Source: Nitrosopumilaceae archaeon (lineage in GTDB: Archaea > Thermoproteota > Nitrososphaeria > Nitrososphaerales > Nitrosopumilaceae). Taken from it: DNA of 64,000 nucleotides. The position numbers and the translations under genes were made by a program. Positions 1 to 64,000 of this stretch are shown here, piece by piece. How positions within the stretch are numbered: the stretch's first letter is position 1; each line of letters opens with the position of its first letter. The notes beneath the pieces are model-generated. The model made no database searches, had not been told where the DNA came from, and saw nothing but the letters and a program-made list of their open reading frames with translations. Location: contig CBDBCR010000001.1 of assembly GCA_965203465.1 (NCBI GenBank), forward strand, positions 864,001 to 928,000, read 5' to 3'.

Positions 1-483
1 ACCGAGCCCGAGTTCGAGAGGATGGCGGCCGGGCTCGAGCCGGCAGAGCCGCGCGACGAGCGGGGCGAGGCTCTGGCAAAGACGGTCTTCGACTCGGAGC
101 CGGAGACCTACGAGAGGCGCACGTTCGAAGAGTTCGTCGACGAAAGGACGCTGACGAGCCGCGACCTGTTCGGCAAGAAGGAGATGAAGATAAAGGTGCT
201 GGAGGTCTCTGACGAGCTGCAGCAGTCCAAGATACGCTGGAAGTTCGGCGACCGGGTAAAGGTGGACAAGATCGTGGTCACCATAAAGCACCTGGACACC
301 ATGCAGGTCGAGGAGGGCGAGTTCGACATCGCGGCCATCGAAAAGGAGATCTCCGAAAAGCGCCACTATTCGTCCACCAACAGGTGGATACCGGTCTCGG
401 ACATCAAGAACGGGTACGTGGTGAGCTCAAAGCACACGGCCCTGATCAGCGACGCGGTCGCGCTCGACTACATCGCGTTTTAA
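1..483 (+). CDS. Conserved thaumarchaeal hypothetical protein (5' partial)
   Basis: Frame is open from base 1; strong GC3 codon bias; acidic N-terminal part; TAA at 481-483. Confidence 0.8.
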   Translation, partial: TEPEFERMAAGLEPAEPRDERGEALAKTVFDSEPETYERRTFEEFVDERTLTSRDLFGKKEMKIKVLEVSDELQQSKIRWKFGDRVKVDKIVVTIKHLDTMQVEEGEFDIAAIEKEISEKRHYSSTNRWIPVSDIKNGYVVSSKHTALISDAVALDYIAF

Positions 484-517
484 ACCCTAAAATCCGGCGC
501 GCCGCCGGGCCGGGCCC

Positions 518-1276
518 GTGGAGGTGATACCGGTGCGGGCCGGCCTCAAGACCGGGCCGTTCGATCTGTACGAGGATCTGGCCGCCGCCTCGGAGGCGGC
601 AGGCGGGGTGCGCGAGGGCGACGTGGTGGCCGTCTCCAGCAAGTACGTCTCGGTCTCGCAGGGCAGGACCGTCCGGCTGGGCGGGGTGCGCCAGTACCCG
701 GGCGGCAGGGGCCTGGCGTCCGGGTACCGCGTGCGCGCCGGGCTCGCCGAGCTGATACACCGCGAATCCGACGAGGTGCTCGGCGGCGTGGCCGGCTTCG
801 TCATGGCGTCCTGGCGGGGGACGCTGGCGCCCAACGCCGGCATAGACGCGTCCAACTCGGGAGGGGACGCGGTGCTGTACCCGCACGAGCCGCCCCGCGC
901 GGCCGAAGACCTGCGGCGCCGCATATTCCTTGGAGGTGGGGTGCGCGCCGGGGTGATATTTTCGGACAGCCGGCTGATGCCGTCGCGCGCCGGCACCGTG
1001 GCGGTGTCGGTGGCGTGCGCCGGGATGCGGCAGGTGCGCGACCTGCGGGCCGTGCCGGACCTGCACGGCAGGCCGCTGCGCGTGACCATGGAGGCCTCGG
1101 CGGATTCGCTCGCGACCGCGGCCAACCACGTGATGGGCGAGGGGGCCGAATCGATCCCGTACGCCCTGGTGCGCGGCTCGGGTGCGGTGCTCACGGCCGG
1201 GCCGCCGGGGCCGGGCCAGGGCGTGGCGCCCGGCTCTTGCGTGTACGAGCGCAGCTTTGAAGACAAGTACGGGTAA
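518..1276 (+). CDS. cofE: Coenzyme F420-0:L-glutamate ligase
   Basis: GDVVAVSSKYVS, PNAGIDASN, DLHGRPLRVT and MGEGAESIP motifs of CofE. Confidence 0.9.
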   Translation: MEVIPVRAGLKTGPFDLYEDLAAASEAAGGVREGDVVAVSSKYVSVSQGRTVRLGGVRQYPGGRGLASGYRVRAGLAELIHRESDEVLGGVAGFVMASWRGTLAPNAGIDASNSGGDAVLYPHEPPRAAEDLRRRIFLGGGVRAGVIFSDSRLMPSRAGTVAVSVACAGMRQVRDLRAVPDLHGRPLRVTMEASADSLATAANHVMGEGAESIPYALVRGSGAVLTAGPPGPGQGVAPGSCVYERSFEDKYG

Positions 1277-1301
1277 ATATGGCCGCCGGAACCAGGGCGC
1301 C

Positions 1302-1844
1302 GTGTACAGGACAAAGTACCCGAGGACGATGCTGCTCGAGGGGGGGGCCGAGAGCAGCACGCGCTCGGGGGGCGAAGGGCTCGACGAGATGAACGTGGAG
1401 GCCTGCTCGGGCCGGCGGGAACTGTTCGAGGCCCTGCGGCGCGAGGGGTTCGCCGAGGTGCGCTTCGAGCACCGCCGGCCCGGGCAGGTGGGGCGCGGCA
1501 TGTCCCTGAGGCTGGCAGGCTCGTGGGAGATGCACCTGCGCGTCTCGCGCAGCGGCGGGAGGCTGCTGATACACGCAGAGGTCGAGGTCTCGCGCGACTA
1601 TATGCAGCACCTGTTCACGCAGCGCACGCCCGTAGTCTACGAGGTGGTCCGGATACTGGAGCGGCACGGCATAGGGGCGCACATCTGGGATCCGAGGCAC
1701 GGCCGCAGGGTGGAGGCTGTCAGGAACACGTGGCGCGTCTCGCTGGCCCCGCCGGTCCTGCCGCCGCTGGCATGGAAGCCGCTCGTCTATTCGATAGGGG
1801 CGATAGGGGTGCTGTACCTGGCAAAATACCTGGCTACCGTCTAG
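1302..1844 (+). CDS. Hypothetical protein with C-terminal TM helix
   Basis: GTG start inferred just after cofE; hydrophobic C-terminus LVYSIGAIGVLYLAKY. Confidence 0.7.
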   Translation: MYRTKYPRTMLLEGGAESSTRSGGEGLDEMNVEACSGRRELFEALRREGFAEVRFEHRRPGQVGRGMSLRLAGSWEMHLRVSRSGGRLLIHAEVEVSRDYMQHLFTQRTPVVYEVVRILERHGIGAHIWDPRHGRRVEAVRNTWRVSLAPPVLPPLAWKPLVYSIGAIGVLYLAKYLATV

Positions 1845-2158
1845 ATGCCCAGGCCGTCGGCCTTTGTGATGTCCAGGTACACCTTGTCGCCCACGCCCAG
1901 CTCCAAGTCCTTGTACTCGTGCATGTCCAGCTTTATGGAGGTCACGCCCACCTGGGAGCCGTTCATGCTGGCCATCATCTTGTTGATGTCCCTCATCATG
2001 TCGCCCATGTTGGAGACGCCCATCACCTTGGGGCCGAACGGGCTCTGCAGCTGATCCTGATCCTCGCGCATCTCCTTTGCGCCCATGAGCGAGACTATAA
2101 CGTACGGGTTGCCGTCCGACGAGGAGTCTATGCTCTTGACCACGTACTCTTTCCTCAT
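1841..2158 (-). CDS. Conserved thaumarchaeal hypothetical protein
   Basis: 105 aa ORF with typical codon usage; TATA-like AT tract at ~2179-2189. Confidence 0.8.
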   Translation of the reverse strand: MRKEYVVKSIDSSSDGNPYVIVSLMGAKEMREDQDQLQSPFGPKVMGVSNMGDMMRDINKMMASMNGSQVGVTSIKLDMHEYKDLELGVGDKVYLDITKADGLGI

Positions 2159-2189
2159 GCGAACCGGGGGCGGGGCGGTTATATTTTAA

Positions 2190-2322
2190 GCCTTGGCAGG
2201 GCATTCGCCGGACTCGCCCCCGCCATCTCTTGTGCCTTCAACTTGTCTGGCTACACTCTAGCATGTTTCATCGGCGCTGCCCGTATCGGGCTTGACTGCG
2301 TGCAGCCGCCCTGCCTTGGCAG
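2190..2322. ncRNA. Candidate structured small RNA
   Basis: Intergenic, lower GC; closed by 8-bp stem GGCAGGGC(2195-2202)/GCCCTGCC(2308-2315); AT-rich tracts on both sides. Confidence 0.3.
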
Positions 2323-2386
2323 ACGATGGGCGCCCGCGCCGCCCCCGTCAGCACGCTTTATTTACGCAGGCCCCGCCCGGCAGGCC

Positions 2387-2923
2387 GTGTCAGAGACGCC
2401 TTCGGCGCGCATGGACTACTACGGGATATCGCCGTGGGAAGTCGAGGTGGCCTACGGGTACCTGAGCGGCAAGTTCCGCGTGGAGCAGCGGGAAGAGGAG
2501 CAGACCGGCGAGGAGGAGTTTGTCAGCTGCCTGCGCCTGTCCATGCCGGTGCAGTTCGGCGAGCGGTTCTTCAAGTGGTTCGAGCTGCGCAGGTGGGAGC
2601 GCCTAAAGGGCCTGTTCAAGGAGATGAAGCGGCGGCGCGGCTCGGGCAACGCCATAAGGATAGATGTGATCTTCGAGGGGGCCCCGTCGGTGGAATTCTC
2701 GGTCGACGCGCACGACAAGGCCAGCTTTGACAGGGCCGTGGAAAAGATGGACTTTGTGGCAGAGCTGCTGCCCTACCACCTGGCCCCGGGCAGCCTGCCG
2801 CCGGGCGCCGAGGCCGTCTCGTATTCGTTCGACGCCGAATCTGCGCGCTGGGCCGTCGGCTCTGCCCGCGCGGGCGGATCAAAGTTCGTGCGCGCCGGCG
2901 ACGGCTGGGCCAAGGCGGCCTAG
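2387..2923 (+). CDS. Conserved thaumarchaeal hypothetical protein
   Basis: Coding-like 3' part of ORF 1523..2923 (MDYYGISPWEVEV...); TTTATTTA ~25 nt upstream of the GTG. Confidence 0.75.
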   Translation: MSETPSARMDYYGISPWEVEVAYGYLSGKFRVEQREEEQTGEEEFVSCLRLSMPVQFGERFFKWFELRRWERLKGLFKEMKRRRGSGNAIRIDVIFEGAPSVEFSVDAHDKASFDRAVEKMDFVAELLPYHLAPGSLPPGAEAVSYSFDAESARWAVGSARAGGSKFVRAGDGWAKAA

Positions 2924-3873
2924 ACTTCCATGGAATCGAGTATCCCCGAGACGTCGGTGGACGGGCGGCCGCCCGAGGATATCCTCTGCTCGGAGGGCGG
3001 GTTTTCCAGGTAGTCGGGCACGCGCCCGGATATGCGCTCGGCGTACGGCGATATCAGGTCGTTGCGGTAAAAGACCCCGGTGGGTATCTTTGTTCCCCAT
3101 TCCAGCGACTTTACCATCGCCTGGGCCAGCTTTTCGTCCAGATCCGAATCGTCGCGCACGTTGCCGTCGTAGCCGGTCTCTTCGAGCTTGTATATGCGCG
3201 AGTGGCGCTCGGCGGCCTCCGAGAGGCCCTCGCCGGCGAACCAGTCGCGCGTGTTGATGTCGTTGTAGGTGGGGCACGGCTGCAGCACGTCCAGGAACGA
3301 GAGGCCCTCGTGTTGCACCGCCTGCTCTATCAGGTCCTTCAGCTGCCGTATGTCGTAAGAGTACCCGCGGCCCACGAAGGTGAACCCGCTCGTGACGGCA
3401 AGCCCTATGGCGTTGACCCCGTAGTTGGGGTTGGGCGACGAGAGCGACTTTGTCTTTTCGCCCAGCTTTAGGGTGGGCGAGGCCTGCCCCTTGGTGAGCC
3501 CGTACACCCCGTTGTCAAAGATGATGTACGTCATGTCCACGTTGCGCCTGCCGGCGGCCACGAAGTGGCCCGCCCCTATCCCGAGGCCGTCGCCGTCGCC
3601 GCCGACAGCGACCACCGTCAGGCCGGGGTTGGCTATCTTTGCCCCCTGCGCGAAAGTCAGCACGCGCCCGTGCAGGGTGTGCACGCCGTACACGTTGACG
3701 TAGTGCGAGGTCTTGCCCGAGCAGCCTATGCCGGAGAACAGCGCGGCCCTGTCGCGCTCTATGCCCATCTCGGCCAGGGCCATCTGTATGGCGTTGACTA
3801 TGCCAAAGTCGCCGCAGCCGGGGCACCAGTCGTTGTGCACGCCGGTCTTGTAGTCGGCGAACTTAAGCGCCGT
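2920..3873 (-). CDS. korB: 2-oxoacid:ferredoxin oxidoreductase beta subunit
   Basis: WCPGCGDFG, SGIGCSG, TPP motif GGDGD...DNGVYGLTKGQ; start probably ACG at 3873, alternatively GTG at 3840. Confidence 0.95.
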   Translation of the reverse strand, partial: TALKFADYKTGVHNDWCPGCGDFGIVNAIQMALAEMGIERDRAALFSGIGCSGKTSHYVNVYGVHTLHGRVLTFAQGAKIANPGLTVVAVGGDGDGLGIGAGHFVAAGRRNVDMTYIIFDNGVYGLTKGQASPTLKLGEKTKSLSSPNPNYGVNAIGLAVTSGFTFVGRGYSYDIRQLKDLIEQAVQHEGLSFLDVLQPCPTYNDINTRDWFAGEGLSEAAERHSRIYKLEETGYDGNVRDDSDLDEKLAQAMVKSLEWGTKIPTGVFYRNDLISPYAERISGRVPDYLENPPSEQRISSGGRPSTDVSGILDSMEV

Positions 3874-5758
3874 AGGTGAGCACCTCCCTCTCGCCGGCCC
3901 GGCCCGACGCCGCGCGCTTTATCGAATCGTACAGTTCCGTGCTGGTCATGGCGCGGCCCGTGTATTTGAGTATGTTGCAGTCGGGCGAGCGGCCCGTGTG
4001 CTGCCTGAAGATGGCCCCGAACTGCGCGGCGTAGTTGGCCTCCACGTTGACTATCGTCTCGGCGCCCTCCACCATCGACGAGACCAGCTTTGCGGGGAAC
4101 GGGTGTATCAGCTTTACCTGCACGAACCCGACGTCGAGGCCGTCGGCGCGCAGCGCCTTGAGGGCGTCGAGCAGGGGGCCCTTCGTCGAGCCCCACGAGA
4201 CCACCATGACTTTCCCGCCAAAGTGCCTGACGGCCTGCTCGCCCTCGGGCACCCCGTCGAGCACCATCTCCAGCCTGGACATGCGCTTGTCCATCATCCT
4301 GACGCGCAGGACGGGATCCTCCGTAATGTGGCCCTCCTCGTCGCTCTCGTCGCCGGTGTTCCAGAACACGCCGCCCTTTAGGCCCAGCCGCGAGCGCGGC
4401 GAGACACCGTCGTCGGTGAACTCGAACCGGCGGTAGCCCTCCTGCGCGGATTCTAGCAGCTTGCCGCGGTCTATCGAGACGCGGGAGGGCTCGAAGCGCG
4501 GGCACGTGGCCACCGAACTCGCGAGGAACTTGTCCATCATGTGTATCACCGGGATCTGGAACACGTCGGCGTAGTTGAAGCAGCGGCCCGTGTCGTAAAA
4601 GCTCTCCTCTATGTCGCCCGAGGCGTAGACGATCTTTGGAAAGTCGCCGTGGCCCGAGTTGACCGCGAACGCCAGATCGTCCTGGCCGTGCCTGGTGGGC
4701 AGGCCCGTCGACGGCCCGCTCCTCTGGTAGAGCGTGAGCACCATGGGGACCTCGTTGATGCCGGCCCACCCGAGTGCCTCGGTCATGAGCGCAAAGCCGG
4801 GCCCGGACGTCGAGGTCGAAGAGCGCGAGCCGGTCAGCGACGCCCCTATCATCATGCCGATGGCCGATATCTCGTCCTCGACCTGGACGACCACCGTCGA
4901 GCCCGAGCCGCCGCCGTCGAGCGAGAGGCGCTCGTGCGACTCCAGGTACATGCTCTCGTCCGAGGCCGGCGTTATCGGGTAGTAGGACTGGAACCGGCAC
5001 CCGGCGACTATCTTGCCCAGCGATGTCCCCTCGTGGCCCATGACGAGCATCGTGCCGGGCCTCTTTTCCGTGCCGGGGATCTTTTGGGACGCAAAGTTTG
5101 CCGCCGCGTGGTTGTACGCGTACTCTGCGGCCTCGCGGTTGAGGCGCGCGACGGCCGGCTTTTTGGCGAATATCTCGGACACGGCCTCGGACATCTGCGG
5201 GTAGGGCATCCCGAGGTACCCGGCGGCGAGCGCCACGCCCAGCACGTTGAACATGCGCACCATGCCCTTTAGGCGCTCGTTGCCCGTCTGCTCCGCGAGC
5301 CTGGCGAGCAGGTCGCGGAAAGGCACCGGTATCAGCTTTACGCCGCGCTTGCGGGCTATCTCCAGGGCCGAGGCGACGGTGCCGTCCGCGCCGTGCGATT
5401 CGAGGTCGGCGGCGAGCCTGCCGCGGAACTGCGGGTCTATGGTGCCCACCTGCCCGTGCGTCGTCCCCTCCATGGCAGAATCGTAGATGATGGCCTCGCG
5501 CACGTCGTCGTAGTGCCTGAACACGGTCTCTGCGTCGAAGCAGGTCATCAGGTCCACGCCGGTCACGTTGGAGGATATGGGCTCGTCCGAGACGCGCACC
5601 ACGAAGTAGCTGTGCTCGCCCTTTATGTTGGAGTAGAATTCGCGCTTGCCGAAGACGTGGTACCCGAGCCGCGCGCACGTCTTTGAGAATATGCTGGCCC
5701 CCGACTCCACGCCGCTTCCCTGCTGCCCGCCTATCAGCCAAGAATAGTCGACCGGCAT
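3863..5758 (-). CDS. korA: 2-oxoacid:ferredoxin oxidoreductase alpha subunit
   Basis: GGQQGSGV, YYPITPAS, QVEDEISA, TSGPGFALM, QRSGPSTGLPT. Confidence 0.95.
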   Translation of the reverse strand: MPVDYSWLIGGQQGSGVESGASIFSKTCARLGYHVFGKREFYSNIKGEHSYFVVRVSDEPISSNVTGVDLMTCFDAETVFRHYDDVREAIIYDSAMEGTTHGQVGTIDPQFRGRLAADLESHGADGTVASALEIARKRGVKLIPVPFRDLLARLAEQTGNERLKGMVRMFNVLGVALAAGYLGMPYPQMSEAVSEIFAKKPAVARLNREAAEYAYNHAAANFASQKIPGTEKRPGTMLVMGHEGTSLGKIVAGCRFQSYYPITPASDESMYLESHERLSLDGGGSGSTVVVQVEDEISAIGMMIGASLTGSRSSTSTSGPGFALMTEALGWAGINEVPMVLTLYQRSGPSTGLPTRHGQDDLAFAVNSGHGDFPKIVYASGDIEESFYDTGRCFNYADVFQIPVIHMMDKFLASSVATCPRFEPSRVSIDRGKLLESAQEGYRRFEFTDDGVSPRSRLGLKGGVFWNTGDESDEEGHITEDPVLRVRMMDKRMSRLEMVLDGVPEGEQAVRHFGGKVMVVSWGSTKGPLLDALKALRADGLDVGFVQVKLIHPFPAKLVSSMVEGAETIVNVEANYAAQFGAIFRQHTGRSPDCNILKYTGRAMTSTELYDSIKRAASGRAGEREVLTYGA

Positions 5759-5901
5759 CATTCGCCCCCGGTGGCCGCGTCGAAGAGGGCGCACTCGCAC
5801 TTGTCGCGCTCCCCGCAGTACGGGCAGACGCACCCGCACTGCTCTATGGAGTTGCCGCACTCTACGCATATGGCAAACTCGTCGGCGTCGCCCGAACCCA
5901 T
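5758..5901 (-). CDS. Small Cys-rich (zinc-binding) protein, 47 aa
   Basis: MGSGDADEFAICVECG...CGCVCPYCG...CECALFDAATGG; stop overlaps the korA start. Confidence 0.75.
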   Translation of the reverse strand: MGSGDADEFAICVECGNSIEQCGCVCPYCGERDKCECALFDAATGGE

Positions 5902-5977
5902 GGCGGGTTTGGAGGATGTTGGTATAAATGGGTTGCACACGGGCGGCATATAATGGAACCCGTTCGGGGGGAGGCGC

Positions 5978-6922
5978 ATGCCGGCCAGAGCCGTGCTCAC
6001 GAGCCGGTTCCCGCGGAAGCCGCTTGAGCGCCTGCGCTCGCGGTGCGACCTTTTCGAGCACCGCGGCGCGCTGCCCATGCCGCGCGGCTCCCTGCTGCGC
6101 GCCGTGGAGGGGGCCGAGGGGCTGCTCTGCTTTCCGTACGACTTGGTCGACGCCGAACTGATGGAAGCTGCCCCGCGCCTGCGCGCCATAAGCACCTTCA
6201 GCGTGGGCCTGGATCACATAGATCTGGGGTACGCGCGCCGGCGCGGCATCGGGGTGGGGTACACGCCGGACGTGCTGACCGAGGCCACCGCCGACCTGAC
6301 GCTGGGCCTGATGCTGGACGTGATGCGCCGCGTCTCGGAGGGCGACAGGCGCGTGCGCGCCGGCAGGTGGCGGAGCGTGGACGGGGCGACCGACTACGTG
6401 GGATCGGATCTGGGCGGCAAGACGCTGGGCATAATAGGGATGGGCAGGATAGGGCGGGCCGTGGCGCGCCGCGCCGCCGCGTTCGGCATGAAGATAGTGT
6501 ACTGCGGGGGACATCTGGAGGGCGCGCAGAGCGTAAGCTTGGGGGAGCTTTGCGCGCGCAGCGACGTGGTGTCGGTGCACGCGCCCCACACGCCCGCGAC
6601 CGACCGACTGGTGGGCGGGGACTTTTTCAAGTCGATGAAGAGCACGGCCTTTCTGGTGAACACGGCGCGCGGCCGCATAGTAGACGAGCGGGCGCTTGCC
6701 GAGGCGCTCGAGGGGGGGCGGATAGCCGGCGCCGCGCTGGACGTATTCGAATCCGAGCCGCTGCGCCCCGGCCGCCTCTCGAGGCTGGACAACGCGGTGC
6801 TCTGCCCGCACATGGGGAGTTCGACGCGCGAGACGCGCGAGGCGATGGGGTGGGCCGCCGCGGAGAACCTGCTGTGCGCGCTTGACGGCAAAGATCCGCC
6901 GCGATCAGCCTATGGCGACTAG
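5978..6922 (+). CDS. D-2-hydroxyacid dehydrogenase (glyoxylate reductase/D-glycerate dehydrogenase)
   Basis: GIIGMGRIG, LVNTARG, GAALDVFESEP, PHMGS. Confidence 0.93.
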   Translation: MPARAVLTSRFPRKPLERLRSRCDLFEHRGALPMPRGSLLRAVEGAEGLLCFPYDLVDAELMEAAPRLRAISTFSVGLDHIDLGYARRRGIGVGYTPDVLTEATADLTLGLMLDVMRRVSEGDRRVRAGRWRSVDGATDYVGSDLGGKTLGIIGMGRIGRAVARRAAAFGMKIVYCGGHLEGAQSVSLGELCARSDVVSVHAPHTPATDRLVGGDFFKSMKSTAFLVNTARGRIVDERALAEALEGGRIAGAALDVFESEPLRPGRLSRLDNAVLCPHMGSSTRETREAMGWAAAENLLCALDGKDPPRSAYGD

Positions 6923-7168
6923 GTCGTCGGGGTCGCCGCGCACGCAGTCGGTCCCGACGGCCCTGAGCCGCTCGAAGCGCACGCGTCCGGGCGGCATGCG
7001 CCCCTGCTTTTGCAGCTCTTCGGCCCTGCCGCCTATGGCCCTGCGGTGCGCGCCGCAGGCCACCCCTATCATGTACTCGTCGGGGCCGTCTGCCACCGAG
7101 ACCACGAACTCGGGCGGGCTGGGGCACCTTTTGCCGCCGCGCGAGACCGAGCACCTGTCGGGGAGCAC
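6905..7168 (-). CDS. Small conserved hypothetical protein (Cys/His-containing)
   Basis: MLPDRCSV...CPSPPEFVV...GVACGAH; GTG start inferred. Confidence 0.7.
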   Translation of the reverse strand: MLPDRCSVSRGGKRCPSPPEFVVSVADGPDEYMIGVACGAHRRAIGGRAEELQKQGRMPPGRVRFERLRAVGTDCVRGDPDDLVAIG

Positions 7169-7232
7169 GGCGCGCCCTCCCCGCGCGGCTATTAATCTGT
7201 AGGGTAAAATTACGCGCGCCCGTGCCCCGTCC

Positions 7233-8525
7233 GTGAAGGTCTGGCTTGCCGTGGTCGGAGGGGGGCTGGTAGGCACGGCGCTGGCCTTCTTTGCCGCCTG
7301 CACGGGGGGCAGGCCGGTGTGCGTCGTGGAACGCGAGGCCGACGTGGCGAGGCACGCGAGCGGGCGCAACACCGGCAAGGTGCACGCGCCGTACCTGTAC
7401 GATCCGCAAAAAAAGGGCGGGTTCGCAAGGGCGGCCCTAGCCGGGTTCGGCATGTGGAAGGCGTACGCCGGATCGAAGGGCCTCGCGTTCAGGGAGGACG
7501 GAGTGCTAGAGGTGGCCCTCGACGGGCGCGGCTCCAAAATGCTGGAAAAATACCGCGGGTGGGGCCTTGCCAACGGGCTGTCCGAGTCGGACATGGAGGT
7601 GCTCGACGGCCGGCAGGTGAGGGGCCGCGAGCCGTCCGTGCGCTGCGAGTCGGCGCTGTTCTGCTCGCGCGACGCGTCCGTCGACTACGGCCAGCTTGCG
7701 CGCGCCCTGCGATCCGACGCCGAAAAGTCCGGCGCCCGGTTCCTGACCGGCCGGCGCGTGTGCGGCGCCGGGCCCGGCTCGCTGGAGCTGGACGGCGGCG
7801 GGTCCGTCGAGGCCGACTTTGTGGTCAACGCGGCCGGCGGCGAGGCCGTCGACATCGCGCACATGATGGGCGCCGGCCTGGAATACACCGACGTCCACTT
7901 CCGGGGCGAGTACTGGAGGGCGCCGCGCGAGTACGAAAAGCTGACCTCGACGAGCGTGTATTCTGCGCCCGAATTCCCAGAGTACCCGTTCCTGGATCCC
8001 CACTGGGTGGTGCGCTCGGACGGCTCGTGCCTGGTGGGGCCCAACGCGGTGCCCGTCTTCAGCCCGTACGGCTATGACAGGGCCGAGAACGCGCGGGCGC
8101 TGCTGCCCAAGATCTTGGAGATGCTCGGCTCGGGCGCGCGCAAGACGCTGCTGGACGGCAGGTTCCAGGCGCTGGCGCTGCGCGAGATGGCCTCGTCGGT
8201 CTCAAAGTCGGCCATGATATCGCGGGTGCGCAGGTTCCTGCCCGGCCTGGATCCCGGAAAATTCGACGAGCGCGGCCTCGCGGGCATACGCTCGCAGGTG
8301 ATAGGGCCGCGGGGCGGCTTCGAGCCCGAGGCCCTCGAGCTGCGCGCGGGGCCGTCGCTGAGCATACTGAACTACAACTCGCCGGGGGCCACCGGCGTGC
8401 TGCCCTTCTGCGCGGCCCTGCTCGGCCGGCTGTACTCTGACGGGAGCCTGGGCGCGGGGCCCTCGGGGGAGCGGTGCGGCCCGTGGAAGTTTTCAGAGAT
8501 CCAGGGCGTCCAGGATGCGGCCTGA
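7233..8525 (+). CDS. FAD-dependent oxidoreductase (L-2-hydroxyglutarate oxidase-like, DAO family)
   Basis: VVGGGLVG, HASGRNTGKVH, FRGEY, SPGATG. Confidence 0.88.
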   Translation: MKVWLAVVGGGLVGTALAFFAACTGGRPVCVVEREADVARHASGRNTGKVHAPYLYDPQKKGGFARAALAGFGMWKAYAGSKGLAFREDGVLEVALDGRGSKMLEKYRGWGLANGLSESDMEVLDGRQVRGREPSVRCESALFCSRDASVDYGQLARALRSDAEKSGARFLTGRRVCGAGPGSLELDGGGSVEADFVVNAAGGEAVDIAHMMGAGLEYTDVHFRGEYWRAPREYEKLTSTSVYSAPEFPEYPFLDPHWVVRSDGSCLVGPNAVPVFSPYGYDRAENARALLPKILEMLGSGARKTLLDGRFQALALREMASSVSKSAMISRVRRFLPGLDPGKFDERGLAGIRSQVIGPRGGFEPEALELRAGPSLSILNYNSPGATGVLPFCAALLGRLYSDGSLGAGPSGERCGPWKFSEIQGVQDAA

Positions 8526-9533
8526 GGCCCTGCCGTCGCCAAGGGGGCTCTTCCATCCGCCCAGCTTTAGGGCGCGCCCGGCCGCCTCCGTTATTCCCCG
8601 CCCGGACGTGCCGGCCACTATGTTGGCCCCCGCCTCGACGGTCTCGGGCCTCTCGGTGGAATCGCGCATGGTCACGCAGGGCACGCCGAGCACGCACGCC
8701 TCCTCCTGCACGCCCCCCGAGTCGGTCAGGATCAGGGCCGCGTCCTTCTCCAGGCCCAGAAACTCAAGGTAGCCTGCCGGCTCCCTGACGCGCAGGCCGC
8801 CCATGCCTACGCCGAACCTGCGCGCCATCTTCCTGGAGCGCGGGTGCAGGGGCAGCACCACGGGCACCCCGTGGATCCTCTGCAGGTCTTTGAGCGCCGC
8901 CGTTATGCCGGCCAGCGTGGAGCGCTCGTCCACCGATTCCTGCCTGTGCAGCGACGCAAGAAAGTACCTCCCGGCCGGCGCCGGGCCCGCGCGCCCCGCG
9001 TTCCGCATGACCGAGTCCACCACGGTGTTGCCCGTCACAAGTATCCTGCCGCGCACCCTCTCGCGCCTCAGGTTGGAGGCGGCGTGCGCTGTGGGGGCGA
9101 ACAGCAGGTCCGAGATACGGTCGGCCATTATGCGGTTGAACTCTTCGGGCATGCGCGCCTCGCCGCTGCGCAGCCCCGCCTCGACGTGCCCCAGCCTGAT
9201 GCCCAGCTTTTGCGCCGCCAGGGCGCCGGCAAGGACCGTGTTCGTGTCTCCCTGCACCAGGACGGCCGGCGGATCCTCGCGCGCAAAGGCGCCCTCGAGC
9301 GCGGCTGCCGCGCGCATGACCTGCCTCTCGCGCGAATCCGATCCCACGCGCAGCCGGCGGGCCGGCTTGGGCAGCCCGATCTGCTCGAAAAACACCGAAT
9401 CCATGGAGCGCGTATAGTGCTGCCCGCTGTGTATGACGGCGAACGGAATATTCCTTTCCTGGCACTCAAAGACGACGGGGGCCATCTTTATGATCTCGGG
9501 CCGGGTACCCACCACTATGGCCAGGCGCTTCAC
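8493..9533 (-). CDS. wecB: UDP-N-acetylglucosamine 2-epimerase (non-hydrolysing)
   Basis: VGTRPEIIKM, HSGQHY, VQGDTNT, HVEAGLRS, PEEFNR, TDSGGVQEEA. Confidence 0.95.
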   Translation of the reverse strand: MKRLAIVVGTRPEIIKMAPVVFECQERNIPFAVIHSGQHYTRSMDSVFFEQIGLPKPARRLRVGSDSRERQVMRAAAALEGAFAREDPPAVLVQGDTNTVLAGALAAQKLGIRLGHVEAGLRSGEARMPEEFNRIMADRISDLLFAPTAHAASNLRRERVRGRILVTGNTVVDSVMRNAGRAGPAPAGRYFLASLHRQESVDERSTLAGITAALKDLQRIHGVPVVLPLHPRSRKMARRFGVGMGGLRVREPAGYLEFLGLEKDAALILTDSGGVQEEACVLGVPCVTMRDSTERPETVEAGANIVAGTSGRGITEAAGRALKLGGWKSPLGDGRASGRILDALDL

Positions 9534-9571
9534 GCCGCGCCCCGCTGGCGTCCCGTTAATAACGGCGCGCC

Positions 9572-10936
9572 TCACGGCAGGCGCTGCACCAGAAAGCCGT
9601 ACTCTTTGCAGCCGTCGTAGTGGCCGCGTATCTCGGGCTGCCACCCGCGGCCCGCGTCGAGCATGTCCAGCGAGCGCCTCAGCTCCGGGATGGAGCCGTA
9701 GCACCGGCCGTTGCGGCGCACCAGGCCCTCGAGGAACTCCTCCTGGGGCAGCGAGTCGCTCTTTTTGCAGTTGCAGTCCCTGCAGGACAGCACCAGGTTC
9801 CAGGGGTCGTCTTCGAACATGTAAGACCACGGTATCAGATGATCCACGTCTGTGCGGCCCTCCTCCAGCCTGCTCCGGCAGTAAAAGCAGTGGCGCGTGT
9901 GGTCCAGGTACAGGCGCCTGTACGCGGCCAGGCTGCCCCTGGCCGCGTCGTACCTTTCCAGCTTTGCTATCAGCATGGGCATCGAGTTTATCCTTTCCAG
10001 GAATTTTGCCCACTCTGCGAGCACCGCCGACGAGAGCACGTTGTAGTTGTCCCTGAAAAAGGAGAACGCCTCGGGCTTGAGCCAGATCTTCTGCTCGTCG
10101 TCGTCGTACCCGTAGAACATGTCGGTGCGCACCGCCCCGGAGCGGTGCCTGAGGTTCTGGAACCGGGGCACCACCAGCGACGTCTTGCTCCTTGCGTGGC
10201 CAAAGACCGTCTTTAGTATCTCGGACTCTGCCCTCCGCACGTCCGCCCTGTCCAGCTTTGCAAAGTCGCCGGGCGCGCTGCCGCCGAAGACCCGGCGTAT
10301 CGCGAGGATGGCCTTGGGGTCGCTTTCGGTCCTGAAGTCCTGCTTTATGCGGAACTTGCACTCTTGGTGCCAATAGTACCGCAGGAACCTCGAGGCGAGG
10401 TACCTGTAGGGTATCTCCAGCGCGCCCGCGGAGTCGGGGGAGGCGCGCGCGTTCTCCCGGCAGTGATCCAGGATGGCGCGCGCCAGCGCGAACTTGTACG
10501 TGTTGGCCTTGCCGCCCCTGCGCAGTATGGCCATGAACGCGTCGTCCATGTCCGGAAGGTCCGGGGCCGCGCCGGGATCGGAGACGTCGGCCCAGCCGGG
10601 GGGCAGCTCTTTTGCCAGCCGGAACACGCCGCTGCCTTTTTTCCAGTCTGCCAGCGCGCCTTTGCCGCGGAGCTTTGCAAGCTCTTGGTCGACTGCGTTG
10701 TAAAAGTCGCTCGACTTTCTGGCCCCGCCCCACAGGCTCGGGTGCAGGTGGAGCCGCTCTGCGATCGGCTCCAGGAACTCGCTGCGGGCGTGCCAGACCG
10801 GCTCGTCGCGCAGCGCGCCCTGCCCCCGCGCCGCGGCCCCGCCGATCTCTGATATCGTCCTGCCGCCGCCCCCGAACACGTCGGCCATGGCGGCCCGCAG
10901 GTGGTCCCTGCGGATGGCGCCCTCGTAGTGAGCCAC
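9572..10936 (-). CDS. HNH endonuclease with N-terminal Mrr_N/wHTH-like region (type IV restriction-like)
   Basis: CFYC...DVDHLIPW...WNLVLSCRDCNCKK; NTYKFALARAIL motif. Confidence 0.85.
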   Translation of the reverse strand: MAHYEGAIRRDHLRAAMADVFGGGGRTISEIGGAAARGQGALRDEPVWHARSEFLEPIAERLHLHPSLWGGARKSSDFYNAVDQELAKLRGKGALADWKKGSGVFRLAKELPPGWADVSDPGAAPDLPDMDDAFMAILRRGGKANTYKFALARAILDHCRENARASPDSAGALEIPYRYLASRFLRYYWHQECKFRIKQDFRTESDPKAILAIRRVFGGSAPGDFAKLDRADVRRAESEILKTVFGHARSKTSLVVPRFQNLRHRSGAVRTDMFYGYDDDEQKIWLKPEAFSFFRDNYNVLSSAVLAEWAKFLERINSMPMLIAKLERYDAARGSLAAYRRLYLDHTRHCFYCRSRLEEGRTDVDHLIPWSYMFEDDPWNLVLSCRDCNCKKSDSLPQEEFLEGLVRRNGRCYGSIPELRRSLDMLDAGRGWQPEIRGHYDGCKEYGFLVQRLP

Positions 10937-11129
10937 GGGTTTTGGCTACCGGCCCTGCGTAAATGTGTGACGGGGCAGGGCGCGCCCCTGCCGATTTGCC
11001 GCGCCGTACCGGGCATGGCCCCTGCCGCCCGAAGCCCACCCGTGCTCGTGGTCGAAGGCACGTCTCTTATACGAAGCCCGCAATCTGCCCCTCCAACACT
11101 ATTATGCCTGGAAATGCGTTGGTTGAGCG

Positions 11130-12629
11130 GTGGCCACCATCCAAGCGAGCAGCCGTGACGCCGGGCCGGGGCACGAGGCGGGTGCGAAAAACGGCGTCTT
11201 TGCGACCGATGAACCGGGCGCACCAGGACGGTCTCCCCGGCGCGGACAGAGCTTGGAAATCGGCATGTCGCCCCAAGAGGTGATTCGGTTCCTGCAATCA
11301 CGCGAATCAACAGACTACGACAAAAACTACTACACGCTCAAGCGCATCGTATCTGAAAACCCCGCGGAATACTCTCGGCTCGCAAGGCGCATGCCAAACA
11401 TGTCTGGCGTGTTCCGCAGCGGGTTGTTTGAGGCGCTGTCCGCATCCGACGCCGCCCTGGACTGGGAGTCGGTTCTGGAGCTTTGCGGTACGATGCTAGA
11501 CGGTGCCGGCCGCACAGAAAGCATCGATTCCCTGCTGGACGACTGCGGGACTCTGTTGCGCAAAAATCTAAAGCCTGGCAGGATCCCGTTCGAATTGCGC
11601 CAGAACGCTTGGAGCGTGCTGGATCGAGCCACAAAACTTGCGCTATCTGATCCCAGTCCGTACGAATCCCGCGGCTCGAATCCCAGCGCATTCATTGCGT
11701 GCATAAACAGCGGAACGGGGGAAACTGCGCTTGCAATAGTCCAATATTCGGTCTGGTGCTACTTTGGCCTAAAAGCCGGCGGCCATGCGCCCGACCGGTT
11801 GCCCGAAGAGGCGAAGACCGCGCTTGAATCGCTGCTGGGCAGCGGCGGATCCCCCCTCGTCCACGCTGCCATGGGGCTCGGCTTTGCCGAGTTGATGTCG
11901 ATCGACCGTGCCTGGGCCTCCAAGCGCGCAGGGACGGTGTTTGTGCGCGGGCATCCGGCGGGGGACGCCGCGTGGGAGTCGTACGTCCGGAATCGCGTGC
12001 ACCCGGCCAGCTTCAAGGCGCTTTTTCAGGAATACGTGTACCGGCTGGGCGCCACTTCCAGGCTCGAGACCCTTGAAATGACCGCGGATCACGTGGTCGT
12101 AGCGCACCTGCACTGCCTTGGAGACACCGACGTGCTGATCGACTCGATCATCGAAAAGAAGGACGGCGCCTTGCTGTCGTATCTGGTGCGGCGCATGGGA
12201 CAGTCGGCAAACCGCTGGCCCGGCAGCGGATCCGGGGCGGACGTGGGCGCGTTTGCCCTGCGCAAAGAGGTGCTGGCAAACCCGAGTGCGGGATGGCTGT
12301 TTCTGAACAAGCGCATGGCAGACAAAGATCGCCTGGATATGCTGGACCGCACACTGGCCGCGACGGGGGGAAAGATCGATCCCGCATCCCTCGTACTCGA
12401 GGATCTCAAACCAATGGCCAGTTCGTACCCGGCCAAGACCGTCGCCTGCGTAGAAAGGATAGCATCCATACGCAAGGCGGACGACGGAATCTTCAGCCTG
12501 CTCGCGGTAATCTACGAGACGCTCCAGGCCGCGCTTGAGACGAAAAACGCCGAGGCGGAACGGGCTGCGAGGCGGGTGGCCAACGCTCTGGGCGCGTACG
12601 GGTTTGAGAGGTTCCGCAGACTCTCCTAA
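11130..12629 (+). CDS. Alpha-helical repeat protein, probably the orphan C-terminal part of a large defence protein
   Basis: 499 aa, lower GC, no enzyme motif; segments such as DWESVLELC, IDRAWA, AAWESY and NALGAYGF resemble tails of Avs/SIR2-DUF4020 proteins. Confidence 0.55.
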   Translation: MATIQASSRDAGPGHEAGAKNGVFATDEPGAPGRSPRRGQSLEIGMSPQEVIRFLQSRESTDYDKNYYTLKRIVSENPAEYSRLARRMPNMSGVFRSGLFEALSASDAALDWESVLELCGTMLDGAGRTESIDSLLDDCGTLLRKNLKPGRIPFELRQNAWSVLDRATKLALSDPSPYESRGSNPSAFIACINSGTGETALAIVQYSVWCYFGLKAGGHAPDRLPEEAKTALESLLGSGGSPLVHAAMGLGFAELMSIDRAWASKRAGTVFVRGHPAGDAAWESYVRNRVHPASFKALFQEYVYRLGATSRLETLEMTADHVVVAHLHCLGDTDVLIDSIIEKKDGALLSYLVRRMGQSANRWPGSGSGADVGAFALRKEVLANPSAGWLFLNKRMADKDRLDMLDRTLAATGGKIDPASLVLEDLKPMASSYPAKTVACVERIASIRKADDGIFSLLAVIYETLQAALETKNAEAERAARRVANALGAYGFERFRRLS

Positions 12630-12657
12630 ATCCGAGCGATCCCTACCGGACAGTCCG

Positions 12658-13082
12658 TCACGCCCTTGCATCTTGCGACCTGCCGATTACGTCCAAGACA
12701 AGTTCCGGCCCTCTCATGTTTGCTACCAAGGACGTCCATTTGGACGCTTGGATCGTCTGTTCCGATTCTACGCACAAACGGATCCTGGTCTTGTTTATAG
12801 TCTCGGATGCATGTCGACCGTCCGTTTGTTCTGCAAAGCGTGGTTCTGGGATCTGCCAACCCGGTGCTGGAACTTTTTCGGATCCGCCACGTCGTCTCTT
12901 GCAGCTCCGGGCTGTTTCATCGGATCCGAGACAAACGGCGCGCTGCTGGTCGGAACCTCGATCATGGCGTCCCGCCCGTGTCCTCTTGTCTTGTTCAGCG
13001 CCGCAAAATGTAGAAACGTACCGCTCTCGTTCAGGTATTCGGACATCTTTTTGAAATCGTCGCGATCACTTTCCTTGCTCAT
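12658..13082 (-). pseudogene. Degraded putative PD-(D/E)XK-like gene
   Basis: MSKESDRDDFKK...RTVD then a frame change near 12810 to ASETINKTRIRLCVE; TATA at ~13110. Confidence 0.3.
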
Positions 13083-13202
13083 TACTGCGCCCCGAACGGC
13101 GGAAACGGGTATAAAAGCGCCGCTTCGCCAAAGGCCGGAGCCGCCTGACCCGCGCGCCGGGCCCGGCGCATAGGATATTAACGGCGCGCCGGGGGCGCCG
13201 GC

Positions 13203-14774
13203 GTGAAAAAGCGCACAAAGGGGATACTCGCCTTTGCGTTCCTCGGTGGCATCATGGTCACCTCCGGGGTCACCATCGCCATACCGGGCATCGTGCCCGA
13301 GGACGAGAGCATGAGGATAACCGAGACGGGCACGCCTGCGGACAACTTTCCGGACGTGCAGCGCCCGCAGTTCTGCGGCGAGGGCGTGCCGGGCCGGACC
13401 CCCTACGTGACCGAGTACGGGGTGCCCACGCCGTGCACGCTGCCGCTGGCCATCACGTCGGATCCGTCAGGCAAGCTGTGGTTCGTGCAGACCAACACGG
13501 GCATGGTGGCAAGCTTTGATCCGCTCACCGAGCAGTTCGAAGAGTTCGAGAACCCGACGTGGCCGGCGCGGGCGCGCTCGATGATGTGGGGCGCCGACTA
13601 TTCGGCCGACAACTCGATCTGGTACTCGGACGAGGTCAACGACGCGGTGTGGCGCTTTTCCATAGACGACGGGCAGTACCGGCGGGTGGACTTTCCGGCG
13701 GCCGAGCGCCAGGGGGCCTCGATGCCCGACCCGCTGCCGCAGCGCGTCATGGCCGACGGCTCGCAGATAATAGTCAACGACCTTTTCGGCAACAAGATAA
13801 CCCTGCTCGACGCGAGCCTGTCCGGCGACGATCACGTGGACGTGCCCTCGCCGCTGCCGTCCGGATTCACCGGCGGGTTCGCCAAGGGGGCCGGCTCGCA
13901 GCTGTGGTACACGTCGTGGAACCCCGGCGCCGGCGGCCTGCTGGTCAGCCTGGACATGGACCAGTACCGGCGGGCGGTGGCCTCGGGGGAGGATCCGTCC
14001 GGGAGCATGCGCACGTTCGAGTTCCCCGCGTCCGTGCAGACTGTCAACGGCATCGTGGAATCGGCCGGCCGGGTGTGGATGGCCGACACGTCCACGTCCA
14101 ACTTTTACTCGTTCGAGCCGGCCGGCGAATCGTTCACCCAGTACACGCTGGCGCGCCCCGCCGAGGCCTCGTACGGCAACCAGACCGGCATAGTCGCCTC
14201 GCCGCTGGCAAGGCCCTACTGGGCCGACGTCCACCGCGACGGCCGCATAATATTCAACGAGCAGACGGCCAACCGGATATCGCTCTTCGACCCTTCCGAC
14301 GAGTCGCTCACCGGCTACGACATACCCTCGCGCAACCCAGTCTGGGCCGACTGCGGGGACTTGCCCGACTGCGGCCTGGCGCAGGCGTTCGACTTTGAGC
14401 CGGTCGGGGACAAGATATGGTACACGGGGTGGGTCACCAACACCATAGGGGCCGTCGATACGTCCGTCGAGCCGCCAGTCTCGGTCTCCGTAGAGCCTCG
14501 CACCGTCGTGTACGGGATAGACGAGGCCGTCGTGATGACAGTCTCTGCCTCCGAGCAGGTAAGCGCGGCCGTCGAGGCCAACGCGAGCACCTCGTCGCTG
14601 GCCGCCCAGATACCCGGCGAGTTCGGCGCGTTCGAGCTGGAGGCGGGCGGCCGGGAGGCCATACCCATAGGGGTGTTCGCGCCCGACCCCGAGCCGGGGA
14701 CCTACAAGATGCTCGTCGGCGTGAGCACCGACGGCCTAGTGGTCGGCCAGTACGTCACGGCAGTAGTCCCATGA
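13203..14774 (+). CDS. Membrane-anchored beta-propeller, virginiamycin B lyase-like
   Basis: N-terminal TM helix; repeated D..G.IW(F/Y) blades; C-terminal Ig-like region. Confidence 0.85.
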   Translation: MKKRTKGILAFAFLGGIMVTSGVTIAIPGIVPEDESMRITETGTPADNFPDVQRPQFCGEGVPGRTPYVTEYGVPTPCTLPLAITSDPSGKLWFVQTNTGMVASFDPLTEQFEEFENPTWPARARSMMWGADYSADNSIWYSDEVNDAVWRFSIDDGQYRRVDFPAAERQGASMPDPLPQRVMADGSQIIVNDLFGNKITLLDASLSGDDHVDVPSPLPSGFTGGFAKGAGSQLWYTSWNPGAGGLLVSLDMDQYRRAVASGEDPSGSMRTFEFPASVQTVNGIVESAGRVWMADTSTSNFYSFEPAGESFTQYTLARPAEASYGNQTGIVASPLARPYWADVHRDGRIIFNEQTANRISLFDPSDESLTGYDIPSRNPVWADCGDLPDCGLAQAFDFEPVGDKIWYTGWVTNTIGAVDTSVEPPVSVSVEPRTVVYGIDEAVVMTVSASEQVSAAVEANASTSSLAAQIPGEFGAFELEAGGREAIPIGVFAPDPEPGTYKMLVGVSTDGLVVGQYVTAVVP

Positions 14775-15919
14775 TCGGCGTGCCGCCGGCGGACCGGGCG
14801 GTCGGCATGCTCTGCTACAGCACGCAGAACCCGGGCTGCGGCGGCGCGCTGCGCTCGGCGCCGGGCGACTTTGCGGTCCAGGAGGTGCTGCAGCCGGGCG
14901 CGCTCGACGGGGTGGGCCCGTCTGGCCCGTACCCCCTCTACGCGCTGTACAAGGCCGGCACGGACACCAACGGGGCCCTGCGGCAGGTGCGCAAAAAGAC
15001 GGGGCTGCGCCTGCTGGCCATGGGCCTCAAGGATTCGGACGCGTACACCCGGCAGTACCTGTACTCGGTCTCGCGCGCGCGCGGGCCCCCGCGAGCCTCG
15101 GGCCGCCGGTGGCGCCTGCGCAGGCTGGGCTTCACGCAGAGGCCCCTGTCCAAGCGGCACATGTCGGGCAACAGGTTCGTAGTGCGCGTCGAGGGGGCCG
15201 GCAAGATGCCCGACAAGATGCCCGACCCCGGGCCGGTCGCAAACTTTTACGGGTACCAGCGCTTCGGCCTGCCCTCGCCGGTCACGCACCTGGTAGGCAG
15301 GGCCCTGGTGCGCGGGGACCTGGACGGGGCTGTGCGCGCCCTGCTGGGCGCCGACGCGTCGGACCCCGAAATGGCGCTGCGGGAGCTGCCGCCCGGCGCC
15401 GGGCCCGAAAGGGCGGTCCTTTGCGCGCTCGCGCGCGGCTCGGATCCCGTCGGGGCGCTGCGGCAGCTGCCCGTCTCGCTGCGCCGCCTGTACGTCAACG
15501 CCTACCAGTCGTACCTGTTCAACCTGTCGCTCAGCGCGGCCCTCGAGGCGGGCGAGCGGCTCGGCCCGTCCGAGGGCGACGTGTGCTACGGGCCCGGCGG
15601 GGACCTCGGGAGGTACTCGGGGCAGAAGCACCAGCGCCTCGCGATCCCGGTGGCCGGCCACTCTTACTACGCAAAGACGCGCTTCCACCGGTACGTCTCG
15701 GAGGCTGCCTCCTCGGAGGGGGCCAGAATGCCCGACTTTAGGGTGCGCGCGCTGCCCGAATCGGGCGCCGAGGGGGGCTTCCGGCAGGCGCTCATCTCGG
15801 TGCGCGGGTTCGGCGCGGGGGGGCAGTGGGCCTGGTTCGAGCTCTCGCGCGGCTCTTACGCCACGGTGCTGCTGCGCGAGCTGATCAAGCCCCGCGATCC
15901 GGCCCTTGCCGGTTTCTGA
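14771..15919 (+). CDS. truD: tRNA pseudouridine(13) synthase
   Basis: DFAVQE, GLKD, GNRF, NFYGYQRFG, AYQSYLFN, GSYATVLLRE. Confidence 0.95.
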   Translation: MIGVPPADRAVGMLCYSTQNPGCGGALRSAPGDFAVQEVLQPGALDGVGPSGPYPLYALYKAGTDTNGALRQVRKKTGLRLLAMGLKDSDAYTRQYLYSVSRARGPPRASGRRWRLRRLGFTQRPLSKRHMSGNRFVVRVEGAGKMPDKMPDPGPVANFYGYQRFGLPSPVTHLVGRALVRGDLDGAVRALLGADASDPEMALRELPPGAGPERAVLCALARGSDPVGALRQLPVSLRRLYVNAYQSYLFNLSLSAALEAGERLGPSEGDVCYGPGGDLGRYSGQKHQRLAIPVAGHSYYAKTRFHRYVSEAASSEGARMPDFRVRALPESGAEGGFRQALISVRGFGAGGQWAWFELSRGSYATVLLRELIKPRDPALAGF

Positions 15920-16118
15920 GCAGGAACGCCAGGGCGGCGAGGCCGGCGCCGGCCGAGGCTATCTGGAGGCCGTACGCCTCCCAGTCGGGGCTTGCGTACA
16001 TGAAGGAGTATTCGGGGCCCACCAGCGCGAGGCCCTGCAGGTGGAAGACTATGCCGGCAGCGCACAGGGCAGCGCCGCCTGCCACGGCCGCCCGGGCCGG
16101 GCTAAAAGATTTGACCAT
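15885..16118 (-). CDS. Small membrane protein
   Basis: Two hydrophobic helices around FHLQG...VGPEYSFMY. Confidence 0.7.
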   Translation of the reverse strand: MVKSFSPARAAVAGGAALCAAGIVFHLQGLALVGPEYSFMYASPDWEAYGLQIASAGAGLAALAFLLRNRQGPDRGA

Positions 16119-16162
16119 TGCTCAAAGGGGGTGCGCGCGGCCCCTTTAATTACGATAGCGCG

Positions 16163-16855
16163 ATGGGGGCCGTGGAGGACTGGGACGGGACCGGAAAGCG
16201 CCGCTCGGGGCACGCCGACATTGTGCTGTTCGTGATCTCGGCTGCGGCCGCCGTGCTCGCATTCCTGGTCTTCGCGCCCCAGATAGAGAGGATAAACTCC
16301 GAATCGCCGGTGCTGCTGACGGTGCTGTTCGCGCCGGCCATGGGGATAGGGCTGCTGTACGGCATGAGGATGACGGAGCTGGCGGTGCGCCCGTCCGAGA
16401 CGCGCGGGGCCCTCAGGCGGTCGGCCACCAAGGTGTTCCTGTTCTTTTTCGTGATCGGCGGCCTGTTCAGCTCGGTCAACTTTGCGCTCAACGGGGGCAG
16501 CATAATGCCCGAGCTGGACATTTTGGAGGACGGGCTGCTGGCCTGGGCCGAGGCGTTCGTGTACGCCAACGGCGGGGCCACGTTCCTGATACTGTCCAGC
16601 ATAGCCTTGATGGCCTCTGCCACCAAGAGGATCGTGGGGATGAGCTCCGGGCTGCTCAACCGGGCCGTCACGTGCGTGAGCACGTTCATCTTTTTTTCGA
16701 TGCTGGCCCTCGGCTTCACCGGCTCGGACCCGACGCACTCTGCGGTGTTCCTGTACACGTTCTACCACGCCGGCATAATAGGCGGGGCGTTCATCGCGAT
16801 GAACCGCCTCACGCGCAACCTCAACACCATGGAAGACTACGCCAACGGGTACTAG
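16163..16855 (+). CDS. Multi-pass membrane protein
   Basis: About 6 TM segments; TTTAATTA upstream. Confidence 0.8.
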   Translation: MGAVEDWDGTGKRRSGHADIVLFVISAAAAVLAFLVFAPQIERINSESPVLLTVLFAPAMGIGLLYGMRMTELAVRPSETRGALRRSATKVFLFFFVIGGLFSSVNFALNGGSIMPELDILEDGLLAWAEAFVYANGGATFLILSSIALMASATKRIVGMSSGLLNRAVTCVSTFIFFSMLALGFTGSDPTHSAVFLYTFYHAGIIGGAFIAMNRLTRNLNTMEDYANGY

Positions 16856-16950
16856 AGGGCACCCGTGCATCGGGGCCCAAGGCGCCGGATCAGAGCGGCG
16901 CGGGAGGGGAGCCCCGCGGGGCGCCCCTTTTCCGAGCCTCCGAAAAAACT

Positions 16951-17040
16951 CTACTTGTGCGGGTTTTTGCCCGACGGGTTCCCCGTCTTGCTGGCGCCGC
17001 CGGCCTTGCCGGAGCCGCCGCCCTTTCCTGCTTTGGCCAT
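16951..17040 (-). CDS. 29-aa Gly/Lys-rich basic peptide
   Basis: MAKAGKGGGSGKAGGASKTGNPSGKNPHK; CTTATTA ~25 nt upstream; T-tract after the stop. Confidence 0.55.
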   Translation of the reverse strand: MAKAGKGGGSGKAGGASKTGNPSGKNPHK

Positions 17041-17092
17041 GGATGGCTTGCGCGGGCGGGCGTAATAAGGAATCCGCACGATCAGTCCGGCG

Positions 17093-18091
17093 TTACAGGA
17101 TGCGGCCGTCCAGCGAGGCCGAGCGGAAGAGTTTCTCGGCCTCGAGCAGGCCCGAGTACCACCCGACCGTGCGCGTCTGCGGCAGGTCCGCCGTGCGGCC
17201 CGACCGGAGGGCCGAGAGGATCTCGCGGACCCCGTCGGCCACCGACAGGCGGGCCGAAAAGCCGGCCTCTTTGGCCCTTGCAAAGCTGGCCCTGTAGGAG
17301 CGCGCGTCGGCGCCGCCGTACCACCTTCTGCGCGGCGCCACGCCGGCGGCCCGGGCCACCTCCGAGGAGAGCTGCCGGATCTGCCAGTTCTGCGAGCCCA
17401 CGTTGAACGTGCCCGACGCGTCCGAGCCCACAAAGTGCGCGTAGGCGCGCGCCGCGTCGCGCACGTGGATTAGGGGCCTCCACTGGCGCCCGTCGCGCAT
17501 GACCTGCATGCTTCCGTCCCTCCAGAGCCCGAGCGCCATGGCGTTGACGGCCAGGTCGAAGCGCATGCGCGGCGAGAGCCCGAAGACGGTGGCGAAGCGC
17601 AGCGAGACGGTCCTGAACCCGGCGGCGTCCAGCTTTTCCGCGGCCGCCTCGGCTGCCAAGTTGGCCCGGGCGTACGCGGTCAGGGGGCGGGTTCGGGAAC
17701 CCTCGTCGAGCACCCCGCCGGCCGCGCCGTACACGGAGCAGCTCGACGCGAGCACGTACCTGCCGACGCCCATCTGGCGGGCCAGCCTGGCCGTGCGCGC
17801 CCGCCCGCGGTGGTTTATCTGGTCGGTCTTTGCGGGGTCGAGCTGGCCGGCCGGATCGTTGGATATGGACGCCATGTCCACCACCGCCTGCACGCCGCGC
17901 AGCAGGCGCTTGTCGAAACTGCGCGAGTCGGCCCTGATCAGCCTCAAGCGCGGGTTCCTGGAGACCGGTGCGAGGGATCCGGCGCCGAAAAAGAACCTGT
18001 CCAGCACCCTGACCTCGTGCCCCGCGCGCAGCAGGTGACGCACCAGCACCGAGCCGACGTAGCCGGCCCCGCCGGTCACCAGTATCCTCAC
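17093..18091 (-). CDS. NAD-dependent epimerase/dehydratase (extended SDR)
   Basis: ILVTGGAGYVG, ASSCSVYG, RMRFDLAVN; the YxxxK motif reads YARAN. Confidence 0.92.
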   Translation of the reverse strand: MRILVTGGAGYVGSVLVRHLLRAGHEVRVLDRFFFGAGSLAPVSRNPRLRLIRADSRSFDKRLLRGVQAVVDMASISNDPAGQLDPAKTDQINHRGRARTARLARQMGVGRYVLASSCSVYGAAGGVLDEGSRTRPLTAYARANLAAEAAAEKLDAAGFRTVSLRFATVFGLSPRMRFDLAVNAMALGLWRDGSMQVMRDGRQWRPLIHVRDAARAYAHFVGSDASGTFNVGSQNWQIRQLSSEVARAAGVAPRRRWYGGADARSYRASFARAKEAGFSARLSVADGVREILSALRSGRTADLPQTRTVGWYSGLLEAEKLFRSASLDGRIL

Positions 18092-18195
18092 GGCAGGCCT
18101 CGGCCGCCTCGCGTTTTGAATGTTGGCCCGCGCCAGTTCGGTCGCCCGAAAGGCGGGGTGCCCGGGGCGGCCGCCCGTCCTGCCACAGTAGGTAT

Positions 18196-18552
18196 ATGTG
18201 GAAGTCTTTGGCGCGCCTTGCATTGGCAGACTTTGATTACGGATCGGTGCTTACGAGTTCGGCGATACTGGCTGGGCTCATCGGAATGGGGTTCGTTGCA
18301 AGCTTTAGGATAATGGACGTAGGCAAGTACATCGAAATGAAGGGACGGGTAAAGGGCCTGTACGCGCTGGGGTTTGTTGCAACGTGCTGTCCGTTCGCGG
18401 TCATTCTGACCGTCGTCTCTGACCATTACTCGCCCCTGGCCCACTTTTGGCTGTTTGTCTCAATGCTGGGCCTCATCGGCGCGTTCATGTACACCATGTG
18501 GTCTATAAGAGACGCCGAGCACAAGCCCGACAGGTGGACAAGCAAAGTCTAG
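18196..18552 (+). CDS. Small membrane protein (about 3 TM)
   Basis: Hydrophobic 118 aa ORF, lower GC. Confidence 0.65.
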   Translation: MWKSLARLALADFDYGSVLTSSAILAGLIGMGFVASFRIMDVGKYIEMKGRVKGLYALGFVATCCPFAVILTVVSDHYSPLAHFWLFVSMLGLIGAFMYTMWSIRDAEHKPDRWTSKV

Positions 18553-18827
18553 CAAGAGGGCCGACTGCCAGTATTCAGATTTCCCTTGTCTGCAACCACG
18601 AGGCGCATCTGCTCAAGTTCCTGCTTCACTTCCGTAAAGTTCCTTTCAAGCTCGTAAAACAGATCCACTCCGAACTTGTACTCTTTTGTGTACAGGATCT
18701 CGTCCAAGGCGCGGCGCGCTACGCCGAGGTGTCTTTTCCCGCCGTCGTTCTCCGATCTGACATCCCTCATCCGCCTGATGGTGTGTTCGATTCTTATTTT
18801 GTCGACGACTGGCACGGTCTTGCTCAT
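18549..18827 (-). CDS. Hypothetical protein
   Basis: 92 aa; TTATTTAT ~25 nt upstream; divergent from the Ubl operon. Confidence 0.6.
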   Translation of the reverse strand: MSKTVPVVDKIRIEHTIRRMRDVRSENDGGKRHLGVARRALDEILYTKEYKFGVDLFYELERNFTEVKQELEQMRLVVADKGNLNTGSRPSC

Positions 18828-18945
18828 ACGTGCCTGATCTGGGAAGCCTCATAAATAAGTATATGGCGATCAGACCGGGTTCTGGCCGGGGCACGGCGTG
18901 CCTGCCTCGAAAGGAATTATAGCCCGGTGCGCGTGATCGGGAAAC

Positions 18946-19242
18946 ATGGAGGACACGGGCGTTGCGGCCGGTTCTGGCACGGCGGAAAGCGGCCCTGCGG
19001 TGCCGTCTGCCGGAATAGACGTCAAGATTGGCGGCAGAAAAATCCACATCGGCGGGGCGGATCTGGGGCGCGTCACCGTCGATCTTTTGCTGAAGGAGGG
19101 CGGCTACGGGGAAGGCGAGATCAACGACTACGATCTTTTTGTGGCCGGCCAAGACGAGCCGCTGGACAGGGACGCCCCGGTCCGGATCACGGAAGGCATA
19201 CAGCTTCGCCCGATAAGGCGATCGAACCCGTACGGCCGATGA
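18946..19242 (+). CDS. Ubiquitin-like (multiubiquitin/beta-grasp) protein, BubA-like
   Basis: Beta-grasp pattern IDVKIGG...VTVDLLLKEGG...YDLF...VRITEGIQL; ends NPYG-R; first gene of the E2/E1 operon. Confidence 0.75.
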   Translation: MEDTGVAAGSGTAESGPAVPSAGIDVKIGGRKIHIGGADLGRVTVDLLLKEGGYGEGEINDYDLFVAGQDEPLDRDAPVRITEGIQLRPIRRSNPYGR

Positions 19243-19628
19243 ACCCCGACAAACTGCGCTCCGACGCGTCCCGCTTCGCAGGTGCCCGCGGCCTTGCGCT
19301 CGGGTTCGAGGAAAAAGACGGCCTAGTGTATGTGACGTTCGACCGCTACCCGATACCGTCGCCCGCGTACGACCGGGATCGAACGCGGCTGATGATATTC
19401 AACACGGTCGAATACCCAAAGACCGCGTTCGACATGTTCTTCACGGATCCGAGCGTGAGGCTTGCCAGCGGCCGGATGCCGGAAGGCACGTCGATCGCAA
19501 ACCACCTCGGCAGGGAATGGCTGCAGTGGAGCATCCACCCGTACAACGACGGCAGGTGGGATCCAGGCAGGGACGACTTGGACGGATTCATGGACTACGT
19601 AGAGCGCAGGTTCAAGAACGGTGATTGA
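19239..19628 (+). CDS. Prokaryotic E2 family E protein, BubB-like
   Basis: YPIP, YPKTAFDMFF, WLQWSIH, WDPGRDDL; contains no Cys; ATGA overlap with the Ubl gene. Confidence 0.85.
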   Translation: MNPDKLRSDASRFAGARGLALGFEEKDGLVYVTFDRYPIPSPAYDRDRTRLMIFNTVEYPKTAFDMFFTDPSVRLASGRMPEGTSIANHLGREWLQWSIHPYNDGRWDPGRDDLDGFMDYVERRFKNGD

Positions 19629-20995
19629 CGGTGGAAAGCAAGTCTTCAGATCCGGGCGTGACGGCGGATAGGCGCCAAAAGAGCGCCGGCTCGGGGCCGC
19701 GATGGACTGTGTCGTTCCCGGCGGGACTGTACCGCAGGCTCACGAGTTTTCTAGAGAGCGCCGAACCTCTCGAAAACGGGTGCTATCTGACTGCCGACTG
19801 GCACGCGGCGGGGCGGGTGCGGCGCATGCTTGTCAGGTCGGCAGTACTGCCGAACGAGCGCTCGTGGAACGCCCAAGGGAAGGGGAGCCTGAACCCGTCG
19901 TCGCAGTACCTCAACCGCGCGGTAGGCGAGGCTGAACGGGCAGGATCGTCCCTGCTGTTCGTCCACACCCACCCGTCTTCCGACCACCCTCCCGCCTTCA
20001 GCAGCATAGACGAGGCGACCAACGAAGTGTTTTTCCGAGACATGTCGTCCCTGCTGCACGGCCGCCCGGTAGGCAGCGCGGTCTTGAGCAGGGCCGGCAT
20101 GCACGCGGTCGTGCACCACGAAGGGAGGGCGCATCCGGCGCACCGGATAGAGGCGGTGGGCAGCACGCTGGAGCGCGCCGATCGAGCGCGGGACGGCGCC
20201 GCCAGACATTCGCCCGCGCACGTAAGGCAGGCGGCGATGCTGGGTCCGGTACACGAGCGCATCTGCGGCCTTGACGTGTGCATCGTGGGGGCCGGAGGTG
20301 TAGGATCCTGCGTCGCGGCGCAGGTCGCGAGGCTGGGTGCGGGCCGCATCAGGCTGGTCGATCCAGATGTGCTTGAGGAAAGCAACGTCTCGCGGGTGTA
20401 CGGATCGAGGCCCGAGCAGGTCGGAAGTCACAAGGCGGATGTGGTGGCCGAATACATGCGGTCGTTTTCGAGCTCGGAGGTGCGTGCCGTGCGCGGCGAC
20501 ATCTGCGACGATGAGCACCTTGCATGCGCCCTTGAGGCGGATGTCGTCGTGTGCTGCACGGACAACATGAGGAGCCGGGACAAGCTGAACGAGGCGTCTC
20601 TTCGCTACTACCGGCCCCTGATCGACGTGGGCTGCAACGTGGTGACGGAGAACAGGCTAGAGTCCACCGCGTACGCGCAGTCGGTCACGCCGGAGACTGC
20701 ATGCCTGTGGTGCACGGGGCAGATGGACGGCAAGAGGCTTGGAGACGAGCTTCTTACCGGGGAGCAGAGGCTGGCAAAGGCCAGGCTCGGCTACTACGAG
20801 CCGCACCAGCCTTCGACCGTCGCGCTCACCACTTGGGCCGCCTGCCTGGGCGTGGACAAGCTCTTTTCGCTGCTGGGTCTCTACGGCAGAGGGCGCAGTT
20901 CCGTCTCGTACGTGGACATTACGGGGGAATTCTGCCAGCACCGCACCCCGCCCGTCAAAAAAGGGTGCGTCTGCGCAGAGTTCAGGTTCGACTAG
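19625..20995 (+). CDS. JAB/JAMM peptidase fused to ThiF/E1 enzyme, BubCD-like
   Basis: JAMM: ENG...HTHP...FSSID; E1: GAGGVGS, DPDVLEESNVSR, CTDN, CLWC and C-terminal CVC. Confidence 0.9.
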   Translation: MTVESKSSDPGVTADRRQKSAGSGPRWTVSFPAGLYRRLTSFLESAEPLENGCYLTADWHAAGRVRRMLVRSAVLPNERSWNAQGKGSLNPSSQYLNRAVGEAERAGSSLLFVHTHPSSDHPPAFSSIDEATNEVFFRDMSSLLHGRPVGSAVLSRAGMHAVVHHEGRAHPAHRIEAVGSTLERADRARDGAARHSPAHVRQAAMLGPVHERICGLDVCIVGAGGVGSCVAAQVARLGAGRIRLVDPDVLEESNVSRVYGSRPEQVGSHKADVVAEYMRSFSSSEVRAVRGDICDDEHLACALEADVVVCCTDNMRSRDKLNEASLRYYRPLIDVGCNVVTENRLESTAYAQSVTPETACLWCTGQMDGKRLGDELLTGEQRLAKARLGYYEPHQPSTVALTTWAACLGVDKLFSLLGLYGRGRSSVSYVDITGEFCQHRTPPVKKGCVCAEFRFD

Positions 20996-21414
20996 CGTCT
21001 GCATGGCATCTGGATCAGCGAGTACTTTGCGTCCGCTAGGATCTCCTACCCGGGCCAACCCGGGACGGGCCGGATCTTCCCCTCGATCTCGGGCACGAGA
21101 TTGCGCGCTGCGGGATGCGGGCGGCTGCGGCAAAAGGCCAGAGCCGGGCCTGCAAACACAAATTACGCGCCGCCGGGCCCGCGCGATTCCCCCGGCGCGC
21201 CAGTCTTGCCCGGCCGGCAAAAACGGGCACGCGCAAAAATAATCCCCGGCACGGTTACCAGCAAACTGGGAGTTGAGTCGCTTCAGGCACATTTTTCCCG
21301 CAAGGAGCATATGCGCGGGCAGGGACCGACCTAGTGCGCGCGCCCGTCTTGAGCGGATTGGCCTCAGCGGCCCCTGTCCGCAAATACAAATATGCCCGCC
21401 GGCCGGGCGCGTCC

Positions 21415-22359
21415 GTGGCGTCCGGACCTGCGGTACTCGTGACCGGCGGGGCGGGGTACCTGGGCTCGGTGCTGGTGCCGTCGCTCCTTGCCGGGGGCTG
21501 CCGCGTCCGCGTGCTGGACAACTTCAGGTACAGGCAGGCCAGCCTGCTAGACTGCTGCCACGATCCGAACCTGGAGATAGTGCGGGGCGACGTGCGCGAC
21601 TCCGAGGCGCTGTCCTCTTCGCTCGAAGGCGTGCGGTACGTGGTGCATCTGGCCGCGCTGGTCGGCGCGCCCGTCTGCGATTCCGATCCGAGCGCGGCGG
21701 CCTCGACGAACCTGGAGGCCACGCGCCTGCTGCTCTCGCTGCGCTCGGAGGATCAGCGCGTGCTGTTCCCGTGCACCAACAGCGGCTACGGGGTGGGGGA
21801 GAAGAGCATCGAATGCACCGAAGAGACGCCCCTGCGCCCCATATCGCTGTACGGCCGCACGAAGGTGGAGGCCGAAAAGGCCGTGCTCGAGGCGGGCTCC
21901 TCGATAAGCCTCCGGCTGGCCACCGTCTTCGGGGTCTCGCCGCGCATGCGCCTGGATCTGCTGGTCAACGACTTCGTGCACCGGGCCGTGCGCGACGGCT
22001 TCGTGGTGGTCTTCGAGGGGCACTTCAAGCGCAACTACATCCACGTGCGGGACGTGGCGCGCGCGTTCATCCACTGCATGGACAACTTCGAGGCCATGGC
22101 CGGGCGCCCCTACAACGTGGGGCTGAGCGACGCAAACCTCTCGAAGCTGGAGCTGTGCGCGGCCATACGGGAGCGCGTGCCCGGATTCGTGTTTTTGGAA
22201 TCGCAGATAGGCGAGGATCCCGACAAGCGCGACTACATCGTCTCCAACAGGAGGATCGAGGAATCCGGCTTCGCGCCCCAATTCTCGATACAGGACGGCA
22301 TAGACGAGCTTGCCAAGGCCTACAGGGTGCTGCCCCGCCCGGCGTTCGGCAACGCCTGA
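21415..22359 (+). CDS. NAD-dependent epimerase/dehydratase
   Basis: VLVTGGAGYLG, HLAALVG, YGRTK, RMRLDLLVN. Confidence 0.92.
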   Translation: MASGPAVLVTGGAGYLGSVLVPSLLAGGCRVRVLDNFRYRQASLLDCCHDPNLEIVRGDVRDSEALSSSLEGVRYVVHLAALVGAPVCDSDPSAAASTNLEATRLLLSLRSEDQRVLFPCTNSGYGVGEKSIECTEETPLRPISLYGRTKVEAEKAVLEAGSSISLRLATVFGVSPRMRLDLLVNDFVHRAVRDGFVVVFEGHFKRNYIHVRDVARAFIHCMDNFEAMAGRPYNVGLSDANLSKLELCAAIRERVPGFVFLESQIGEDPDKRDYIVSNRRIEESGFAPQFSIQDGIDELAKAYRVLPRPAFGNA

Positions 22360-22394
22360 CTTAGGGTTATATTGATTCGCCCCGGGGCGCTCGC

Positions 22395-23334
22395 GTGCCG
22401 AAAATAGTGCTCACCGGGGCCACGGGGTTCCTCGGCTCGCACACCATGCCGGTTCTGCGCGCAAGGTACGGCCCCGAGAACGTCCGGGGGGTATCGTCGA
22501 AGGACTACGACCTGACCGCGCCCGGCGATGTGCGCAGGATGTTCGACGAGCTGGAGCCGGACGTGCTGGTGCACTTTGCCGCGTACGTGGGCGGCATTGG
22601 GGCCAACTCGGCCCTTCCGGCGGACTTTTTCTACGTCAACAACCTGATCACGAGCCTGGCCTTCGAGTACGCGGCGCGCAAAAAGATCCGCAAGATGGTA
22701 TACCCGATAGGGGGGTGCTGCTACCCGCACGACGCGCCCTCGCCCATATCCGAATCGCAGATGTGGAACGGCTACCCGCAGGCCGAAAGCGCGGGGTACG
22801 CCATGGCCAAGAAGGTGGGCGTGGTGGCTAGCAGGTCGTACCGCGAGCAGCACGGCCTCGAGTCGGCGATCATCGTGCCCGGCAACATGTACGGCGAGCA
22901 CGACAACTACAGCCTGTCCGATTCCCCACGTCATACCGGCGACGATCCGCAAGATGTACGAGGCAAAGCGCGACGGGCTGCCGCGCGTGTCCATGTGGGG
23001 CTCGGGCGCCGCGCAGAGGGACTTCGTGTACGCCGGCGACGTGGCGGCCACCGTGCCGTTCTTCATCGACTCTTACAGCTCGGACGGGTACGTCAACGTA
23101 TCGACGGGCACCACCACGTCGATACGCGAGCTGGCAGAGACGGTCCGCGAGCTGGTCGGCTACGAGGGGGAGATAGCCTGGGACACCTCGAAGCCGGACG
23201 GGCAGATGGTCAAGATATTCGACACCGCGCGGATGAGGGAGGCGGGCATAGGCTGCCCCACCCCGCTGCGCGAGGGGCTGCGCCGCACCGTCGAGTGGTT
23301 CTCGGCAAACTACGGCTCCGGGGTCCGGCTGTAG
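22395..23334 (+). pseudogene. fcl: GDP-L-fucose synthase family, frameshifted
   Basis: AAYVGGIGAN, YAMAK, NMYGEHDNY; one extra C in CCCC at 22924-22927 breaks DSHVIPA; continues WGSG..RDF..KPDG in ORF 22954..23334. Confidence 0.88.
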
Positions 23335-23340
23335 GGCCGG

Positions 23341-23433
23341 CCGAGCCCGCGAAGGACGGAACCGGATTCGCCCGTCTTGGCCGATCCGCGGCCGGAAATC
23401 ATCCGCCCGCCGGCGGGACTTTCGGGTCGACTG
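23341..23433 (+). repeat. Dispersed element copy 1
   Basis: TTGGCCGAT...GGAAATCATCCGCCCGCCGGCGGGACTTTCGGGTCGAC. Confidence 0.85.
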
Positions 23434-23476
23434 TGAACGACGTTTGAGATTTATGCCCCCGTTCGACGGGCAGGCC

Positions 23477-23860
23477 ATGCAGAATGACGAGCCCCCCGAG
23501 TTTGCCAACACGGTGGAGAGCGCCATCAACACCCCGTGGGAGGTAAGCGACAGGAAGGCCAGATCCGCCGAATACTTTGAGGCCTGGAAAAAAGTCGCGG
23601 AGCGAAAGGCGCACTTGATATTCGCCTCTATTCCGCTTTGCGGTCCGACCATACCCGACGAGCTCAGAAAGGAGGCTTCGGATGAGGTACTCAGGGTCAC
23701 TTGGCAGCACGCCTGCAAGTACATGACCGACGAGGAAAAGCTCGCGGCCTGCCGCGTCAAGCGCAAAGAGATCGACGAGTACGCGTGGCCGCTTGCCCAA
23801 AAGGCGGCCGCGGAGCAGTGGAGACGGGTGCTGGACGCCTCTAAACGAAGGGCGCCGTGA
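23477..23860 (+). CDS. Hypothetical protein, paralog of 59771..60142
   Basis: Nearly identical protein to the second copy; TTTATG about 25 nt upstream. Confidence 0.8.
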   Translation: MQNDEPPEFANTVESAINTPWEVSDRKARSAEYFEAWKKVAERKAHLIFASIPLCGPTIPDELRKEASDEVLRVTWQHACKYMTDEEKLAACRVKRKEIDEYAWPLAQKAAAEQWRRVLDASKRRAP

Positions 23861-24019
23861 CCGCGCCGGCCCGAAGCGCCGCGCGCGCAGACGAAGGCGA
23901 GCGGCCCGGATCAGTCGCGTACAACGTCTGGAATTTGCGCGACGGGCCGCATCGCCGCCAAAGCCCGCCGCTCTCCGGCCCGGACGCGTTTTTTCACCCG
24001 CGCCAAGCGTTAGTCTCGG

Positions 24020-24487
24020 TCACGGCAGTACGTCCACAAAGCCGAGGTAGTCTTTCGCCTCAAACTGCTCCGATTTGACGTAGCTGAAACCAAGACGGGA
24101 GCCCGGAACGCCGTCTTCGACTGCGCCAAAGCAGATCCTCGACGCTTCGAACGCTTCGCCGTGTGTCTCGTATTCGTGCACTACGATCACATGGACGGCA
24201 CCCTCGCCTTCCGGACGCGCCATGACCCTGCTTATCCGTTCCGGAAAGTTCAGGCCCGAGACGAAACTTCGGATTTGTGTAATTTCCTCCGACGCGCCGG
24301 CCGACCCGTCCATGAATGAGCGCTGCGTTTTAACCCACGCGTCGAATCCTTTTTTCAGGAGTTTGTCGTTTTGGTCGGCGATCTGCGCCATGGTCGCGTC
24401 TGACAGGTACAGGTATTCCTTGGCCGCCTCGGTATCTTTTGCTGCCTGACGGCGCTTCAAATTCAGACCCGGAGAACCGCGTTCCAT
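24020..24487 (-). CDS. Hypothetical protein, possibly degenerate MNT-like; related to 62005..62373
   Basis: Shared motif V(I/V)VVH...GEA with the 62 kb gene. Confidence 0.55.
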   Translation of the reverse strand: MERGSPGLNLKRRQAAKDTEAAKEYLYLSDATMAQIADQNDKLLKKGFDAWVKTQRSFMDGSAGASEEITQIRSFVSGLNFPERISRVMARPEGEGAVHVIVVHEYETHGEAFEASRICFGAVEDGVPGSRLGFSYVKSEQFEAKDYLGFVDVLP

Positions 24488-24710
24488 TCACGCCACCGCG
24501 CCGCGACCCGGAAGGCTCGCGTCTGCAATCCTGCCCCTTGGCTCGCTCACGTGATCCGGTGCAGGCTTTCTTGTAATAAACATAACTTGGCGGATTCTTC
24601 CCAATTTCGGCGATCTGGGCCCGACCGTACGCCAAGCGTGGGGTTTGGGCGATCGGGTTCTGCGGCGGTTTAGGCGTAGCCTCGTCCCGCAGAAAACGGC
24701 AGACGGGGGA

Positions 24711-24900
24711 TCAAGACAGATTTCCGCAGAAAACCGGCACGGCATCCGGGGCATGCCCGATATCATCGGAGGCCACCATCGCGCCGGGCCGTCTTTGCCA
24801 AGTCCGCAAGGGCGGCTCCCCTCCACTAAGGCGGGGTACACCGGGCGGGCGCTCGTGAAAAACGCCGCGGCCTCCAGGGACGGGATCGGCAGGCTCCGCG
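24711..24900 (-). pseudogene. Relic of a class I SAM methyltransferase C-terminus; second relic at ~49440-49584
   Basis: GAMVASDDI...AVPVFC; ~50 bp nearly identical to 49533-49584. Confidence 0.3.
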
Positions 24901-24993
24901 GCCGGCATATCGGACTGGCCAGCCCGGGACGGGCCGGGACGCTGCGCGCTGCGGCGGCTCGGTTCATGCCTGCGCCCCCGTCCGGACGGCGGC

Positions 24994-25120
24994 GCGCGCG
25001 CCGGCCTGCCCGGGCCGCGCCCGGAACGGAACCGGGCGAGCCCGCCTTTCGGATTCCGCCGTTTTGGTCGATTCGCGATCGGGGATTGTCCGCCCGCCGG
25101 AAAAACTTTCGGGCCAACCG
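24994..25120 (+). repeat. Dispersed element copy 2
   Basis: ...GCCGTTTTGGTCGATTCGCGATCGG...TCCGCCCGCCGGAAAAACTTTCGGGCCAAC. Confidence 0.85.
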
Positions 25121-25129
25121 GTCAGCATG

Positions 25130-26220
25130 TGTTGTCCGAAAAAGAGTATCGCCCCTTGAGTAGGCGTGGAGGGGCAGGTAAGAGTGCGGAATGCACGGCG
25201 CGGGCCGCGTGGAGTGGAAATGGAGGTGGGTGGGTCGCCGGGCGCCCGGGCCGACAGGAATACATTGGGGGGCTCCGGGCGGGGGCACTTGAAACTGAGC
25301 CAGTCGCAGGTGCAATGGATAGTCCGCGAAAAGGCGAGGGGGGAAATGACCAACTCGGAGATAGGCAGGCTCGTGGGGGTCTCTGCAGTGTGGGTCAGAA
25401 AGCTGTATGCCCGGTACCGGCACCAAAAGCCCAGCAGGATCTCTTATCCTGCGCCTTTGGGCAGGCCGGCCGGCAGCCTGCCCGGGCGCAGGGAGCACTC
25501 GGCCGTGCTGACTTCGAGGTACGCCGCGGAGAACGGGGCGGTGCGCCTGGTAGATTACATAGAAGAGAGCACCGGATTACATATACCGCACAACGCCATA
25601 CACAGGATCTTGCGGGACGAGGAACTGGCCGATCGGCAGCACAGGAAGAGCGGGCAGCGCAAGTGGGTCAGGTACGAGCGCAAGTACTCCAACTCCATGT
25701 GGCACACCGACTACAAGCAGCTGGACGACGGTATGTGGTTCATCGCGTACCAGGACGACGCGTCGCGCTTCATAGTGGGGTACGGCGTGTTCAAAGAGGC
25801 GACCGGAAAACACGCCGTCGAAGTCCTAAAAGAGGCCATTTCCAGGCACGGAAAGCCGGCTTCGGTGCTCACCGACCACGGATCCCAGTTTTACGCCAAC
25901 GAAAAAGAGTCGGCCGCCCGGGGCGAGGCGATGTTCGAAAAGGAACTGGCCGCGCTCGGCGTGAGGCACATACTCGCTAGGGTCAACCACCCGCAGACCA
26001 ACGGCAAGCTGGAAAGGTTCCACGGCGAGCTGCAGCGCAGGCTGCCCAACTTCATCGGCGCCTCTGCCGACAGGACCACCCGCGCGACGGGGTCCGGGGG
26101 CCACGTGGGCAGCCCGTTCTATTCGGCCGGGCCCACCGACCCGGTGGCCCGGTTCGTGCGCTGGTACAACCACGACCGCGCGCACATGTCGCTTAACAAG
26201 GGCGAGACGCCGGCGCGGGC
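25130..26220 (+). mobile_element. IS481/IS1202-like element, 3'-truncated; transposase from ~25289
   Basis: TGT left end; rve core WHTD, DDASR, TDHGSQF, PQTNGKLERF; homology to the 38 kb copy stops at ~26220; no right TIR. Confidence 0.85.
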
Positions 26221-26310
26221 GTGTTTACGGTCACCGCGTTCTTGTGGAAGAGCATGGACAACCCTGTCCCCCTCTGCGGGCCGGTCTCGAAAGAGGTCAA
26301 CGTGGTATGA
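26221..26310 (+). pseudogene. 3' relic of a gene with a thaumarchaeal S-layer-like C-terminal domain
   Basis: VFTVTAFLWKSMDNPVPLCGPVSKEVNVV* resembles the TATAFVWESVDNPTALSPPVS tail (from memory). Confidence 0.45.
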
Positions 26311-26423
26311 CGTGCGAGCGGGCGCGGACTTGGTCGCGTCGGCCGGTGCCGGCTGGGCTGGGATTTTGCACGTGTGCGAAATTCCCGCTCCAACTCTACA
26401 AGCGCCCTACACAATTTACAGCC

Positions 26424-27380
26424 ATGCCCAATACGCCGGACGCGCGCAAGGCGGGCGGATGCAGATCCGCGCAAAACACAGAAACTGCATCCGCGATCCC
26501 TCTACCGTCACATCTTTTTAATGGATTCGAGAGAAAGATGCAGGCCAAGCAACTCGGTTTCATAAGCGACCACATCCGCTCGTACGAACTCTTCGAGAGG
26601 ACGATGGGCTTCCAGTATTTCCTCAACGGCAAGATCATCGACGCGTCGAGCCAGATCCGGGAGCCCAGAGACACCTCTGACCAGGCCATGACCGACGACG
26701 CCATTCTCCAGATCTTGGAGCAGAACCTGCTGTATCTGTTTTCCGCCCTCCGCCCCCTGGAACAAGAGTCCATACACGCCCACCGCGCACTGGTGCGCCC
26801 GGTGCTCGAATCCGTGCCCAAGTGCTTCTTCCTCATGAGGCATCCGGAAAGCACCAGGATGTTTCTGTTGGCAGAGAAACGCGACGCGTGGGAGGCGGTC
26901 GGCAAGCACGAAAGCAGGCCCAAGTCCGAGAAATTTTTAGAATCTGGAGCATCTCGGGAAGTTCCAAGGACGCAAGAAATCACGAACGAGGAATTTGCCG
27001 AGTTCAGGAACCGCAAGAATCGCGAACTGAGATCCAAAATCTACGGCACGAAGACGGTAAAATTGCAGGATCGGCTCTATTCGGTGCTGAGCACCAGCTC
27101 CCACTCGAACATACTCAGACACCACCCTTTGGAAGTCCGCCGGGCGGCCAAAGAGCTGTCCTTTAGGATTCTTGCCGAATTGTCTTTTTTCAACCTGTTC
27201 CTGATGGTCAATTCTCAGCACAGGGCATTGGGAGGCTTGGGCCTCATGGAAACGGCAAAACTGTTCACTTTGGATGCGCAGAAAAGACTGCAACCCCATT
27301 CTGAACTCACGTATTTGTATCCAGACAACAAAGAATACGTGAAGAATCTGATTCTAAAACCCCCGCGGCGGAAAAACTGA
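26424..27380 (+). CDS. DUF5677-like (HEPN-related) protein, paralog 1
   Basis: ALVRPVLE...YSVLSTSSH pattern; clear similarity to the 29894 and 44689-47273 genes. Confidence 0.75.
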   Translation: MPNTPDARKAGGCRSAQNTETASAIPLPSHLFNGFERKMQAKQLGFISDHIRSYELFERTMGFQYFLNGKIIDASSQIREPRDTSDQAMTDDAILQILEQNLLYLFSALRPLEQESIHAHRALVRPVLESVPKCFFLMRHPESTRMFLLAEKRDAWEAVGKHESRPKSEKFLESGASREVPRTQEITNEEFAEFRNRKNRELRSKIYGTKTVKLQDRLYSVLSTSSHSNILRHHPLEVRRAAKELSFRILAELSFFNLFLMVNSQHRALGGLGLMETAKLFTLDAQKRLQPHSELTYLYPDNKEYVKNLILKPPRRKN

Positions 27381-27618
27381 CCGACGCCATACTTCGGATA
27401 CGTGTAAAACCAGCTATAGACGAGCGTGCCAGAATGCGGCCATTGGGACGGTCGGCGTGACGGGGCCCGGCTCCCGCCGGAGCAGGCCGGGCGCGAACCG
27501 CACGAACGGGAAGCCGGCCTCTGGGCCTGACGGCCATCGACAAGAACGGGGCTACCTGAGTCGGCCGGGGCCAGCCGCCTGAAGGCTGCCGGCTACCGGG
27601 CCCCGCGCCTTTCAGCCG

Positions 27619-27751
27619 GCGCGCGCCTGCCTGCCCGGGCCGCGCCCATGGCGTAACCGGATTCGCCGTTTTGGATGCCGCCGTTTTGCCCGTTTTGGCC
27701 GATTTACGATCGGAAATCATCCGCCGGTCGGAGGAGCTTTTGGGTTAACCG
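27619..27751 (+). repeat. Dispersed element copy 3
   Basis: GCCGTTTTGCCCGTTTTGGCCGATTTACGATCGGAAATCATCCGCCGGTCGGAGGAGCTTTTGGGTTAAC. Confidence 0.9.
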
Positions 27752-27894
27752 AGATTCGGCTTTGTTCAGTAATTCCGCGATCCGTGCCTGAGCGGAGCCG
27801 TTTTTTGGCCGATCCGGCTACAGCGCAGGCACGAAAATGTGAATTGTCGAACAAAGCTGCGCCAAGTTTAAAACCGCGCAGGCTACCGCCAAGC

Positions 27895-28629
27895 ATGGAT
27901 TCCATCCGGGTGGACGATCTCGTGGTACTGGGCAACGCGGTGCCAGACATCATGAAAGATTCCAGGGTGACCGTCTGCACCGTGGGCTATTCGGAGAGCC
28001 ACGGGCTGATGCGGGTCTATCCGGTGCGGCCCGACGCCAAAATGCTCAGGTGGGACGTCGTGGAGGCGGAGCTTGAAAGAAACCCCAAAGACACGAGGGG
28101 CGAGAGCTGGAAGGTAAAGGGATCAAAGCAGGAATGGGACAAGATGGCCGGCAAAATCCTCCACCACGGAAAGCTGAGCCCAGGCAGGCAGAAGAAACTG
28201 CAGCGCGAACTGCAAGAAAGGTTCGCGGCGGGATGCATACGGGATCTGAACGACGAGAAACGCAGCCTGGGCATCATAAAGCCCACGGTGCTGGGGTACC
28301 GGATGGAAGAGCGCGAGTCATACGACAGCACGATACAGACAAACCTGTTTTCCACAGATCCGTTCAAGACCATCCACAACTACAAAAAGCAGCCGAGGAT
28401 AGAATACGAATGCTCGGACTGCAGGGCGAAAAACCCGCACGATCAGCAAGTGCTGGAATGGGGCATTTACGAGTGGATGAGGAAGAACCCGTCCCAGCCG
28501 GAGCGGGCGTGGGCCAACCTGCACCTTGACGATCCGGGATACGAAAAAAGGTTCCTCGTAGGCAATCTGGCAAAACACAGAACGTCATTCGTGATCGTCA
28601 GTGTATTCAGGAGAAAAATCGGCCTCTAG
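27895..28629 (+). CDS. Uncharacterised protein of a family seen near DUF488/DUF5131
   Basis: VTVCTVG...MRVYPV...DTRGES...SLGIIKP...CSDC...H..QVLEW...FLVGN. Confidence 0.75.
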   Translation: MDSIRVDDLVVLGNAVPDIMKDSRVTVCTVGYSESHGLMRVYPVRPDAKMLRWDVVEAELERNPKDTRGESWKVKGSKQEWDKMAGKILHHGKLSPGRQKKLQRELQERFAAGCIRDLNDEKRSLGIIKPTVLGYRMEERESYDSTIQTNLFSTDPFKTIHNYKKQPRIEYECSDCRAKNPHDQQVLEWGIYEWMRKNPSQPERAWANLHLDDPGYEKRFLVGNLAKHRTSFVIVSVFRRKIGL

Positions 28630-28974
28630 CAGAGACGGGTTCGCGATTATCTCCCTCAGCAGGTGGCGGTGGCAGTGAGCTCCGGCAGGCTCGTAGCACA
28701 GAAACGTCACCGTCGTGCCTCTGGATTCGGAATGCAGATCCCGTATCAGGGACGCCGCGCTCCCGTCCCGCAGCTCGCGCTTGAAGGCGCGGGAAAACTG
28801 CCCCCAGGTCACGTCGTTGTCCTTGTATTTTTTGAGCAGCTGCGCGCTCGGCGCGAGATCCCGAACCCACCTGTCAAAGTGCGTCTTTTTGACGCCCCGG
28901 GGGTAGAACCTGGTCACCAGTATCCGGATTCCGTCCTTACGCTCTCTGGGCTTGTAGATACTCTTTGTCCTCAC
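28585..28974 (-). CDS. DUF488 (YeaO-like) protein
   Basis: DGIRILVTRFYPRGVKK, LAPSAQL, FLCYE...CHRHLL. Confidence 0.88.
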   Translation of the reverse strand: MRTKSIYKPRERKDGIRILVTRFYPRGVKKTHFDRWVRDLAPSAQLLKKYKDNDVTWGQFSRAFKRELRDGSAASLIRDLHSESRGTTVTFLCYEPAGAHCHRHLLREIIANPSLLEADFSPEYTDDHE

Positions 28975-29268
28975 CGTGGCCCGCGCGGAGACCGCCGTGA
29001 CCGCGCGCAGGCAGGCAGCGGCAGCTTTGGGGCGCCTCGGCTTGCAGGGCAACTCGGCACGCCTCCAGGGGCCACGGTATAAGTTGAGATAGTGAAGCAG
29101 AATACACAAAGTGTCAATTTTCTGCCCCTGCTCGGCGTTCATCAAGGCGCCTTTTGTAGCGGGCCCCGCCCGGCCGTTGGCGGCAAGAGATGCCGATCGC
29201 CGGGTTCATAGCTGTATATAATACAAAAAAGCAGAAATTGTTAATAACGGGCGAGGTTTTGCCGATGC

Positions 29269-29664
29269 GTGAATTGTGCGAAAAAAGCGTGGGACGAAGC
29301 GGGCCCCGAATGGCGCAAGAAGATGCTGGAGAGCTCGCGCGCGAGAAACCGACCAGATCTAAAGTACCTGGCGTTTGACCGTCTGCCCGAATCGATCAGG
29401 GGGATTCTGGTCAGGGCGCGCCTCGGAGAGGACGTGAAGTCAAAACCCGGGTGCAAGGACACAAAGACGCAGGTTCTGGACCGTATAAACTGCGCCGCCA
29501 TGGCAGAAGAGTGCGGGCGCGCCATGCTGAAAGGCGGGAAAGAGAGCCGGGGTAGCCGGACGGCGGGCGATCCAAACGGCCAAATGCCGATCTGGACTGC
29601 GGCCGACACCTTTCTGAAAACCGCGGCAGAGAACCAAATGCGCGATCCGCCGTGGATGTCGTAG
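29269..29664 (+). CDS. Hypothetical protein
   Basis: 131 aa ORF downstream of an AT-rich TATA tract at 29215-29245. Confidence 0.5.
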   Translation: MNCAKKAWDEAGPEWRKKMLESSRARNRPDLKYLAFDRLPESIRGILVRARLGEDVKSKPGCKDTKTQVLDRINCAAMAEECGRAMLKGGKESRGSRTAGDPNGQMPIWTAADTFLKTAAENQMRDPPWMS

Positions 29665-29893
29665 ATCGGCAAGAGGCAAGACGAGAGCGCGCCCGTGCCT
29701 CGTTTCTCCCGGCACTCGCGCGCGCCCCGGGCCGGGCCAAGCCGGGGACGTGCCTTCCGGCTGGCGCCGCCTGCGGCTGTCCGGCTACCTGCACGTGTTC
29801 GGCCGGCCGATGATCCGCCCCGCGAATTTGCAACGGTGCCGTACTCCCAAGTCTCCGAAAGGTATATTACTCTAGAAGGAACGGCGGCGGCAG

Positions 29894-30880
29894 ATGGACG
29901 AGAATGAGCGCGCCGCGGCCGAGCGGGTCGCCGGAGCGGCAGAGGCGGGCGGCGCGCCGGCCCGCGCCGAGCCGCGCCCGGACGGACGCGCGGCCCCCTC
30001 CCCGCACGCCGTCTTCGGCGGGTTTGAAAAATTGCGGCAGAGACGCCAGCGGGAGTTCATAGCGCGACACATCGGGGCGTACGATCTTTTCGAGCGCCTG
30101 ATGGAGTTCCAGCACTACGTTCACGGAGAGGTTTCGAAAAAGCACTCAGAATCTGCGAGCCGCCGGACGGGCAGGGCCACGGACTACATATTGACGGAGA
30201 TCTTTCTTTTGGGCGTGCTGAACCAGAACATCGATTACGTATTTTCGGCGTGGCGCGCCCTAGAACACGGCCTCCCCCACATCTGCGGGAGCCTTATGCG
30301 CAACGTGGTCGAATCCGTCCCCAAATCGTTCTATCTTTTGGCCAACCCGCACGCCGTCAAAAAATTCAGGTTGGGTGAGATGTATCTGACATACAAGTCT
30401 GAAAATCCGCCGGCAAAGAACAGCTATCTGGCCACCGAGTTTCTCAAATCTCAAAAGGCTCAAAGAGCCCTCGACGGAGAGCAGATCAAGTCAGAAGCGT
30501 TTCTAGAGTTTTTCTACGGACACAAGCACCTAGACATCTGCGAAAAGATCTACGACAAAGATGCCGTTCAGCGTCAAAGAAAGCTCTATTCCGTGCTCAG
30601 TTCTAGTTCCCACGCGTCCATGGATAGGTTCGCGACTCCCTCGCGCGACCCTGTATTGGATGGGAGTTTTGCAAAGATGCTCACCGATCTGTCTTTTTTC
30701 AGCCTGCTTCTGACGGCCAACTCCCAGCACCGGTTGCTGCGCGACATGGGGCTGGTACGGGACGTCGAGCGGTTCGTCAACGCGGCTTGGCGCGACTTGG
30801 GCCGCCCGGATCCGCTCACCGACATGTATCCGGACGAGCCCGAATACCGGGACTGCCTGCCGCTAAAGCTCCCGCCGTGA
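29894..30880 (+). CDS. DUF5677-like protein, paralog 2
   Basis: SLMRNVVE...YSVLSSSSH; TATATTA upstream. Confidence 0.8.
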   Translation: MDENERAAAERVAGAAEAGGAPARAEPRPDGRAAPSPHAVFGGFEKLRQRRQREFIARHIGAYDLFERLMEFQHYVHGEVSKKHSESASRRTGRATDYILTEIFLLGVLNQNIDYVFSAWRALEHGLPHICGSLMRNVVESVPKSFYLLANPHAVKKFRLGEMYLTYKSENPPAKNSYLATEFLKSQKAQRALDGEQIKSEAFLEFFYGHKHLDICEKIYDKDAVQRQRKLYSVLSSSSHASMDRFATPSRDPVLDGSFAKMLTDLSFFSLLLTANSQHRLLRDMGLVRDVERFVNAAWRDLGRPDPLTDMYPDEPEYRDCLPLKLPP

Positions 30881-31018
30881 TTTCCGCGTAGCCCGGGCCG
30901 GAGCCGGCGCGCGGCCAGCCTGCATACCTGCAAAGACGCTCGCGGGCCGTCCAGACGCGGATCGCCGGTGCGGCCCCAGATCGCAAAGGCACATTACGCC
31001 CTGACGAAAGGCGTTCGC

Positions 31019-31990
31019 GTGCAACACGAAGTGAAAAGTTCGTTGGCAGGCCGCCCGCACGTCGTCATATTGGGCGCTGGGGCGAGCCGCGCGGCGTGCC
31101 CGGAAGGCGACAAGAACGGGGAAAAACTCCCCCTGATGAAAGACCTCGCAGAGGTCGTAGGGGTCAAGGACATGCTCCGAGGGTGGGGGATCGACTGCGG
31201 GAGGAACTTCGAGTACATCTTCAGCGAGCTGTACGAAAAGGGCGAGGCGGGCAAGATAAAAGAGTTGCAACGCAGGGTGGAATCTTACTTTGTCGGGCTG
31301 GAGCTTCCCGACGAGCCTGCGCTCTACGATCTATTGGTGCTCTCGCTCGGAAAAAACGACATCATCGTGACGTTCAACTGGGATCCGCTGCTGGCTATGG
31401 CGATGGAACGGAACGTGCAGTCGGGCCTGGCCATGCCACAAGAGGTGTATCCGCACGGCAACGTGAGGATCGGGTACTGCGAGCGGGACAAAAAGTACGA
31501 CAGCGCCGGGCGTCGGTGAACGACGTGCGGAGAGCCGTACAAAAACACCCCGCGGCTCTACCCGATCAGGCAGAAAGACTACGACAAGGAGCCTTTCATC
31601 CGGGCCCAGTGGGCTACCGCGCAGCGGGGGCTGAGGCAGGCGCCCGTGCTGACCGTCTTTGGGTACAGCGCCCCGAAAACGGACGTCGCGGCTGTCAAGC
31701 TCGTGCGGGACGCGTGGAAGAACAACAAACTGCGCGAGATAGCGGAGGTCGAATTCATAGTCGGCCCGGATGCTGTACCCGAGGAGGTGGAAAAGGCGTG
31801 GGAACCCATCATAGGCACGAACCACTACCGGGTACTCGAGCGTTTCTCCGAATCCTCGATAGCGCACTATCCGAGAAGGACATGCGAGGCGTACTACGAG
31901 AGGTCCGTGGCCGGAAGGCCCGTCAAGACAAACCCGGTACCGGACAATCTGGGGCTTGAGCGGTTGTGGGAGTGGATGCGGCGCCTCTAA
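31019..31990 (+). pseudogene. SIR2-like protein with in-frame TGA at 31517-31519
   Basis: VILGAGAS, TFNWD, PHGN, VFGYSAPKTD; both halves are in the same frame. Confidence 0.8.
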
Positions 31991-32045
31991 AGGCCAGAGC
32001 AGGCGGATCGTCGCGGGATTCTGGGCCGGCCGCGCAAGGCAGGCG

Positions 32046-32633
32046 CTAGTTCGCGCTTTCTCCCAGATCGAAATACAGCATGTTCGGGGCGCCTTTTTTG
32101 GCCGTGCGCCAGCGCTTCAGCCGCGACAGGATGCCTGAACCGGACGCGCCCGGAACGCCAGTCTTTGCGTGCACGAAGCCGATCTTTTCGTAAAATCCCC
32201 CCACTTCCGGGTCGGCGCCGACCACCACTATCCTGCAGCCAATATTTTCGGCAAGATCCCTGGCGTAGTCGATGGCCCACAAGACCATGTTCCTGCCCAC
32301 GCCCCTGCGCTCGTATTCTTCGTGCGTGGCCAAGTGGCTTATCACCAGCCCGGGAACCGGCCCGTACGTGTCTATGTTGAGGCGCTTTTGCTCGGTATCT
32401 GGCACGTGGGCTGCCGCCAGCACGATGTACCCCACAATCCGGCCTTCGTGCATGAAGGCATAAGTCCGCCCCATGCCGACGCTTTGATCGTACAGCGCGC
32501 TTACCCGCAGATACTCTTCAAACTCCGGATCGGAGCACCTGAAATCCCCGAGATTCTCGGTCCCGGTTATCTTTTGGGGACAGAGCTGGTCGTGCCCGAT
32601 AGGTTCGCGCGCCAATTCACACCCCCGCAGCAC
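32046..32633 (-). CDS. GNAT acetyltransferase toxin (AtaT/TacT-like)
   Basis: FRCSDPEFEEYL, PGLVISHLA, RRGVG, FYEKIGF. Confidence 0.85.
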   Translation of the reverse strand: MLRGCELAREPIGHDQLCPQKITGTENLGDFRCSDPEFEEYLRVSALYDQSVGMGRTYAFMHEGRIVGYIVLAAAHVPDTEQKRLNIDTYGPVPGLVISHLATHEEYERRGVGRNMVLWAIDYARDLAENIGCRIVVVGADPEVGGFYEKIGFVHAKTGVPGASGSGILSRLKRWRTAKKGAPNMLYFDLGESAN

Positions 32634-32666
32634 GACAAAATATGCGCCGGGGCCGCCCGCGGGCGG

Positions 32667-32825
32667 CTAGTCGCGGCGAACCGCGTCCGGCACTTTGGTG
32701 TGCTTGGACCACTTTCTGGCCTCCTTCATAATCTCCCTCTGCTTGGGGGTCTGGCCTTTTTTCAGGTTCTCCACCATGGTCTTCCACTCTTCCGAGCTCA
32801 GGGGCTTGGGGTACCTCAATACCAT
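32667..32825 (-). CDS. 52-aa putative antitoxin
   Basis: MVLRYPKPLSSEEWKTMVENLKKGQTPKQREIMKEARKW..., directly upstream of the GNAT gene; resembles the DUF1778 C-terminus; not in the ORF track. Confidence 0.65.
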   Translation of the reverse strand: MVLRYPKPLSSEEWKTMVENLKKGQTPKQREIMKEARKWSKHTKVPDAVRRD

Positions 32826-34048
32826 GCGCCGGCCCCGGAAGCGTTCTTTTTTATGTGTATGCCGGCCCGGCGCTGGAACTTAGGCGGACCTAATTTCGAT
32901 ATAAGAGACGGCCCGGCGCTGGAAAAGGCAAGGCAGGCACGGGCGCCGAGATCCGCGATGGGCTGCGGGGCATCCGGGTTGCCAGGTTGCGAATGCGCGG
33001 GCAGGTCGCCTGAACGGGCCCGCCGCTTCAAGAGTTATAAGGCACTAAGGTACCCTACGGTACGAAATGAGAACCAACAGGCGCCACCATACGGTCTCCC
33101 GCTTCTACCTGAAGGTAACTGTTCACGTAGTGCCTGAATTTTCACCCCTTGGTGAATTTTTTTGACAGCAGCGATCTAAATACTAGTACGTTTTACGCCA
33201 GCCGTTGGATTGCAGGGAAGCGACCCGCAAGTGCGCCGAGTGGAAGCACAAGTTCAAGGGGGCAAGGACCGAGCTGCAGCAGGTCAAGATGCGGCTGAAC
33301 GTCGAGACGGACAGGGCCGACCGGGCCGAGCGCGACAAGCTGCGCTCGGATGCCGAGAATGCGCTCCTCAGGCAGGCGCTCGAAGACGAGAGGGAGGCGA
33401 GGCTCAAGTCCGACGACAGGTCGGCGCGGCTCGCCCGCAGGGTGAAGGAGCTGGAAAAGATCAACAAGATCCACGACAACGCGCACACCCCGTCGTCCAA
33501 GATGACGTACACCCAGAAAATGATCGCCGCCAAAAAGAACAGGGACAGGCCCAAGTCCGGCAGGAAGCAGGGCGCGCAAAAGGGACACCCGGGCAAGACC
33601 AGCAAGCCCGAGCCCACCGAGTTCGAGGAGCACACGATGAGCGAGTGCCCCAACTGCGGGTCCGACAGCATAAAGAACACCGGGCAAAAGACCCGCAACG
33701 TCACGGAGTCTCCTCCCCCCGCGAAGCCGGTCACCACGCGCCACACGATAAACGTCTACGAATGCTGCCGGTGCGGCCAAAAGGGCATGGAGCCCGACGC
33801 CGGCCTGCCGAGCGCCGGCGAGCTGGGCCGCAACGCGTGCGGGCGCGTCGTGAGCAACTTCGACGACCGCCTGACGCACAGGATGAACGCCCGCAGGATG
33901 GGCCGGGACGGCCTGGCGGTCTCCGTAGGCACGGTAAGCAACGTGCTGGCCAGGGCGGGCCGCAACATGAAGCCGTTCGTCGAGGCCATGATCCTGGCCA
34001 TGCAGCGCGCCGGCGTGCTGCACATCGACGAGACGTCGTTCAAACTCA

Positions 34049-35474
34049 ATCCATGTGCCCTACCTATAAGACTTGCACTCTAGCCGACGCCTAGCAGTCT
34101 ATAGCATACGCTCAGTGACGTTCCTGGCCTCCACGGCCCGTAGATGAAGTTCGGACAGTCATCCATTCGAGGCGATGCTTCCATCCCTCAGGATCATTCT
34201 TCATCCCTTTGTCAGGATATTATGTAAATACAGGGCCGGGGCCTAGGGTTTCCCCTAGCCGCCACTGAGTTTCCCACAACTTAATTCCTGACCGTAATTC
34301 GGCACGAACGCCCGGTTTTCCCTGAGCATCCAGTAAATCGTCTTTAATATTTTCGCGGCGGCGGCCACCGCCGCCTTCGCCATCCCCCTCTTCTCCGCAA
34401 GGCGCCTGTAGAATATCGAAATGTCGGAGTCTGGCGCGTAGCGCACGTGCGCGTGCAGGCACTCGGTCAGCACCCACCTCAGTATGGAGCTGCCGCGGTG
34501 GGTTATCGGCCCGTAATGGACCGCGTCTCCGGACGATCTTACGGACGGGACCATCCCCGCGTAAGCGCACAGCTTTGCCGCGCGCACGAACCTGCCGATG
34601 TCGTCGATCTCCGAGTCGATCACGAGCGCGGAATAGTCGCCTATGCCTGGGATCGTCTTTATGATCTGCGCGGCCGGGCTCTGCTTCACCGCGTCGCGTA
34701 TCCTTCCGTTCATCCTCGCAATCTGGAGGTTGAGGGAGTCTATCAATTCCAAGAACGCGTTTATCCTGTAGTTTTCGAGCGCCCGGACCTGCCTGATCCA
34801 GCCTTCGCTGAACGGGGTTCCCTTGGGCCGCACGTGCGACTGGAGCAGTATGGCGTGTATGGAGTTTTTCATGGCGGTGCGCGTGTGCGTCAGTTTCTGG
34901 CGGTGGCGCACCAAGTCCCTGTTCTTCATGTTGGTCTCCGACGCCACGTGGCATGTGGCCAGGTACCCGCCCCTCCCCATGTCGGCCAGGGTGAACGCGT
35001 CCACCTTGTCGGTCTTTTTCTTGGACTCTGCGATCACCCTGTTCAGGTACGGGTTCGTCAGTTTCACGTCGAGCCCGAGATTGTCGCGTATGTAGAAAAA
35101 CGTCGCCTTCCACACCGACGACGATTCGAGGAACACCTGCGCGTCCTTCGGGATGTCCTTCATCGCCTTCCCGATGGCTTCGGGGGTGTTCGGTATGCTT
35201 CCGTTGCCTATCTCGCTCCCTCCCTCCGTCATGCAGCATATCTGTATGGTCTTTTTGTGTACGTCGAGCCCGACGAATTTTACGTCCATCATGCGGTCGG
35301 AAAAATTTTCCCTAATTTTTTTGTTTGCGTTTGCCTTGGCGGGCCGCCTTCGGCCGGCGGCCTTCGCGCCAGAGGGCGGCGACGGCCTCCCAGCCCTGCG
35401 GGCCGGCCCTACCCGGACCGGATGCCCCTTGTCGCAGGAATCATCTGAATCCCTCCCTTGCCGCACATAGGATT
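34049..35474 (-). mobile_element. IS110-family element
   Basis: Removing it restores IS66 codons CTC-AAC-GGC; no TSD; terminal near-IR AATCC(T)ATGTGC; ~180 and ~205 nt non-coding ends. Confidence 0.92.
34255..35292 (-). CDS. IS110 recombinase (DEDD)
   Basis: GLDVHK, FLESS, KTDKVDA, IPGIG, YAGMVPSVRSSG. Confidence 0.95.
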   Translation of the reverse strand: MMDVKFVGLDVHKKTIQICCMTEGGSEIGNGSIPNTPEAIGKAMKDIPKDAQVFLESSSVWKATFFYIRDNLGLDVKLTNPYLNRVIAESKKKTDKVDAFTLADMGRGGYLATCHVASETNMKNRDLVRHRQKLTHTRTAMKNSIHAILLQSHVRPKGTPFSEGWIRQVRALENYRINAFLELIDSLNLQIARMNGRIRDAVKQSPAAQIIKTIPGIGDYSALVIDSEIDDIGRFVRAAKLCAYAGMVPSVRSSGDAVHYGPITHRGSSILRWVLTECLHAHVRYAPDSDISIFYRRLAEKRGMAKAAVAAAAKILKTIYWMLRENRAFVPNYGQELSCGKLSGG

Positions 35475-37860
35475 ACGGCGAGCTCGTCTGGGTGTGGATC
35501 TTCCTCGACCCTCTGACGGGCAACTCGCTGTTCGTGGTGCGCCCGAGCAGGGGGCGCGACGTGCTGCGCGACGTGCTGCCCGGATTCAGGGGAGTGATCG
35601 TCTGCGACGGGTGGAGGTCGTACAACGGGTGGAGGCGCCAGCGCTGCTGGGCGCACATCCTGCGCGAGGCCAGGTACCTGCTCCGGGCGCACCCCGACAG
35701 CGCGGCCGCGCGCGACATACTCGAGAGGCTGCGCGGCGTCTTCGAGACCGCGTGCGGCGCGTCCGGAAAGCGCATGAGCAAGGCCAGGCGCGCCCGCGTC
35801 CGCGCGGCGCTGCTGGGCCACGTGCGGCGCATCATAGACGACAACTGGGGCAGCTCGGTCTCGCGGCCGTTCCTCGGCAAGCTGGAAGGCGCGGCCGACG
35901 ACCTGTTCGCGTTCGTGCTGGACCCGCGCATACAGCCGACCAACAACGCGGCCGAGCGCGGCCTGCGCGAGATAGTCATCCACCGCAAGATCCGCGGCAG
36001 CCTCAGGGCGGAGGAGAGTATGGAGATCTACGGCAACATCTTCACGTGCATCGCCACCTGGAAGAACCAGGGCCTGGACTACGTGAAGGAGCTGCTGCCG
36101 TACGCGTAAACGGGCCTAAACGACGTGAACAGTTACACCTGAAGTATTTTGCCGCCGCCGACAAGGTCATGATTTACCAGTTTGACAAACTGAAAAACGA
36201 ATGCGTGCGCACGGACGTCGACAACGTCGACGTCCACCGAGATTTCTACCTGGAAGAGATCCTGTCGCAGTTTGAGACCGTGCAGGCGCCGTCCATGCGC
36301 AGGCTCATCAAAGGCAAAAGCTACTACGCCCTCGGCGAGACGGATCGATACAACGTGCGCCTTTTTGTCAAACACATGGGGGTGCGGACCGAACAGGCGC
36401 GGTACGACATCCTGCCCCTGGCAGGCCAGCTTGCCAGATACTCGCCCGCAAGCAAGATCCCAGATCCGCGCCACGCGCAAAACGACATGATCCGGGACGG
36501 AGACGCGCTGCGAGAGATGCATTTCACCGTGGTAGAGAACAAGACCGGCGTGCCGTTCATCACGTCGGACAACCCGGTCGCTGATTTCCTCATCGAGTCC
36601 CACCTGCCGCTGACGCCGGAACTCAGTCTTGCGCTTCACCACGGAGGCGTTTTCAAGAAAGCCGAGCGCGTGGAACTGCGGGACGAAAGGCACGTACGCT
36701 ACCAAAACCTCGTGCAGCTGTGCAACGCCGGCAGGTTCGCGCACTCTCGGTCTGAATTCTGGCCGAGCCGGGAAACGCTCGACGTGGCGCGAAACTGGAG
36801 AAAAGTCAGCAGGTACGGCGAGCACAATTTTTGCAACGCCCGCTGCGTCAAGCCCCGGTCGTTGCCGGGCGCACTGCCGTACGAATTCGATCTGCTAAAC
36901 CCCGGCGACGCGCGGCTGCTCAGGGCCGTCCGAGACGGGACTTGGTTTGGGCGCTGGTCGCAGGACTATGTGGTGTTTCGGATGCTGCGGGCTGTCCTGC
37001 TCGAGCGCAGGCGCGCAGGCCAAATGCCGGCGCGCCTGCCCGGGTGGGGAAGCGCGGGCACGAGAGGCCTCGGAAACTCAGCAACGGGCAGGCTCGCAAA
37101 ATGCGGCGCGGACCTCTGGAATCTCGGGACTCGCTTTGGATAGCGGGGCGCGCCGCGGGGGCCGCCTGCCGTAGTCTGTAGGTACCCGTAGTTAAGCGGA
37201 CGGGCGCGCCGCCTTTTCCGGAGCACACCGCGTGTGTGCCCAGACCGCCACGCTGTCGCGCACGCAAGCCGCTTGGCACGGCATCTCGCATATCCGAATG
37301 CCTCGCGAGTTCGCCTCTATGGCCGACTCTGGAAGGAGCGCGGTGTCGCTCCAAGGGGCCTTCGGGCATGCAAACGACCTCCGTCCTTGCGGCCACGGCC
37401 CCGTTCAGGTTCCGCATATCGGGCCAAAGACCGCCTGCGCCAATGCGCGGTACTCTAACGGAGACATGCCCTCAACAGGGGCCGGTCCGCCCGAGAGCCG
37501 GGCGCGCGCCTCGAGCCGGATGCGGCGCCTACAGAGCGCGGCGCCCGCGCCGAATCCTGGGACTCAAAGTCTACTGCCGCGTCTATGTGTCGGGCAACCC
37601 GCCGATCCGAACGGAGAATTCGCCTACGGATAAAACCTGCGCGTCTGCGAACTCCTGTCCCATCCGACCAAACGATCCAAATCGCCCAAGTGGTGCCCTT
37701 CCTCTTTGTGGACACGCATACCGGCAGATTCAAAGCTGCGCGACAGTCGCAAACAACGATCGCTCAATCCGTAACACAGATATGACCACGCTTTTTTAAT
37801 TATCATGCGGTATGGGTTCGGCGTTCGGTATATATGTATAGCGATCGCGGCGTTGCGTTC

Positions 37861-39032
37861 TATAGTCCCAAAAGTAGTCCACCCCCCCGCCAGAGGGGAA
37901 GCCGCCCGGGGCGCTACTGGAGTGGAAATGGAGGTGGGTGGGTGTGACTGGCCGCCGGTTTGAGGCATATAGGGCCAAGCCGCGCGTGCAGGCCGTGAAG
38001 CGCCTCAAGGAATCGCAGGTGAGGTGGTTAGTCCGGGAAAAGTGCAAGGGCAACCGGGCCAACGCCGAAATCGCATCTGCCATGAAGGTGTCCGTCTCGT
38101 GGGTGCAAAAGATCGCCAGGCGGTACCGGGGAGTCCGGCCTGCCGACATAGTCCATTTGCTGCCCATGGGCAGGCCGGCATCGACGCTGCTCGGCAGAAG
38201 GGAGCACTCGGCCGTCCTGTCCGCCAAGGAACGGCTCAGGCACGGGGCAGGCAAGATCGAGGGAGAGATCGGGAGGCGCACGGGAATACATATCCCGCAC
38301 AACGCCGTACACGGGGTGTTGCGGGACGAGGAACTGGCCGAGAGGAATCCGAAAAAGAGCAGGAGGCGCAAGTGGGTCAGGTACGAGCGCAGGTACTCAA
38401 ACTCGATGTGGCACACGGACTATGCGGAGCTTACGGATGGAAGCTGGTTCCTCGCTTACATGGACGATGCTTCACGTTACATCACCGGATATGGAATATT
38501 TTCCAACGCTACCAGCGCCCACGCCATCGAGGCGCTGCGCGAGGCGGTGGCCAAGCACGGCAAGCCGGCCGCCATACTGACGGACCGCGGGGCGCAGTTC
38601 TACGCCCACGAGTCGGAGGGCAAGAAGCGCGGCAAGACCGAATTCCAAAAAGAGCTCGACCGGCTGGGGATCCGGCACATACTGGCCCGCGTCAACCACC
38701 CCCAGACCAACGGCAAGCTGGAAAGGTTCCACCGGGAGCTGAAAAAGCACCTGCCGTCTTTCGAGGCAGAATCGGCCATGTCGCGCGCCGGGCGGAAGGT
38801 CTCCCACGTCGGGGGCCCGTTCCACACCCTCGGTCCTCAAGACCCCATCGAGATGCTGATCGACTGGTACAACAACGATCGGTGCCACGCCTCCCTGGAC
38901 GTAGACTCGGGCGAGACGCCAGCTGGGGCGTTCGCCAGGAAGATGGCCCCCAAGGAGGTGTCTTTGGCTGATGTTGAGGCCGAGGAAGGCGCTCGGTGAG
39001 GGGGGGGGGGTGGACTACTTTAGGATACTACA
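37861..39032 (+). mobile_element. IS481/IS1202-like element, complete
   Basis: Imperfect TIRs with core AAAGTAGTCCACCCCCCC; right end ...ACA; flanking direct repeat ATCGCGGCGTTGCGT (37844-37858, 39033-39047). Confidence 0.9.
37995..38999 (+). CDS. DDE (rve) transposase
   Basis: WHTD, MDDASR, TDRGAQF, PQTNGKLERF, WYNNDRCH. Confidence 0.93.
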   Translation: MKRLKESQVRWLVREKCKGNRANAEIASAMKVSVSWVQKIARRYRGVRPADIVHLLPMGRPASTLLGRREHSAVLSAKERLRHGAGKIEGEIGRRTGIHIPHNAVHGVLRDEELAERNPKKSRRRKWVRYERRYSNSMWHTDYAELTDGSWFLAYMDDASRYITGYGIFSNATSAHAIEALREAVAKHGKPAAILTDRGAQFYAHESEGKKRGKTEFQKELDRLGIRHILARVNHPQTNGKLERFHRELKKHLPSFEAESAMSRAGRKVSHVGGPFHTLGPQDPIEMLIDWYNNDRCHASLDVDSGETPAGAFARKMAPKEVSLADVEAEEGAR

Positions 39033-39333
39033 ATCGCGGCGTTGCGTGCCCGTACCCGACAAACACGGGCAGTTTGCCGGAGCCAAATACGGCGATGTCT
39101 TTGACACCGCGCGTATCCAATGTATGCTAAAGCATACAATAACATCTGATGAATAGTATCAGGCCGCCAGATTGGCGGCGCGTCCGGCGGGCGCTAACCG
39201 CACGCACCCGTAGCAAAACTCCGTCGTCCGCATCTTGCAACGCAGCCTGGGCATCAAGCACTGCGCGGCGGGCTGACGCCTGGGGCATCCGTCCCAACCA
39301 AGTACGGGGGCGGTACCGTATATAAAAGTATAA

Positions 39334-42300
39334 ATGCTTGCTCCTCGGCGCCGCTACGTGGACGAAAAATCCGGGGCGCCCGACAGGATCGAGGAATGCG
39401 ACGGCGGGGGTTTTGTAGACCTGGCATCAAAGAAAATACCGAAAATCGAGAGTTCGTGCGACGAATTCAAAGAGTTGGCGTACGCAGAACGGGTTGAAAC
39501 GCTGGACGGGTTGGACGGCAGACGGCTCGCCTTTGAAAAGAGTAGAAGGGCCGCATCACGCAGGCAAGTTGCCAGGGCTGTCTGCGCTATGGGAAACAAG
39601 GACGGGGGCTTTGTGCATCTGGGCGTCCGGCGCGACGGAACTGTAGCGGGCTTGGAAAAAGACATGGCGCTGCTCGGCTTTACAGACTACGAAGACCAGA
39701 TGTGGAACCACATAATTGATTCAATAAAGAACCTTGTCAAGGACGACGCGTTCGTCTCGACAAAGATCCGGGCGGGTTTTCGAAATATGGGCGGCTCCAC
39801 GATCTGCATAATCCAAGTCCTGCCGTCTGACATGCCGCTATTCTTGCACGGTTCCAAGAACAAAGAGTTCTACGTCAGAGGCCCGGGGCCCCGCTCTGGC
39901 ATGCTGAAAGGCCCGAGCATGGAGAGGTATATCTTTGGTCGGTTCCGCGTAGTCTGCGACGGGGGAGGAGTCCTGCAGAGTGTCTCGGACATCGCGCGAA
40001 AGATGGACCGCCTCAGCAGGGGCACCATCAGCGGCATTTCCACGAAAATACGCAGGACGGCAATACCGTTCGGGGATCGCGTCTCGGAGCTGGAAAGGGA
40101 CCTGGTAGAAAGCGGCAAGGTGGCGGTCATCGGAGAAAGGGGATCGGGCAAGAGCGTCCTGCTGTGCCACGCCTACGGGCGGCTCGCCGCAAACCGGCCG
40201 GCGTTTTTCGTAAGATGCGACCAATACCTGGGCGTCGAATCGTTTGAAGAGCTGGACAGAAAGATAATGCCGGGGCGGAGTTTCACGGACACCGTGCACG
40301 GCGTAGCAAGGCACGCGCCGCCGGTGATAATTTTCGATTCCGTCGACGCGATCGGCAGGAACAAAAAAACCATGGACGCCTTCCAGTACATGCTGAAAGA
40401 GATTTGGGGGAACGACAGAATCAGCACCGTCATCTCTGTCCGAAGCTACGACTACGAGTATTCGGAGATCATAAAAAAGACAGACTGGGGGAAGGAATAC
40501 GCCATGAAGCCGCTCGCCGATTCCGAGGTAGAGGCGGTGCTCTCGGATCTGGGCAACCCCAACGTGCCCGACGAACTGAGGGGCGTGCTGCGCAACCCGT
40601 TCCGCCTCAACCTCCTGGCCCTCATACTTGGAAAGGCGCCTGACGCTGACTTTGCGGATGTGCGGCACGAGGCCGATCTGTACGATAAGCACTGGGACGA
40701 GTGCGTGGAAAAGACGGACGGGCCCGCAGAGGCGCGGGGCGTCCTGTACAGCGTCTCCCAGAAAATGCTGGAAACGCAGCGGGTTTCGGTACAATACGAC
40801 CACTTTGGGGATCCGGGCCAGATGGCCCAAATCTGCAGCGGCAACGTGCTCGTTAGGAATCGGGGCTCGCTGGAATTTTTCCACCACGCGTACCTGGACT
40901 ACGTGGTGTCCAGGCTCATCCTCGAGGGCAAGGGCGTCGTGGACTTTGTCTCAAAAGACAAGTACAACATGTTCCTGCGGCCTACGATCGTCTTCGCCCT
41001 GTCGCTGCTCCACAATCGTGATCCGGCGCGGTTTACCAGCACGATGGAGCGGATGCTACAGTCGGATCTAAAGTACTATTGGAAGATATCGGCGCTTACG
41101 GCCATGTCGCAGATCGGCGGCTTGGAGGGGCAGGACTTTTCCAAGATCGGCGCTCTGCTCACCGGGGAGAAAATGCTGCAGAGGCATTTTCTAGCGGAAG
41201 CCGCCAAACGGGCCAACCCGTTCTGGTTCGAGCTGTGGAAAGGCACCGCCTTTGCAGAGTGGATTTCGGATCCGGGCATAAACGCCTATTTCCTGATGGG
41301 CTATCTGCGGTCGATCGCGGACAAAGTCGACGGCGAAGACCTGTTCCGTGCGATACAAAAGATCGTCGGACGCCTGGGCAACAGTTCCGCCCAGCGACAC
41401 GCGGTGGAACTGGCGGCCGGGATCGACGCGAGCGGGAGGGCGGACTGGATGTCCAAGATGGCTACCAACGAGCACGTGCACGTGCGGGCGGGGCTGGCAG
41501 AGTCGCTCCCGAAACTGCTCGATGCGTGCCCCCAAGCCGTCCCAGGCATATTCTGCGACCTGTTTACGTACGAGGAAAAGTCAAAGGAAAAGACCACCGC
41601 CGCGTCGTACGGCACGTTCAGCCTGACGAGCAGCCTGCGTCAGGAGAACATGATGGTGGTCTGGCGGCTGGGCGAGTTGTTCCCGTCGCTGCTGGAAAAA
41701 GACCCGGCCCGAATGGTACGCGCAGCCGTGCGGCTTTTTGAAGGGATGTACTCTTTCGAACTGAAGAGACGGGAAGGGCGCATAGTGGAAGGCGGCGCAA
41801 AGTACTCGATGCACGGTTTGGACGCGCAGAGCAAGATTCTCAAAAGCGTCAAGGAACACATGGCCAAGTGCGACGCAAAGGATCTACGCGAGCTTGCCGC
41901 CGTCGCTGGCGGCACCAAGCTGGCCGCGTTCCGCTCCATTAGGATGGACGCCATGGTGTCCAAGAAGGAAGAGTTCCTGCAGGAGATATTAGACGACATA
42001 TCCGACCCTCAAGTCTACGATGTGGGTTCCATGACGGACAGCGTCCGCGCGGCCATCAGCGCCATTTCGGACAGGCTGGACAAGGATCAGACGCGCCGCC
42101 TGCTGGACACAGTCATGGGCATACGCCCCCCTGAAGGAAAGCGCGAAGCTTGGAGGGCCGAGGCGGCGCTCAGGCGCAGGGCGGAGTTTCTGTCCGCGTT
42201 CCCGCGCGACGCGCTGGAGCCGGAGCACCTTGCCGTCTTGGACAGCCCTCCCCCGGAGCGCCGCGCGCCCGAAATAACCTACGAGCTTGCAAAGCGGGAA

Positions 42301-43449
42301 GCCGAGCCCGATCCCAAGGAAATCGCAAAGGCGTATCTTGGCGGCAAGCGCGGCCAGTCCGAGGTAAAAGTCCTGTGGGGCTTGCTGGATCTTTTGGACG
42401 AAGGGGCAGATCTTGGAAAAAATACCGCCTGCATACGCCGGCTGCTGGACGACTGCAAGGATCATCCAGACCCCGCAGAAGACTCAGAGCCCGAGCGGGG
42501 CAACTTTATCACGCTGGGCTATACGGTCCGCGGGCTGGCGGCCGAATGCGCCGTCGTGACGGTGAGCAAATACAAGGACGCCTCGCTCGTGCCGCTCGTG
42601 AAAGAGCTGTCAGGGGACGGCGTGAACTTGGTGCGCTGCAGCGTGTGCAAAAGGCTGGCAGAGCTGGCAGACTACGACTACGGCCTGGCCTACGAGATCG
42701 CCCTGGAATACAGCTGCGAGCAAGACCTGCACGTGCAGTTTTACGTGCCAGACATGATCAGGGTGGCCGCGGGCAAGGATCCCGCCCAGGCGTCTGTCCT
42801 GCTGGAGAGCGCGGTGCGCGCAGGCAACAAGTCCGAGCTTGTCAGCAGCTACCTGCTTTATCTGGCGCTGGTCGAGGGCGAGCCAAGAGCAAACAGCCTG
42901 CTGGACGGGGCGCTAGGCGATCCGTCAGAGAAGGAGATTCGCATGAACCTGCCCTTCCAGCTGAAGCAGTTCTTCCCGCGATTCGAGGATCAGGTCCTGC
43001 GCATGTTCTACCGGCTCTTGGGCGATCCGGACAACGAAGTCCGCGAAAAAGCGTCGTTCTTCCTTTTCGGCCTGATAGAAGACAACGCGGGCGCAGACGA
43101 CGGACTGCTGGGCAAGATCGCGCCGCATCTGGACCGCATCGCGTCAGAGACCGGGCGCGAAAGGTGGGATCCGAGGCTCTTCGAAGAACTGGTGCGGTTT
43201 TTGGAGCAGTTCTGGCAAGAGATGCCCGCCAAGTCTATAGAATACCTGGAAAAGATCGCCGGCGTCAGGGAATACGTGGCGGGGCAGCCGGCTTTGGCCG
43301 ACGGATCGGTGAACGTGCTCTCGGGCCTGCTCAACAGCCCGCGGGCCGACGGAGAAACGCAAAGGTGCCTTGACATACTGGACACGTACGTGATGGCCGG
43401 ATGGCCCAATGCCCTGGAACTGGTGACGGCGATGGAAAAGCGCGACTGA
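39334..43449 (+). CDS. AlbA_2 (Schlafen-like) + STAND/NACHT ATPase + helical repeats; Avs2-like
   Basis: AVCAMGNKDGG.VHLGV..DG...GL and FYVR (AlbA_2); GERGSGKS, IIFDSVD, ISVRSYD, LRNPFRL, FFHHAYLDY; C-terminal LDTYVMAGWPNA. Confidence 0.82.
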   Translation: MLAPRRRYVDEKSGAPDRIEECDGGGFVDLASKKIPKIESSCDEFKELAYAERVETLDGLDGRRLAFEKSRRAASRRQVARAVCAMGNKDGGFVHLGVRRDGTVAGLEKDMALLGFTDYEDQMWNHIIDSIKNLVKDDAFVSTKIRAGFRNMGGSTICIIQVLPSDMPLFLHGSKNKEFYVRGPGPRSGMLKGPSMERYIFGRFRVVCDGGGVLQSVSDIARKMDRLSRGTISGISTKIRRTAIPFGDRVSELERDLVESGKVAVIGERGSGKSVLLCHAYGRLAANRPAFFVRCDQYLGVESFEELDRKIMPGRSFTDTVHGVARHAPPVIIFDSVDAIGRNKKTMDAFQYMLKEIWGNDRISTVISVRSYDYEYSEIIKKTDWGKEYAMKPLADSEVEAVLSDLGNPNVPDELRGVLRNPFRLNLLALILGKAPDADFADVRHEADLYDKHWDECVEKTDGPAEARGVLYSVSQKMLETQRVSVQYDHFGDPGQMAQICSGNVLVRNRGSLEFFHHAYLDYVVSRLILEGKGVVDFVSKDKYNMFLRPTIVFALSLLHNRDPARFTSTMERMLQSDLKYYWKISALTAMSQIGGLEGQDFSKIGALLTGEKMLQRHFLAEAAKRANPFWFELWKGTAFAEWISDPGINAYFLMGYLRSIADKVDGEDLFRAIQKIVGRLGNSSAQRHAVELAAGIDASGRADWMSKMATNEHVHVRAGLAESLPKLLDACPQAVPGIFCDLFTYEEKSKEKTTAASYGTFSLTSSLRQENMMVVWRLGELFPSLLEKDPARMVRAAVRLFEGMYSFELKRREGRIVEGGAKYSMHGLDAQSKILKSVKEHMAKCDAKDLRELAAVAGGTKLAAFRSIRMDAMVSKKEEFLQEILDDISDPQVYDVGSMTDSVRAAISAISDRLDKDQTRRLLDTVMGIRPPEGKREAWRAEAALRRRAEFLSAFPRDALEPEHLAVLDSPPPERRAPEITYELAKREAEPDPKEIAKAYLGGKRGQSEVKVLWGLLDLLDEGADLGKNTACIRRLLDDCKDHPDPAEDSEPERGNFITLGYTVRGLAAECAVVTVSKYKDASLVPLVKELSGDGVNLVRCSVCKRLAELADYDYGLAYEIALEYSCEQDLHVQFYVPDMIRVAAGKDPAQASVLLESAVRAGNKSELVSSYLLYLALVEGEPRANSLLDGALGDPSEKEIRMNLPFQLKQFFPRFEDQVLRMFYRLLGDPDNEVREKASFFLFGLIEDNAGADDGLLGKIAPHLDRIASETGRERWDPRLFEELVRFLEQFWQEMPAKSIEYLEKIAGVREYVAGQPALADGSVNVLSGLLNSPRADGETQRCLDILDTYVMAGWPNALELVTAMEKRD

Positions 43450-43788
43450 GTTTTTGGGCGTGCCGTCGACCTGACCGGGCGCGAGGTTCCCACGCCCCCG
43501 GCCTCCACGAGGGCCGTCTCATTTCTGTCGGGGCGCTAGTCTGGAACGGCGCGGATCGAGGTGCGCCGAACCGGCCGCCCGCGCAGGCACGCCTCGGATC
43601 GAAAGGCGGCCGGTGGTTCCGCCGGATCCGCGACCTGTCAGAGCTGCGGGCGAACGGGCCGCCGGCCGGGCCCGAGATTGCTATCGCCGGCGCGCTCGCG
43701 CGGGTCGCGGAGTCGGGCAGTCTTTGGGAAGAGAATGCCCGCCGGCAGGCCGCGGCGCGAACGCGCCTTTGCAAGCCCCGCCGTCCGG

Positions 43789-44085
43789 CTAGTTTCGCAT
43801 TTTTTCCACTTTGGTTCTGAGCGTGGCTATCTCCACGCCGTCCTGTTCGAGCATCTCGAATATGGGAGGTAGCAGGCTCGTGTCCCGCTTTACCGCGGCG
43901 ACGTTTGCTTGCACGCTGGAGGATGCCTTTTCCAAGCGTTCTATTTTTCCGTCAATGTCTGCCAGCCTAGCCTCGATTCTGTCGAACCGCTTGTACATGT
44001 ACTCGTGGGATGTGTTTAGGTTTTTGACGAGAGCCTTTACGAACGCGTTGAACTGTTCGGCAGTCACCGAGTTGTTGGACGCCAC
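43789..44085 (-). CDS. Small coiled-coil protein
   Basis: Heptads RFDRIEARLADIDGKIERLE; GTG start inferred. Confidence 0.65.
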   Translation of the reverse strand: MASNNSVTAEQFNAFVKALVKNLNTSHEYMYKRFDRIEARLADIDGKIERLEKASSSVQANVAAVKRDTSLLPPIFEMLEQDGVEIATLRTKVEKMRN

Positions 44086-44950
44086 GGTGTTGGGGTACGC
44101 CCCGGGACATATTAACATTGTGTTGTACTATACGGTACGCTTGCTCCGCATGCCGTGACCGGGCGTCCGGCGAGCCCGACACGGCCACTTTTGGCGTGCG
44201 CGGCCGGGACGGCCGGAGTGATGTACCCACGCCCTCGCCACCCGCACGTCCGCCTAGCGCCGAACCTTGGCCCCGGGGCACCTGCCGTCCCTACATGAGT
44301 GCGCGCGGCACGGCACCTTGCAGGATCGTTGCCACGGCCCGCGACATCGGCCTGTCCGGCTCCTGTGTATGCTTCGTGGCGCGGGCGTTACCGGGACAGC
44401 CGCCCGTCGCGTACGTGTCCAAGACGCCGAGGCCAGGATCGAAGAGCGTGTCCAAAAAGATGGCAAAGGCACTTGGCCAGAAGAGGCGGCGCGGAGCCGG
44501 GCTACGCGGTAGGCTAGCGCGGCCAGACGGCAAGGGACGCAAGAGGGGCCCGTCGGATGGGCACGGTAGCGCCTGCTTGGCCGCCCCCCGCGCTGCGGGC
44601 ATTCCGTCTCGGACGCTGGGTGGAGGTGAATGCGTGCCGAACACAACAGACGCAACTTTTATTGGCGGTCGGTTCTCAGACAGACCGTTTGGGTCATTTC
44701 AGGCGCGACGCGCGCAAGACAGGCGGCGGGTACCAGTCCGCAGAAAATTCAAAACCCGGAGCCAAGATCCCCTCGCCTTGGTATGTTTTCGGAAGATTGG
44801 AGCGGGGACTGCAAGTCAACCAGCTAAACTTCATAGAGAACCACATCGGCTCGTACGAACTTTTTGAGCGGATGATGGGCTTCCAGTATTTCATCAACAA
44901 TACAGTCACCCAATCACTAGAGGTTATGAGTAATCTACCAAATCTCGAAT

Positions 44951-46439
44951 AGAAGTCATGCGTAATCCCCCGGAGTCCGGCCCCGGGCCGGCGCGCAGCG
45001 CCGCTACACATGCATGAATATTGATAATATTACGCGGACAGAGCCGTATCCGCAAAGGCGCGTGCGGCGACAGCCTTGAGAGAGTTTCTGCCCTTCTGCC
45101 GCTCTTCGCGGCCGCAGTTAGCGGCTGCGCGCCGTCTTGGGCCCCGGCTTCTTGCCCTTGCGGTGGGTGTTGTTCTTGTCCGGCGAGCCGGTGAGCAGGT
45201 GCAGGTTCACCAGTCCGGTGACCACGATCAGATCCCTCCTCGCGGTTTTCTTGGGGCGGCGCACCCGGTGCCTCAGCCGAGCGAACGTCTTGATCCTGCG
45301 GTTGGTGTGCTCTATCTTTACGCGCCTGCGGTTCACCCGGCGGTTGTGCGCCCTGGCCTTCTTGGTCTTGCTCTCGGCCCGGGGCAGCGGCATCTTTATC
45401 ACGGCTCCGGGGTGGTCCTTCTCCAGGCCCCTGTACCCCTTGTCCACCAGCTCTACCATCTGCATGGCGCCGCTCTTCCCCTCCAGGCACTTTGTGACCA
45501 GGCCCAGGTCGGCCCCCAATTCGCGCAAAACGGTCAGGTCGTGGGTGCTGCCCGGAGCCAGTTCGCTCACGCCCATTATCGCCCCGTTGATGTTGGTGTC
45601 TATCGAGACGTTGTCCGCGATGTCCTTTTTTCTGCCGTTGTAGCTCTTTTTCCTCTCTTTGGCGTCGGTGGGGCGCTCCTTGGCCATGAGCATGCCGTCG
45701 GTGGTCTTGACGTTGCCCGGCATCGTCTCGCCCGGATCGCCGGCGGCGCCCGGCTCGAGGCCGGCCGCCTTTTCGAAGGCGGCCATCACCTCTGCCAGCA
45801 CGTTCTGGATCTCCTCGGGGGTCTTGGCCTTTCTTATCCTCTCGGCGATGTTGTCCCCGGTGGGCAGAAATTTGATCAGCACCTGCGCCACGTACTCGCA
45901 GTACCTGCTGACGCTGGTCTGGCTGACGTTGTGGATCGACGCCACGTAGTCCTGCGAGGCTCCGTGCCGGAGGTACTCCAGGTAGATGAACAGCATGTGC
46001 CTGGGCGCCAGGGCGCAGCGCCGCCCGGCGGAGCTTTCCGTGCCAGGCTTGCCCCAGTACAGCGGCGAATTCGGATCCTTGGCCATGTACCTGGCCAGCG
46101 CCGCCGCCGCCCGGTGGAAGTTGAGCGCCCTCATCCCGGTCTTGATCCCCAGCACCCTGTCATCGGCTAGGTACGAGTCTATCATTACGACGGTCGCCAG
46201 CATCACGGCGTCGAATTCGGAGAGGCCCGTCGCTTCCGCCATGAACTTTAGCGCGCGGCCCTGCGTTTCCGGCGTCGGAATGGCCCTCGGCCTGCCTCTT
46301 GCCATGGCCGCGAGGGCCCGGATCGCCGGATCTTAAGGTTTCGATCAGAATTCTTTAGACAAGAAGTCTAGAAAAGTTGATTCATTGCGCGCGGCCCGCC
46401 GCGCAAAACTGAGACTGAGGGGGATTACGCATGACTTCT
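44951..46439 (-). mobile_element. IS5-family (DDE_Tnp_4/HARBI1-like) element
   Basis: Perfect 21-bp TIR AGAAGTCATGCGTAATCCCCC; 3-bp TSD AAT (44948-44950, 46440-46442). Confidence 0.93.
45118..46305 (-). CDS. IS5-family transposase
   Basis: TTDG, YNGRKK, PGSTHD, VDKGYRG, RVKIEH. Confidence 0.92.
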   Translation of the reverse strand: MARGRPRAIPTPETQGRALKFMAEATGLSEFDAVMLATVVMIDSYLADDRVLGIKTGMRALNFHRAAAALARYMAKDPNSPLYWGKPGTESSAGRRCALAPRHMLFIYLEYLRHGASQDYVASIHNVSQTSVSRYCEYVAQVLIKFLPTGDNIAERIRKAKTPEEIQNVLAEVMAAFEKAAGLEPGAAGDPGETMPGNVKTTDGMLMAKERPTDAKERKKSYNGRKKDIADNVSIDTNINGAIMGVSELAPGSTHDLTVLRELGADLGLVTKCLEGKSGAMQMVELVDKGYRGLEKDHPGAVIKMPLPRAESKTKKARAHNRRVNRRRVKIEHTNRRIKTFARLRHRVRRPKKTARRDLIVVTGLVNLHLLTGSPDKNNTHRKGKKPGPKTARSR

Positions 46440-47444
46440 AATATCCGTGCCTAGAAAAACTCAACCGGCGCGTTTACGCAGACTCTACTCAACCAAAAAG
46501 GCGTGCCGGAGGATGCTTCTGATCAGGTCATGGCCGACGCCGCCATTCTTGGGATTCTGGAACAGAACATCCTGTACATGTTTTCTGCACTTCGCCCGCT
46601 CGAACAAGGATCCGTCCACGCCTATTGCGCGCTTGTGCGCCCGGTGCTCGAATCCGTACACAAATGCTTTTTCCTGATGAAGCATCCGGAGAGCACCAAG
46701 AAGTTTTTGCTGTCAGAGACGTACGATGCGTGGAAAAGAACCCAACAGTACGAAAAATCACCCGCAACCCCTCAAGCGTTCCTCGAATCTGACGCAGCTC
46801 AGTGGGCCTTGCGCGGCCGAAAAATCACACCGGACGAATTTAACAAGTTTCGCGACAACCACACAAATTACAGAATAAGGGCAAAAATCTACGAAACAGA
46901 TACGCTGAGACACCAGCACAGTTTCTACTCGATGCTGAACACCAGCTCGCACGCGAACATACTCAGATCTCTGGAAGACACGGCTCTGTCAGAAGACAGG
47001 GCGATGAAGGTTCTCACCGATCTGTCTTTTTTCAACCTGTTCCTTATGTTCAATTCCCAGTACAAGACGTTATGCGAGCTGGGCCTCATGGAAGAGGCAA
47101 AGCGGTTCATCGTGGACGCACAGCAGAGCCTAAAAGTCCACCTGGGAGTCACGTCCTTGTACCCGGACAAAAAAGGATACTCGGACATTCTGGTTTTGGC
47201 GCCAAGGCGGAAGAAACGAAGTCGGCGCCGCGGCTCGCTGCCCGCCAGAGACCGGCGACGAGTCACGGTATGAGAATCCGGCCAAACGGCGTTTGCCGCC
47301 CGTGCTGAGGCAGCCCCGCCGGAATCCCCGCGCGGCGTTGACGGACGCGGCAGAGGCCGCCCGGGCACGGGCGGGCGCGCCGTCCGGAATCTTCGAGGCC
47401 GCATGCAAGAATAGCCGGGCAGCCAAGCCTTCCCGGCGGGCCGG

Positions 47445-47612
47445 CTACATGTAAAACTTGTACTCGTGCCTCAGATCGTCGTCGTCCACGTACGCCATCA
47501 CCTCCCCTACGCGCCTGGAGAAGAACAGCGTGATGGGCTGCGCTAGGCTAAAGTCGGCGCTGTTCCAGTTCATCTTGCTAAGGGCCAGGATCTCTGCCAG
47601 CACCGTCTCCGG
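47445..47612 (-). pseudogene. Prokaryotic Argonaute PIWI C-terminal relic (55 aa)
   Basis: PETVLAEILALSKMNWNSADFSLAQPITLFFSRRVGEVM...YKFYM*; in-frame stop just upstream. Confidence 0.85.
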
Positions 47613-47779
47613 AAAGAAGAAACGCCCGGCCTACAGGCACGAACCTCGACATTTGGCGCGACATTGGTAAACACGAGGGCGACGGGCCGCGCCCGCGCGG
47701 ATGCGGCAGGCCAGCCGATGCCGGCCCCGTCAGGGCGGCGGCACTGGCCACATCCCACCCGAGATGCGCGCGGAGCAGG

Positions 47780-47870
47780 CGCGCCCGCCTTCCGGACGCC
47801 GTTTCGGCCCGCTTGGCCGCGTTAGTGATCGGGAACCGCCCTCCAATCGGCCGACATTCTGGGTTAACCG
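47780..47870 (+). repeat. Dispersed element copy 4 (diverged)
   Basis: GCCGTTTCGGCCCGCTTGGCCG...GATCGGGAACC...TTCTGGGTTAACCG. Confidence 0.75.
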
Positions 47871-47916
47871 GTTGGTATGGAAATGTATAAATCTACGGCT
47901 CGATTTCTAACAGAAC

Positions 47917-48780
47917 GTGGGGAACACCATGGATGACAGCAACCAGCTGTTTTCGCAACACATGGGCCTAGAGAAAAAAGAACTCCAGACAAATTCTATG
48001 GACAATGATCTACGGATGCGCATTTGGAACGTTATGTACAAATTTTATTTTGATCAAAGTTGTTTCTATAACAATAGGCACAAGAATATAAAATTTGTAC
48101 ATGAACCCATAACGAAATCGCAGATATTTTCAAAGATTTTTGACAGCATTTTCAAGGAAGACGCGAGTAATTATCTCCACATCACTGATGTTAAAGACAG
48201 ATTCTCTAAAATAAAATGGTATAAGGTTTATGACTTAGTTGATTTTATGTTATTAAACTTCCCGCTCAACACGGACGCCCTCCGAGACGAACTCAACCGG
48301 GTTTTGAAAGAAGAATCCGCAGGCTACCGCATCGGAGACAACAAAGTCATTCCCATAACGAACAAGCTCGAAATGGACGAGGTATCAAAAGCACAGCACA
48401 CGGCCATGGACGAAATCAACAAACATGTAAGATCCTCCGTCGCTCTCCTGTCAAACAAGGAAAGCCCCGACCCACCCAACGCCATAAAAGAAGCCATAAG
48501 CGCAGTCGAGGCGCTGTGCAGGAAAATTTCGGGCGACAACAACGCATCCCTCGGCCAAGCGCTGTGCAAGATCAAAGAGAAACGCCCCAAACTGATCGAC
48601 GGGCATCTAGAGGAAGCCGTGAAAAAACTATACAAGTTCTCCAACGACTCGAGCGGCGTGAGGCATTCGCATGCAGAGGGCAAGACCCAGGTAAGCTTTG
48701 ACGAAGCCAAGTTCATGGTGGTGGTCTGCTCTGCGATCGTGAATTACCTGATCATGAGGCACGGTGACTGGGAGGCGTAG
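47917..48780 (+). CDS. AbiJ-NTD4 + HEPN protein
   Basis: FSQHMG, LRMRIWN, WYKVYDLVDF, AIKEAISAVEA, GVRHSH, EAKFM; low GC. Confidence 0.85.
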   Translation: MGNTMDDSNQLFSQHMGLEKKELQTNSMDNDLRMRIWNVMYKFYFDQSCFYNNRHKNIKFVHEPITKSQIFSKIFDSIFKEDASNYLHITDVKDRFSKIKWYKVYDLVDFMLLNFPLNTDALRDELNRVLKEESAGYRIGDNKVIPITNKLEMDEVSKAQHTAMDEINKHVRSSVALLSNKESPDPPNAIKEAISAVEALCRKISGDNNASLGQALCKIKEKRPKLIDGHLEEAVKKLYKFSNDSSGVRHSHAEGKTQVSFDEAKFMVVVCSAIVNYLIMRHGDWEA

Positions 48781-49202
48781 CCCGCCGGCCGGGCGTCGCC
48801 GGAAAGCCCGCCTGCGGGCGCGGTTTTTGACAGAAGGCGTCTCGGCCGCGGGCAGCGCAAGCCCGTCCGAACAACGGCTGGCCGACTGCGCCCGCGCGTT
48901 TCCATAGAGGCGAAACGGACTGGTCGCAAAGACGCGCCAGAGGCGGCCTCAAGATCTGCCAAGCGCCGCCTGCCAGATACCAGCAGGGCGCTCCATGATT
49001 GCCCGATCCGCCGGGTGCGGCCAGGCTGCCGAACTCGGTTCGGGTGTCGGCCGGTCCTGCGATGCCCGCCGCCATAAACCGCTGGCCCTTCGGTCGCTTT
49101 GGTCAGGCTGCGCGCGCGGGTCTTTGTCACACGGCGGGGCCGCGGCCGGCCCGCCATCCAGCCCATCGCAACACAGACGGCCAAGATACAGGACGGTACA
49201 AT

Positions 49203-49338
49203 CGGTTAACCCAAAAGTTCCGCCGGCGGGCTCAGTTTCTGATCGCGGACGCTGTCGGGCGGGGCGAAACGGCGGCAACGCCAAAAACTCGGGCTCGTCC
49301 GGTCCCGTTCCAGGCGCGGACCGAGTAGGCCGGCGCGC
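49203..49338 (-). repeat. Dispersed element copy 5
   Basis: Reverse complement reads ...GCCGCCGTTTCG...GCGATCAGAAACTGAGCCCGCCGGCGGAACTTTTGGGTTAACCG. Confidence 0.85.
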
Positions 49339-49589
49339 AGCGCCGCCGGCCGGATCCGGGCGCAGGCAGGAACCGGGCTACGGGGGGCGCGGCGCCGGCG
49401 CTGCCCGCCGCCGGGAACGCGCCGCCCGCCCAGCGCGGGAATGCCGGATATCGCCAAAGACCGCCATCGCGCCGCCGTCCAGGCAAAGGCTGAAAGCCCG
49501 GCTCCCGTTCGAGCGCGAGGCGCGCATGGCGTGCGCTCGCGAAAAGCGCCGCGGCCTCCAGGGACGGGATCGGCAGGCTACGCGGGGGC

Positions 49590-49895
49590 GGGGCCGGCCA
49601 CCACGCCTGCGAGGACATCGCCGTCATGAGGTCCCTGCCGGGCATGAAGGCGGTGCGTCCTGGCGATCCGGTCGAGGCGCGCGAGCTGCCGCTCCAGCGC
49701 CACCGGATGGAAGGGCCCGTCTATTTCAGGCTGGGCAGGAACGGCGAGCCGGACGTGCACGCGGACGCCGAAAACGCGCGGTTCGGCAGGGCCAAGGCGT
49801 CGGACGGAAAGGACGCGGCCCTGTACAGCATGCGCACCATGAAGCCGCTCGGTTCGGAAAAGATGGCAGATCTGGCATCGCCGAAAGTGCTCTAG
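49590..49895 (+). pseudogene. Transketolase C-terminal subunit relic
   Basis: HHACEDIAVMRSLPGMKAVRPGDPVEA...GPVYFRLGRNGEP. Confidence 0.75.
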
Positions 49896-50009
49896 TGGCC
49901 CTCCAAGCGCGCGGCCGGGGCCTCGGGCACCTGCACCGCAGAGGCCGCAGCGCAGGCCGGCGGCGCCAAGCTCGCGCTCCGCGCCAAGCCGCTACTATTT
50001 ATACAGTTC

Positions 50010-51143
50010 ATGTCATCCGGAACCGTGATAAAGATGTACGGCGAAAATTACAAGCTCTACGGGGCAGACTGTGGGACTCTGGACGAGGTGCTTGCCAACA
50101 TAGACGCAGATCTCCGCGCCGACCGACAGCTTCAGGTAACGATGCCCGTGATGATGATGGGCAAACCCGGCCTAGATCTGCGCAGATATGTGGAAGGCAA
50201 ATCCGTCGTCGTGGACACGAACACCGTCAGTATGGGCGTAAAGCCGAAATTGACAGTAACGATGAACGGTAAAAGAACGCCCAACGTGTTTGTGCCCGAG
50301 ATAGGCCGGGACGACAAGTGGGGCAAAGCCGCGTTTGCCGTAGTGAAAGACATGCCGGTCTGCGTCGGGGCTACATACGAGCGCGGGCACTTTACCGTGT
50401 CGGTGCTCTCTCCGTTCATACACCTGCTCTATCCCAGCATATCGATGGCGTTCCTAAGCTCCGAGGACATCAAATCCTCCCTAGACGCGCTTGACAGTGC
50501 TGGCTACGGCGACGTGATCGTGGACTCGTATACTTACAGATCAAAGCTTGACGACAAGCAATCCAGACCCATAAGGACGACCGAGTCGACTATGAGGCGT
50601 ACTGACAGGCCGTATCGGGAAGTGTTCGAAACCACGGAGTCGGTAGACCGGATCCAGTTCAGGCTGATAGAGTCCGGCAAGTCCGTCATGGACGGCTACA
50701 TATCGCGCAATGGCATTCTCCGGTTCAAAAGATCCTTCCTGCCTTTCAGCAGCGCCATGTGGCGAATAGCCGAAACCGTATCGTCCAAGACCCGGCTGTA
50801 TTCAAACAGGTCGCGCTCTGAGAACGGGGGCAAAGTAAGACCTCTCGTCATAGAAGTGGCCGATAGCCCGTTCAAAGACCGAGCAGAAGGGGTGAGGCTA
50901 ATCTCCACCATCCGCTCCATGAGGCACACGTCGTCAAGCTTGTACCACTCCAACCCTTACATACACATGTTCCTGGTGGACTTTAGGGACGGATCGTCAT
51001 TCGACATATGGGTCGTATCTGACGGGGAAGTGACGATAGTGCCGCAGATCCGAGCCACTGCGGCGGCCGTAGGGCGCCTCACCTCGCACATAATGAAAGA
51101 GTTCAGGGAAGGGCACGTGCGGGAACATGAGCGGTCAGAATAG
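50010..51143 (+). CDS. Uncharacterised protein, first of a two-gene operon
   Basis: 377 aa, lower GC, TATTTATA promoter; C-terminal HSNPYIH..LVDFRDGSSFDIW...VPQ motif. Confidence 0.8.
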   Translation: MSSGTVIKMYGENYKLYGADCGTLDEVLANIDADLRADRQLQVTMPVMMMGKPGLDLRRYVEGKSVVVDTNTVSMGVKPKLTVTMNGKRTPNVFVPEIGRDDKWGKAAFAVVKDMPVCVGATYERGHFTVSVLSPFIHLLYPSISMAFLSSEDIKSSLDALDSAGYGDVIVDSYTYRSKLDDKQSRPIRTTESTMRRTDRPYREVFETTESVDRIQFRLIESGKSVMDGYISRNGILRFKRSFLPFSSAMWRIAETVSSKTRLYSNRSRSENGGKVRPLVIEVADSPFKDRAEGVRLISTIRSMRHTSSSLYHSNPYIHMFLVDFRDGSSFDIWVVSDGEVTIVPQIRATAAAVGRLTSHIMKEFREGHVREHERSE

Positions 51144-52050
51144 CGACGTGGATTCTGTCCTGCACGAGATGGATACGTACGTGCGAACCATACACATGGT
51201 GGAAGTCTTTTGCAGTTGCCTGAAAGAGACACACCGGGCAGAGTGCTGGAGGGGACACACGATGCATCCGAGAGACGATCCGGCCAAAGACGTAAGACCG
51301 GATTTTGCGCTAGCCGGCCAAGATCTGCGCATAATAGGAGAAGCAAAGTCAAACGTTACCAAAAAACTACAGGGGCAAAGAGATCTTGTAGAGCAGATAC
51401 ACAAATACTGCTGCGTTCTTTGCTGGCCAGACGGACAAAATCCGGTTCACGATGTCACCATACTGACGTCCAGGCAACACGCCGGCCGGCTTTCAGATCT
51501 GTTAGAACGGCACTTAGGACAGTCGGTGTCGGATCACAAGCTGTCGATCATGGGTTTTACCCAAGAACGTGGAAAACACGAGAGTTTTCAGCTAAACTTG
51601 GTGTGGGGGGGATTTACCCACCCGTCGCTCACAGAGATGGCCAAAGATGGATTAAGAGTAGAGGCCAGAAACGCAATCATAGAGCTCAACAAACGGTGGT
51701 TTTCAGACGCTGCGCCGCCCGTCTTGTACACCATGAGCCTGATCTGGGAGAGGATCCTCCCGCCCATCATCAAAATGAATCCAGACGGCGCGGACGAAAT
51801 GGAAGGGTCGTATTCCGTAACCACAAAAGTCATCGAAAGTGCGTTTAAGGAGTTCTCCGACTCCGCGCCGCGTATGGATTGGATCAAATACGCCATGGAA
51901 TCGCTAGTCAAGATCGGGCGAGCGAGGAAAGAAAACGACGGTTCGTACACGGTGCACTACCGTCAAATAAGACGCGTAAGGGAGACGTTTGCTAAGCGAT
52001 GGGTGAAAAGACACAACCGCGAAAAACCCCGTCCTGCCGGACAAAGTTGA
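51127..52050 (+). CDS. Putative PD-(D/E)XK nuclease-fold protein with C-terminal wHTH-like region
   Basis: RPDFAL...IIGEAK...QIHKY; overlaps the upstream gene by 17 nt. Confidence 0.7.
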   Translation: MSGQNSDVDSVLHEMDTYVRTIHMVEVFCSCLKETHRAECWRGHTMHPRDDPAKDVRPDFALAGQDLRIIGEAKSNVTKKLQGQRDLVEQIHKYCCVLCWPDGQNPVHDVTILTSRQHAGRLSDLLERHLGQSVSDHKLSIMGFTQERGKHESFQLNLVWGGFTHPSLTEMAKDGLRVEARNAIIELNKRWFSDAAPPVLYTMSLIWERILPPIIKMNPDGADEMEGSYSVTTKVIESAFKEFSDSAPRMDWIKYAMESLVKIGRARKENDGSYTVHYRQIRRVRETFAKRWVKRHNREKPRPAGQS

Positions 52051-52387
52051 CGGATGGCTAGACGCTGAAGCATGCGCGGCGGACAATAGGTGTTGAAAAT
52101 GCGCCCCTTTACGGGCGCGGCTCAAATTGGGCCGGACGGGCGCGCGCACGCCCATCTGCCGCCATGGCACGCCGTATTCCGAGCTGCGGTGCTACAAATC
52201 GGGTCCGAGCGGGCCATATGCGCGCGAACGCGAAGCGGCGCGCGGCGGCCTTGCTGTTGGTTTTCCGGCGGGCGTTTGCAGGCGGGCCCATCCCCCGCCG
52301 TCCAGGTAGCGCCGGGCGTCCTGCAAGCTCATGGCGGCGACCCTGGCTGCCTCGATCGCGATCGCATTTACGAACTCGTCGAGGCGT

Positions 52388-52537
52388 ATGTCAGAAGTTG
52401 AAAATGCCCCCTCGCGGGAACGGCACGGATCCGGCCCGTACGCGCACGAAGACGGCCAGCACGCCTTTGTGGAGAGAATCGAGCGGCTGCTCGCCGGGGA
52501 GACCCGGGCGTGGCGCGCCGCCCACAAAAAGAAATAA
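52388..52537 (+). CDS. Small hypothetical protein
   Basis: 49 aa ORF directly upstream of the PGDYG-like gene. Confidence 0.35.
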   Translation: MSEVENAPSRERHGSGPYAHEDGQHAFVERIERLLAGETRAWRAAHKKK

Positions 52538-52561
52538 TACCGGCCGCGCCGGTTCTTATCC

Positions 52562-52765
52562 GTGAGCGCCAAGATGCAAAAGTACGTCAAGAAGCCCATC
52601 CCGATCAAGGCGCGCCAGATCGGGCGGGCCACCAAGATAGAGACCCTAGAGGGCGTCTCGCGCGGCAAAAAAGGCGACTATCTGGTCGTGGGCGTGCGCG
52701 GGGAAAAGTACATCGTAAAGCGCGAGATCTTCGAAGAGACGTACGAGCCGGCCGGGCGGCCGTGA
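52562..52765 (+). CDS. PGDYG-like small protein
   Basis: KYVKKPIPIKARQ...IETLEG...GDYLVVGVRGEKY.VK..IFEETYE. Confidence 0.8.
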   Translation: MSAKMQKYVKKPIPIKARQIGRATKIETLEGVSRGKKGDYLVVGVRGEKYIVKREIFEETYEPAGRP

Positions 52766-52928
52766 CCGGGGCCCCCAGGTTTCGGAGCCAAGAGCCGGTC
52801 TAGGGCATGCGTTCCAAAGCGGCCGGCGGGCGCCGCGCTTGGGACGGACCGGGCCCCGGGCGCGCATTCCGGGATGCCGGTGCCCGGAAGCGGAACGGTA
52901 AAATACGGGGATGCGACAGGGCTGTACC

Positions 52929-55900
52929 ATGTCCACGCTTGGCGATTCGGGGATCGTGCATCCGGATCCTGAGGAAGAGGATTACTTTAGGGACGGCGCG
53001 CTCAAGGATCAATCCGGCGACGAGTTTTTTCACCGGCACTACGCGGAGGTGCTGTCCGACATCCTGCGCAAATCCAAAACACCGCTGAACATAGGCCTGT
53101 ACGGAAAATGGGGGGTAGGCAAGTCGTCCATAGCGCACATGCTCCAAGACGAAATAAAAAATGGCGATACATTGAGGGGCTTTGAGTACGCGGAGGTGGA
53201 CGCATGGGGGCTGTCCCCAAAGGCCCTGCCACAGGGGCTGCTCGAGGCGCTCAACTCGCAACTTGACTCCCCGTACAAGCCCGGAGACCTCGAGGACATG
53301 CTGTACAACGAGCGCCAAGTCCAGCACACGCGGCTACACGGCCTAAAGACTTGGTGGTGGCTAGCACTTGCGGTCATGGGTGCGGCGGGGTTCGCTGTCT
53401 TTTCAGTAGATCCGACGATGGCGAACCTGCCCGTATTCGGTGGATTTGCTGCCGTTCTGCTCGGACTGTTGGCAAAGCTGATCTTTGGCACGTCACGCAA
53501 GGTAATTCCGCGCGCCGCATCTCCGCTGCAGTTCAGCAAGATCTACGACAAGATTGTAGAGAGATACGGGGTCAAGAAAGGCGCGGGCAAGAAACTGGTG
53601 GTCGTAATAGACAACCTCGACAGGTGCGAAAACGCCGTGGTCGTGGAGCTGCTGGGGCTGATCCAGACGTTCATGGTAAAGGACAACTGCGTCAACATAC
53701 TGGCCTGCGACGACGAGGCACTGGTCTCCCACCTGAAAAGATCCGAAACGGTGAGCACGGAAAGGGACGGCAACGAGTTTCTCAGCAAGTTCTTCCAAGT
53801 CACGCTCCGCATATCGTCGTTTCTGGGCGAGAGCCTCAGGTCGTATGCAAGGACGCAGATCGTCAAGCGCAGCGTCGAGTTCGATCAGTTCGCGCTGACA
53901 ATTCTGCTTTCCGGCGCCATAGACAACCCCCGAAAGATCAACCAGTTCCTCAACATAGCCGTGGCGCTGTACCGGCTGGCCGAATTGAGGGAGCAGTCCG
54001 GGATGCTCCAGGACGGCCTGATCACCGGCAACACCAACCTGCTGCTCAAGTCGGTCGTGCTGAGGCACGAATGGCCCGAATTCTGCAAGGCCGTAGAAGC
54101 AGAGCCGGATCTGTACGAAGACGGGGAGAGGCAGACAAAGTGGAGCGAAGAGATGGTACGCCAGGAAAAGATGACCGATGCCGAGATCGCGCGTCTTTGG
54201 GAGTTTATGGACGCCACGCGGATTCCGGGGGCAGTCAGCATAGTCCCGTTCCTGCGCATGAGCCAAGCGCCGCACATGACGCAGCTGGGCATATCGGCGT
54301 TCGAGGACGCGTTTTCCCGCTCGAGTCTCGAGGCAGTAGGCATGTTTGAAAATCTGGATTCTGGTGCCCAGGAGGAGTACTTGGACAAAGTCGGCGAAAT
54401 TTTGAAAGAATCGGCCTCGGAGTCGGATCCCAACATGCCCGCGTTGTCAAGCAACGTCGTAATGCTGGCAAAGCTCACCAAAGCGGCGTCCGACGCATCG
54501 GTTCGCGCACGCACGGCCACCATGCTCGGACAGTGCCTCTCGGACAGACTGCTGGAAAAAGCGCGCGAGATCGTGGGCAGAATCGGCCTGGAGCCGATCA
54601 TCCAGATGCAGGTGCCCATGCGGAACCGCATCTGCGGACGCCTAGTGCTGGACGCGTTCCAAGCCGACCCGCCAGATCGGGCCGTGTTAGGCCTGTTTTC
54701 CGAGAACCGCGCCATCATGGAGCCCAGATTGGTGGATCTCATGGGCGAAATGGCAGCCGACAAGCTCAACACTTCCGGTCTGTGGGACGCATCTTTCATC
54801 TCGGAATGCCTGAAATACCGCCGGAAAGGCGCACCGATGTCGAAGCTGGTCTCGCACATCATATCCAGCGCCACCTTCGGCGTCTCGCCCCAGACTGCCG
54901 GATACGACGGGCTGTGCGCCAAGCTGACCGAATCGCTGTCTGCGAGCGAGTCCGGAGAACTCCGTTCCAGAATCTGCGATCTGGTAGAACAGTGCGGCAA
55001 AAGCGGCGCGCCTATGCCCGAACCTCTCCTCGATTACGTCAAGAACGAGGCTGACGAAAAGATCTGCAAGGCGCTCGGCGTACTGGTGCGGGCCAGCCCC
55101 GACCAAGCGCAGAACGCCGAGATCCTGGAGATCGTGGCGCAGAAAAGCCAGGACGGCGCAAAGCATCTTGAATCGGCAAGCTGCGTGTTCGCATCATACA
55201 TGCAGGCAGCCGACGCGCAAAGGGTGACCGAGCTTGTTGACAACCAACAATATCGGCGATTCTTGACGACAAAGACAGCGATCGACTCTATGCTAGAGTT
55301 GTGTAGCAACACGAAATACCAAAACTTGGCCGTGATCAATTTCCTGCTCACGCACACGCCCGACAGCCTGAAAGAACACGTGGGGACTGTCCTGTCAGAT
55401 GCAATCGTGTACAAAGACGCGTCCGAATACGGTCTGCTTTTGAATGCCGCGGGACAACACATTACAGAATTTGACTCAGGCTTGATCGCCGCGATCATGA
55501 AAGCGTGCATGATCAAAGCTGACAGAACCGAGGATGCTGGCAGGCACGCCATGTACGTGGAAGCCGCAAAGATCGGGCACGAAAAGCACGCGCCCGAGAT
55601 CGTGGCGCGTGCGGAGACGCTGATCCTATCTGCCGACGAAAGGGAACGCGGCGAGGGGTTCCAGCTGTTCGACGCGTTGAACGCAAACAGGGCCGAGCCG
55701 CTCGGAATCTGGCAGTCCATAAACGCCGCCGGCGGCGCGATTGCAGGCGAACAGGACGCCGTCGCGGATCACCTGGAGTTTCTGCGCAATTACGGCAGGG
55801 GGATCGCAGCGTCGGAGGACGCCGCGGTGGGCCTGCTGACTGCGTGCTTGGATGGCCCTTCGCGAGCCCGCATAAACGGCGGATTCAAGTCGGCCAAGCA

Positions 55901-56120
55901 CACAAACCCCCCCAAGGACATTGCAGACGCGGCCATGGAGTGCATAGAGGGGGCGGGCGACGCGGTGCAGGTGCGCATGATCGAGCCGATGGTCGCTTTT
56001 GTGCAAGAAGGGCCGTCAGAAGTGGCCAAAAACCGCTGCAGGCAGATACTGCAGAGGCACGAGGCGCTACTGAACGCCAAACAGAAACACGGGCTGAAGC
56101 AGGCCTTTGCGGACTTTTAA
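52929..56120 (+). CDS. KAP-family P-loop NTPase with TM hairpin and long helical C-terminus
   Basis: IGLYGKWGVGKSS, DAWG, two TM helices, VVIDNLDRC, FLSKFFQ, NPRKINQFLN. Confidence 0.92.
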   Translation: MSTLGDSGIVHPDPEEEDYFRDGALKDQSGDEFFHRHYAEVLSDILRKSKTPLNIGLYGKWGVGKSSIAHMLQDEIKNGDTLRGFEYAEVDAWGLSPKALPQGLLEALNSQLDSPYKPGDLEDMLYNERQVQHTRLHGLKTWWWLALAVMGAAGFAVFSVDPTMANLPVFGGFAAVLLGLLAKLIFGTSRKVIPRAASPLQFSKIYDKIVERYGVKKGAGKKLVVVIDNLDRCENAVVVELLGLIQTFMVKDNCVNILACDDEALVSHLKRSETVSTERDGNEFLSKFFQVTLRISSFLGESLRSYARTQIVKRSVEFDQFALTILLSGAIDNPRKINQFLNIAVALYRLAELREQSGMLQDGLITGNTNLLLKSVVLRHEWPEFCKAVEAEPDLYEDGERQTKWSEEMVRQEKMTDAEIARLWEFMDATRIPGAVSIVPFLRMSQAPHMTQLGISAFEDAFSRSSLEAVGMFENLDSGAQEEYLDKVGEILKESASESDPNMPALSSNVVMLAKLTKAASDASVRARTATMLGQCLSDRLLEKAREIVGRIGLEPIIQMQVPMRNRICGRLVLDAFQADPPDRAVLGLFSENRAIMEPRLVDLMGEMAADKLNTSGLWDASFISECLKYRRKGAPMSKLVSHIISSATFGVSPQTAGYDGLCAKLTESLSASESGELRSRICDLVEQCGKSGAPMPEPLLDYVKNEADEKICKALGVLVRASPDQAQNAEILEIVAQKSQDGAKHLESASCVFASYMQAADAQRVTELVDNQQYRRFLTTKTAIDSMLELCSNTKYQNLAVINFLLTHTPDSLKEHVGTVLSDAIVYKDASEYGLLLNAAGQHITEFDSGLIAAIMKACMIKADRTEDAGRHAMYVEAAKIGHEKHAPEIVARAETLILSADERERGEGFQLFDALNANRAEPLGIWQSINAAGGAIAGEQDAVADHLEFLRNYGRGIAASEDAAVGLLTACLDGPSRARINGGFKSAKHTNPPKDIADAAMECIEGAGDAVQVRMIEPMVAFVQEGPSEVAKNRCRQILQRHEALLNAKQKHGLKQAFADF

Positions 56121-56165
56121 GCGCAACGGCTTCCCGTCACGCGGTTCTGGGGGTCTTTACCGGAC

Positions 56166-57066
56166 GTAACTGTTCACGTAGTTTAGGCCCGTTTACGCGT
56201 ACTACCACAGCTCCGCGTAGTCCAGGCCCCGGTTCTTCCAGGTGGCGATGCACGTGAAGATGTCGCCGTAGGTCTCCATGCTCTCCGCCCTGAGGCTGCC
56301 GCGGATCTTGCAGCGGATGACTGTATCGCGCAGGCCGCGCTCGGCCGCGTTGTTGGTCGGCTACACCCGCGGATCCGGCACGAACGCGAACAGGTCGTCC
56401 GCCTCGCCTTCCAGCTTGCCGAAGAACGGCCGCGAGACCGAGCTGCCCCAGTTGTCGTCGATGATGCGCCGCACGCAGCCCGGCAGCGCCGCGCGGGCGC
56501 GCCTGGCCTTGCCCATGCGCTTTCCGGACGCGCCGCGCGCGGTCCCGTAGACGCCGCGCAGCCTCTCGGGTATGCCGCGCGCGGCCGCGCTGTCGGGGTG
56601 CGCCCGGAGCAGGTACCTCGCCTCGCGCAGGATGTGCGCCCGGCAGCGCTGGCGCCTCCACCCGTGGTACGACCTCCGCCCGTAGCAGACGATCACTCCC
56701 TTGAATCCGCGCGGCACGTCGCGCCCCCTGCTCGGGCGCACCACGAACAGCGAGCTGCCCGTCAGGGGGTCGGGGAAGATCCGCGCCCAGACGAGCTTCC
56801 CGTCGAGTCTGAACGACGTCTCGTCGATGCGCGGCACGCCGGCGCGCTGCATGGCCGGGATCATGGCCTCGACGAACAGCTTCACGCTGCGGCCCGCCCT
56901 GGCCAGCACGCTGTTTGCCGTGCCCACAGACCGCCAGGCCGCCAGGCCGCCAGGCCGCCCGGCCCATCCTGCGCGCGTTCATCCTGTGCGTCAGGCGGTC
57001 GTCGAAGTTGGTCACGACGCGCCCGCACGCGTTGCGGCCCAGCTCGCCGTCCCTCGGCAGGCCGCG
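56166..57066 (-). mobile_element. Degraded, 5'-truncated copy of the IS66 element
   Basis: Right TIR GTAACTGTTCACGTAG at 56166; frameshifted homology to 33800-34048 and 35475-36136, continuous across the IS110 site. Confidence 0.9.
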
Positions 57067-57182
57067 CGGCGAGTGCGTCCGGCAAGTTGCGCTGCGCTCG
57101 AAGCGGCACATTTTCAGCACCTGACGCTACAGGTCCGGTTGCGAAAACCCCGGTTTCCCGGATTTGCGGCCTTTGGATCGCG

Positions 57183-58007
57183 CTATTTCAGGCAGGCAAG
57201 CGCCGCGTTTTTTCCGCTGCGCGCCTGCTCGCTGCCCGGGCTGATTCTGAGCGCCTCGTCGTAGCATGCCACGGCCTCCCTGTGGCGGCCCAGCTCTGCA
57301 AGCGCGCGGCCTTTTTCCGTGTGGGGCAGATCGTGGCCCGGGTCCAGCGCGATGGCCTCGTCGTAGCATGCCACGGCCTCCCTGTGGCGGCCCAGCCCGG
57401 CAAGCGAGATGCCCTTGTACAGGTGCGTCATGTGCACCCCCGGGTATGTCAGAATATCCATGTCGTAGTACTCTACGGCCTCCTCGTGGCGGCCCAGCTC
57501 GGCAAGCGAGTAGGCTTTTTCAAAGTGCAGCATGTCGCCCGACAGGTCGGTGCCCTCTGCGTCTTTGTAGGAGTCCAGGGCCTCCTTGTGCAGGCCCATC
57601 TTGGCGAGCAGCATCCCCATTCCCCGGTGCGCCATGCCGGCGTTTGGATCCAGGTTTATGGCCCTCTCAAAGCACGCCATGGCTTCCGCGTCCCTGCCCA
57701 GCTCGACGAGCGCGTAGGCCTTGAGCCAGTGCGTTTCTGCGTACCTGGGGGCTAGCCGTATGGCCCTCTCAAAGCAGGCCGAGGCCTCCTCGTGGCGGCC
57801 AAGCTTGCAAAGCGCGGTGCCCTTGTTCATGTGCACGGAGTTGTTTTTCGGTTCCAGACTCGCCGCCCTCTCAAAGCAGGCCAGTGCCTCTTGATCCCTG
57901 CCGACGTTGCCGAGCGATATGCCCTGCTTTAGGATCTTCGAGGCCTCCGACTCCAGCATCGGCATGCACTGCGTCCCTGCCACATAATACTGTTCGTCCG
58001 CCCCCAT
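57183..58007 (-). CDS. Tetratricopeptide repeat protein
   Basis: About 7 repeats of KG..L..LGRHEEA..C(F/Y)(D/E).A. Confidence 0.92.
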   Translation of the reverse strand: MGADEQYYVAGTQCMPMLESEASKILKQGISLGNVGRDQEALACFERAASLEPKNNSVHMNKGTALCKLGRHEEASACFERAIRLAPRYAETHWLKAYALVELGRDAEAMACFERAINLDPNAGMAHRGMGMLLAKMGLHKEALDSYKDAEGTDLSGDMLHFEKAYSLAELGRHEEAVEYYDMDILTYPGVHMTHLYKGISLAGLGRHREAVACYDEAIALDPGHDLPHTEKGRALAELGRHREAVACYDEALRISPGSEQARSGKNAALACLK

Positions 58008-58164
58008 CCGGCGCGGGCAGGCGCCGGGCCGCCGCCAATTCGGCGCGTTGATTCGGCATCTTCCGGCCCGATCCGCCGATCGCCTGCAGCGCATCCGGTT
58101 CCGGGTCCTTCCTGCCACACCTCGCCAGCGGCTCGCGGCAAGCGCACCCTGCCAGCCTCTGCGG

Positions 58165-58238
58165 CCGCCGTTTCGGACCGTTTGGCCGATTTGCGATCGG
58201 AGGTCATCCTCCCGCCGGAGGAACTTTTGGGTTGACTG
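58165..58238 (+). repeat. Dispersed element copy 6
   Basis: CCGTTTGGCCGATTTGCGATCGGAGGTCATCCTCCCGCCGGAGGAACTTTTGGGTTGAC. Confidence 0.9.
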
Positions 58239-58294
58239 ATTCTGCCTGAAAGCTACAAATAGATGCCCATGTCGGCGGCATCAAGGGGCTGGGC

Positions 58295-58495
58295 ATGTTC
58301 AAGATCGTCAAGAGTTTTGCAAAGTACGAGTTTGTGTGCAAGAGAAGGAACTGCCACGAGCCGAATCCTGAAGATCTGGAGGATTTTCTCAAAAATCCGG
58401 CATTCAAAAAAGAGACCTTTTGTAGAGACTGCGGGTTTATGTTGGAGTTGGCGCAGGGCAACGACAAAAACAAATACTGGATCAACGAGATTTAG
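58295..58495 (+). CDS. Small zinc-ribbon protein
   Basis: CKRRNCH...CRDCG; low GC. Confidence 0.7.
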   Translation: MFKIVKSFAKYEFVCKRRNCHEPNPEDLEDFLKNPAFKKETFCRDCGFMLELAQGNDKNKYWINEI

Positions 58496-58749
58496 GCGCC
58501 GGTTCGCCAAACAGGTATTGCCCATTGGCGCCGTTGCGGCCGCTGTTAAATCTGGCGTAGCGGCCGGTTCCGGCATCTGTCCGGCCGCGCTGGGCACACG
58601 CGTCCGTCTAAGCCGTCCAGGCTGGAAGCAGATCCGGCGCGAGGTGGTGCTGACCCTGGAAAAGGACTAGCCGGCGTTCGCGGCGCGGGCCCGGCCGCCC
58701 GGGGCGGGCGCATGCAGGAGCCGGCGGCCTTTTCGGGCGCCCGGCCGAG

Positions 58750-58861
58750 GCCGCGCCCGGGACGGGATCGGGCGAGCCCGCCTTTTGGGCGCCGCCGTTC
58801 TGCCCGGTTTGGCATCCGATCGGAAACCGTCCGCCCGCCGGAGAGACTTTTGGGTTGACTG
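58750..58861 (+). repeat. Dispersed element copy 7
   Basis: GGGCGAGCCCGCCTTTTGG...CGATCGGAAACCGTCCGCCCGCCGGAGAGACTTTTGGGTTGAC. Confidence 0.9.
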
Positions 58862-58924
58862 GCGTCGTGTATTGACTGGCGTGGAAAAAAGCAAATATAC
58901 AACACCGCCGGGTTCATACACGAG

Positions 58925-59197
58925 ATGCCATTCACGCACGCTATGGATCGGCGGGGGGTCGAAATCGTAGCGGAAATAGCCAGAATGACGAACCGGAACT
59001 ACGGAGGCTGGCATGTCGGAATCACCTCCGATCCAGAACGGCGCAGGGGCGAACGCGGCGATCCCGCGGCTTGGCACGCGTGGGACGCGCAGTACGAGGG
59101 AGCCGCCCGCGAGATCGAAAGGCACATGCTCGGTTTAGGCATGCGTGAAGGCGGGGGCGGCGGGGACGACCCCACATACGTCTACATTTGGCGGTAA
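58925..59197 (+). CDS. Minimal GIY-YIG-like protein
   Basis: WHVGITSDPERR...AREIERHML...YVYIW. Confidence 0.65.
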   Translation: MPFTHAMDRRGVEIVAEIARMTNRNYGGWHVGITSDPERRRGERGDPAAWHAWDAQYEGAAREIERHMLGLGMREGGGGGDDPTYVYIWR

Positions 59198-59213
59198 ATC
59201 TGACGGTTTCCGG

Positions 59214-59620
59214 CTAGCGCGGAGCGCGGCGTCCAGAGCTCCGCCCCAGTTCCGCGATCACGCCGGCGTTCCGTCTGAGGGCCTTGCGGTACGTCTTCCA
59301 CAGGTCGGGCCGCCTCTCGCGCGGCACGTCGTCGGGGCAGTACGTCTGGAGTATCCGCTTGGCCGCCCCCAGGGCCCCGTCTATATTTTCCCGTTCCAGC
59401 CGAGCCGGCTTTAGGATGTGCGCCTGCCTCCCCCTGATCTCGTTCATGATGCTTTCCGTGCGGTGGCGGTTGCGCGTAAGAAAGCCGTCCAGCCGCTCTT
59501 CGACACCCCGTCGTCCGTCTCCATGTCCCGCACGTTCAGCATGATTTCCGACACGATGCAGTCCAGTTCCCCTACGTTCGCGTAGATGACGGACCGGTGC
59601 CCCGCGTCTGCCTCGTTCCT
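59214..59620 (-). pseudogene. Frameshifted hypothetical gene
   Basis: Coding-like segments in two frames joined near 59507. Confidence 0.35.
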
Positions 59621-59770
59621 GCGCCGCCTGTCACGGTCCGGGCCGCCTGCGTAGGCTGAGCGCAGGCGGGCGCGGCCGGCAGCAGGCCTCGCCGGGCGGC
59701 CGGCCTAGGCCTAACCCGCGCCTGTGCGGATAACGTTTGAGATTTATACCCTCAAATCTAAGGGTAGGCC

Positions 59771-60142
59771 ATGCAGAAAGCCGAGCCCACCGAGTTTGCC
59801 AACACGGTGGAGAGCGTCATCAACACTCCGTGGGAGGTAAGCGACAGGAAGGCCAGATCCGCCGAATACTTTGAGGCATGGAAAAAAGTCGCGGAGCAAA
59901 GGGCCCGCTTGATATTCCCTTCTGTCCCGCTCAGCGGCCCGACCATACCGGGCGAGCGCAGAGCAGAGATAGCCGACGAGGTCCTCAGGGTCACTTGGCA
60001 GCACGCCTGCAGGTACATGACCGACGAGGAAAAGCTCGCGGCCTGCCGCGTCAAGCGCAAAGAGATCGAAGAGTACGCGTGGCCGCTTGCCCAAAAGGCG
60101 GCCGCGGAGCATTGGAGACGGGTGCTGGCCGCCTCTAAATGA
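59771..60142 (+). CDS. Hypothetical protein, paralog of 23477..23860
   Basis: Near-identical DNA including upstream ACGTTTGAGATTTAT promoter region. Confidence 0.8.
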   Translation: MQKAEPTEFANTVESVINTPWEVSDRKARSAEYFEAWKKVAEQRARLIFPSVPLSGPTIPGERRAEIADEVLRVTWQHACRYMTDEEKLAACRVKRKEIEEYAWPLAQKAAAEHWRRVLAASK

Positions 60143-60905
60143 CGCGCACCGTTATCACGTCCTCCAGCGATTCAAGCATCGAGTAATGCCGAAGTGGATC
60201 GGGCGACGCGTCCAGCGCGCTCCTCTTCACGCTGATGAATGCGCCGTCGGGCACGCGGGTGCCGTCGCGCAGCCTGCACTCGGTCTCGCCCGCGTAGGCC
60301 AGGTGCTTGCGGCTGTCTATCTTTTCGTCCACCGACGGAACCGACCAAGGCACGGCCGTATACGCCGCAGGCCGGAGCGCGCGGCGGATCTCGCCGTCGA
60401 CGGGCACCGTGACCGACGCCGGGCGCCCGCCAGAGTACACGTTGAACCACATGCTGAACGGCTTGTATCTGCGGCTCCCGCCGCCCGCCTCCGTCCTGCT
60501 TTTGAACGTGCCGTCCAGGTAGCTTGGCAGCTCGGCCAAGTCCATCCAGCGGTATATCGTTCCGGCCCTGGAGACCTCGTGGGCGAGGGCTTCGGTGAAC
60601 TCGCGCGCCCGGCTCTCCATGTACAGCGTGTGGCGGTACGCGAGCAGATCGTGAATTTTGAGCCAGTCAAGGTATATCTTGTCTGCGAGGCCCCAGTCCT
60701 TGGCACCGGCCGCCCGGGCGTACGCCTTGGATTCCGGGCTTCCCTCGCCCAAGACCGCGTAGGGGTCCGTTTCCAGCATATTGGCCATGTAGACCATGGT
60801 GCTGGCTGCGTGGACAAGTCCATATTCGATCAGCTTGGCAAACTCGCGGCGCGCCCGATCCCGCACGCTGCGATCCAGCACGTGGCCCGGGCATATTGAC
60901 GACAT
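60135..60905 (-). CDS. Hypothetical protein with a possible R-S-E ADP-ribosyltransferase domain
   Basis: IYRWM...EL, PFS, GETECR in ART-like order. Confidence 0.55.
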   Translation of the reverse strand: MSSICPGHVLDRSVRDRARREFAKLIEYGLVHAASTMVYMANMLETDPYAVLGEGSPESKAYARAAGAKDWGLADKIYLDWLKIHDLLAYRHTLYMESRAREFTEALAHEVSRAGTIYRWMDLAELPSYLDGTFKSRTEAGGGSRRYKPFSMWFNVYSGGRPASVTVPVDGEIRRALRPAAYTAVPWSVPSVDEKIDSRKHLAYAGETECRLRDGTRVPDGAFISVKRSALDASPDPLRHYSMLESLEDVITVRVI

Positions 60906-61039
60906 GTCTCCGGGCCGCTCAGGCTAGGTTAAAAGCCAATCGAACATTTTACCGTACAGTACCGTTGATTTATTGTATAATACGGCAATTTGCTGCATTG
61001 CGGGTCGATGGACCGGCGCCCGGGGCAGCTTTCAACTTC

Positions 61040-61097
61040 CGGTCAACCGAAAAGTCGCGCCGGCGGGCAGTCGGTTTTCGATCGCAGATTCGGCGGC
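61040..61097 (-). repeat. Dispersed element copy 8 (3' part only)
   Basis: Reverse complement reads TGCGATCGAAAACCGACTGCCCGCCGGCGCGACTTTTCGGTTGACCG. Confidence 0.8.
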
Positions 61098-61103
61098 GGC
61101 CAG

Positions 61104-61196
61104 ACGACGCCCACCAGGTGCACCACCTGCGGGTGCGAACTGGAGCTTTCCGCGGATCCGGACGACGAGGATCTCTACTGGATAGTGGAAGTCTAA
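61104..61196 (+). pseudogene. 3' relic paralogous to the zinc-ribbon gene 58295..58495
   Basis: CTTCGCELELSADPDDEDLYWIVEV* versus CRDCGFMLELAQGNDKNKYWINEI*. Confidence 0.55.
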
Positions 61197-61318
61197 AGCA
61201 CGACCGGGGGCACGGATCGCCCCGCCAAAAGCAGGAGGGCGCCCTTTCCGTCCATCCGCCGCCTTGCCCTCTATGTCGTCATGGCGCGGGCAGCAGGCGC
61301 GTTGAGCTCGGCGGAGGG

Positions 61319-61657
61319 CTAGGCGCGGCCGCCGACCTTTTTCCTGGCCTTGCGAACGGCTTGGTCCAGGTTGGACAGCATCGTGGCGGTGACGTACCTT
61401 TCAAGGCCCTCGACCCGCGACGAGGAAACGTCCGCCTCGTAGTAGAACGCGTGCCTGACTTTTCTGCGCTTTACGATCTTGTCCTCGACTAGCACCTTTA
61501 GGGCGCGCTGGAGCGTGCGCGGCCGGACCCCTGCCAGCTCGGATATCTCGTCCTCGCTGTATTTGAGGCCGGTGTTGCATACGAGCAGATCCAGCACCCG
61601 CGCGGTGGGGGTGTTGAACAGGCGCCCGAACGGCAGGTGCGCCGCCTCTGTGCTCAT
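61319..61657 (-). CDS. Winged-helix (ArsR-like) regulator
   Basis: ARVLDLL...EISELAGV...TLQRALKVL....IV...KV....YY. Confidence 0.85.
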   Translation of the reverse strand: MSTEAAHLPFGRLFNTPTARVLDLLVCNTGLKYSEDEISELAGVRPRTLQRALKVLVEDKIVKRRKVRHAFYYEADVSSSRVEGLERYVTATMLSNLDQAVRKARKKVGGRA

Positions 61658-62004
61658 GTCCGTGTATCCAACACGGCGCTATTTATCATGTTGCCAAACG
61701 CGGCGACGCCATTTCCACGCGACGCGGCCCCGGTGCGAGCACCGTCCTGGTCGGCGAGCCCCGCCTCGTCCGCCATGCCAAAAGTCCCCGAATCCGCCTG
61801 CGATGGGGGCGGACGAGCGTGACGCTCGGACCGCCCCTCCGGCATTCGACGCACCCGCGGGACTGCGGACTCACCGTAGGCGCGCAGCGCCGGTCAGTGC
61901 CGGGCGCGGGCCGAACAGCCGGGCTCAGTCAGGTATATACGCAGGACGGGCGCCGGCATCTAAGGGGATGAGACAGGCTGAGTGAACAGGCCGTTGCAGA
62001 CAGA

Positions 62005-62373
62005 ATGTCCGCGTTGGAGAAAAAGGTGGAACGCCAGGGGGACGCCATCGAGGAGCTGAAACTCCGGCTCAACCCGGGATCCCCTGAGCGCCTGGACGAC
62101 GTTGTCCGGCACATGGAAAGCGCGTTCGGGGAACTGGATCACGTGGTCCAAGTCCATTACGACGTGCAGCAGGACGGAACGTGGCGCGTAGTAGTAGTGC
62201 ACGTTCTCGAAGACAAGGGCGAGGCGCTGCTGGCAGTCTGCAACAAATCGATCGAAATCCAGGACGCGTTGCGTGGCGTGGAGATTGAGACTCTGGTGCT
62301 GCACGAGGACGAGGTACTCGACGAGCACCTTGCCGGCACCAAGCCGGTCTTCTCAAGGGCGGATCAGAAATGA
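62005..62373 (+). CDS. Hypothetical protein related to 24020..24487
   Basis: N-terminal coiled coil then RVVVVH...GEA. Confidence 0.65.
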   Translation: MSALEKKVERQGDAIEELKLRLNPGSPERLDDVVRHMESAFGELDHVVQVHYDVQQDGTWRVVVVHVLEDKGEALLAVCNKSIEIQDALRGVEIETLVLHEDEVLDEHLAGTKPVFSRADQK

Positions 62374-62985
62374 GCTGGCAAAGCGCAGGCGCTACCGGCC
62401 GGGGTTCATCTGGGGTTTGCGCGTGGATCGGAAATTCTGCATCCTGCCCGCGCATCTTTTGTTAGATCTGCGCCGGGTTCGCGGGCGGGCGCGCAACCGA
62501 CCTCTAGAGGGCGCTGATTGACACGGTCGGCTTTTCAGAGCCCCAAGACATGGACCTCGACGCGACGGCAAGACCGCGCGGGACGGAACCGGCCGCGCCG
62601 GCCTTTCGGGCTGACAGGCAACAGATATAGCCCGCTTCCGGACAACGGCCGCCGATGACAATCAGGCGCGTAAGCCCCCTAAATCACGAGGACTGGGTGG
62701 CGCTGGTCGAGAAATTCAAAAAGGCCCGTCTCCGGAACAGGCAAGGGCGGTCCGAGAGGCGCTGGAAAAGACAAAGCACTTGAAGGTTCCCGGCGTGGAT
62801 TAATGCCGGGCTTGGCGGCCGCGCCAAGGGGCGGTACCAGTTGACGGACGGCGGTTTTTACAGACGGCGCGGATCCGGGTTTTACGGGAAACGCGGATTC
62901 GGGAACGGACGCCGATCTCTCTGGCGCGTCGTGCGGAGCGGGCAGAACGCGCCACTAAAATACGCGCGCGCCGCCCGGCGCGGGC

Positions 62986-63804
62986 ATGGCGGAAGGCTCG
63001 TCAATAGAGTGGACCGAGGCCACATGGAACCCGACCACGGGCTGCACCAAGATCTCGGCGGGGTGCAAAAACTGCTACGCGGAAAAGCTCTCCAAGAGGC
63101 TCCGGGCCATGGGGATAGCAAAGTACGAAAACGAGTTTGCGTTCACAGAGCACGGCGGCGAGGCGGAGCTTCCGCTCAGGTGGAAAAAGCCGCGCAGGAT
63201 ATTCGTCAACAGCATGTCCGACCTGTTCCACGAGGAGTCCAGGATGGAGTTTGTGGCAAGCTGCTTCGAGACCATGGTCAGGGCGGACTGGCACACCTAC
63301 CAGATACTCACAAAGCGCCCCGAAAAGATGGCCCGCTTCGCGGAGCTGTTTTACAGGTACTTCGGGCGTCCGATCCCGGGCCACATATGGATGGGTGTCA
63401 GCGTAGAGGACAACAGGGCGGCGCGCAGGATAGACGCGCTCAGGAAGGTCAGGTGCGGCGTGCGGTTCGTCAGCTTTGAGCCCCTCTTGGAGAACATGGA
63501 CGAGGCAGACCTGTCGGATATAGACTGGGCCATAATCGGGGGCGAGAGCGGCCCCGGCCACCGAAGGGTGGAGAAAAAGTGGATAAAGGATCTGATCGCG
63601 CAGTGCAAAAGGCAGAAGGTAAAGGTGTTCTTCAAGCAGTGGGGCGGGCCCAGGCCAAAGTCGGGCGGGCGCACCATCGACGGCAGGACGTACAGCGAGT
63701 ACCCAAAGGCGCCCAAGACGGGCATGCAAGAGATGCCCGGATTCGAAAAAGGGCGGTTCGCCCGGAGGCTGTCCGGCGGGCCCAAGATCCCGCCCCGGCG
63801 CTAG
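62986..63804 (+). CDS. DUF5131 (phage Gp37/Gp68) three-Cys radical-SAM-like protein
   Basis: IEWTEATWNPTTGCTKISAGCKNCYA, FVNSMSDLFH, LTKRP, SFEPLL, GGESG, FFKQWG. Confidence 0.95.
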   Translation: MAEGSSIEWTEATWNPTTGCTKISAGCKNCYAEKLSKRLRAMGIAKYENEFAFTEHGGEAELPLRWKKPRRIFVNSMSDLFHEESRMEFVASCFETMVRADWHTYQILTKRPEKMARFAELFYRYFGRPIPGHIWMGVSVEDNRAARRIDALRKVRCGVRFVSFEPLLENMDEADLSDIDWAIIGGESGPGHRRVEKKWIKDLIAQCKRQKVKVFFKQWGGPRPKSGGRTIDGRTYSEYPKAPKTGMQEMPGFEKGRFARRLSGGPKIPPRR

Positions 63805-63830
63805 CCGCTTCGGCTGCCGGAGCCGGAGAA

Positions 63831-63902
63831 TGGACCGGGGGGGAATTGAACCCCCGACCTCCGCGTTGCGAACGCGGCATCATACCCCTAAACCACCGGC
63901 CC
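63831..63902 (-). tRNA. tRNA-Ala (anticodon CGC)
   Basis: Cloverleaf GGGCCGG.../CCGGTCC-A with G3:U70; anticodon arm CCGCG-TTCGCAA-CGCGG; T-loop TTCAATT; no encoded CCA. Confidence 0.96.
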
Positions 63903-64000
63903 TCGCGGGGCGCCCCGAACCTCCGCTTTTAATTGTAAGGCTACATATTTGCCCGGCGCGGGGCGGGGCCGGACCCGTAGCACAGCATGGACAGTGCGGG

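Follow-up and report, generated by a model that had tools for sequence, protein, structure and literature searches.

A probable Type-I-like Bub conjugation module without BubE in an ammonia-oxidising archaeon

The window analysed here, a 64,000-nucleotide stretch of contig C1 of a Nitrosopumilaceae archaeon, holds at positions 18946-20995 three overlapping genes that encode a ubiquitin-like protein (Ubl), an E2 and a JAB-E1 fusion. This operon is probably a Type-I-like Bub (formerly '6E') Ubl conjugation module with an accessory, strain-variable role in defence or stress. In agreement with the original prediction, which knew of no characterised archaeal example, our literature searches found no archaeal Bub system in print, and the 544-operon Table S1 of the Bub paper may include operons that are archaeal, split or without BubE. 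No archaeal Bub system is mentioned in the main text of either Bub preprint or in that of a 2026 NAR survey of archaeal immunity, as far as these texts are accessible, and the survey by Makarova and Koonin (2010) reports no archaeal E2 at all. Archaeal E2-dependent Ubl conjugation is otherwise known only from the eukaryote-like Caldiarchaeum and Asgard systems. The window system is possibly an unreported archaeal one, and the locus would bring a cysteine-free Bub chemistry, as read from its sequence, to globally important ammonia oxidisers.

Operon layout and host

All three open reading frames lie on the forward strand and are intact. The Ubl gene (18946-19242; 98 residues, terminus ...RSNPYGR) is followed by the E2 gene (19239-19628; 129 residues), whose ATG overlaps the Ubl stop codon as ATGA, and then by the JAB-E1 gene (19625-20995; 456 residues), whose TTG overlaps the E2 stop codon as TTGA; an alternative in-frame GTG lies at 19631. 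The overlaps behind the translational coupling originally noted for these genes were reproduced. The Ubl and E2 frames differ, and the two proteins are also split in all 10 aligned relatives. Moreover, a contig of 3507 bases from a public run spans 17561-21067 with 0 differences to the window, so the separate Ubl and E2 genes are not an assembly artefact of the record. The operon had also been called complete, a description that did not hold, since no BubE (DUF6527) gene lies in it although the Bub paper calls bubE universal. Likewise, no fourth gene was found 3' of position 20995, where a 339-bp gap without an ORF (chosen by codon-position G+C) precedes an epimerase gene.

As proposed, the host belongs to the archaeal ammonia oxidisers, with an archaeal 16S gene in the genome and amoA on the same contig as the operon. 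The G+C content of the operon (0.645) equals that of contig C1 and the genome (0.648), so composition gives no sign of recent transfer; GC3 is 0.74-0.81 in the operon versus about 0.9 in the flanks, a difference that was not taken as a transfer signal, and recent transfer by composition was rejected.

The ubiquitin-like protein

Since the Ubl (18946-19242, forward strand) has no match at E ≤ 1 in Pfam (Multi_ubiq included), NCBIfam or PADLOC, its fold was shown by modelling. After disordered residues 1-22, the AF2 model forms one beta-grasp domain (pLDDT 81.4, core blocks at 86-92), the fold expected of the first ORF. Its top VIA match is an Escherichia coli ZDHYS365 multi-ubiquitin (Z 8.4), followed by another bacterial multi-ubiquitin (Z 8.2), both of them Bub/Bil-type proteins, and then by ubiquitin and ISG15. 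Foldseek E-values for the model are weak (at least 0.011), and the top PDB match of the family profile is 9cd2 (E 0.015).

The protein ends in NPYG97-R98, as had been noticed. Gly97 is invariant in the 11 aligned sequences, and the terminal Arg98 is peculiar to the window copy, given that Gly is the last residue in 8 of 10 aligned relatives. The claim that this residue must be clipped is plausible for the window copy, where Gly97 would otherwise stay covered, and does not extend to most of its relatives. Modelling of the JAB-E1 protein with the Ubl gave an ipSAE of 0.81 versus 0.00 for the best control (58 of 80 solved complexes and 2 of 110 mismatched pairs reached the mark for this score), which is read as likeness and not as binding because like complexes have already been solved. 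The runs share at least 95% of contacts, with partner pLDDT of at least 76, and the Ubl tail (residues 88-98) is placed on the JAB residues E50, H114, H116, S126 and D129. In this single complex job, a form of the modelling proposed earlier, the Ubl is seated at the JAB site and not at the E1 adenylation site.

The cysteine-free E2

The second gene (19239-19628, forward strand) encodes a member of Pfam PF14462, Prok-E2_E (E 8.4e-18), with 0 cysteines among its 129 residues. Its LQWSIHPY segment contains the predicted WSIH and supplies the Ser-x-His pair S98-x-H100. The lack of any cysteine makes a thioester on this E2 impossible. Residues D65, S98 and H100 are invariant in the 11 aligned sequences and align to the published catalytic residues D299, S333 and H335 of the Bub E2. 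When the family profile was compared with the PDB, Citrobacter BubB was the only match (E 5e-15), and PADLOC models match neither the E2 nor the Ubl. Among the best 150 representatives of the wider E2 family, 130 carry both the [WFY]SxH and the DMF motifs and 104 are at most 160 residues long, so that a standalone E2 is common in the family.

The JAB-E1 fusion

The third gene (19625-20995, forward strand) has Citrobacter BubCD as its top PDB match (E 2.3e-24 by single sequence and 1.1e-66 by profile), and the profile alignment is nearly full length (residues 4-405 against 9-407 of the BubCD chain). Together with the BubB match of the E2, this makes Bub proteins the closest solved relatives of the system and agrees with its original description as Bub-like. 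The N-terminal JAB/JAMM peptidase domain (19736-20104; residues ~38-160) contains the motif E50, H114-T-H116 and S126-x-x-D129, whose residues are invariant or reach at least 90% conservation among 30 sequences; E50, H114, H116 and D129 align to E28, H91, H93 and D104 of BubCD. Pfam Prok-JAB alone matches this protein below threshold (E 0.013; 15.8 versus 25 bits), and with a profile of the 30-sequence family the whole N-terminal domain aligns to the JAB domain of Citrobacter BubCD. Consequently, of the four family models suggested for checking the operon, Prok-E2_E and ThiF detected it, Prok-JAB stayed below its cut-off and Multi_ubiq did not match.

The E1 adenylation domain (20207-20995; residues ~195-456) matches ThiF at E 3.8e-30 and carries a GxGxxGS motif at 222-228 and R257, which aligns to R227 of BubCD. 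Of its crossover-loop residues G389-Y390-Y391, the first two are shared by all 30 sequences, and Y390 aligns to chain Y372 of BubCD, which is native Y370. The predicted combination of an intact JAMM motif fused to an E1 with GYY in place of a crossover-loop cysteine was therefore recovered residue by residue. Four invariant cysteines (C360, C363, C448 and C450; CxxC...CxC) lie near this loop, C360 and C363 just ahead of it, and there is no cysteine between C363 and C407. By analogy with MoeB and ThiF, we take these four cysteines to be a putative structural Zn site; alternatively, one of them may be catalytic.

Proposed conjugation route

By homology to Citrobacter Bub, on which every chemical step is modelled here, the JAB domain would bind the C-terminal tail of the 98-residue Ubl and remove Arg98, exposing Gly97, which would then be adenylated by the E1 domain. 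The Ubl would be moved to the crossover-loop Tyr390 as an oxyester and from there to Ser98 of the E2, again as an oxyester, with His100 and Asp65 assisting, and the E2 would finally hand it to lysines of target proteins. Because the operon lacks BubE, and because most relatives retain an intact JAMM motif although their Ubl requires no maturation, the JAB domain is probably also a deconjugating peptidase. The locus thus raises the question of whether BubE is dispensable given a JAB domain. Furthermore, a one-domain Ubl, a 129-residue cysteine-free E2 and a single E1 would offer a compact means of studying Ubl transfer by oxyesters.

Comparison with known systems

Type I Bub operons (6E.1) are described as a Ubl-E2 fusion, a JAB-E1 protein and BubE, and bubE is stated to be present in all Bub operons (Ye, Gong, Chambers and Corbett; bioRxiv 10.1101/2024.11.21.623953; journal version in Nat Struct Mol Biol 2025). 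The Type I system of Citrobacter sp. RHBSTW-00271 (BubAB, BubCD, BubE) resembles the window operon in its JAB-E1 fusion, equal in length at ~456 residues, in the positions of the JAMM residues, the adenylation Arg and the crossover-loop Tyr, in a cysteine-free E2 with Asp and Ser-x-His, and in a beta-grasp Ubl with a Gly end. However, Ubl and E2 are separate overlapping genes in the window and one pre-protein in Citrobacter, the Ubl has one beta-grasp domain rather than three, and the E1 carries a CxxC...CxC motif that BubCD lacks in the aligned stretch. The window operon also lacks BubE/DUF6527, belongs to an archaeal host and is accompanied by other accessory genes. The earlier statement that bacterial Bub operons have this architecture consequently fails on two counts, the split of Ubl and E2 and the lack of DUF6527. 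Type II Bub (6E.2; BubA, BubBD, BubE) shares the Ubl superfamily and the Ser/Tyr logic but has an E2-E1 fusion (BubBD), BubE and no JAB; the window E1 is ~29% identical over ~137 residues to the BubBD of the same genome.

Among other bacterial systems, the ISG15-like Bil system (BilA-D), as described in the Bub preprint, likewise keeps its Ubl, E2, JAB and E1 functions apart and serves in defence, whereas it uses cysteine thioesters, a large IAD-AAD-CYS E1 and a JAB that is a separate protein. Type II CBASS Cap2/Cap3 follows a similar E1/E2/JAB logic in an immune operon, and PADLOC 'E1-E2' models match the window E1 domain (E 5e-16) over the adenylation domain only. Cap2, in which E2 and E1 are fused and catalytic cysteines are present, conjugates the cyclase itself and not a Ubl.

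Two archaeal systems had been set apart from this operon in the original prediction, and both distinctions stand. Haloarchaeal SAMP/UbaA/HvJAMM1 is similar in being archaeal and in having a beta-grasp modifier with a Gly end, an E1-like enzyme and a JAMM protease; it works without an E2, however, and also serves as a sulfur carrier. The window operon has a dedicated E2, and its E1 scores 47.3 bits on the NCBIfam SAMP-activating E1 model (NF047750) against a cut-off of 450. The Caldiarchaeum and Asgard systems likewise combine an archaeal Ubl with E1, E2 and an Rpn11-like JAB, but their E2s, unlike that of the window, are canonical UBC enzymes with a catalytic Cys, and they use RING E3s.

Copies and distribution of the operon

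The genome contains, besides the window copy, a second intact Bub-like copy and a decayed third one. Copies 1 and 2 group as sister lineages (support 97/95), with 63, 55 and 49% identity between their products. All five genes of the window set, among them the two small ones described below, are retained in copy 2, which speaks for purifying selection acting on the module as a whole. In copy 3 the E2 is frameshifted, with D to G and H to S replacements, and the JAMM Ser is replaced by Gly. An AAA_15/AAA_21 ATPase gene lies after copy 2 and SocA_Panacea adjoins copy 3.

The suggested survey of archaeal genomes was carried out on a class sample of 401 genomes including the source genome, and found E2 relatives in 13 of them, all in one family, and in 0 of 3 congeners. 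In the 223 other genomes of that family, a Type-I-like E2 is present in 12 and DUF6527 in 11 (~5% each), and the two occur together only in the source genome among the 401 sampled. DUF6527 (PF20137) has 0 matches in the 12 other E2-bearing genomes of the sample, and by tblastn BubE adjoins 0 of 19 archaeal Type-I-like operons. The only PF20137 match in the source genome lies ~152 kb away inside a separate and complete Type II Bub operon (C1:730.7-732.5 kb) composed of Multi_ubiq (E 6.8e-12), DUF6791-ThiF and DUF6527 (E 2.2e-22).

Genomic context and possible role

A TIR-domain gene lies 3' of the E1 in 8 of 19 archaeal operons, and a divergent CARF-wHTH regulator was found in 4 of the 13 neighbourhoods scanned, which supports an immune role in those relatives and raises the question of whether Ubl conjugation controls a TIR effector there. 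The window copy has neither gene nor another recognisable effector, and tblastn for the TIR gene against the whole source genome gave nothing at E ≤ 1. An antiviral role for the window copy would rest on the TIR, CARF-wHTH and AAA_15/AAA_21 genes beside its sister operons. Viral carriage of the operon was also considered and found no support: the JAB-E1 profile found 34 loci in IMG/VR, all of which match only the generic ThiF stretch (query residues ~195-376, 24-46% identity), and none of the 19 pattern matches examined with the E2 profile was a relative, the patterns being narrow.

We consider it possible, if rather doubtful, that Nitrosopumilaceae and stray Thermoplasmata, Bathyarchaeia and Heimdallarchaeota carry a distinct BubE-less Bub branch. 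Such a branch would perform cysteine-free conjugation of a stand-alone, Gly-ending Ubl, with the JAB domain as deconjugase and, here, also as Arg-clipping maturase. It would be wired to a TIR protein under a CARF-wHTH (Csa3-like) regulator, with the TIR gene replaced by those of a three-TM and a four-helix protein, a new effector/regulator pair, in a high-GC, sponge-associated subclade that includes the window. If true, archaea would possess a TIR immune pathway controlled by Ubl conjugation.

The same conjugation chemistry could instead serve a non-antiviral role, be it regulatory, stress-response or symbiosis-related (for example in a sponge-associated lifestyle), which we regard as unlikely. 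Apart from the missing defence-type effector, this reading draws on the sugar-nucleotide epimerase genes that flank the window operon, on the concentration of E2 matches in the largest family genomes (4 each in G291 and G344, of 3.7-3.9 Mb) and on the metagenome runs in which the stretch occurs, mainly sponge and marine ones (9 in 5 studies); the Bub preprint itself allows for 'antiphage immunity or stress response' (bioRxiv 10.1101/2024.11.21.623953). It is countered by the TIR and CARF-wHTH genes in sister operons and the ATPase gene after copy 2, by the patchy distribution described above, and by the downstream part of the window, where two rve integrases, an IS66 transposase, a KAP NTPase and a Schlafen-AlbA_2 protein are encoded.

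It appears more improbable still that the window copy is an orphaned remnant, a conjugation core without effector and deconjugase that is no longer useful. The missing fourth gene and BubE, the decay of copy 3 and the low abundance of the segment in one sponge metagenome (a contig with 18310-21562 at depth 12, ~1/8 of the ~90 in contigs either side) would fit such a loss, but none of the three ORFs is broken, their start and stop codons overlap, all catalytic residues are kept and copy 2 retains the five-gene set. Finally, the E1 matches NCBIfam ThiF, MoeB and UbaA models (E 1e-12 to 1e-19, all far under cut-offs) and has the CxxC...CxC motif, yet a sulfur-carrier or cofactor pathway (ThiS/MoaD with ThiF/MoeB) or an E2-independent SAMP-like system is hardly credible given the dedicated E2 with its conserved S/H/D site, the fused JAB peptidase, BubCD and BubB as closest relatives, the lack of rhodanese, thiamine and molybdopterin genes in the annotated neighbourhood, and the restriction to 13 of 401 genomes of the class. 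A Type-I-like Bub conjugation module thus remains our preferred reading of the operon.

Synteny with two congeners stops at 16855, which, together with the low depth of the segment in the sponge metagenome and the integrase, transposase, KAP and Schlafen genes downstream, counts towards an accessory, defence-like setting of the operon. The right-hand border of a genomic island was sought and left undefined, as the congeners are too rearranged and the blocks map to C1, C2 and C3. Joined forms seen in contigs were too weak for an empty site to be called (X6, 17876>22337, depth 8; X4, 19143>22006, depth 2.3; X1, 17017>20486, with a side of 23). The 14 runs listed for the stretch include none of RNA.

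Small genes next to the operon

Two small genes precede the operon. The first, memb118 (18196-18552, forward strand), encodes a 118-residue protein with three predicted TM segments, counted by eye from the sequence, and the second, hel92 (18549-18827, reverse strand), is divergent from the Ubl gene and encodes a 92-residue four-helix protein (AF2 model, pLDDT 86.9). Neither belongs to a Pfam family, and in the protein atlas hel92 and memb118 reached best scores of 0.79 and 0.87, under the 0.9 needed to count. The best Foldseek row for hel92, the helical repeat protein Get4 (E 0.86), was treated as uninformative. The genome has exactly two copies of memb118, each adjoining Bub-like copy 1 or copy 2, and two of hel92, both next to Bub-like copies. 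Both genes probably belong to the window module as effector or regulator, as accessory genes of the high-GC subclade, and what this pair, which accompanies the high-GC copies, does is a further question raised by the locus. Additionally, a memb118 homolog lies 1 kb upstream of a Cenarchaeum-type operon (L035/L011), and hel92 homologs are present in L035 and L036.

Operon layout and relation to Bub systems

The operon at 18946-20995 of the window is real, well preserved and departs in several features from the Bub systems described so far. It comprises three plus-strand ORFs, each overlapping the next by four bases: a candidate Ubl (18946-19242, 98 aa, C-terminus ...RRSNPYGR), an E2 (19239-19628, 129 aa, ATG within CGATGA) and a JAB-E1 fusion (19625-20995, 456 aa, TTG within GATTGA, in-frame GTG at 19631). 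The families named in the original prediction (Multi_ubiq, Prok-E2_E, Prok-JAB and ThiF) were recovered in part: the E2 matched Pfam Prok-E2_E (PF14462, E 8.4e-18) and JAB-E1 matched ThiF (E 3.8e-30), Prok-JAB was found in JAB-E1 at E 0.013 only, under Pfam's cut-off, and the Ubl had no match in Pfam, NCBIfam or PADLOC. For none of the three proteins did an NCBIfam family reach its cut-off, and in PADLOC the adenylation domain of JAB-E1 alone was matched, by Cap2-type 'E1-E2' models (E 4.9e-16). Neither the E2 nor the Ubl contains a cysteine, which bears out the Cys-less E2 that had been noted; its QWSIH motif is present.

Type I Bub operons are described as encoding BubAB (a Ubl-E2 fusion, cut by the JAB domain after a conserved Gly), BubCD (JAB-E1) and BubE (a DUF6527 serine protease), and Type II operons as encoding BubA, BubBD (E2-E1) and BubE, with bubE stated to be present in all Bub operons (Ye et al., bioRxiv 10.1101/2024.11.21.623953). 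The catalytic residues given in the same work are the crossover-loop Tyr370 and adenylation Arg227 of E1, E28/H91/H93/D104 of the JAMM, and Ser333/His335 with Asp299 of E2. The closest solved relative of the window JAB-E1 was Citrobacter BubCD (E 2.3e-24 in a single-sequence search), which a profile of 30 family members matched at E 1.1e-66 (profile 4-405 on chain 9-407), the next matches being eukaryotic E1s at ~1e-28. In the profile alignment E50, H114, H116, D129, R257 and Y390 fall on BubCD E28, H91, H93, D104, R227 and Y370, the chain numbering being offset by 2 from the native one. All 30 sequences keep E50, H114, D129, R257, G389 and Y390, and H116 and S126 are kept in at least 90% of them. 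For the E2, a single-sequence search gave a weak match to BubB (E 0.5, with DMFF/QWSIH on DMFY/RWSRH), and with a profile of 11 sequences BubB was the only match in the whole PDB (E 5e-15, full length); D65, S98 and H100 are invariant in this alignment, which has no conserved Cys column. The Ubl model built from an 11-sequence alignment (pLDDT 81.4) has a disordered segment at residues 1-22 followed by a beta-beta-alpha-beta...beta core, and its top Foldseek rows were all ubiquitin-like (SUMO, NEDD8, ThiS, ISG15, bacterial Ubl; E values of at least 0.011). On re-alignment an E. coli ZDHYS365 multi-ubiquitin came first (Z 8.4, rmsd 2.0, 66 aligned residues) and another bacterial multi-ubiquitin second (Z 8.2), with ubiquitin behind (8.0); all 50 rows were beta-grasp proteins, a Z of ~8 being middling according to the tool's own note. 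The components and predicted chemistry of the window operon are those of the described Bub family.

Departures from the published architecture

The predicted Bub-operon architecture held for the presence of a Bub-like E2, JAB-E1 and Ubl, and failed in two respects, the separation of Ubl from E2 and the lack of BubE. In contrast to the fused Ubl-E2 of Type I Bub, the window carries separate genes in different frames, and this arrangement was found in all 10 aligned relatives, an Acidimicrobiaceae bacterium among them. A split E2 is not rare: among the best 150 of 868 E2-family representatives from a library of 1.84 billion proteins, 104 do not exceed 160 aa. The remaining 46 are larger proteins that carry the E2 C-terminally, and the 12 inspected in full have a Ubl-like N-terminal part. 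Unlike the published operons, every one of which is reported to carry bubE, the window operon is without it. The sole PF20137 match in the host genome (C1:730855-731031, E 1.6e-22) lies within a Type II Bub operon, and tblastn with the host's BubE (E <= 1e-4) found none beside 19 archaeal Type-I-like operons. In the class sample of 401 genomes the E2 was found in 13, or 12 of 400 without one unpublished genome (G132, E 7.7e-8), and DUF6527 in 12, the host genome being the only one with both. Furthermore, the Ubl ends exactly at Gly in 8 of 10 relatives, with one extra Ala in the host's second copy and three extra residues, SCK, in a Thermoplasmata relative; as far as the aligned sequences go, the terminal Arg of the window Ubl is a local feature.

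Proposed mechanism

As the E2 lacks cysteine, no thioester is possible on it. In Citrobacter, mutating the E2 Ser-x-His/Asp triad or the E1 tyrosine abolished conjugation (bioRxiv 10.1101/2024.11.21.623953). Since the window proteins have this triad and this E1 tyrosine, and the E2 is Cys-free, we infer an oxyester route. By analogy, the Ubl would first be adenylated, would then be held as an oxyester on E1 Tyr390 and afterwards on E2 Ser98, and would finally be transferred to Lys. The predicted complex of JAB-E1 with the Ubl, both with alignments, scored 0.81 (best control 0.00), a mark that 58 of 80 solved complexes and 2 of 110 mismatched pairs attained; as structures of JAMM-ubiquitin complexes already exist, the score speaks for likeness rather than binding. 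At least 95% of contacts agreed between runs, with a partner pLDDT of at least 76, and Ubl residues 88-98 lay on E50, H114, H116, S126 and D129, a model that fits cleavage after Gly97. Because the JAMM is kept even where Gly is already the last residue of the Ubl, and because BubE is absent, we propose that the JAB domain may serve as the deconjugase of the BubE-less branch. E1 also has four invariant cysteines, C360, C363, C448 and C450, which presumably bind a structural zinc as in MoeB/ThiF-type enzymes.

Paralogs and phylogeny

Searching the host genome by tblastn with Ubl, E2 and JAB-E1 revealed two further copies. Copy 2 (C1:378420-380418) is intact, with 49, 55 and 63% identity for Ubl, E2 and E1; its locus (C1:378420-381133) has the same two small upstream genes as the window and an AAA_15/AAA_21 ATPase downstream. 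In copy 3 (C3:199938-201481; E1 39% identical, Ubl C-terminus VPYG) the E2 is frameshifted with Asp and His substituted (GFGVFW, FSYSTY), and the JAMM Ser of E1 is replaced by Gly; its locus (C3:199938-201621) has a SocA_Panacea gene upstream. In a JAB-E1 tree of 21 sequences, copy 1 (the window operon) has copy 2 as its sister (97/95), and the two form a 100/100 clade with one copy of genome G344 and a Cenarchaeum-type genome (G235). This lies within an archaeal clade of 13 (95/94) that also takes in copy 3 and operons of Nitrosopumilus, Nitrosotenuis and Thermoplasmata. The bootstrap had yet to settle completely, and the three long branches, those of G191 and two bacteria, are unreliable. 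The host's complete Type II Bub operon (C1:730729-732494, locus L018 8727-10495, minus strand, ~152 kb from the window operon) encodes a Multi_ubiq Ubl (81 aa, 6.8e-12), a DUF6791-ThiF E2-E1 (400 aa) and a DUF6527 BubE (133 aa, 2.2e-22), and its neighbours include a protein with a GMT-wHTH domain and a large ORF, methylase-like by eye. DUF6527 occurs in 11 further genomes of the host's family in the class sample.

Host, distribution and possible function

The original prediction placed the operon in an ammonia-oxidiser-lineage archaeon, which proved right: the host genome (2.26 Mb, four contigs, 96.9% complete; the window is C1:864001-928000) has an archaeal SSU rRNA (1441.8 bits with the archaeal model vs 1088.5 with the bacterial one), and archaeal amoA (PF12942, E 1.9e-115) lies on the window's own contig. 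The stretch is present in 9 sponge or marine metagenome runs that come from 5 studies and may include its source. One public-run contig spans 17561-21067 with 0 differences and a second spans 18310-21562, gap-free, with 64 substitutions, in support of the split between Ubl and E2. In a sponge metagenome run the operon contig (18310-21562) had a depth of 12 vs ~80-97 on either side, the flank contigs being 8-9% divergent; since depths sum over organisms, this gap is a weak hint that the operon may be present or absent at strain level. Within the host's family, Nitrosopumilaceae, 12 of the 223 other genomes have the E2, whereas it is absent from all 177 genomes that represent 19 further families and from all 3 congeners; some large genomes hold several operon copies.

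Sister operons carry additional genes. In 8 of 19 archaeal operons E1 is followed by a gene for a ~270-aa protein with an N-terminal domain of no assigned family and a C-terminal TIR_2 half (E 8.1e-07, passing the cut-off). These operons (L005 6339-8166, L007 3065-3862, L010/L032, L034, L038, L039, L004 and L008) belong to low-GC Nitrosopumilaceae and one Thermoplasmata MAG, and L005 and L007 have a second TIR gene close by. Immediately upstream, 4 of 13 scanned neighbourhoods have a divergent gene for an HFX_2341_N/Csa3_N CARF-like plus winged-helix protein (E 1e-29 to 5e-32), next to the Ubl gene (L005 3537-4286, minus strand; L032 7038-7790, minus; L033 8662-9396, plus; L037 8590-9354, plus), and 2 more of the 13 have other wHTH regulators there. 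This position is equivalent to that of CapW or CapH/CapP in bacterial Bub operons, 39% of which are reported to carry CapW or CapH+CapP (bioRxiv 10.1101/2024.11.21.623953).

Patchy and multicopy occurrence, a decaying copy, the TIR and CARF-wHTH genes of sister operons, insertion sequences nearby and the depth gap point, indirectly, to an accessory, defence-type system. The main rival is a role in non-immune stress or symbiosis, in line with the lack of a recognisable effector in the window copy. What sets these operons apart from the described Bub systems is their archaeal host range, the absence of BubE, a mature-ended Ubl encoded on its own, the TIR and CARF-wHTH partners of sister operons and two small genes of the high-GC subclade. 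We found no report of these differences in the literature, a result that supplementary tables may change: the main texts of the two works found to name DUF6527, both from the Corbett group, describe no archaeal Bub system, and ubiquitin, Bub, Bil and TIR are absent from the main text of a survey from 2026 that covered 7747 archaeal genomes.

Gene neighbourhood of the window operon

The two small genes upstream of the Ubl encode a 118-aa protein with three hydrophobic stretches (memb118, 18196-18552, plus strand) and a 92-aa protein (hel92, 18549-18827, minus strand) modelled by AF2 as a four-helix bundle (pLDDT 86.9). Each has one other homolog in the host genome, both directly upstream of copy 2, where the two have the opposite orientation with respect to the operon. 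Elsewhere in the high-GC clade, operon L035 has memb118 ~1 kb upstream and hel92 ~7 kb off, and L036 has a hel92 fragment nearby; no homolog of either was found beside the other 15 archaeal operons. The 118-bp gap between hel92 and the Ubl contains two AT-rich stretches (within 18850-18925), CATAAATAAGTATAT near 18850 and AATTATAG ~27 bp before the Ubl ATG, which by eye resemble archaeal TATA elements of leaderless transcripts.

Two congeners are syntenic with the window over 13175-16855, beyond which both continue with a block found at C1:~554-560 kb in the host genome; the shared gene order stops exactly at 16855, the end of a 245-aa membrane-protein gene. On the upstream side, 9572-10936 encodes an HNH endonuclease. 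Downstream of the operon the stretch 24000-56200 looks variable. Two rve integrases map to 25166-26521 and 37938-38999, with a fragment of an IS66 transposase (33205-34083) between them; further on come a Schlafen-AlbA_2/HEAT protein of 1371 aa (39334-43449) and a KAP-family NTPase of 1069 aa (52911-56120). NAD-dependent epimerase genes flank the operon. An NAD-dependent epimerase gene at 22395-23447 reads as frameshifted, its frames switching near 22924. Probably the assembly is in error here or the variant is private, because a base at 22924/22925 is missing from the contigs of all four public runs aligned there, including one run that matches the window at every other position.

What the first reader, a model, noticed from the sequence alone, without database searches (positions are those of the whole stretch)
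23341..61097. Undescribed dispersed hairpin element that always points into accessory genes: candidate gene-cassette/recombination or guide-RNA system
Seen: at least 8 copies (ends at 23431+, 25118+, 27749+, 47868+, 49205-, 58236+, 58859+, 61042-), all inside the island and none noticed in the first 17 kb. Full copies are about 135 bp. The 3' consensus is GCCGTTTTGGCCGATTTGCGATCGGAAATCATCCGCCCGCCGGAGGAACTTTTGGGTTRACYG. It has a CCGAT/ATCGG hairpin and a subterminal stem with a conserved CGCC loop that covaries (CCGCC/GGCGG at 23403; CCTCC/GGAGG at 58208). Similarity ends abruptly after TTRAC(YG). Six copies end about 45-145 bp before the start of a co-oriented accessory gene, one faces an IS and one faces a probable gene relic. 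Inference, three options: (a) an att-like site of an integron-like cassette system; (b) an IS200/IS605-type end or orphan omegaRNA-like scaffold followed by a variable guide, since those ends are a hairpin plus a TTGAC-like motif; (c) a mobile promoter/leader. No cognate recombinase, TnpA or TnpB is in this window.
Basis: partly seen in the sequence, partly recalled or inferred. Interest (0 to 1): 0.85.

Follow-up and report, generated by a model that had tools for sequence, protein, structure and literature searches.

The report
Insertion-sequence ends parked beside archaeal promoters
The repeated "hairpin element" is the right-hand end of an ordinary archaeal jumping gene (ISH3 family), mostly as dead remnants, but these and two unrelated mobile elements sit at one fixed spot about 45 bases before gene starts, which hints at a promoter-linked insertion hot spot.

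Summary
All 8 copies are real. They are not an RNA, an att site or an IS200/IS605 end. They are the last 80-215 bp of a 1510-bp ISH3-family insertion sequence. Its one intact copy lies outside the window (G000:C1:996577-998086): a 391-aa DDE transposase, 19-bp terminal inverted repeats starting CAGT, and 5-bp target duplications.

The genome is an ammonia-oxidising archaeon. It holds 2 long copies, 5 internally deleted two-ended copies, about 13 solo right ends and 1 solo left end. All 8 window copies are solo right ends without target duplications. The claimed covariation is not supported.

The surprise is position. The element end lies 43-47 nt before a co-oriented start codon in 11 of 19 right ends, with a TATA-like box 14-24 nt after the end. 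Related ISs in four other genomes show the same AT-rich box. So do two unrelated repeat families of this genome, with 7-bp and 9-bp duplications.

I read this as a host-level insertion slot just upstream of BRE/TATA. Whether it reflects targeting or selection is open.

The parts
23316..23433 (+). Solo right end 1 of the ISH3-family IS. It starts right after the stop codon of the upstream epimerase-like ORF at 23334.
   Evidence: nhmmer with the right-end profile, C1:887316-887433. Terminus GGGTCGACTG. No target duplication.
23434..23479 (+). Flank with a TATA-like box (best AT-rich 8-mer at +14) and ATG at 23477, 43 nt after the element end. In frame with ORF 23444-23860.
24904..25120 (+). Solo right end 2, the longest in the window (about 215 bp, IS positions about 1285-1510). 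GTG of an rve-family transposase ORF (25166-26521) begins 45 nt after it.
27618..27751 (+). Solo right end 3.
27757..27857 (.). Unrelated ~101-bp MITE ('MITE2', inverted ends GCTTTGTTC) inserted 5 nt after right end 3. Without it the next ATG (27895) would lie about 43 nt from the end.
   Evidence: 13 or more copies genome-wide at 79-96% identity. 7-bp target duplications read from the flanks.
47703..47870 (+). Solo right end 4. TATA-like box at about +11 to +23. GTG of the AbiJ-like gene (47917-48780) begins 46 nt after the end.
49203..49394 (-). Solo right end 5 on the minus strand. An ATG at 49157 begins 45 nt after the end, in frame with ORF 48744-49184 (no Pfam match).
58161..58238 (+). 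Solo right end 6, only about 78 bp left. Best AT-rich 8-mer at +16. The start of the downstream ORF is uncertain (ATG at +25 or +57).
58734..58861 (+). Solo right end 7.
58855..58927 (+). Flank of end 7. An 11-nt stretch that includes the last bases of the element recurs 18 nt later (18-nt tandem duplication). The ATG of a 90-aa ORF (58925-59197) is at +64, which is +46 without the duplication.
61040..61140 (-). Solo right end 8 on the minus strand, the most decayed. The next called co-oriented gene (60135-60905) is 134 nt away. This copy does not fit the 45-nt rule.

Best explanation
The element is the right terminal part of an ISH3-family insertion sequence of an ammonia-oxidising archaeon. 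It consists of the 3' non-coding region plus the terminal inverted repeat ending ...GGGTTRACYG.

Shown: the intact IS is 1510 bp and encodes a 391-aa DDE transposase. It has 19-bp terminal inverted repeats and makes 5-bp target duplications. Internally deleted two-ended copies of 430-620 bp also exist, and at least one of them transposed, because it carries a clean duplication.

Inferred: the eight window copies are immobile relics, solo right ends that lost the transposase gene and the left end. They cluster in a mobile-element and defence island.

Shown: the ends sit at a fixed place, with the last base about 45 nt before a leaderless start codon. This is 4-5 nt upstream of the BRE and about 15 nt upstream of the TATA box. 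The same slot is occupied by two unrelated transposable families of this genome and by related ISs in other genomes.

Inferred: the slot just upstream of the core promoter is a preferred or uniquely tolerated insertion site. It splits transcription units without breaking either one.

Not explained: right ends face the promoter far more often than left ends. This may reflect retention of the T-run-rich right end as a spacer or insulator.
For: Identity.
- Blast of the region upstream of a long copy, and then of the 1510-bp unit, shows that every copy is colinear with the 3' end of one IS.
- The ORF L001:1811-2986(-) hits Pfam DDE_Tnp_1 at 1e-9. Its best NCBIfam hit is ISH3 at 4e-36.
- The inverted repeats are read.
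- Target duplications are GAAGC (C1 copy) and GAATC (C3:964540-965070). In relative G010 they are CTCTG and GTATG around a 1725-bp IS with the same inverted repeat.
- The published ISH3 features match: 1225-1500 bp, CRGT ends, 4-5 bp duplications, a Y-2-R-3-E-3-R motif, and archaeal hosts (passages of PMC2266710). The motif reads YAKRWGIETGYR in the ORF.

Host.
- Two TBP genes and an archaeal AmoA.
- Genome-wide AT peak at -30 to -23 and an A-rich BRE at -35 to -32 from start codons, so transcripts are mostly leaderless.

Position.
- A co-oriented gene lies 43-47 nt from the end in 8 of 22 hits by my gene caller.
- A start codon begins at +44 to +48 in 11 of 19 recognisable right ends.
- Expectations are 1.7% for uniform intergenic insertion, 15% given that the end lies 41-100 nt upstream of a gene, and 18% for any start codon by composition.
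- The rpl11 promoter is native.

Relatives.
- The inverted-repeat motif is found in 31 of 401 genomes of the order.
- 29 of 47 distinct flanks have an AT-rich box starting at +11 to +17, against a mean of 30% in control ranges (p 6e-6).

Other families of G000.
- AT box: MITE2 10 of 23 ends and IS-B 10 of 19 ends, against 8% at random intergenic sites.
- Starts at 41-48 nt, pooled over the three families: 22 of 30.
Against: - The ISH3 NCBIfam score (124.7 bits) is below that model's curated cut-off of 225.
- Only 2 of 7 two-ended copies in G000 have a clean target duplication, with one more at 4 of 5.
- The 5' limits of the solo ends are not random. They all lie after the transposase stop, and 8 of about 16 cluster at profile positions 144-170 of 308. 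Simple random decay does not predict this.
- Solo right ends outnumber solo left ends about 13 to 1, although the inverted repeats are symmetric and both ends face TATA boxes in the relatives. This is unexplained.
- Several copies break the 45-nt rule: 61040-, C1:703112, 796693, 809118, and C3:965069, which has a clean duplication but no TATA box after its right end.
- Gene starts come from my own crude caller and from reading flanks. There are no transcript data.
- In the AT-rich relatives the enrichment is modest, and one control range reached 22 of 47.
- No empty site was found.
Confidence: 0.85

Rival explanations
1. Selection only. The transposases insert at random, and only insertions in the narrow gap between the upstream gene (with its 3' end signals) and the BRE of the next gene survive in this compact genome. 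On this view the 45-nt regularity says nothing about targeting.
For: Three unrelated families with 5-, 7- and 9-bp duplications share the slot, which suggests a host-side cause rather than one transposase. The G000 copies are old, at 75-96% identity. The distribution has a sharp lower bound near 41 nt, just outside the BRE. Median upstream spacers are short, 72 nt.
Against: Given actual spacer lengths, only 15% of positions 41-100 nt upstream fall at 41-48, yet 22 of 30 ends do. Several elements have 68-1500 nt of apparently non-coding DNA on their other side. Very young copies in relatives already sit next to an AT box: G010 at 99.8% identity and G019 with 29 ends at contig breaks. There is no conserved sequence at -41 to -46.
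Confidence: 0.3
2. Exapted module. The ~150-bp right-end fragment is kept because it now works for the host. It could act as a terminator or insulator between transcription units, or as a binding site that wires the downstream promoters into one regulon.
For: Solo right ends outnumber solo left ends about 13 to 1. Their 5' limits cluster. The last ~55 nt stay conserved even in the most decayed copies. The right end carries a mean of 2.3 runs of four or more T per 110 nt on the sense strand and almost no A runs.
Against: T runs after stop codons are only weakly enriched genome-wide, 23% against 18% for A runs, so T-run termination is not shown for this organism. There is no covariation. The subterminal sequence is not shared with the related IS of G010. 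The downstream genes are a mixed lot: rpl11, AbiJ, an rve transposase and unknowns.
Confidence: 0.2
3. Structured or guide RNA (omega-RNA or bridge-RNA-like), with the variable flank acting as the guide.
For: Two palindromes are conserved in sequence. The 232-nt 3' region folds somewhat better than shuffles, z -2.39. The non-coding end is unusually long for an IS.
Against: No covariation. No Rfam match at gathering level or at E<=1. The cognate enzyme is a DDE transposase with inverted repeats and target duplications, which needs no guide. The 'variable guide' is a BRE/TATA promoter plus a start codon.
Confidence: 0.03
4. An att-like site of an integron-like cassette system.
For: The copies bracket accessory genes. 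Low-depth contigs join copy 2 to copy 3 and lack the 2.6 kb between them (table 5c), so the copies can act as substrates for homologous recombination.
Against: The copies are fragments of an IS that has its own transposase. Similarity ends at a transposon terminus with target duplications. The spacing to gene starts is shared with unrelated transposons. I did not search for an integron integrase.
Confidence: 0.02

Closest known systems
ISH3 family of archaeal insertion sequences (as defined in PMC2266710, passages read)
   Same: Size, CRGT termini (here CAGT), 5-bp target duplications, a DDE transposase with Y-2-R-3-E-3-R in place of YREK, and an archaeal host.
   Different: The host is a Nitrosopumilaceae-like ammonia oxidiser; a 2019 survey of 21 thaumarchaeal genomes found ISH3 in one species only (PMC6563490, passages). 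It has a 230-nt structured 3' non-coding end, many solo right ends, and a fixed position before TATA boxes. The ISH3 papers I read by term search do not discuss that position: the term 'promoter' occurs 0 times in PMC13343696 and PMC6563490. PMC2266710 was searched for 'ISH3' only.
MITEs and internally deleted IS derivatives, e.g. ISH2 and the MITEHsal elements of Halobacterium (PMC7002104, passages)
   Same: Five 430-620-bp copies keep both inverted repeats and lack the transposase gene. One has a clean target duplication.
   Different: The eight window copies have only one end and no duplication, so they are relics rather than MITEs.
Promoter- or pre-initiation-complex-directed integration of eukaryotic retroelements (Ty3 at Pol III starts, Tf1 at Pol II promoters). 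Recalled, not checked in any call.
   Same: Insertion at a fixed short distance from a core promoter that leaves the gene intact (a 'safe haven').
   Different: Here the elements are DDE DNA transposons in an archaeon. No protein contact is shown. Three unrelated families share the slot, and selection alone is not excluded.
IS200/IS605 ends with omega RNA, and IS110/IS1111 bridge or seek RNAs (PMC11208160 and PMC11187229, seen only in the search listing)
   Same: A long non-coding IS end with hairpins.
   Different: This element has terminal inverted repeats, target duplications, a DDE enzyme, no covariation and no RNA-family match.

Membership tests
ISH3 family IS | Length 1225-1500 bp | tested here: met
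   1510 bp between the inverted repeats, at the upper edge of the range. The G010 relative is 1725 bp.
ISH3 family IS | Conserved terminal bases CRGT | tested here: met
   Both ends read CAGTTAACCC... inward.
ISH3 family IS | Target duplication of 4-5 bp | tested here: met
   GAAGC and GAATC in G000. CTCTG and GTATG in G010. Only 2 of 7 two-ended G000 copies are clean.
ISH3 family IS | DDE transposase with Y-(2)-R-(3)-E-(3)-R instead of YREK | tested here: met
   YAKRWGIETGYR in the 391-aa ORF. Pfam DDE_Tnp_1 1e-9.
ISH3 family IS | NCBIfam NF033541 curated cut-off (225 bits) | tested here: not met
   Best hit of all the models, but 124.7 bits. I read this as a divergent member.
IS200/IS605 (with TnpB/omega RNA) | Hairpin ends without inverted repeats, no target duplication, Y1 TnpA and/or TnpB | tested here: not met
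   Inverted repeats, 5-bp duplications and a DDE enzyme.
Structured RNA family | Base pairs kept through compensatory changes, or a match to a curated model | tested here: not met
   305 of 500 shuffles pair as well as the real alignment. No Rfam match.
Integron attC / cassette array | Adjacent IntI tyrosine recombinase with attI, and cassettes each ending in an attC | not tested
   No integrase search was run. The copies are fully explained as IS fragments.
MITE | Both terminal inverted repeats plus a target duplication, and no transposase | tested here: not met
   For the 8 window copies there is no left repeat within 4 mismatches and no duplication. The criteria are met by C3:964540-965070 outside the window.

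The most novel reading that the evidence does not exclude
In these ammonia-oxidising archaea the DNA just upstream of the BRE/TATA core promoter, about 41-46 nt before leaderless start codons, is an active integration hot spot set by the host. The cause would be DNA bent or held by TBP/TFB, or a chromatin-free edge. The slot captures at least three unrelated DDE transposon families at single-helix-turn precision. This would be an archaeal counterpart of Ty3/Tf1-type promoter targeting. The T-run-rich right-end relics would then be kept as insulators between transcription units.
Probability: 0.4. Interest if true: 0.8.

Novelty: new member of a known kind. Interest (0 to 1): 0.55.

Why it matters
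As an object, the element is ordinary: ends and relics of an ISH3-family IS in a lineage where that family is barely described. It needs no new system.

What may matter is where it sits. Three unrelated transposable families in one genome, and related ISs in four other genomes, pile up about 15 nt upstream of TATA boxes.

If this is targeting, it would be a prokaryotic case of promoter-architecture-directed transposition. It could be tested with purified TBP/TFB and a transposase. It would also explain how IS-rich but very compact archaeal genomes tolerate their load.

If it is selection, it gives a sharp, sequence-independent map of where an archaeal transcription unit begins. In either case IS ends could serve as markers for promoters in uncultured archaea.

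Tried and rejected
No earlier findings were seen.
- **Nucleotide search of the whole IS in 40 relatives** found only a conserved ~130-bp piece of the transposase gene in G002, G003, G004 and G010, and no copy of the right end.
- **Weak matches of IS positions 1255-1420 at about 23 other loci** are GC-rich chance hits, many inside genes. One of them (C1:775576-775694) is a true fragment.
- **Target duplications for solo ends:** the 5-mer after each of 13 solo ends was sought within 420 nt upstream. It was found for 2 of the 13, neither at a plausible boundary.
- **Empty site:** the rpl11 neighbourhood differs in relatives, where spt5 lies directly upstream. A 701-nt flank of a G334 copy matched only 3 of 61 genomes of its genus, itself included, with no orthologous site.
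- **RNA evidence:** no RNA holder was listed, so nothing can be said about expression.
- **Read laying** used contigs only. Parts without cover are not interpreted.
- **T-run terminator idea:** the genome-wide signal is weak.
- **Literature:** the five searches and the term searches in four papers turned up no report of TATA-proximal IS insertion in archaea. Subscription journals and ISfinder were not searchable.
- **My early guess** that the host was a Methanomassiliicoccales methanogen was wrong.
- **** used counts read by eye (10 of 21). The counts to rely on are those. In one search I left out two distances (56 and 63) and corrected this.

Full report
**Observation.** The eight stated copies align over about 100-130 nt, and similarity stops after ...GGGTTRACYG. 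A profile of these copies finds 25 hits in the 2.26-Mb, 4-contig genome (window = C1:864001-928000). Eight are in the window, all between 23.3 and 61.1 kb. So the repeat and its clustering are real: 8 of 22 hits of 38 bits or more lie in 1.7% of the genome.

**What it is.** Extending the alignment upstream showed that some copies share much more sequence, including the 3' end of an ORF. Blast of that region, and then of a 1510-bp unit (C1:996577-998086, minus strand), showed that every copy is colinear with the 3' end of one insertion sequence.
- The unit encodes a 391-aa protein with a DDE_Tnp_1 domain (1e-9). Its best NCBIfam hit is the ISH3 transposase model, at 4e-36 and 124.7 bits, below the 225-bit cut-off.
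- It carries 19-bp terminal inverted repeats beginning CAGTTAACCC.
- It is flanked by a 5-bp duplication, GAAGC. A 531-bp internally deleted copy (C3:964540-965070) is flanked by GAATC.
- A 1725-bp IS with the same inverted repeat in relative G010 has two 99.8%-identical copies, flanked by CTCTG and GTATG.

These features, plus the motif YAKRWGIETGYR, match the published definition of the ISH3 family: CRGT ends, 4-5 bp duplications, Y-2-R-3-E-3-R, archaeal hosts (PMC2266710, passages).

**Census in this genome.**
- One intact IS.
- One 1452-bp copy at 79% identity whose ORF appears frameshifted.
- Five two-ended deletion derivatives of 430-620 bp.
- One solo left end.
- About 13 solo right ends, including all 8 in the window.

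The window copies have no left repeat nearby and no target duplication. They are relics, not MITEs.

**Host.** The genome has two TBP genes and an archaeal AmoA, so it is an ammonia-oxidising thaumarchaeon. Upstream of 844 called genes, AT content peaks at -30 to -23, with an A-rich BRE at -35 to -32. Most mRNAs should therefore be leaderless. There is no conserved sequence at -41 to -46.

**RNA and att readings.**
- The two palindromes show no covariation.
- Rfam gives only a tRNA in the window and nothing for the right end at E<=1.
- The 232-nt 3' region folds with z -2.39.
- I found no support for a guide RNA or an att site.

**The positional regularity.**
- My gene caller puts a co-oriented start 43-47 nt after the end in 8 of 22 hits.
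- Scanning 19 recognisable right ends, 11 have a start codon beginning at +44 to +48. The best AT-rich 8-mer lies at +10 to +18 in 14 of the 19.
- Expected values are 1.7% under uniform intergenic insertion (p 2e-9 for 8 of 22) and 18% for a chance start codon (p 1e-4).
- Three outliers are explained by later events. A 101-bp unrelated MITE sits 5 nt after end 3. An 18-nt tandem duplication follows end 7, after which a 90-aa ORF starts at +64. The start I first missed after end 2 is a GTG at +46.
- Copy 8 (61040-), C1:703112, 796693, 809118 and C3:965069 do not fit.
- The promoter beside the intact IS belongs to rpl11. It is present without the IS in five relatives, so the IS does not bring the promoter.

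**Relatives.** The 16-nt end motif, with up to 1 mismatch, occurs in 31 of 401 genomes of the order, against sparse hits for a reversed control. Multiple copies occur in G010, G019 (29 ends), G334 and G394. Of 47 distinct flanks from these four genomes, 29 have an AT-rich box starting at +11 to +17. Control ranges give 11-22 of 47, mean 30% (p 6e-6). If each insertion has one promoter-side flank, this is what near-universal TATA-proximal insertion would give in AT-rich genomes. In the relatives either end can face the box.

**Control that changed my reading.** Two unrelated families of G000 show the same geometry.
- MITE2: 101 bp, 7-bp duplications. It has the AT box in 10 of 23 ends, and a start at 41-48 nt in 5 of the 7 ends that have one within 41-100 nt.
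- IS-B: 1.28 kb, a different inverted repeat, a 9-bp duplication. The figures are 10 of 19 and 6 of 9.
- Random intergenic sites show the box in 8.0%.
- From real spacer lengths, P(41-48 | 41-100) is 0.153.
- With the ISH3-like ends (11 of 14), the pooled count is 22 of 30 (p 2e-12).

The slot is therefore a property of the host's promoters, not of one transposase.

**Mechanism.**
- Shown: what the element is, its ends, its duplications and its position.
- Inferred: the transposase cuts at the CAGT termini and pastes with a 5-bp stagger. Deletion derivatives are moved in trans.
- Open: whether the slot reflects targeting (bent or factor-bound DNA at the upstream edge of the TBP/TFB complex) or survival of only those insertions that split two transcription units cleanly.
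- I lean to targeting, at about 0.4-0.5. The peak is far tighter than spacer lengths allow, many elements have long non-coding DNA on the other side, and very young copies already sit there.
- The excess of right over left ends at promoters in G000 is unexplained: about 13 to 1 among solo ends, and right ends in 6 of 7 two-ended copies, against 2-3 of 6 left ends. The right end is rich in sense-strand T runs, but T-run termination is not demonstrated for this organism.

**Island and population.**
- The region is full of mobile and defence-type genes: two rve transposases, an IS110-family element, IS66 and DDE_Tnp_4 transposases, AbiJ, a KAP NTPase, and a 1371-aa SLFN/AlbA_2-HEAT protein.
- Contigs of public runs include low-depth joints between copy 2 and copy 3 that lack the 2.6 kb between them. 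The copies can therefore serve as homologous recombination substrates (table 5c).
- No RNA run was available.

**Verdict.** The finding is real but ordinary in kind. It is a new member of the ISH3 family, seen mostly as solo right ends. The interesting residue is the promoter-proximal slot shared by unrelated elements.

Noticed in passing
window 34049-35474 (-): IS110-family element (DEDD_Tnp_IS110 + Transposase_20, ORF 34255-35466) inserted in an IS66-family transposase gene (33205-34083 and 35492-36109). Contigs of all four laid runs join 34048 to 35475, so the form without this element exists in public data.
   Followed up: partly
window 27757-27857; 13 or more copies in G000 (e.g. C1:458464-458563, C3:885169-885268): A ~101-bp MITE with inverted ends GCTTTGTTC and 7-bp target duplications. 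It also sits with a TATA-like box 13-15 nt after its end and gene starts 42-48 nt away. A variant contig in run X4 joins 27857 to 31270, exactly at its end.
   Followed up: partly
G000:C3:963258-964533 and about 8 further copies (e.g. C3:47471-48743, C3:130986-132257, C4:66856-68122): A 1.28-kb IS ('IS-B') with a 21-bp inverted repeat and a 9-bp target duplication. 10 of 19 ends have an AT box at +11 to +18, and 6 have a co-oriented gene 41-46 nt away. Its transposase family was not determined.
   Followed up: partly
window 22924: Contigs of runs X1, X4 and X5 lack one base here (X3 lacks one at 22926). The epimerase/dehydratase-like gene that reads in two frames (22395... and 22954-23334) is probably split by an assembly indel, not a real frameshift.
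   Followed up: partly
G000:C3:31464-32083: A 620-bp two-ended copy has a start codon 45 nt from both ends (ATG on the right, TTG on the left) and no target duplication. It looks like a recombinant between two copies, or an insertion between divergent promoters.
   Followed up: no
window 25043-25049 joined to 27677-27683: Low-depth contigs (X1 depth 5.8, X3 depth 2.8) join right-end copy 2 to copy 3, with 14-24 unmatched letters between. The variant lacks the rve transposase and a DUF5677 gene.
   Followed up: no
window 39334-43449, 47917-48780, 52911-56120: Defence-type genes in the island: a 1371-aa protein with SLFN/AlbA_2 and HEAT repeats, an AbiJ-like protein (AbiJ_NTD4 3e-26), and a 1069-aa KAP-family P-loop NTPase.
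   Followed up: no
G000:C1:678000-720000 and 796000-810000: Further weak or decayed right-end copies cluster here (e.g. 678614, 685593, 692709, 703112, 718337, 796693, 809118). This suggests other IS-rich regions on the same contig.
   Followed up: no
loci L026-L030 against G000: Same-genus relatives have much lower G+C around rpl11, and spt5 lies directly upstream of rpl11. In G000 a different ORF and the IS lie there. The genus as sampled spans 1.3-4.3 Mb.
   Followed up: no
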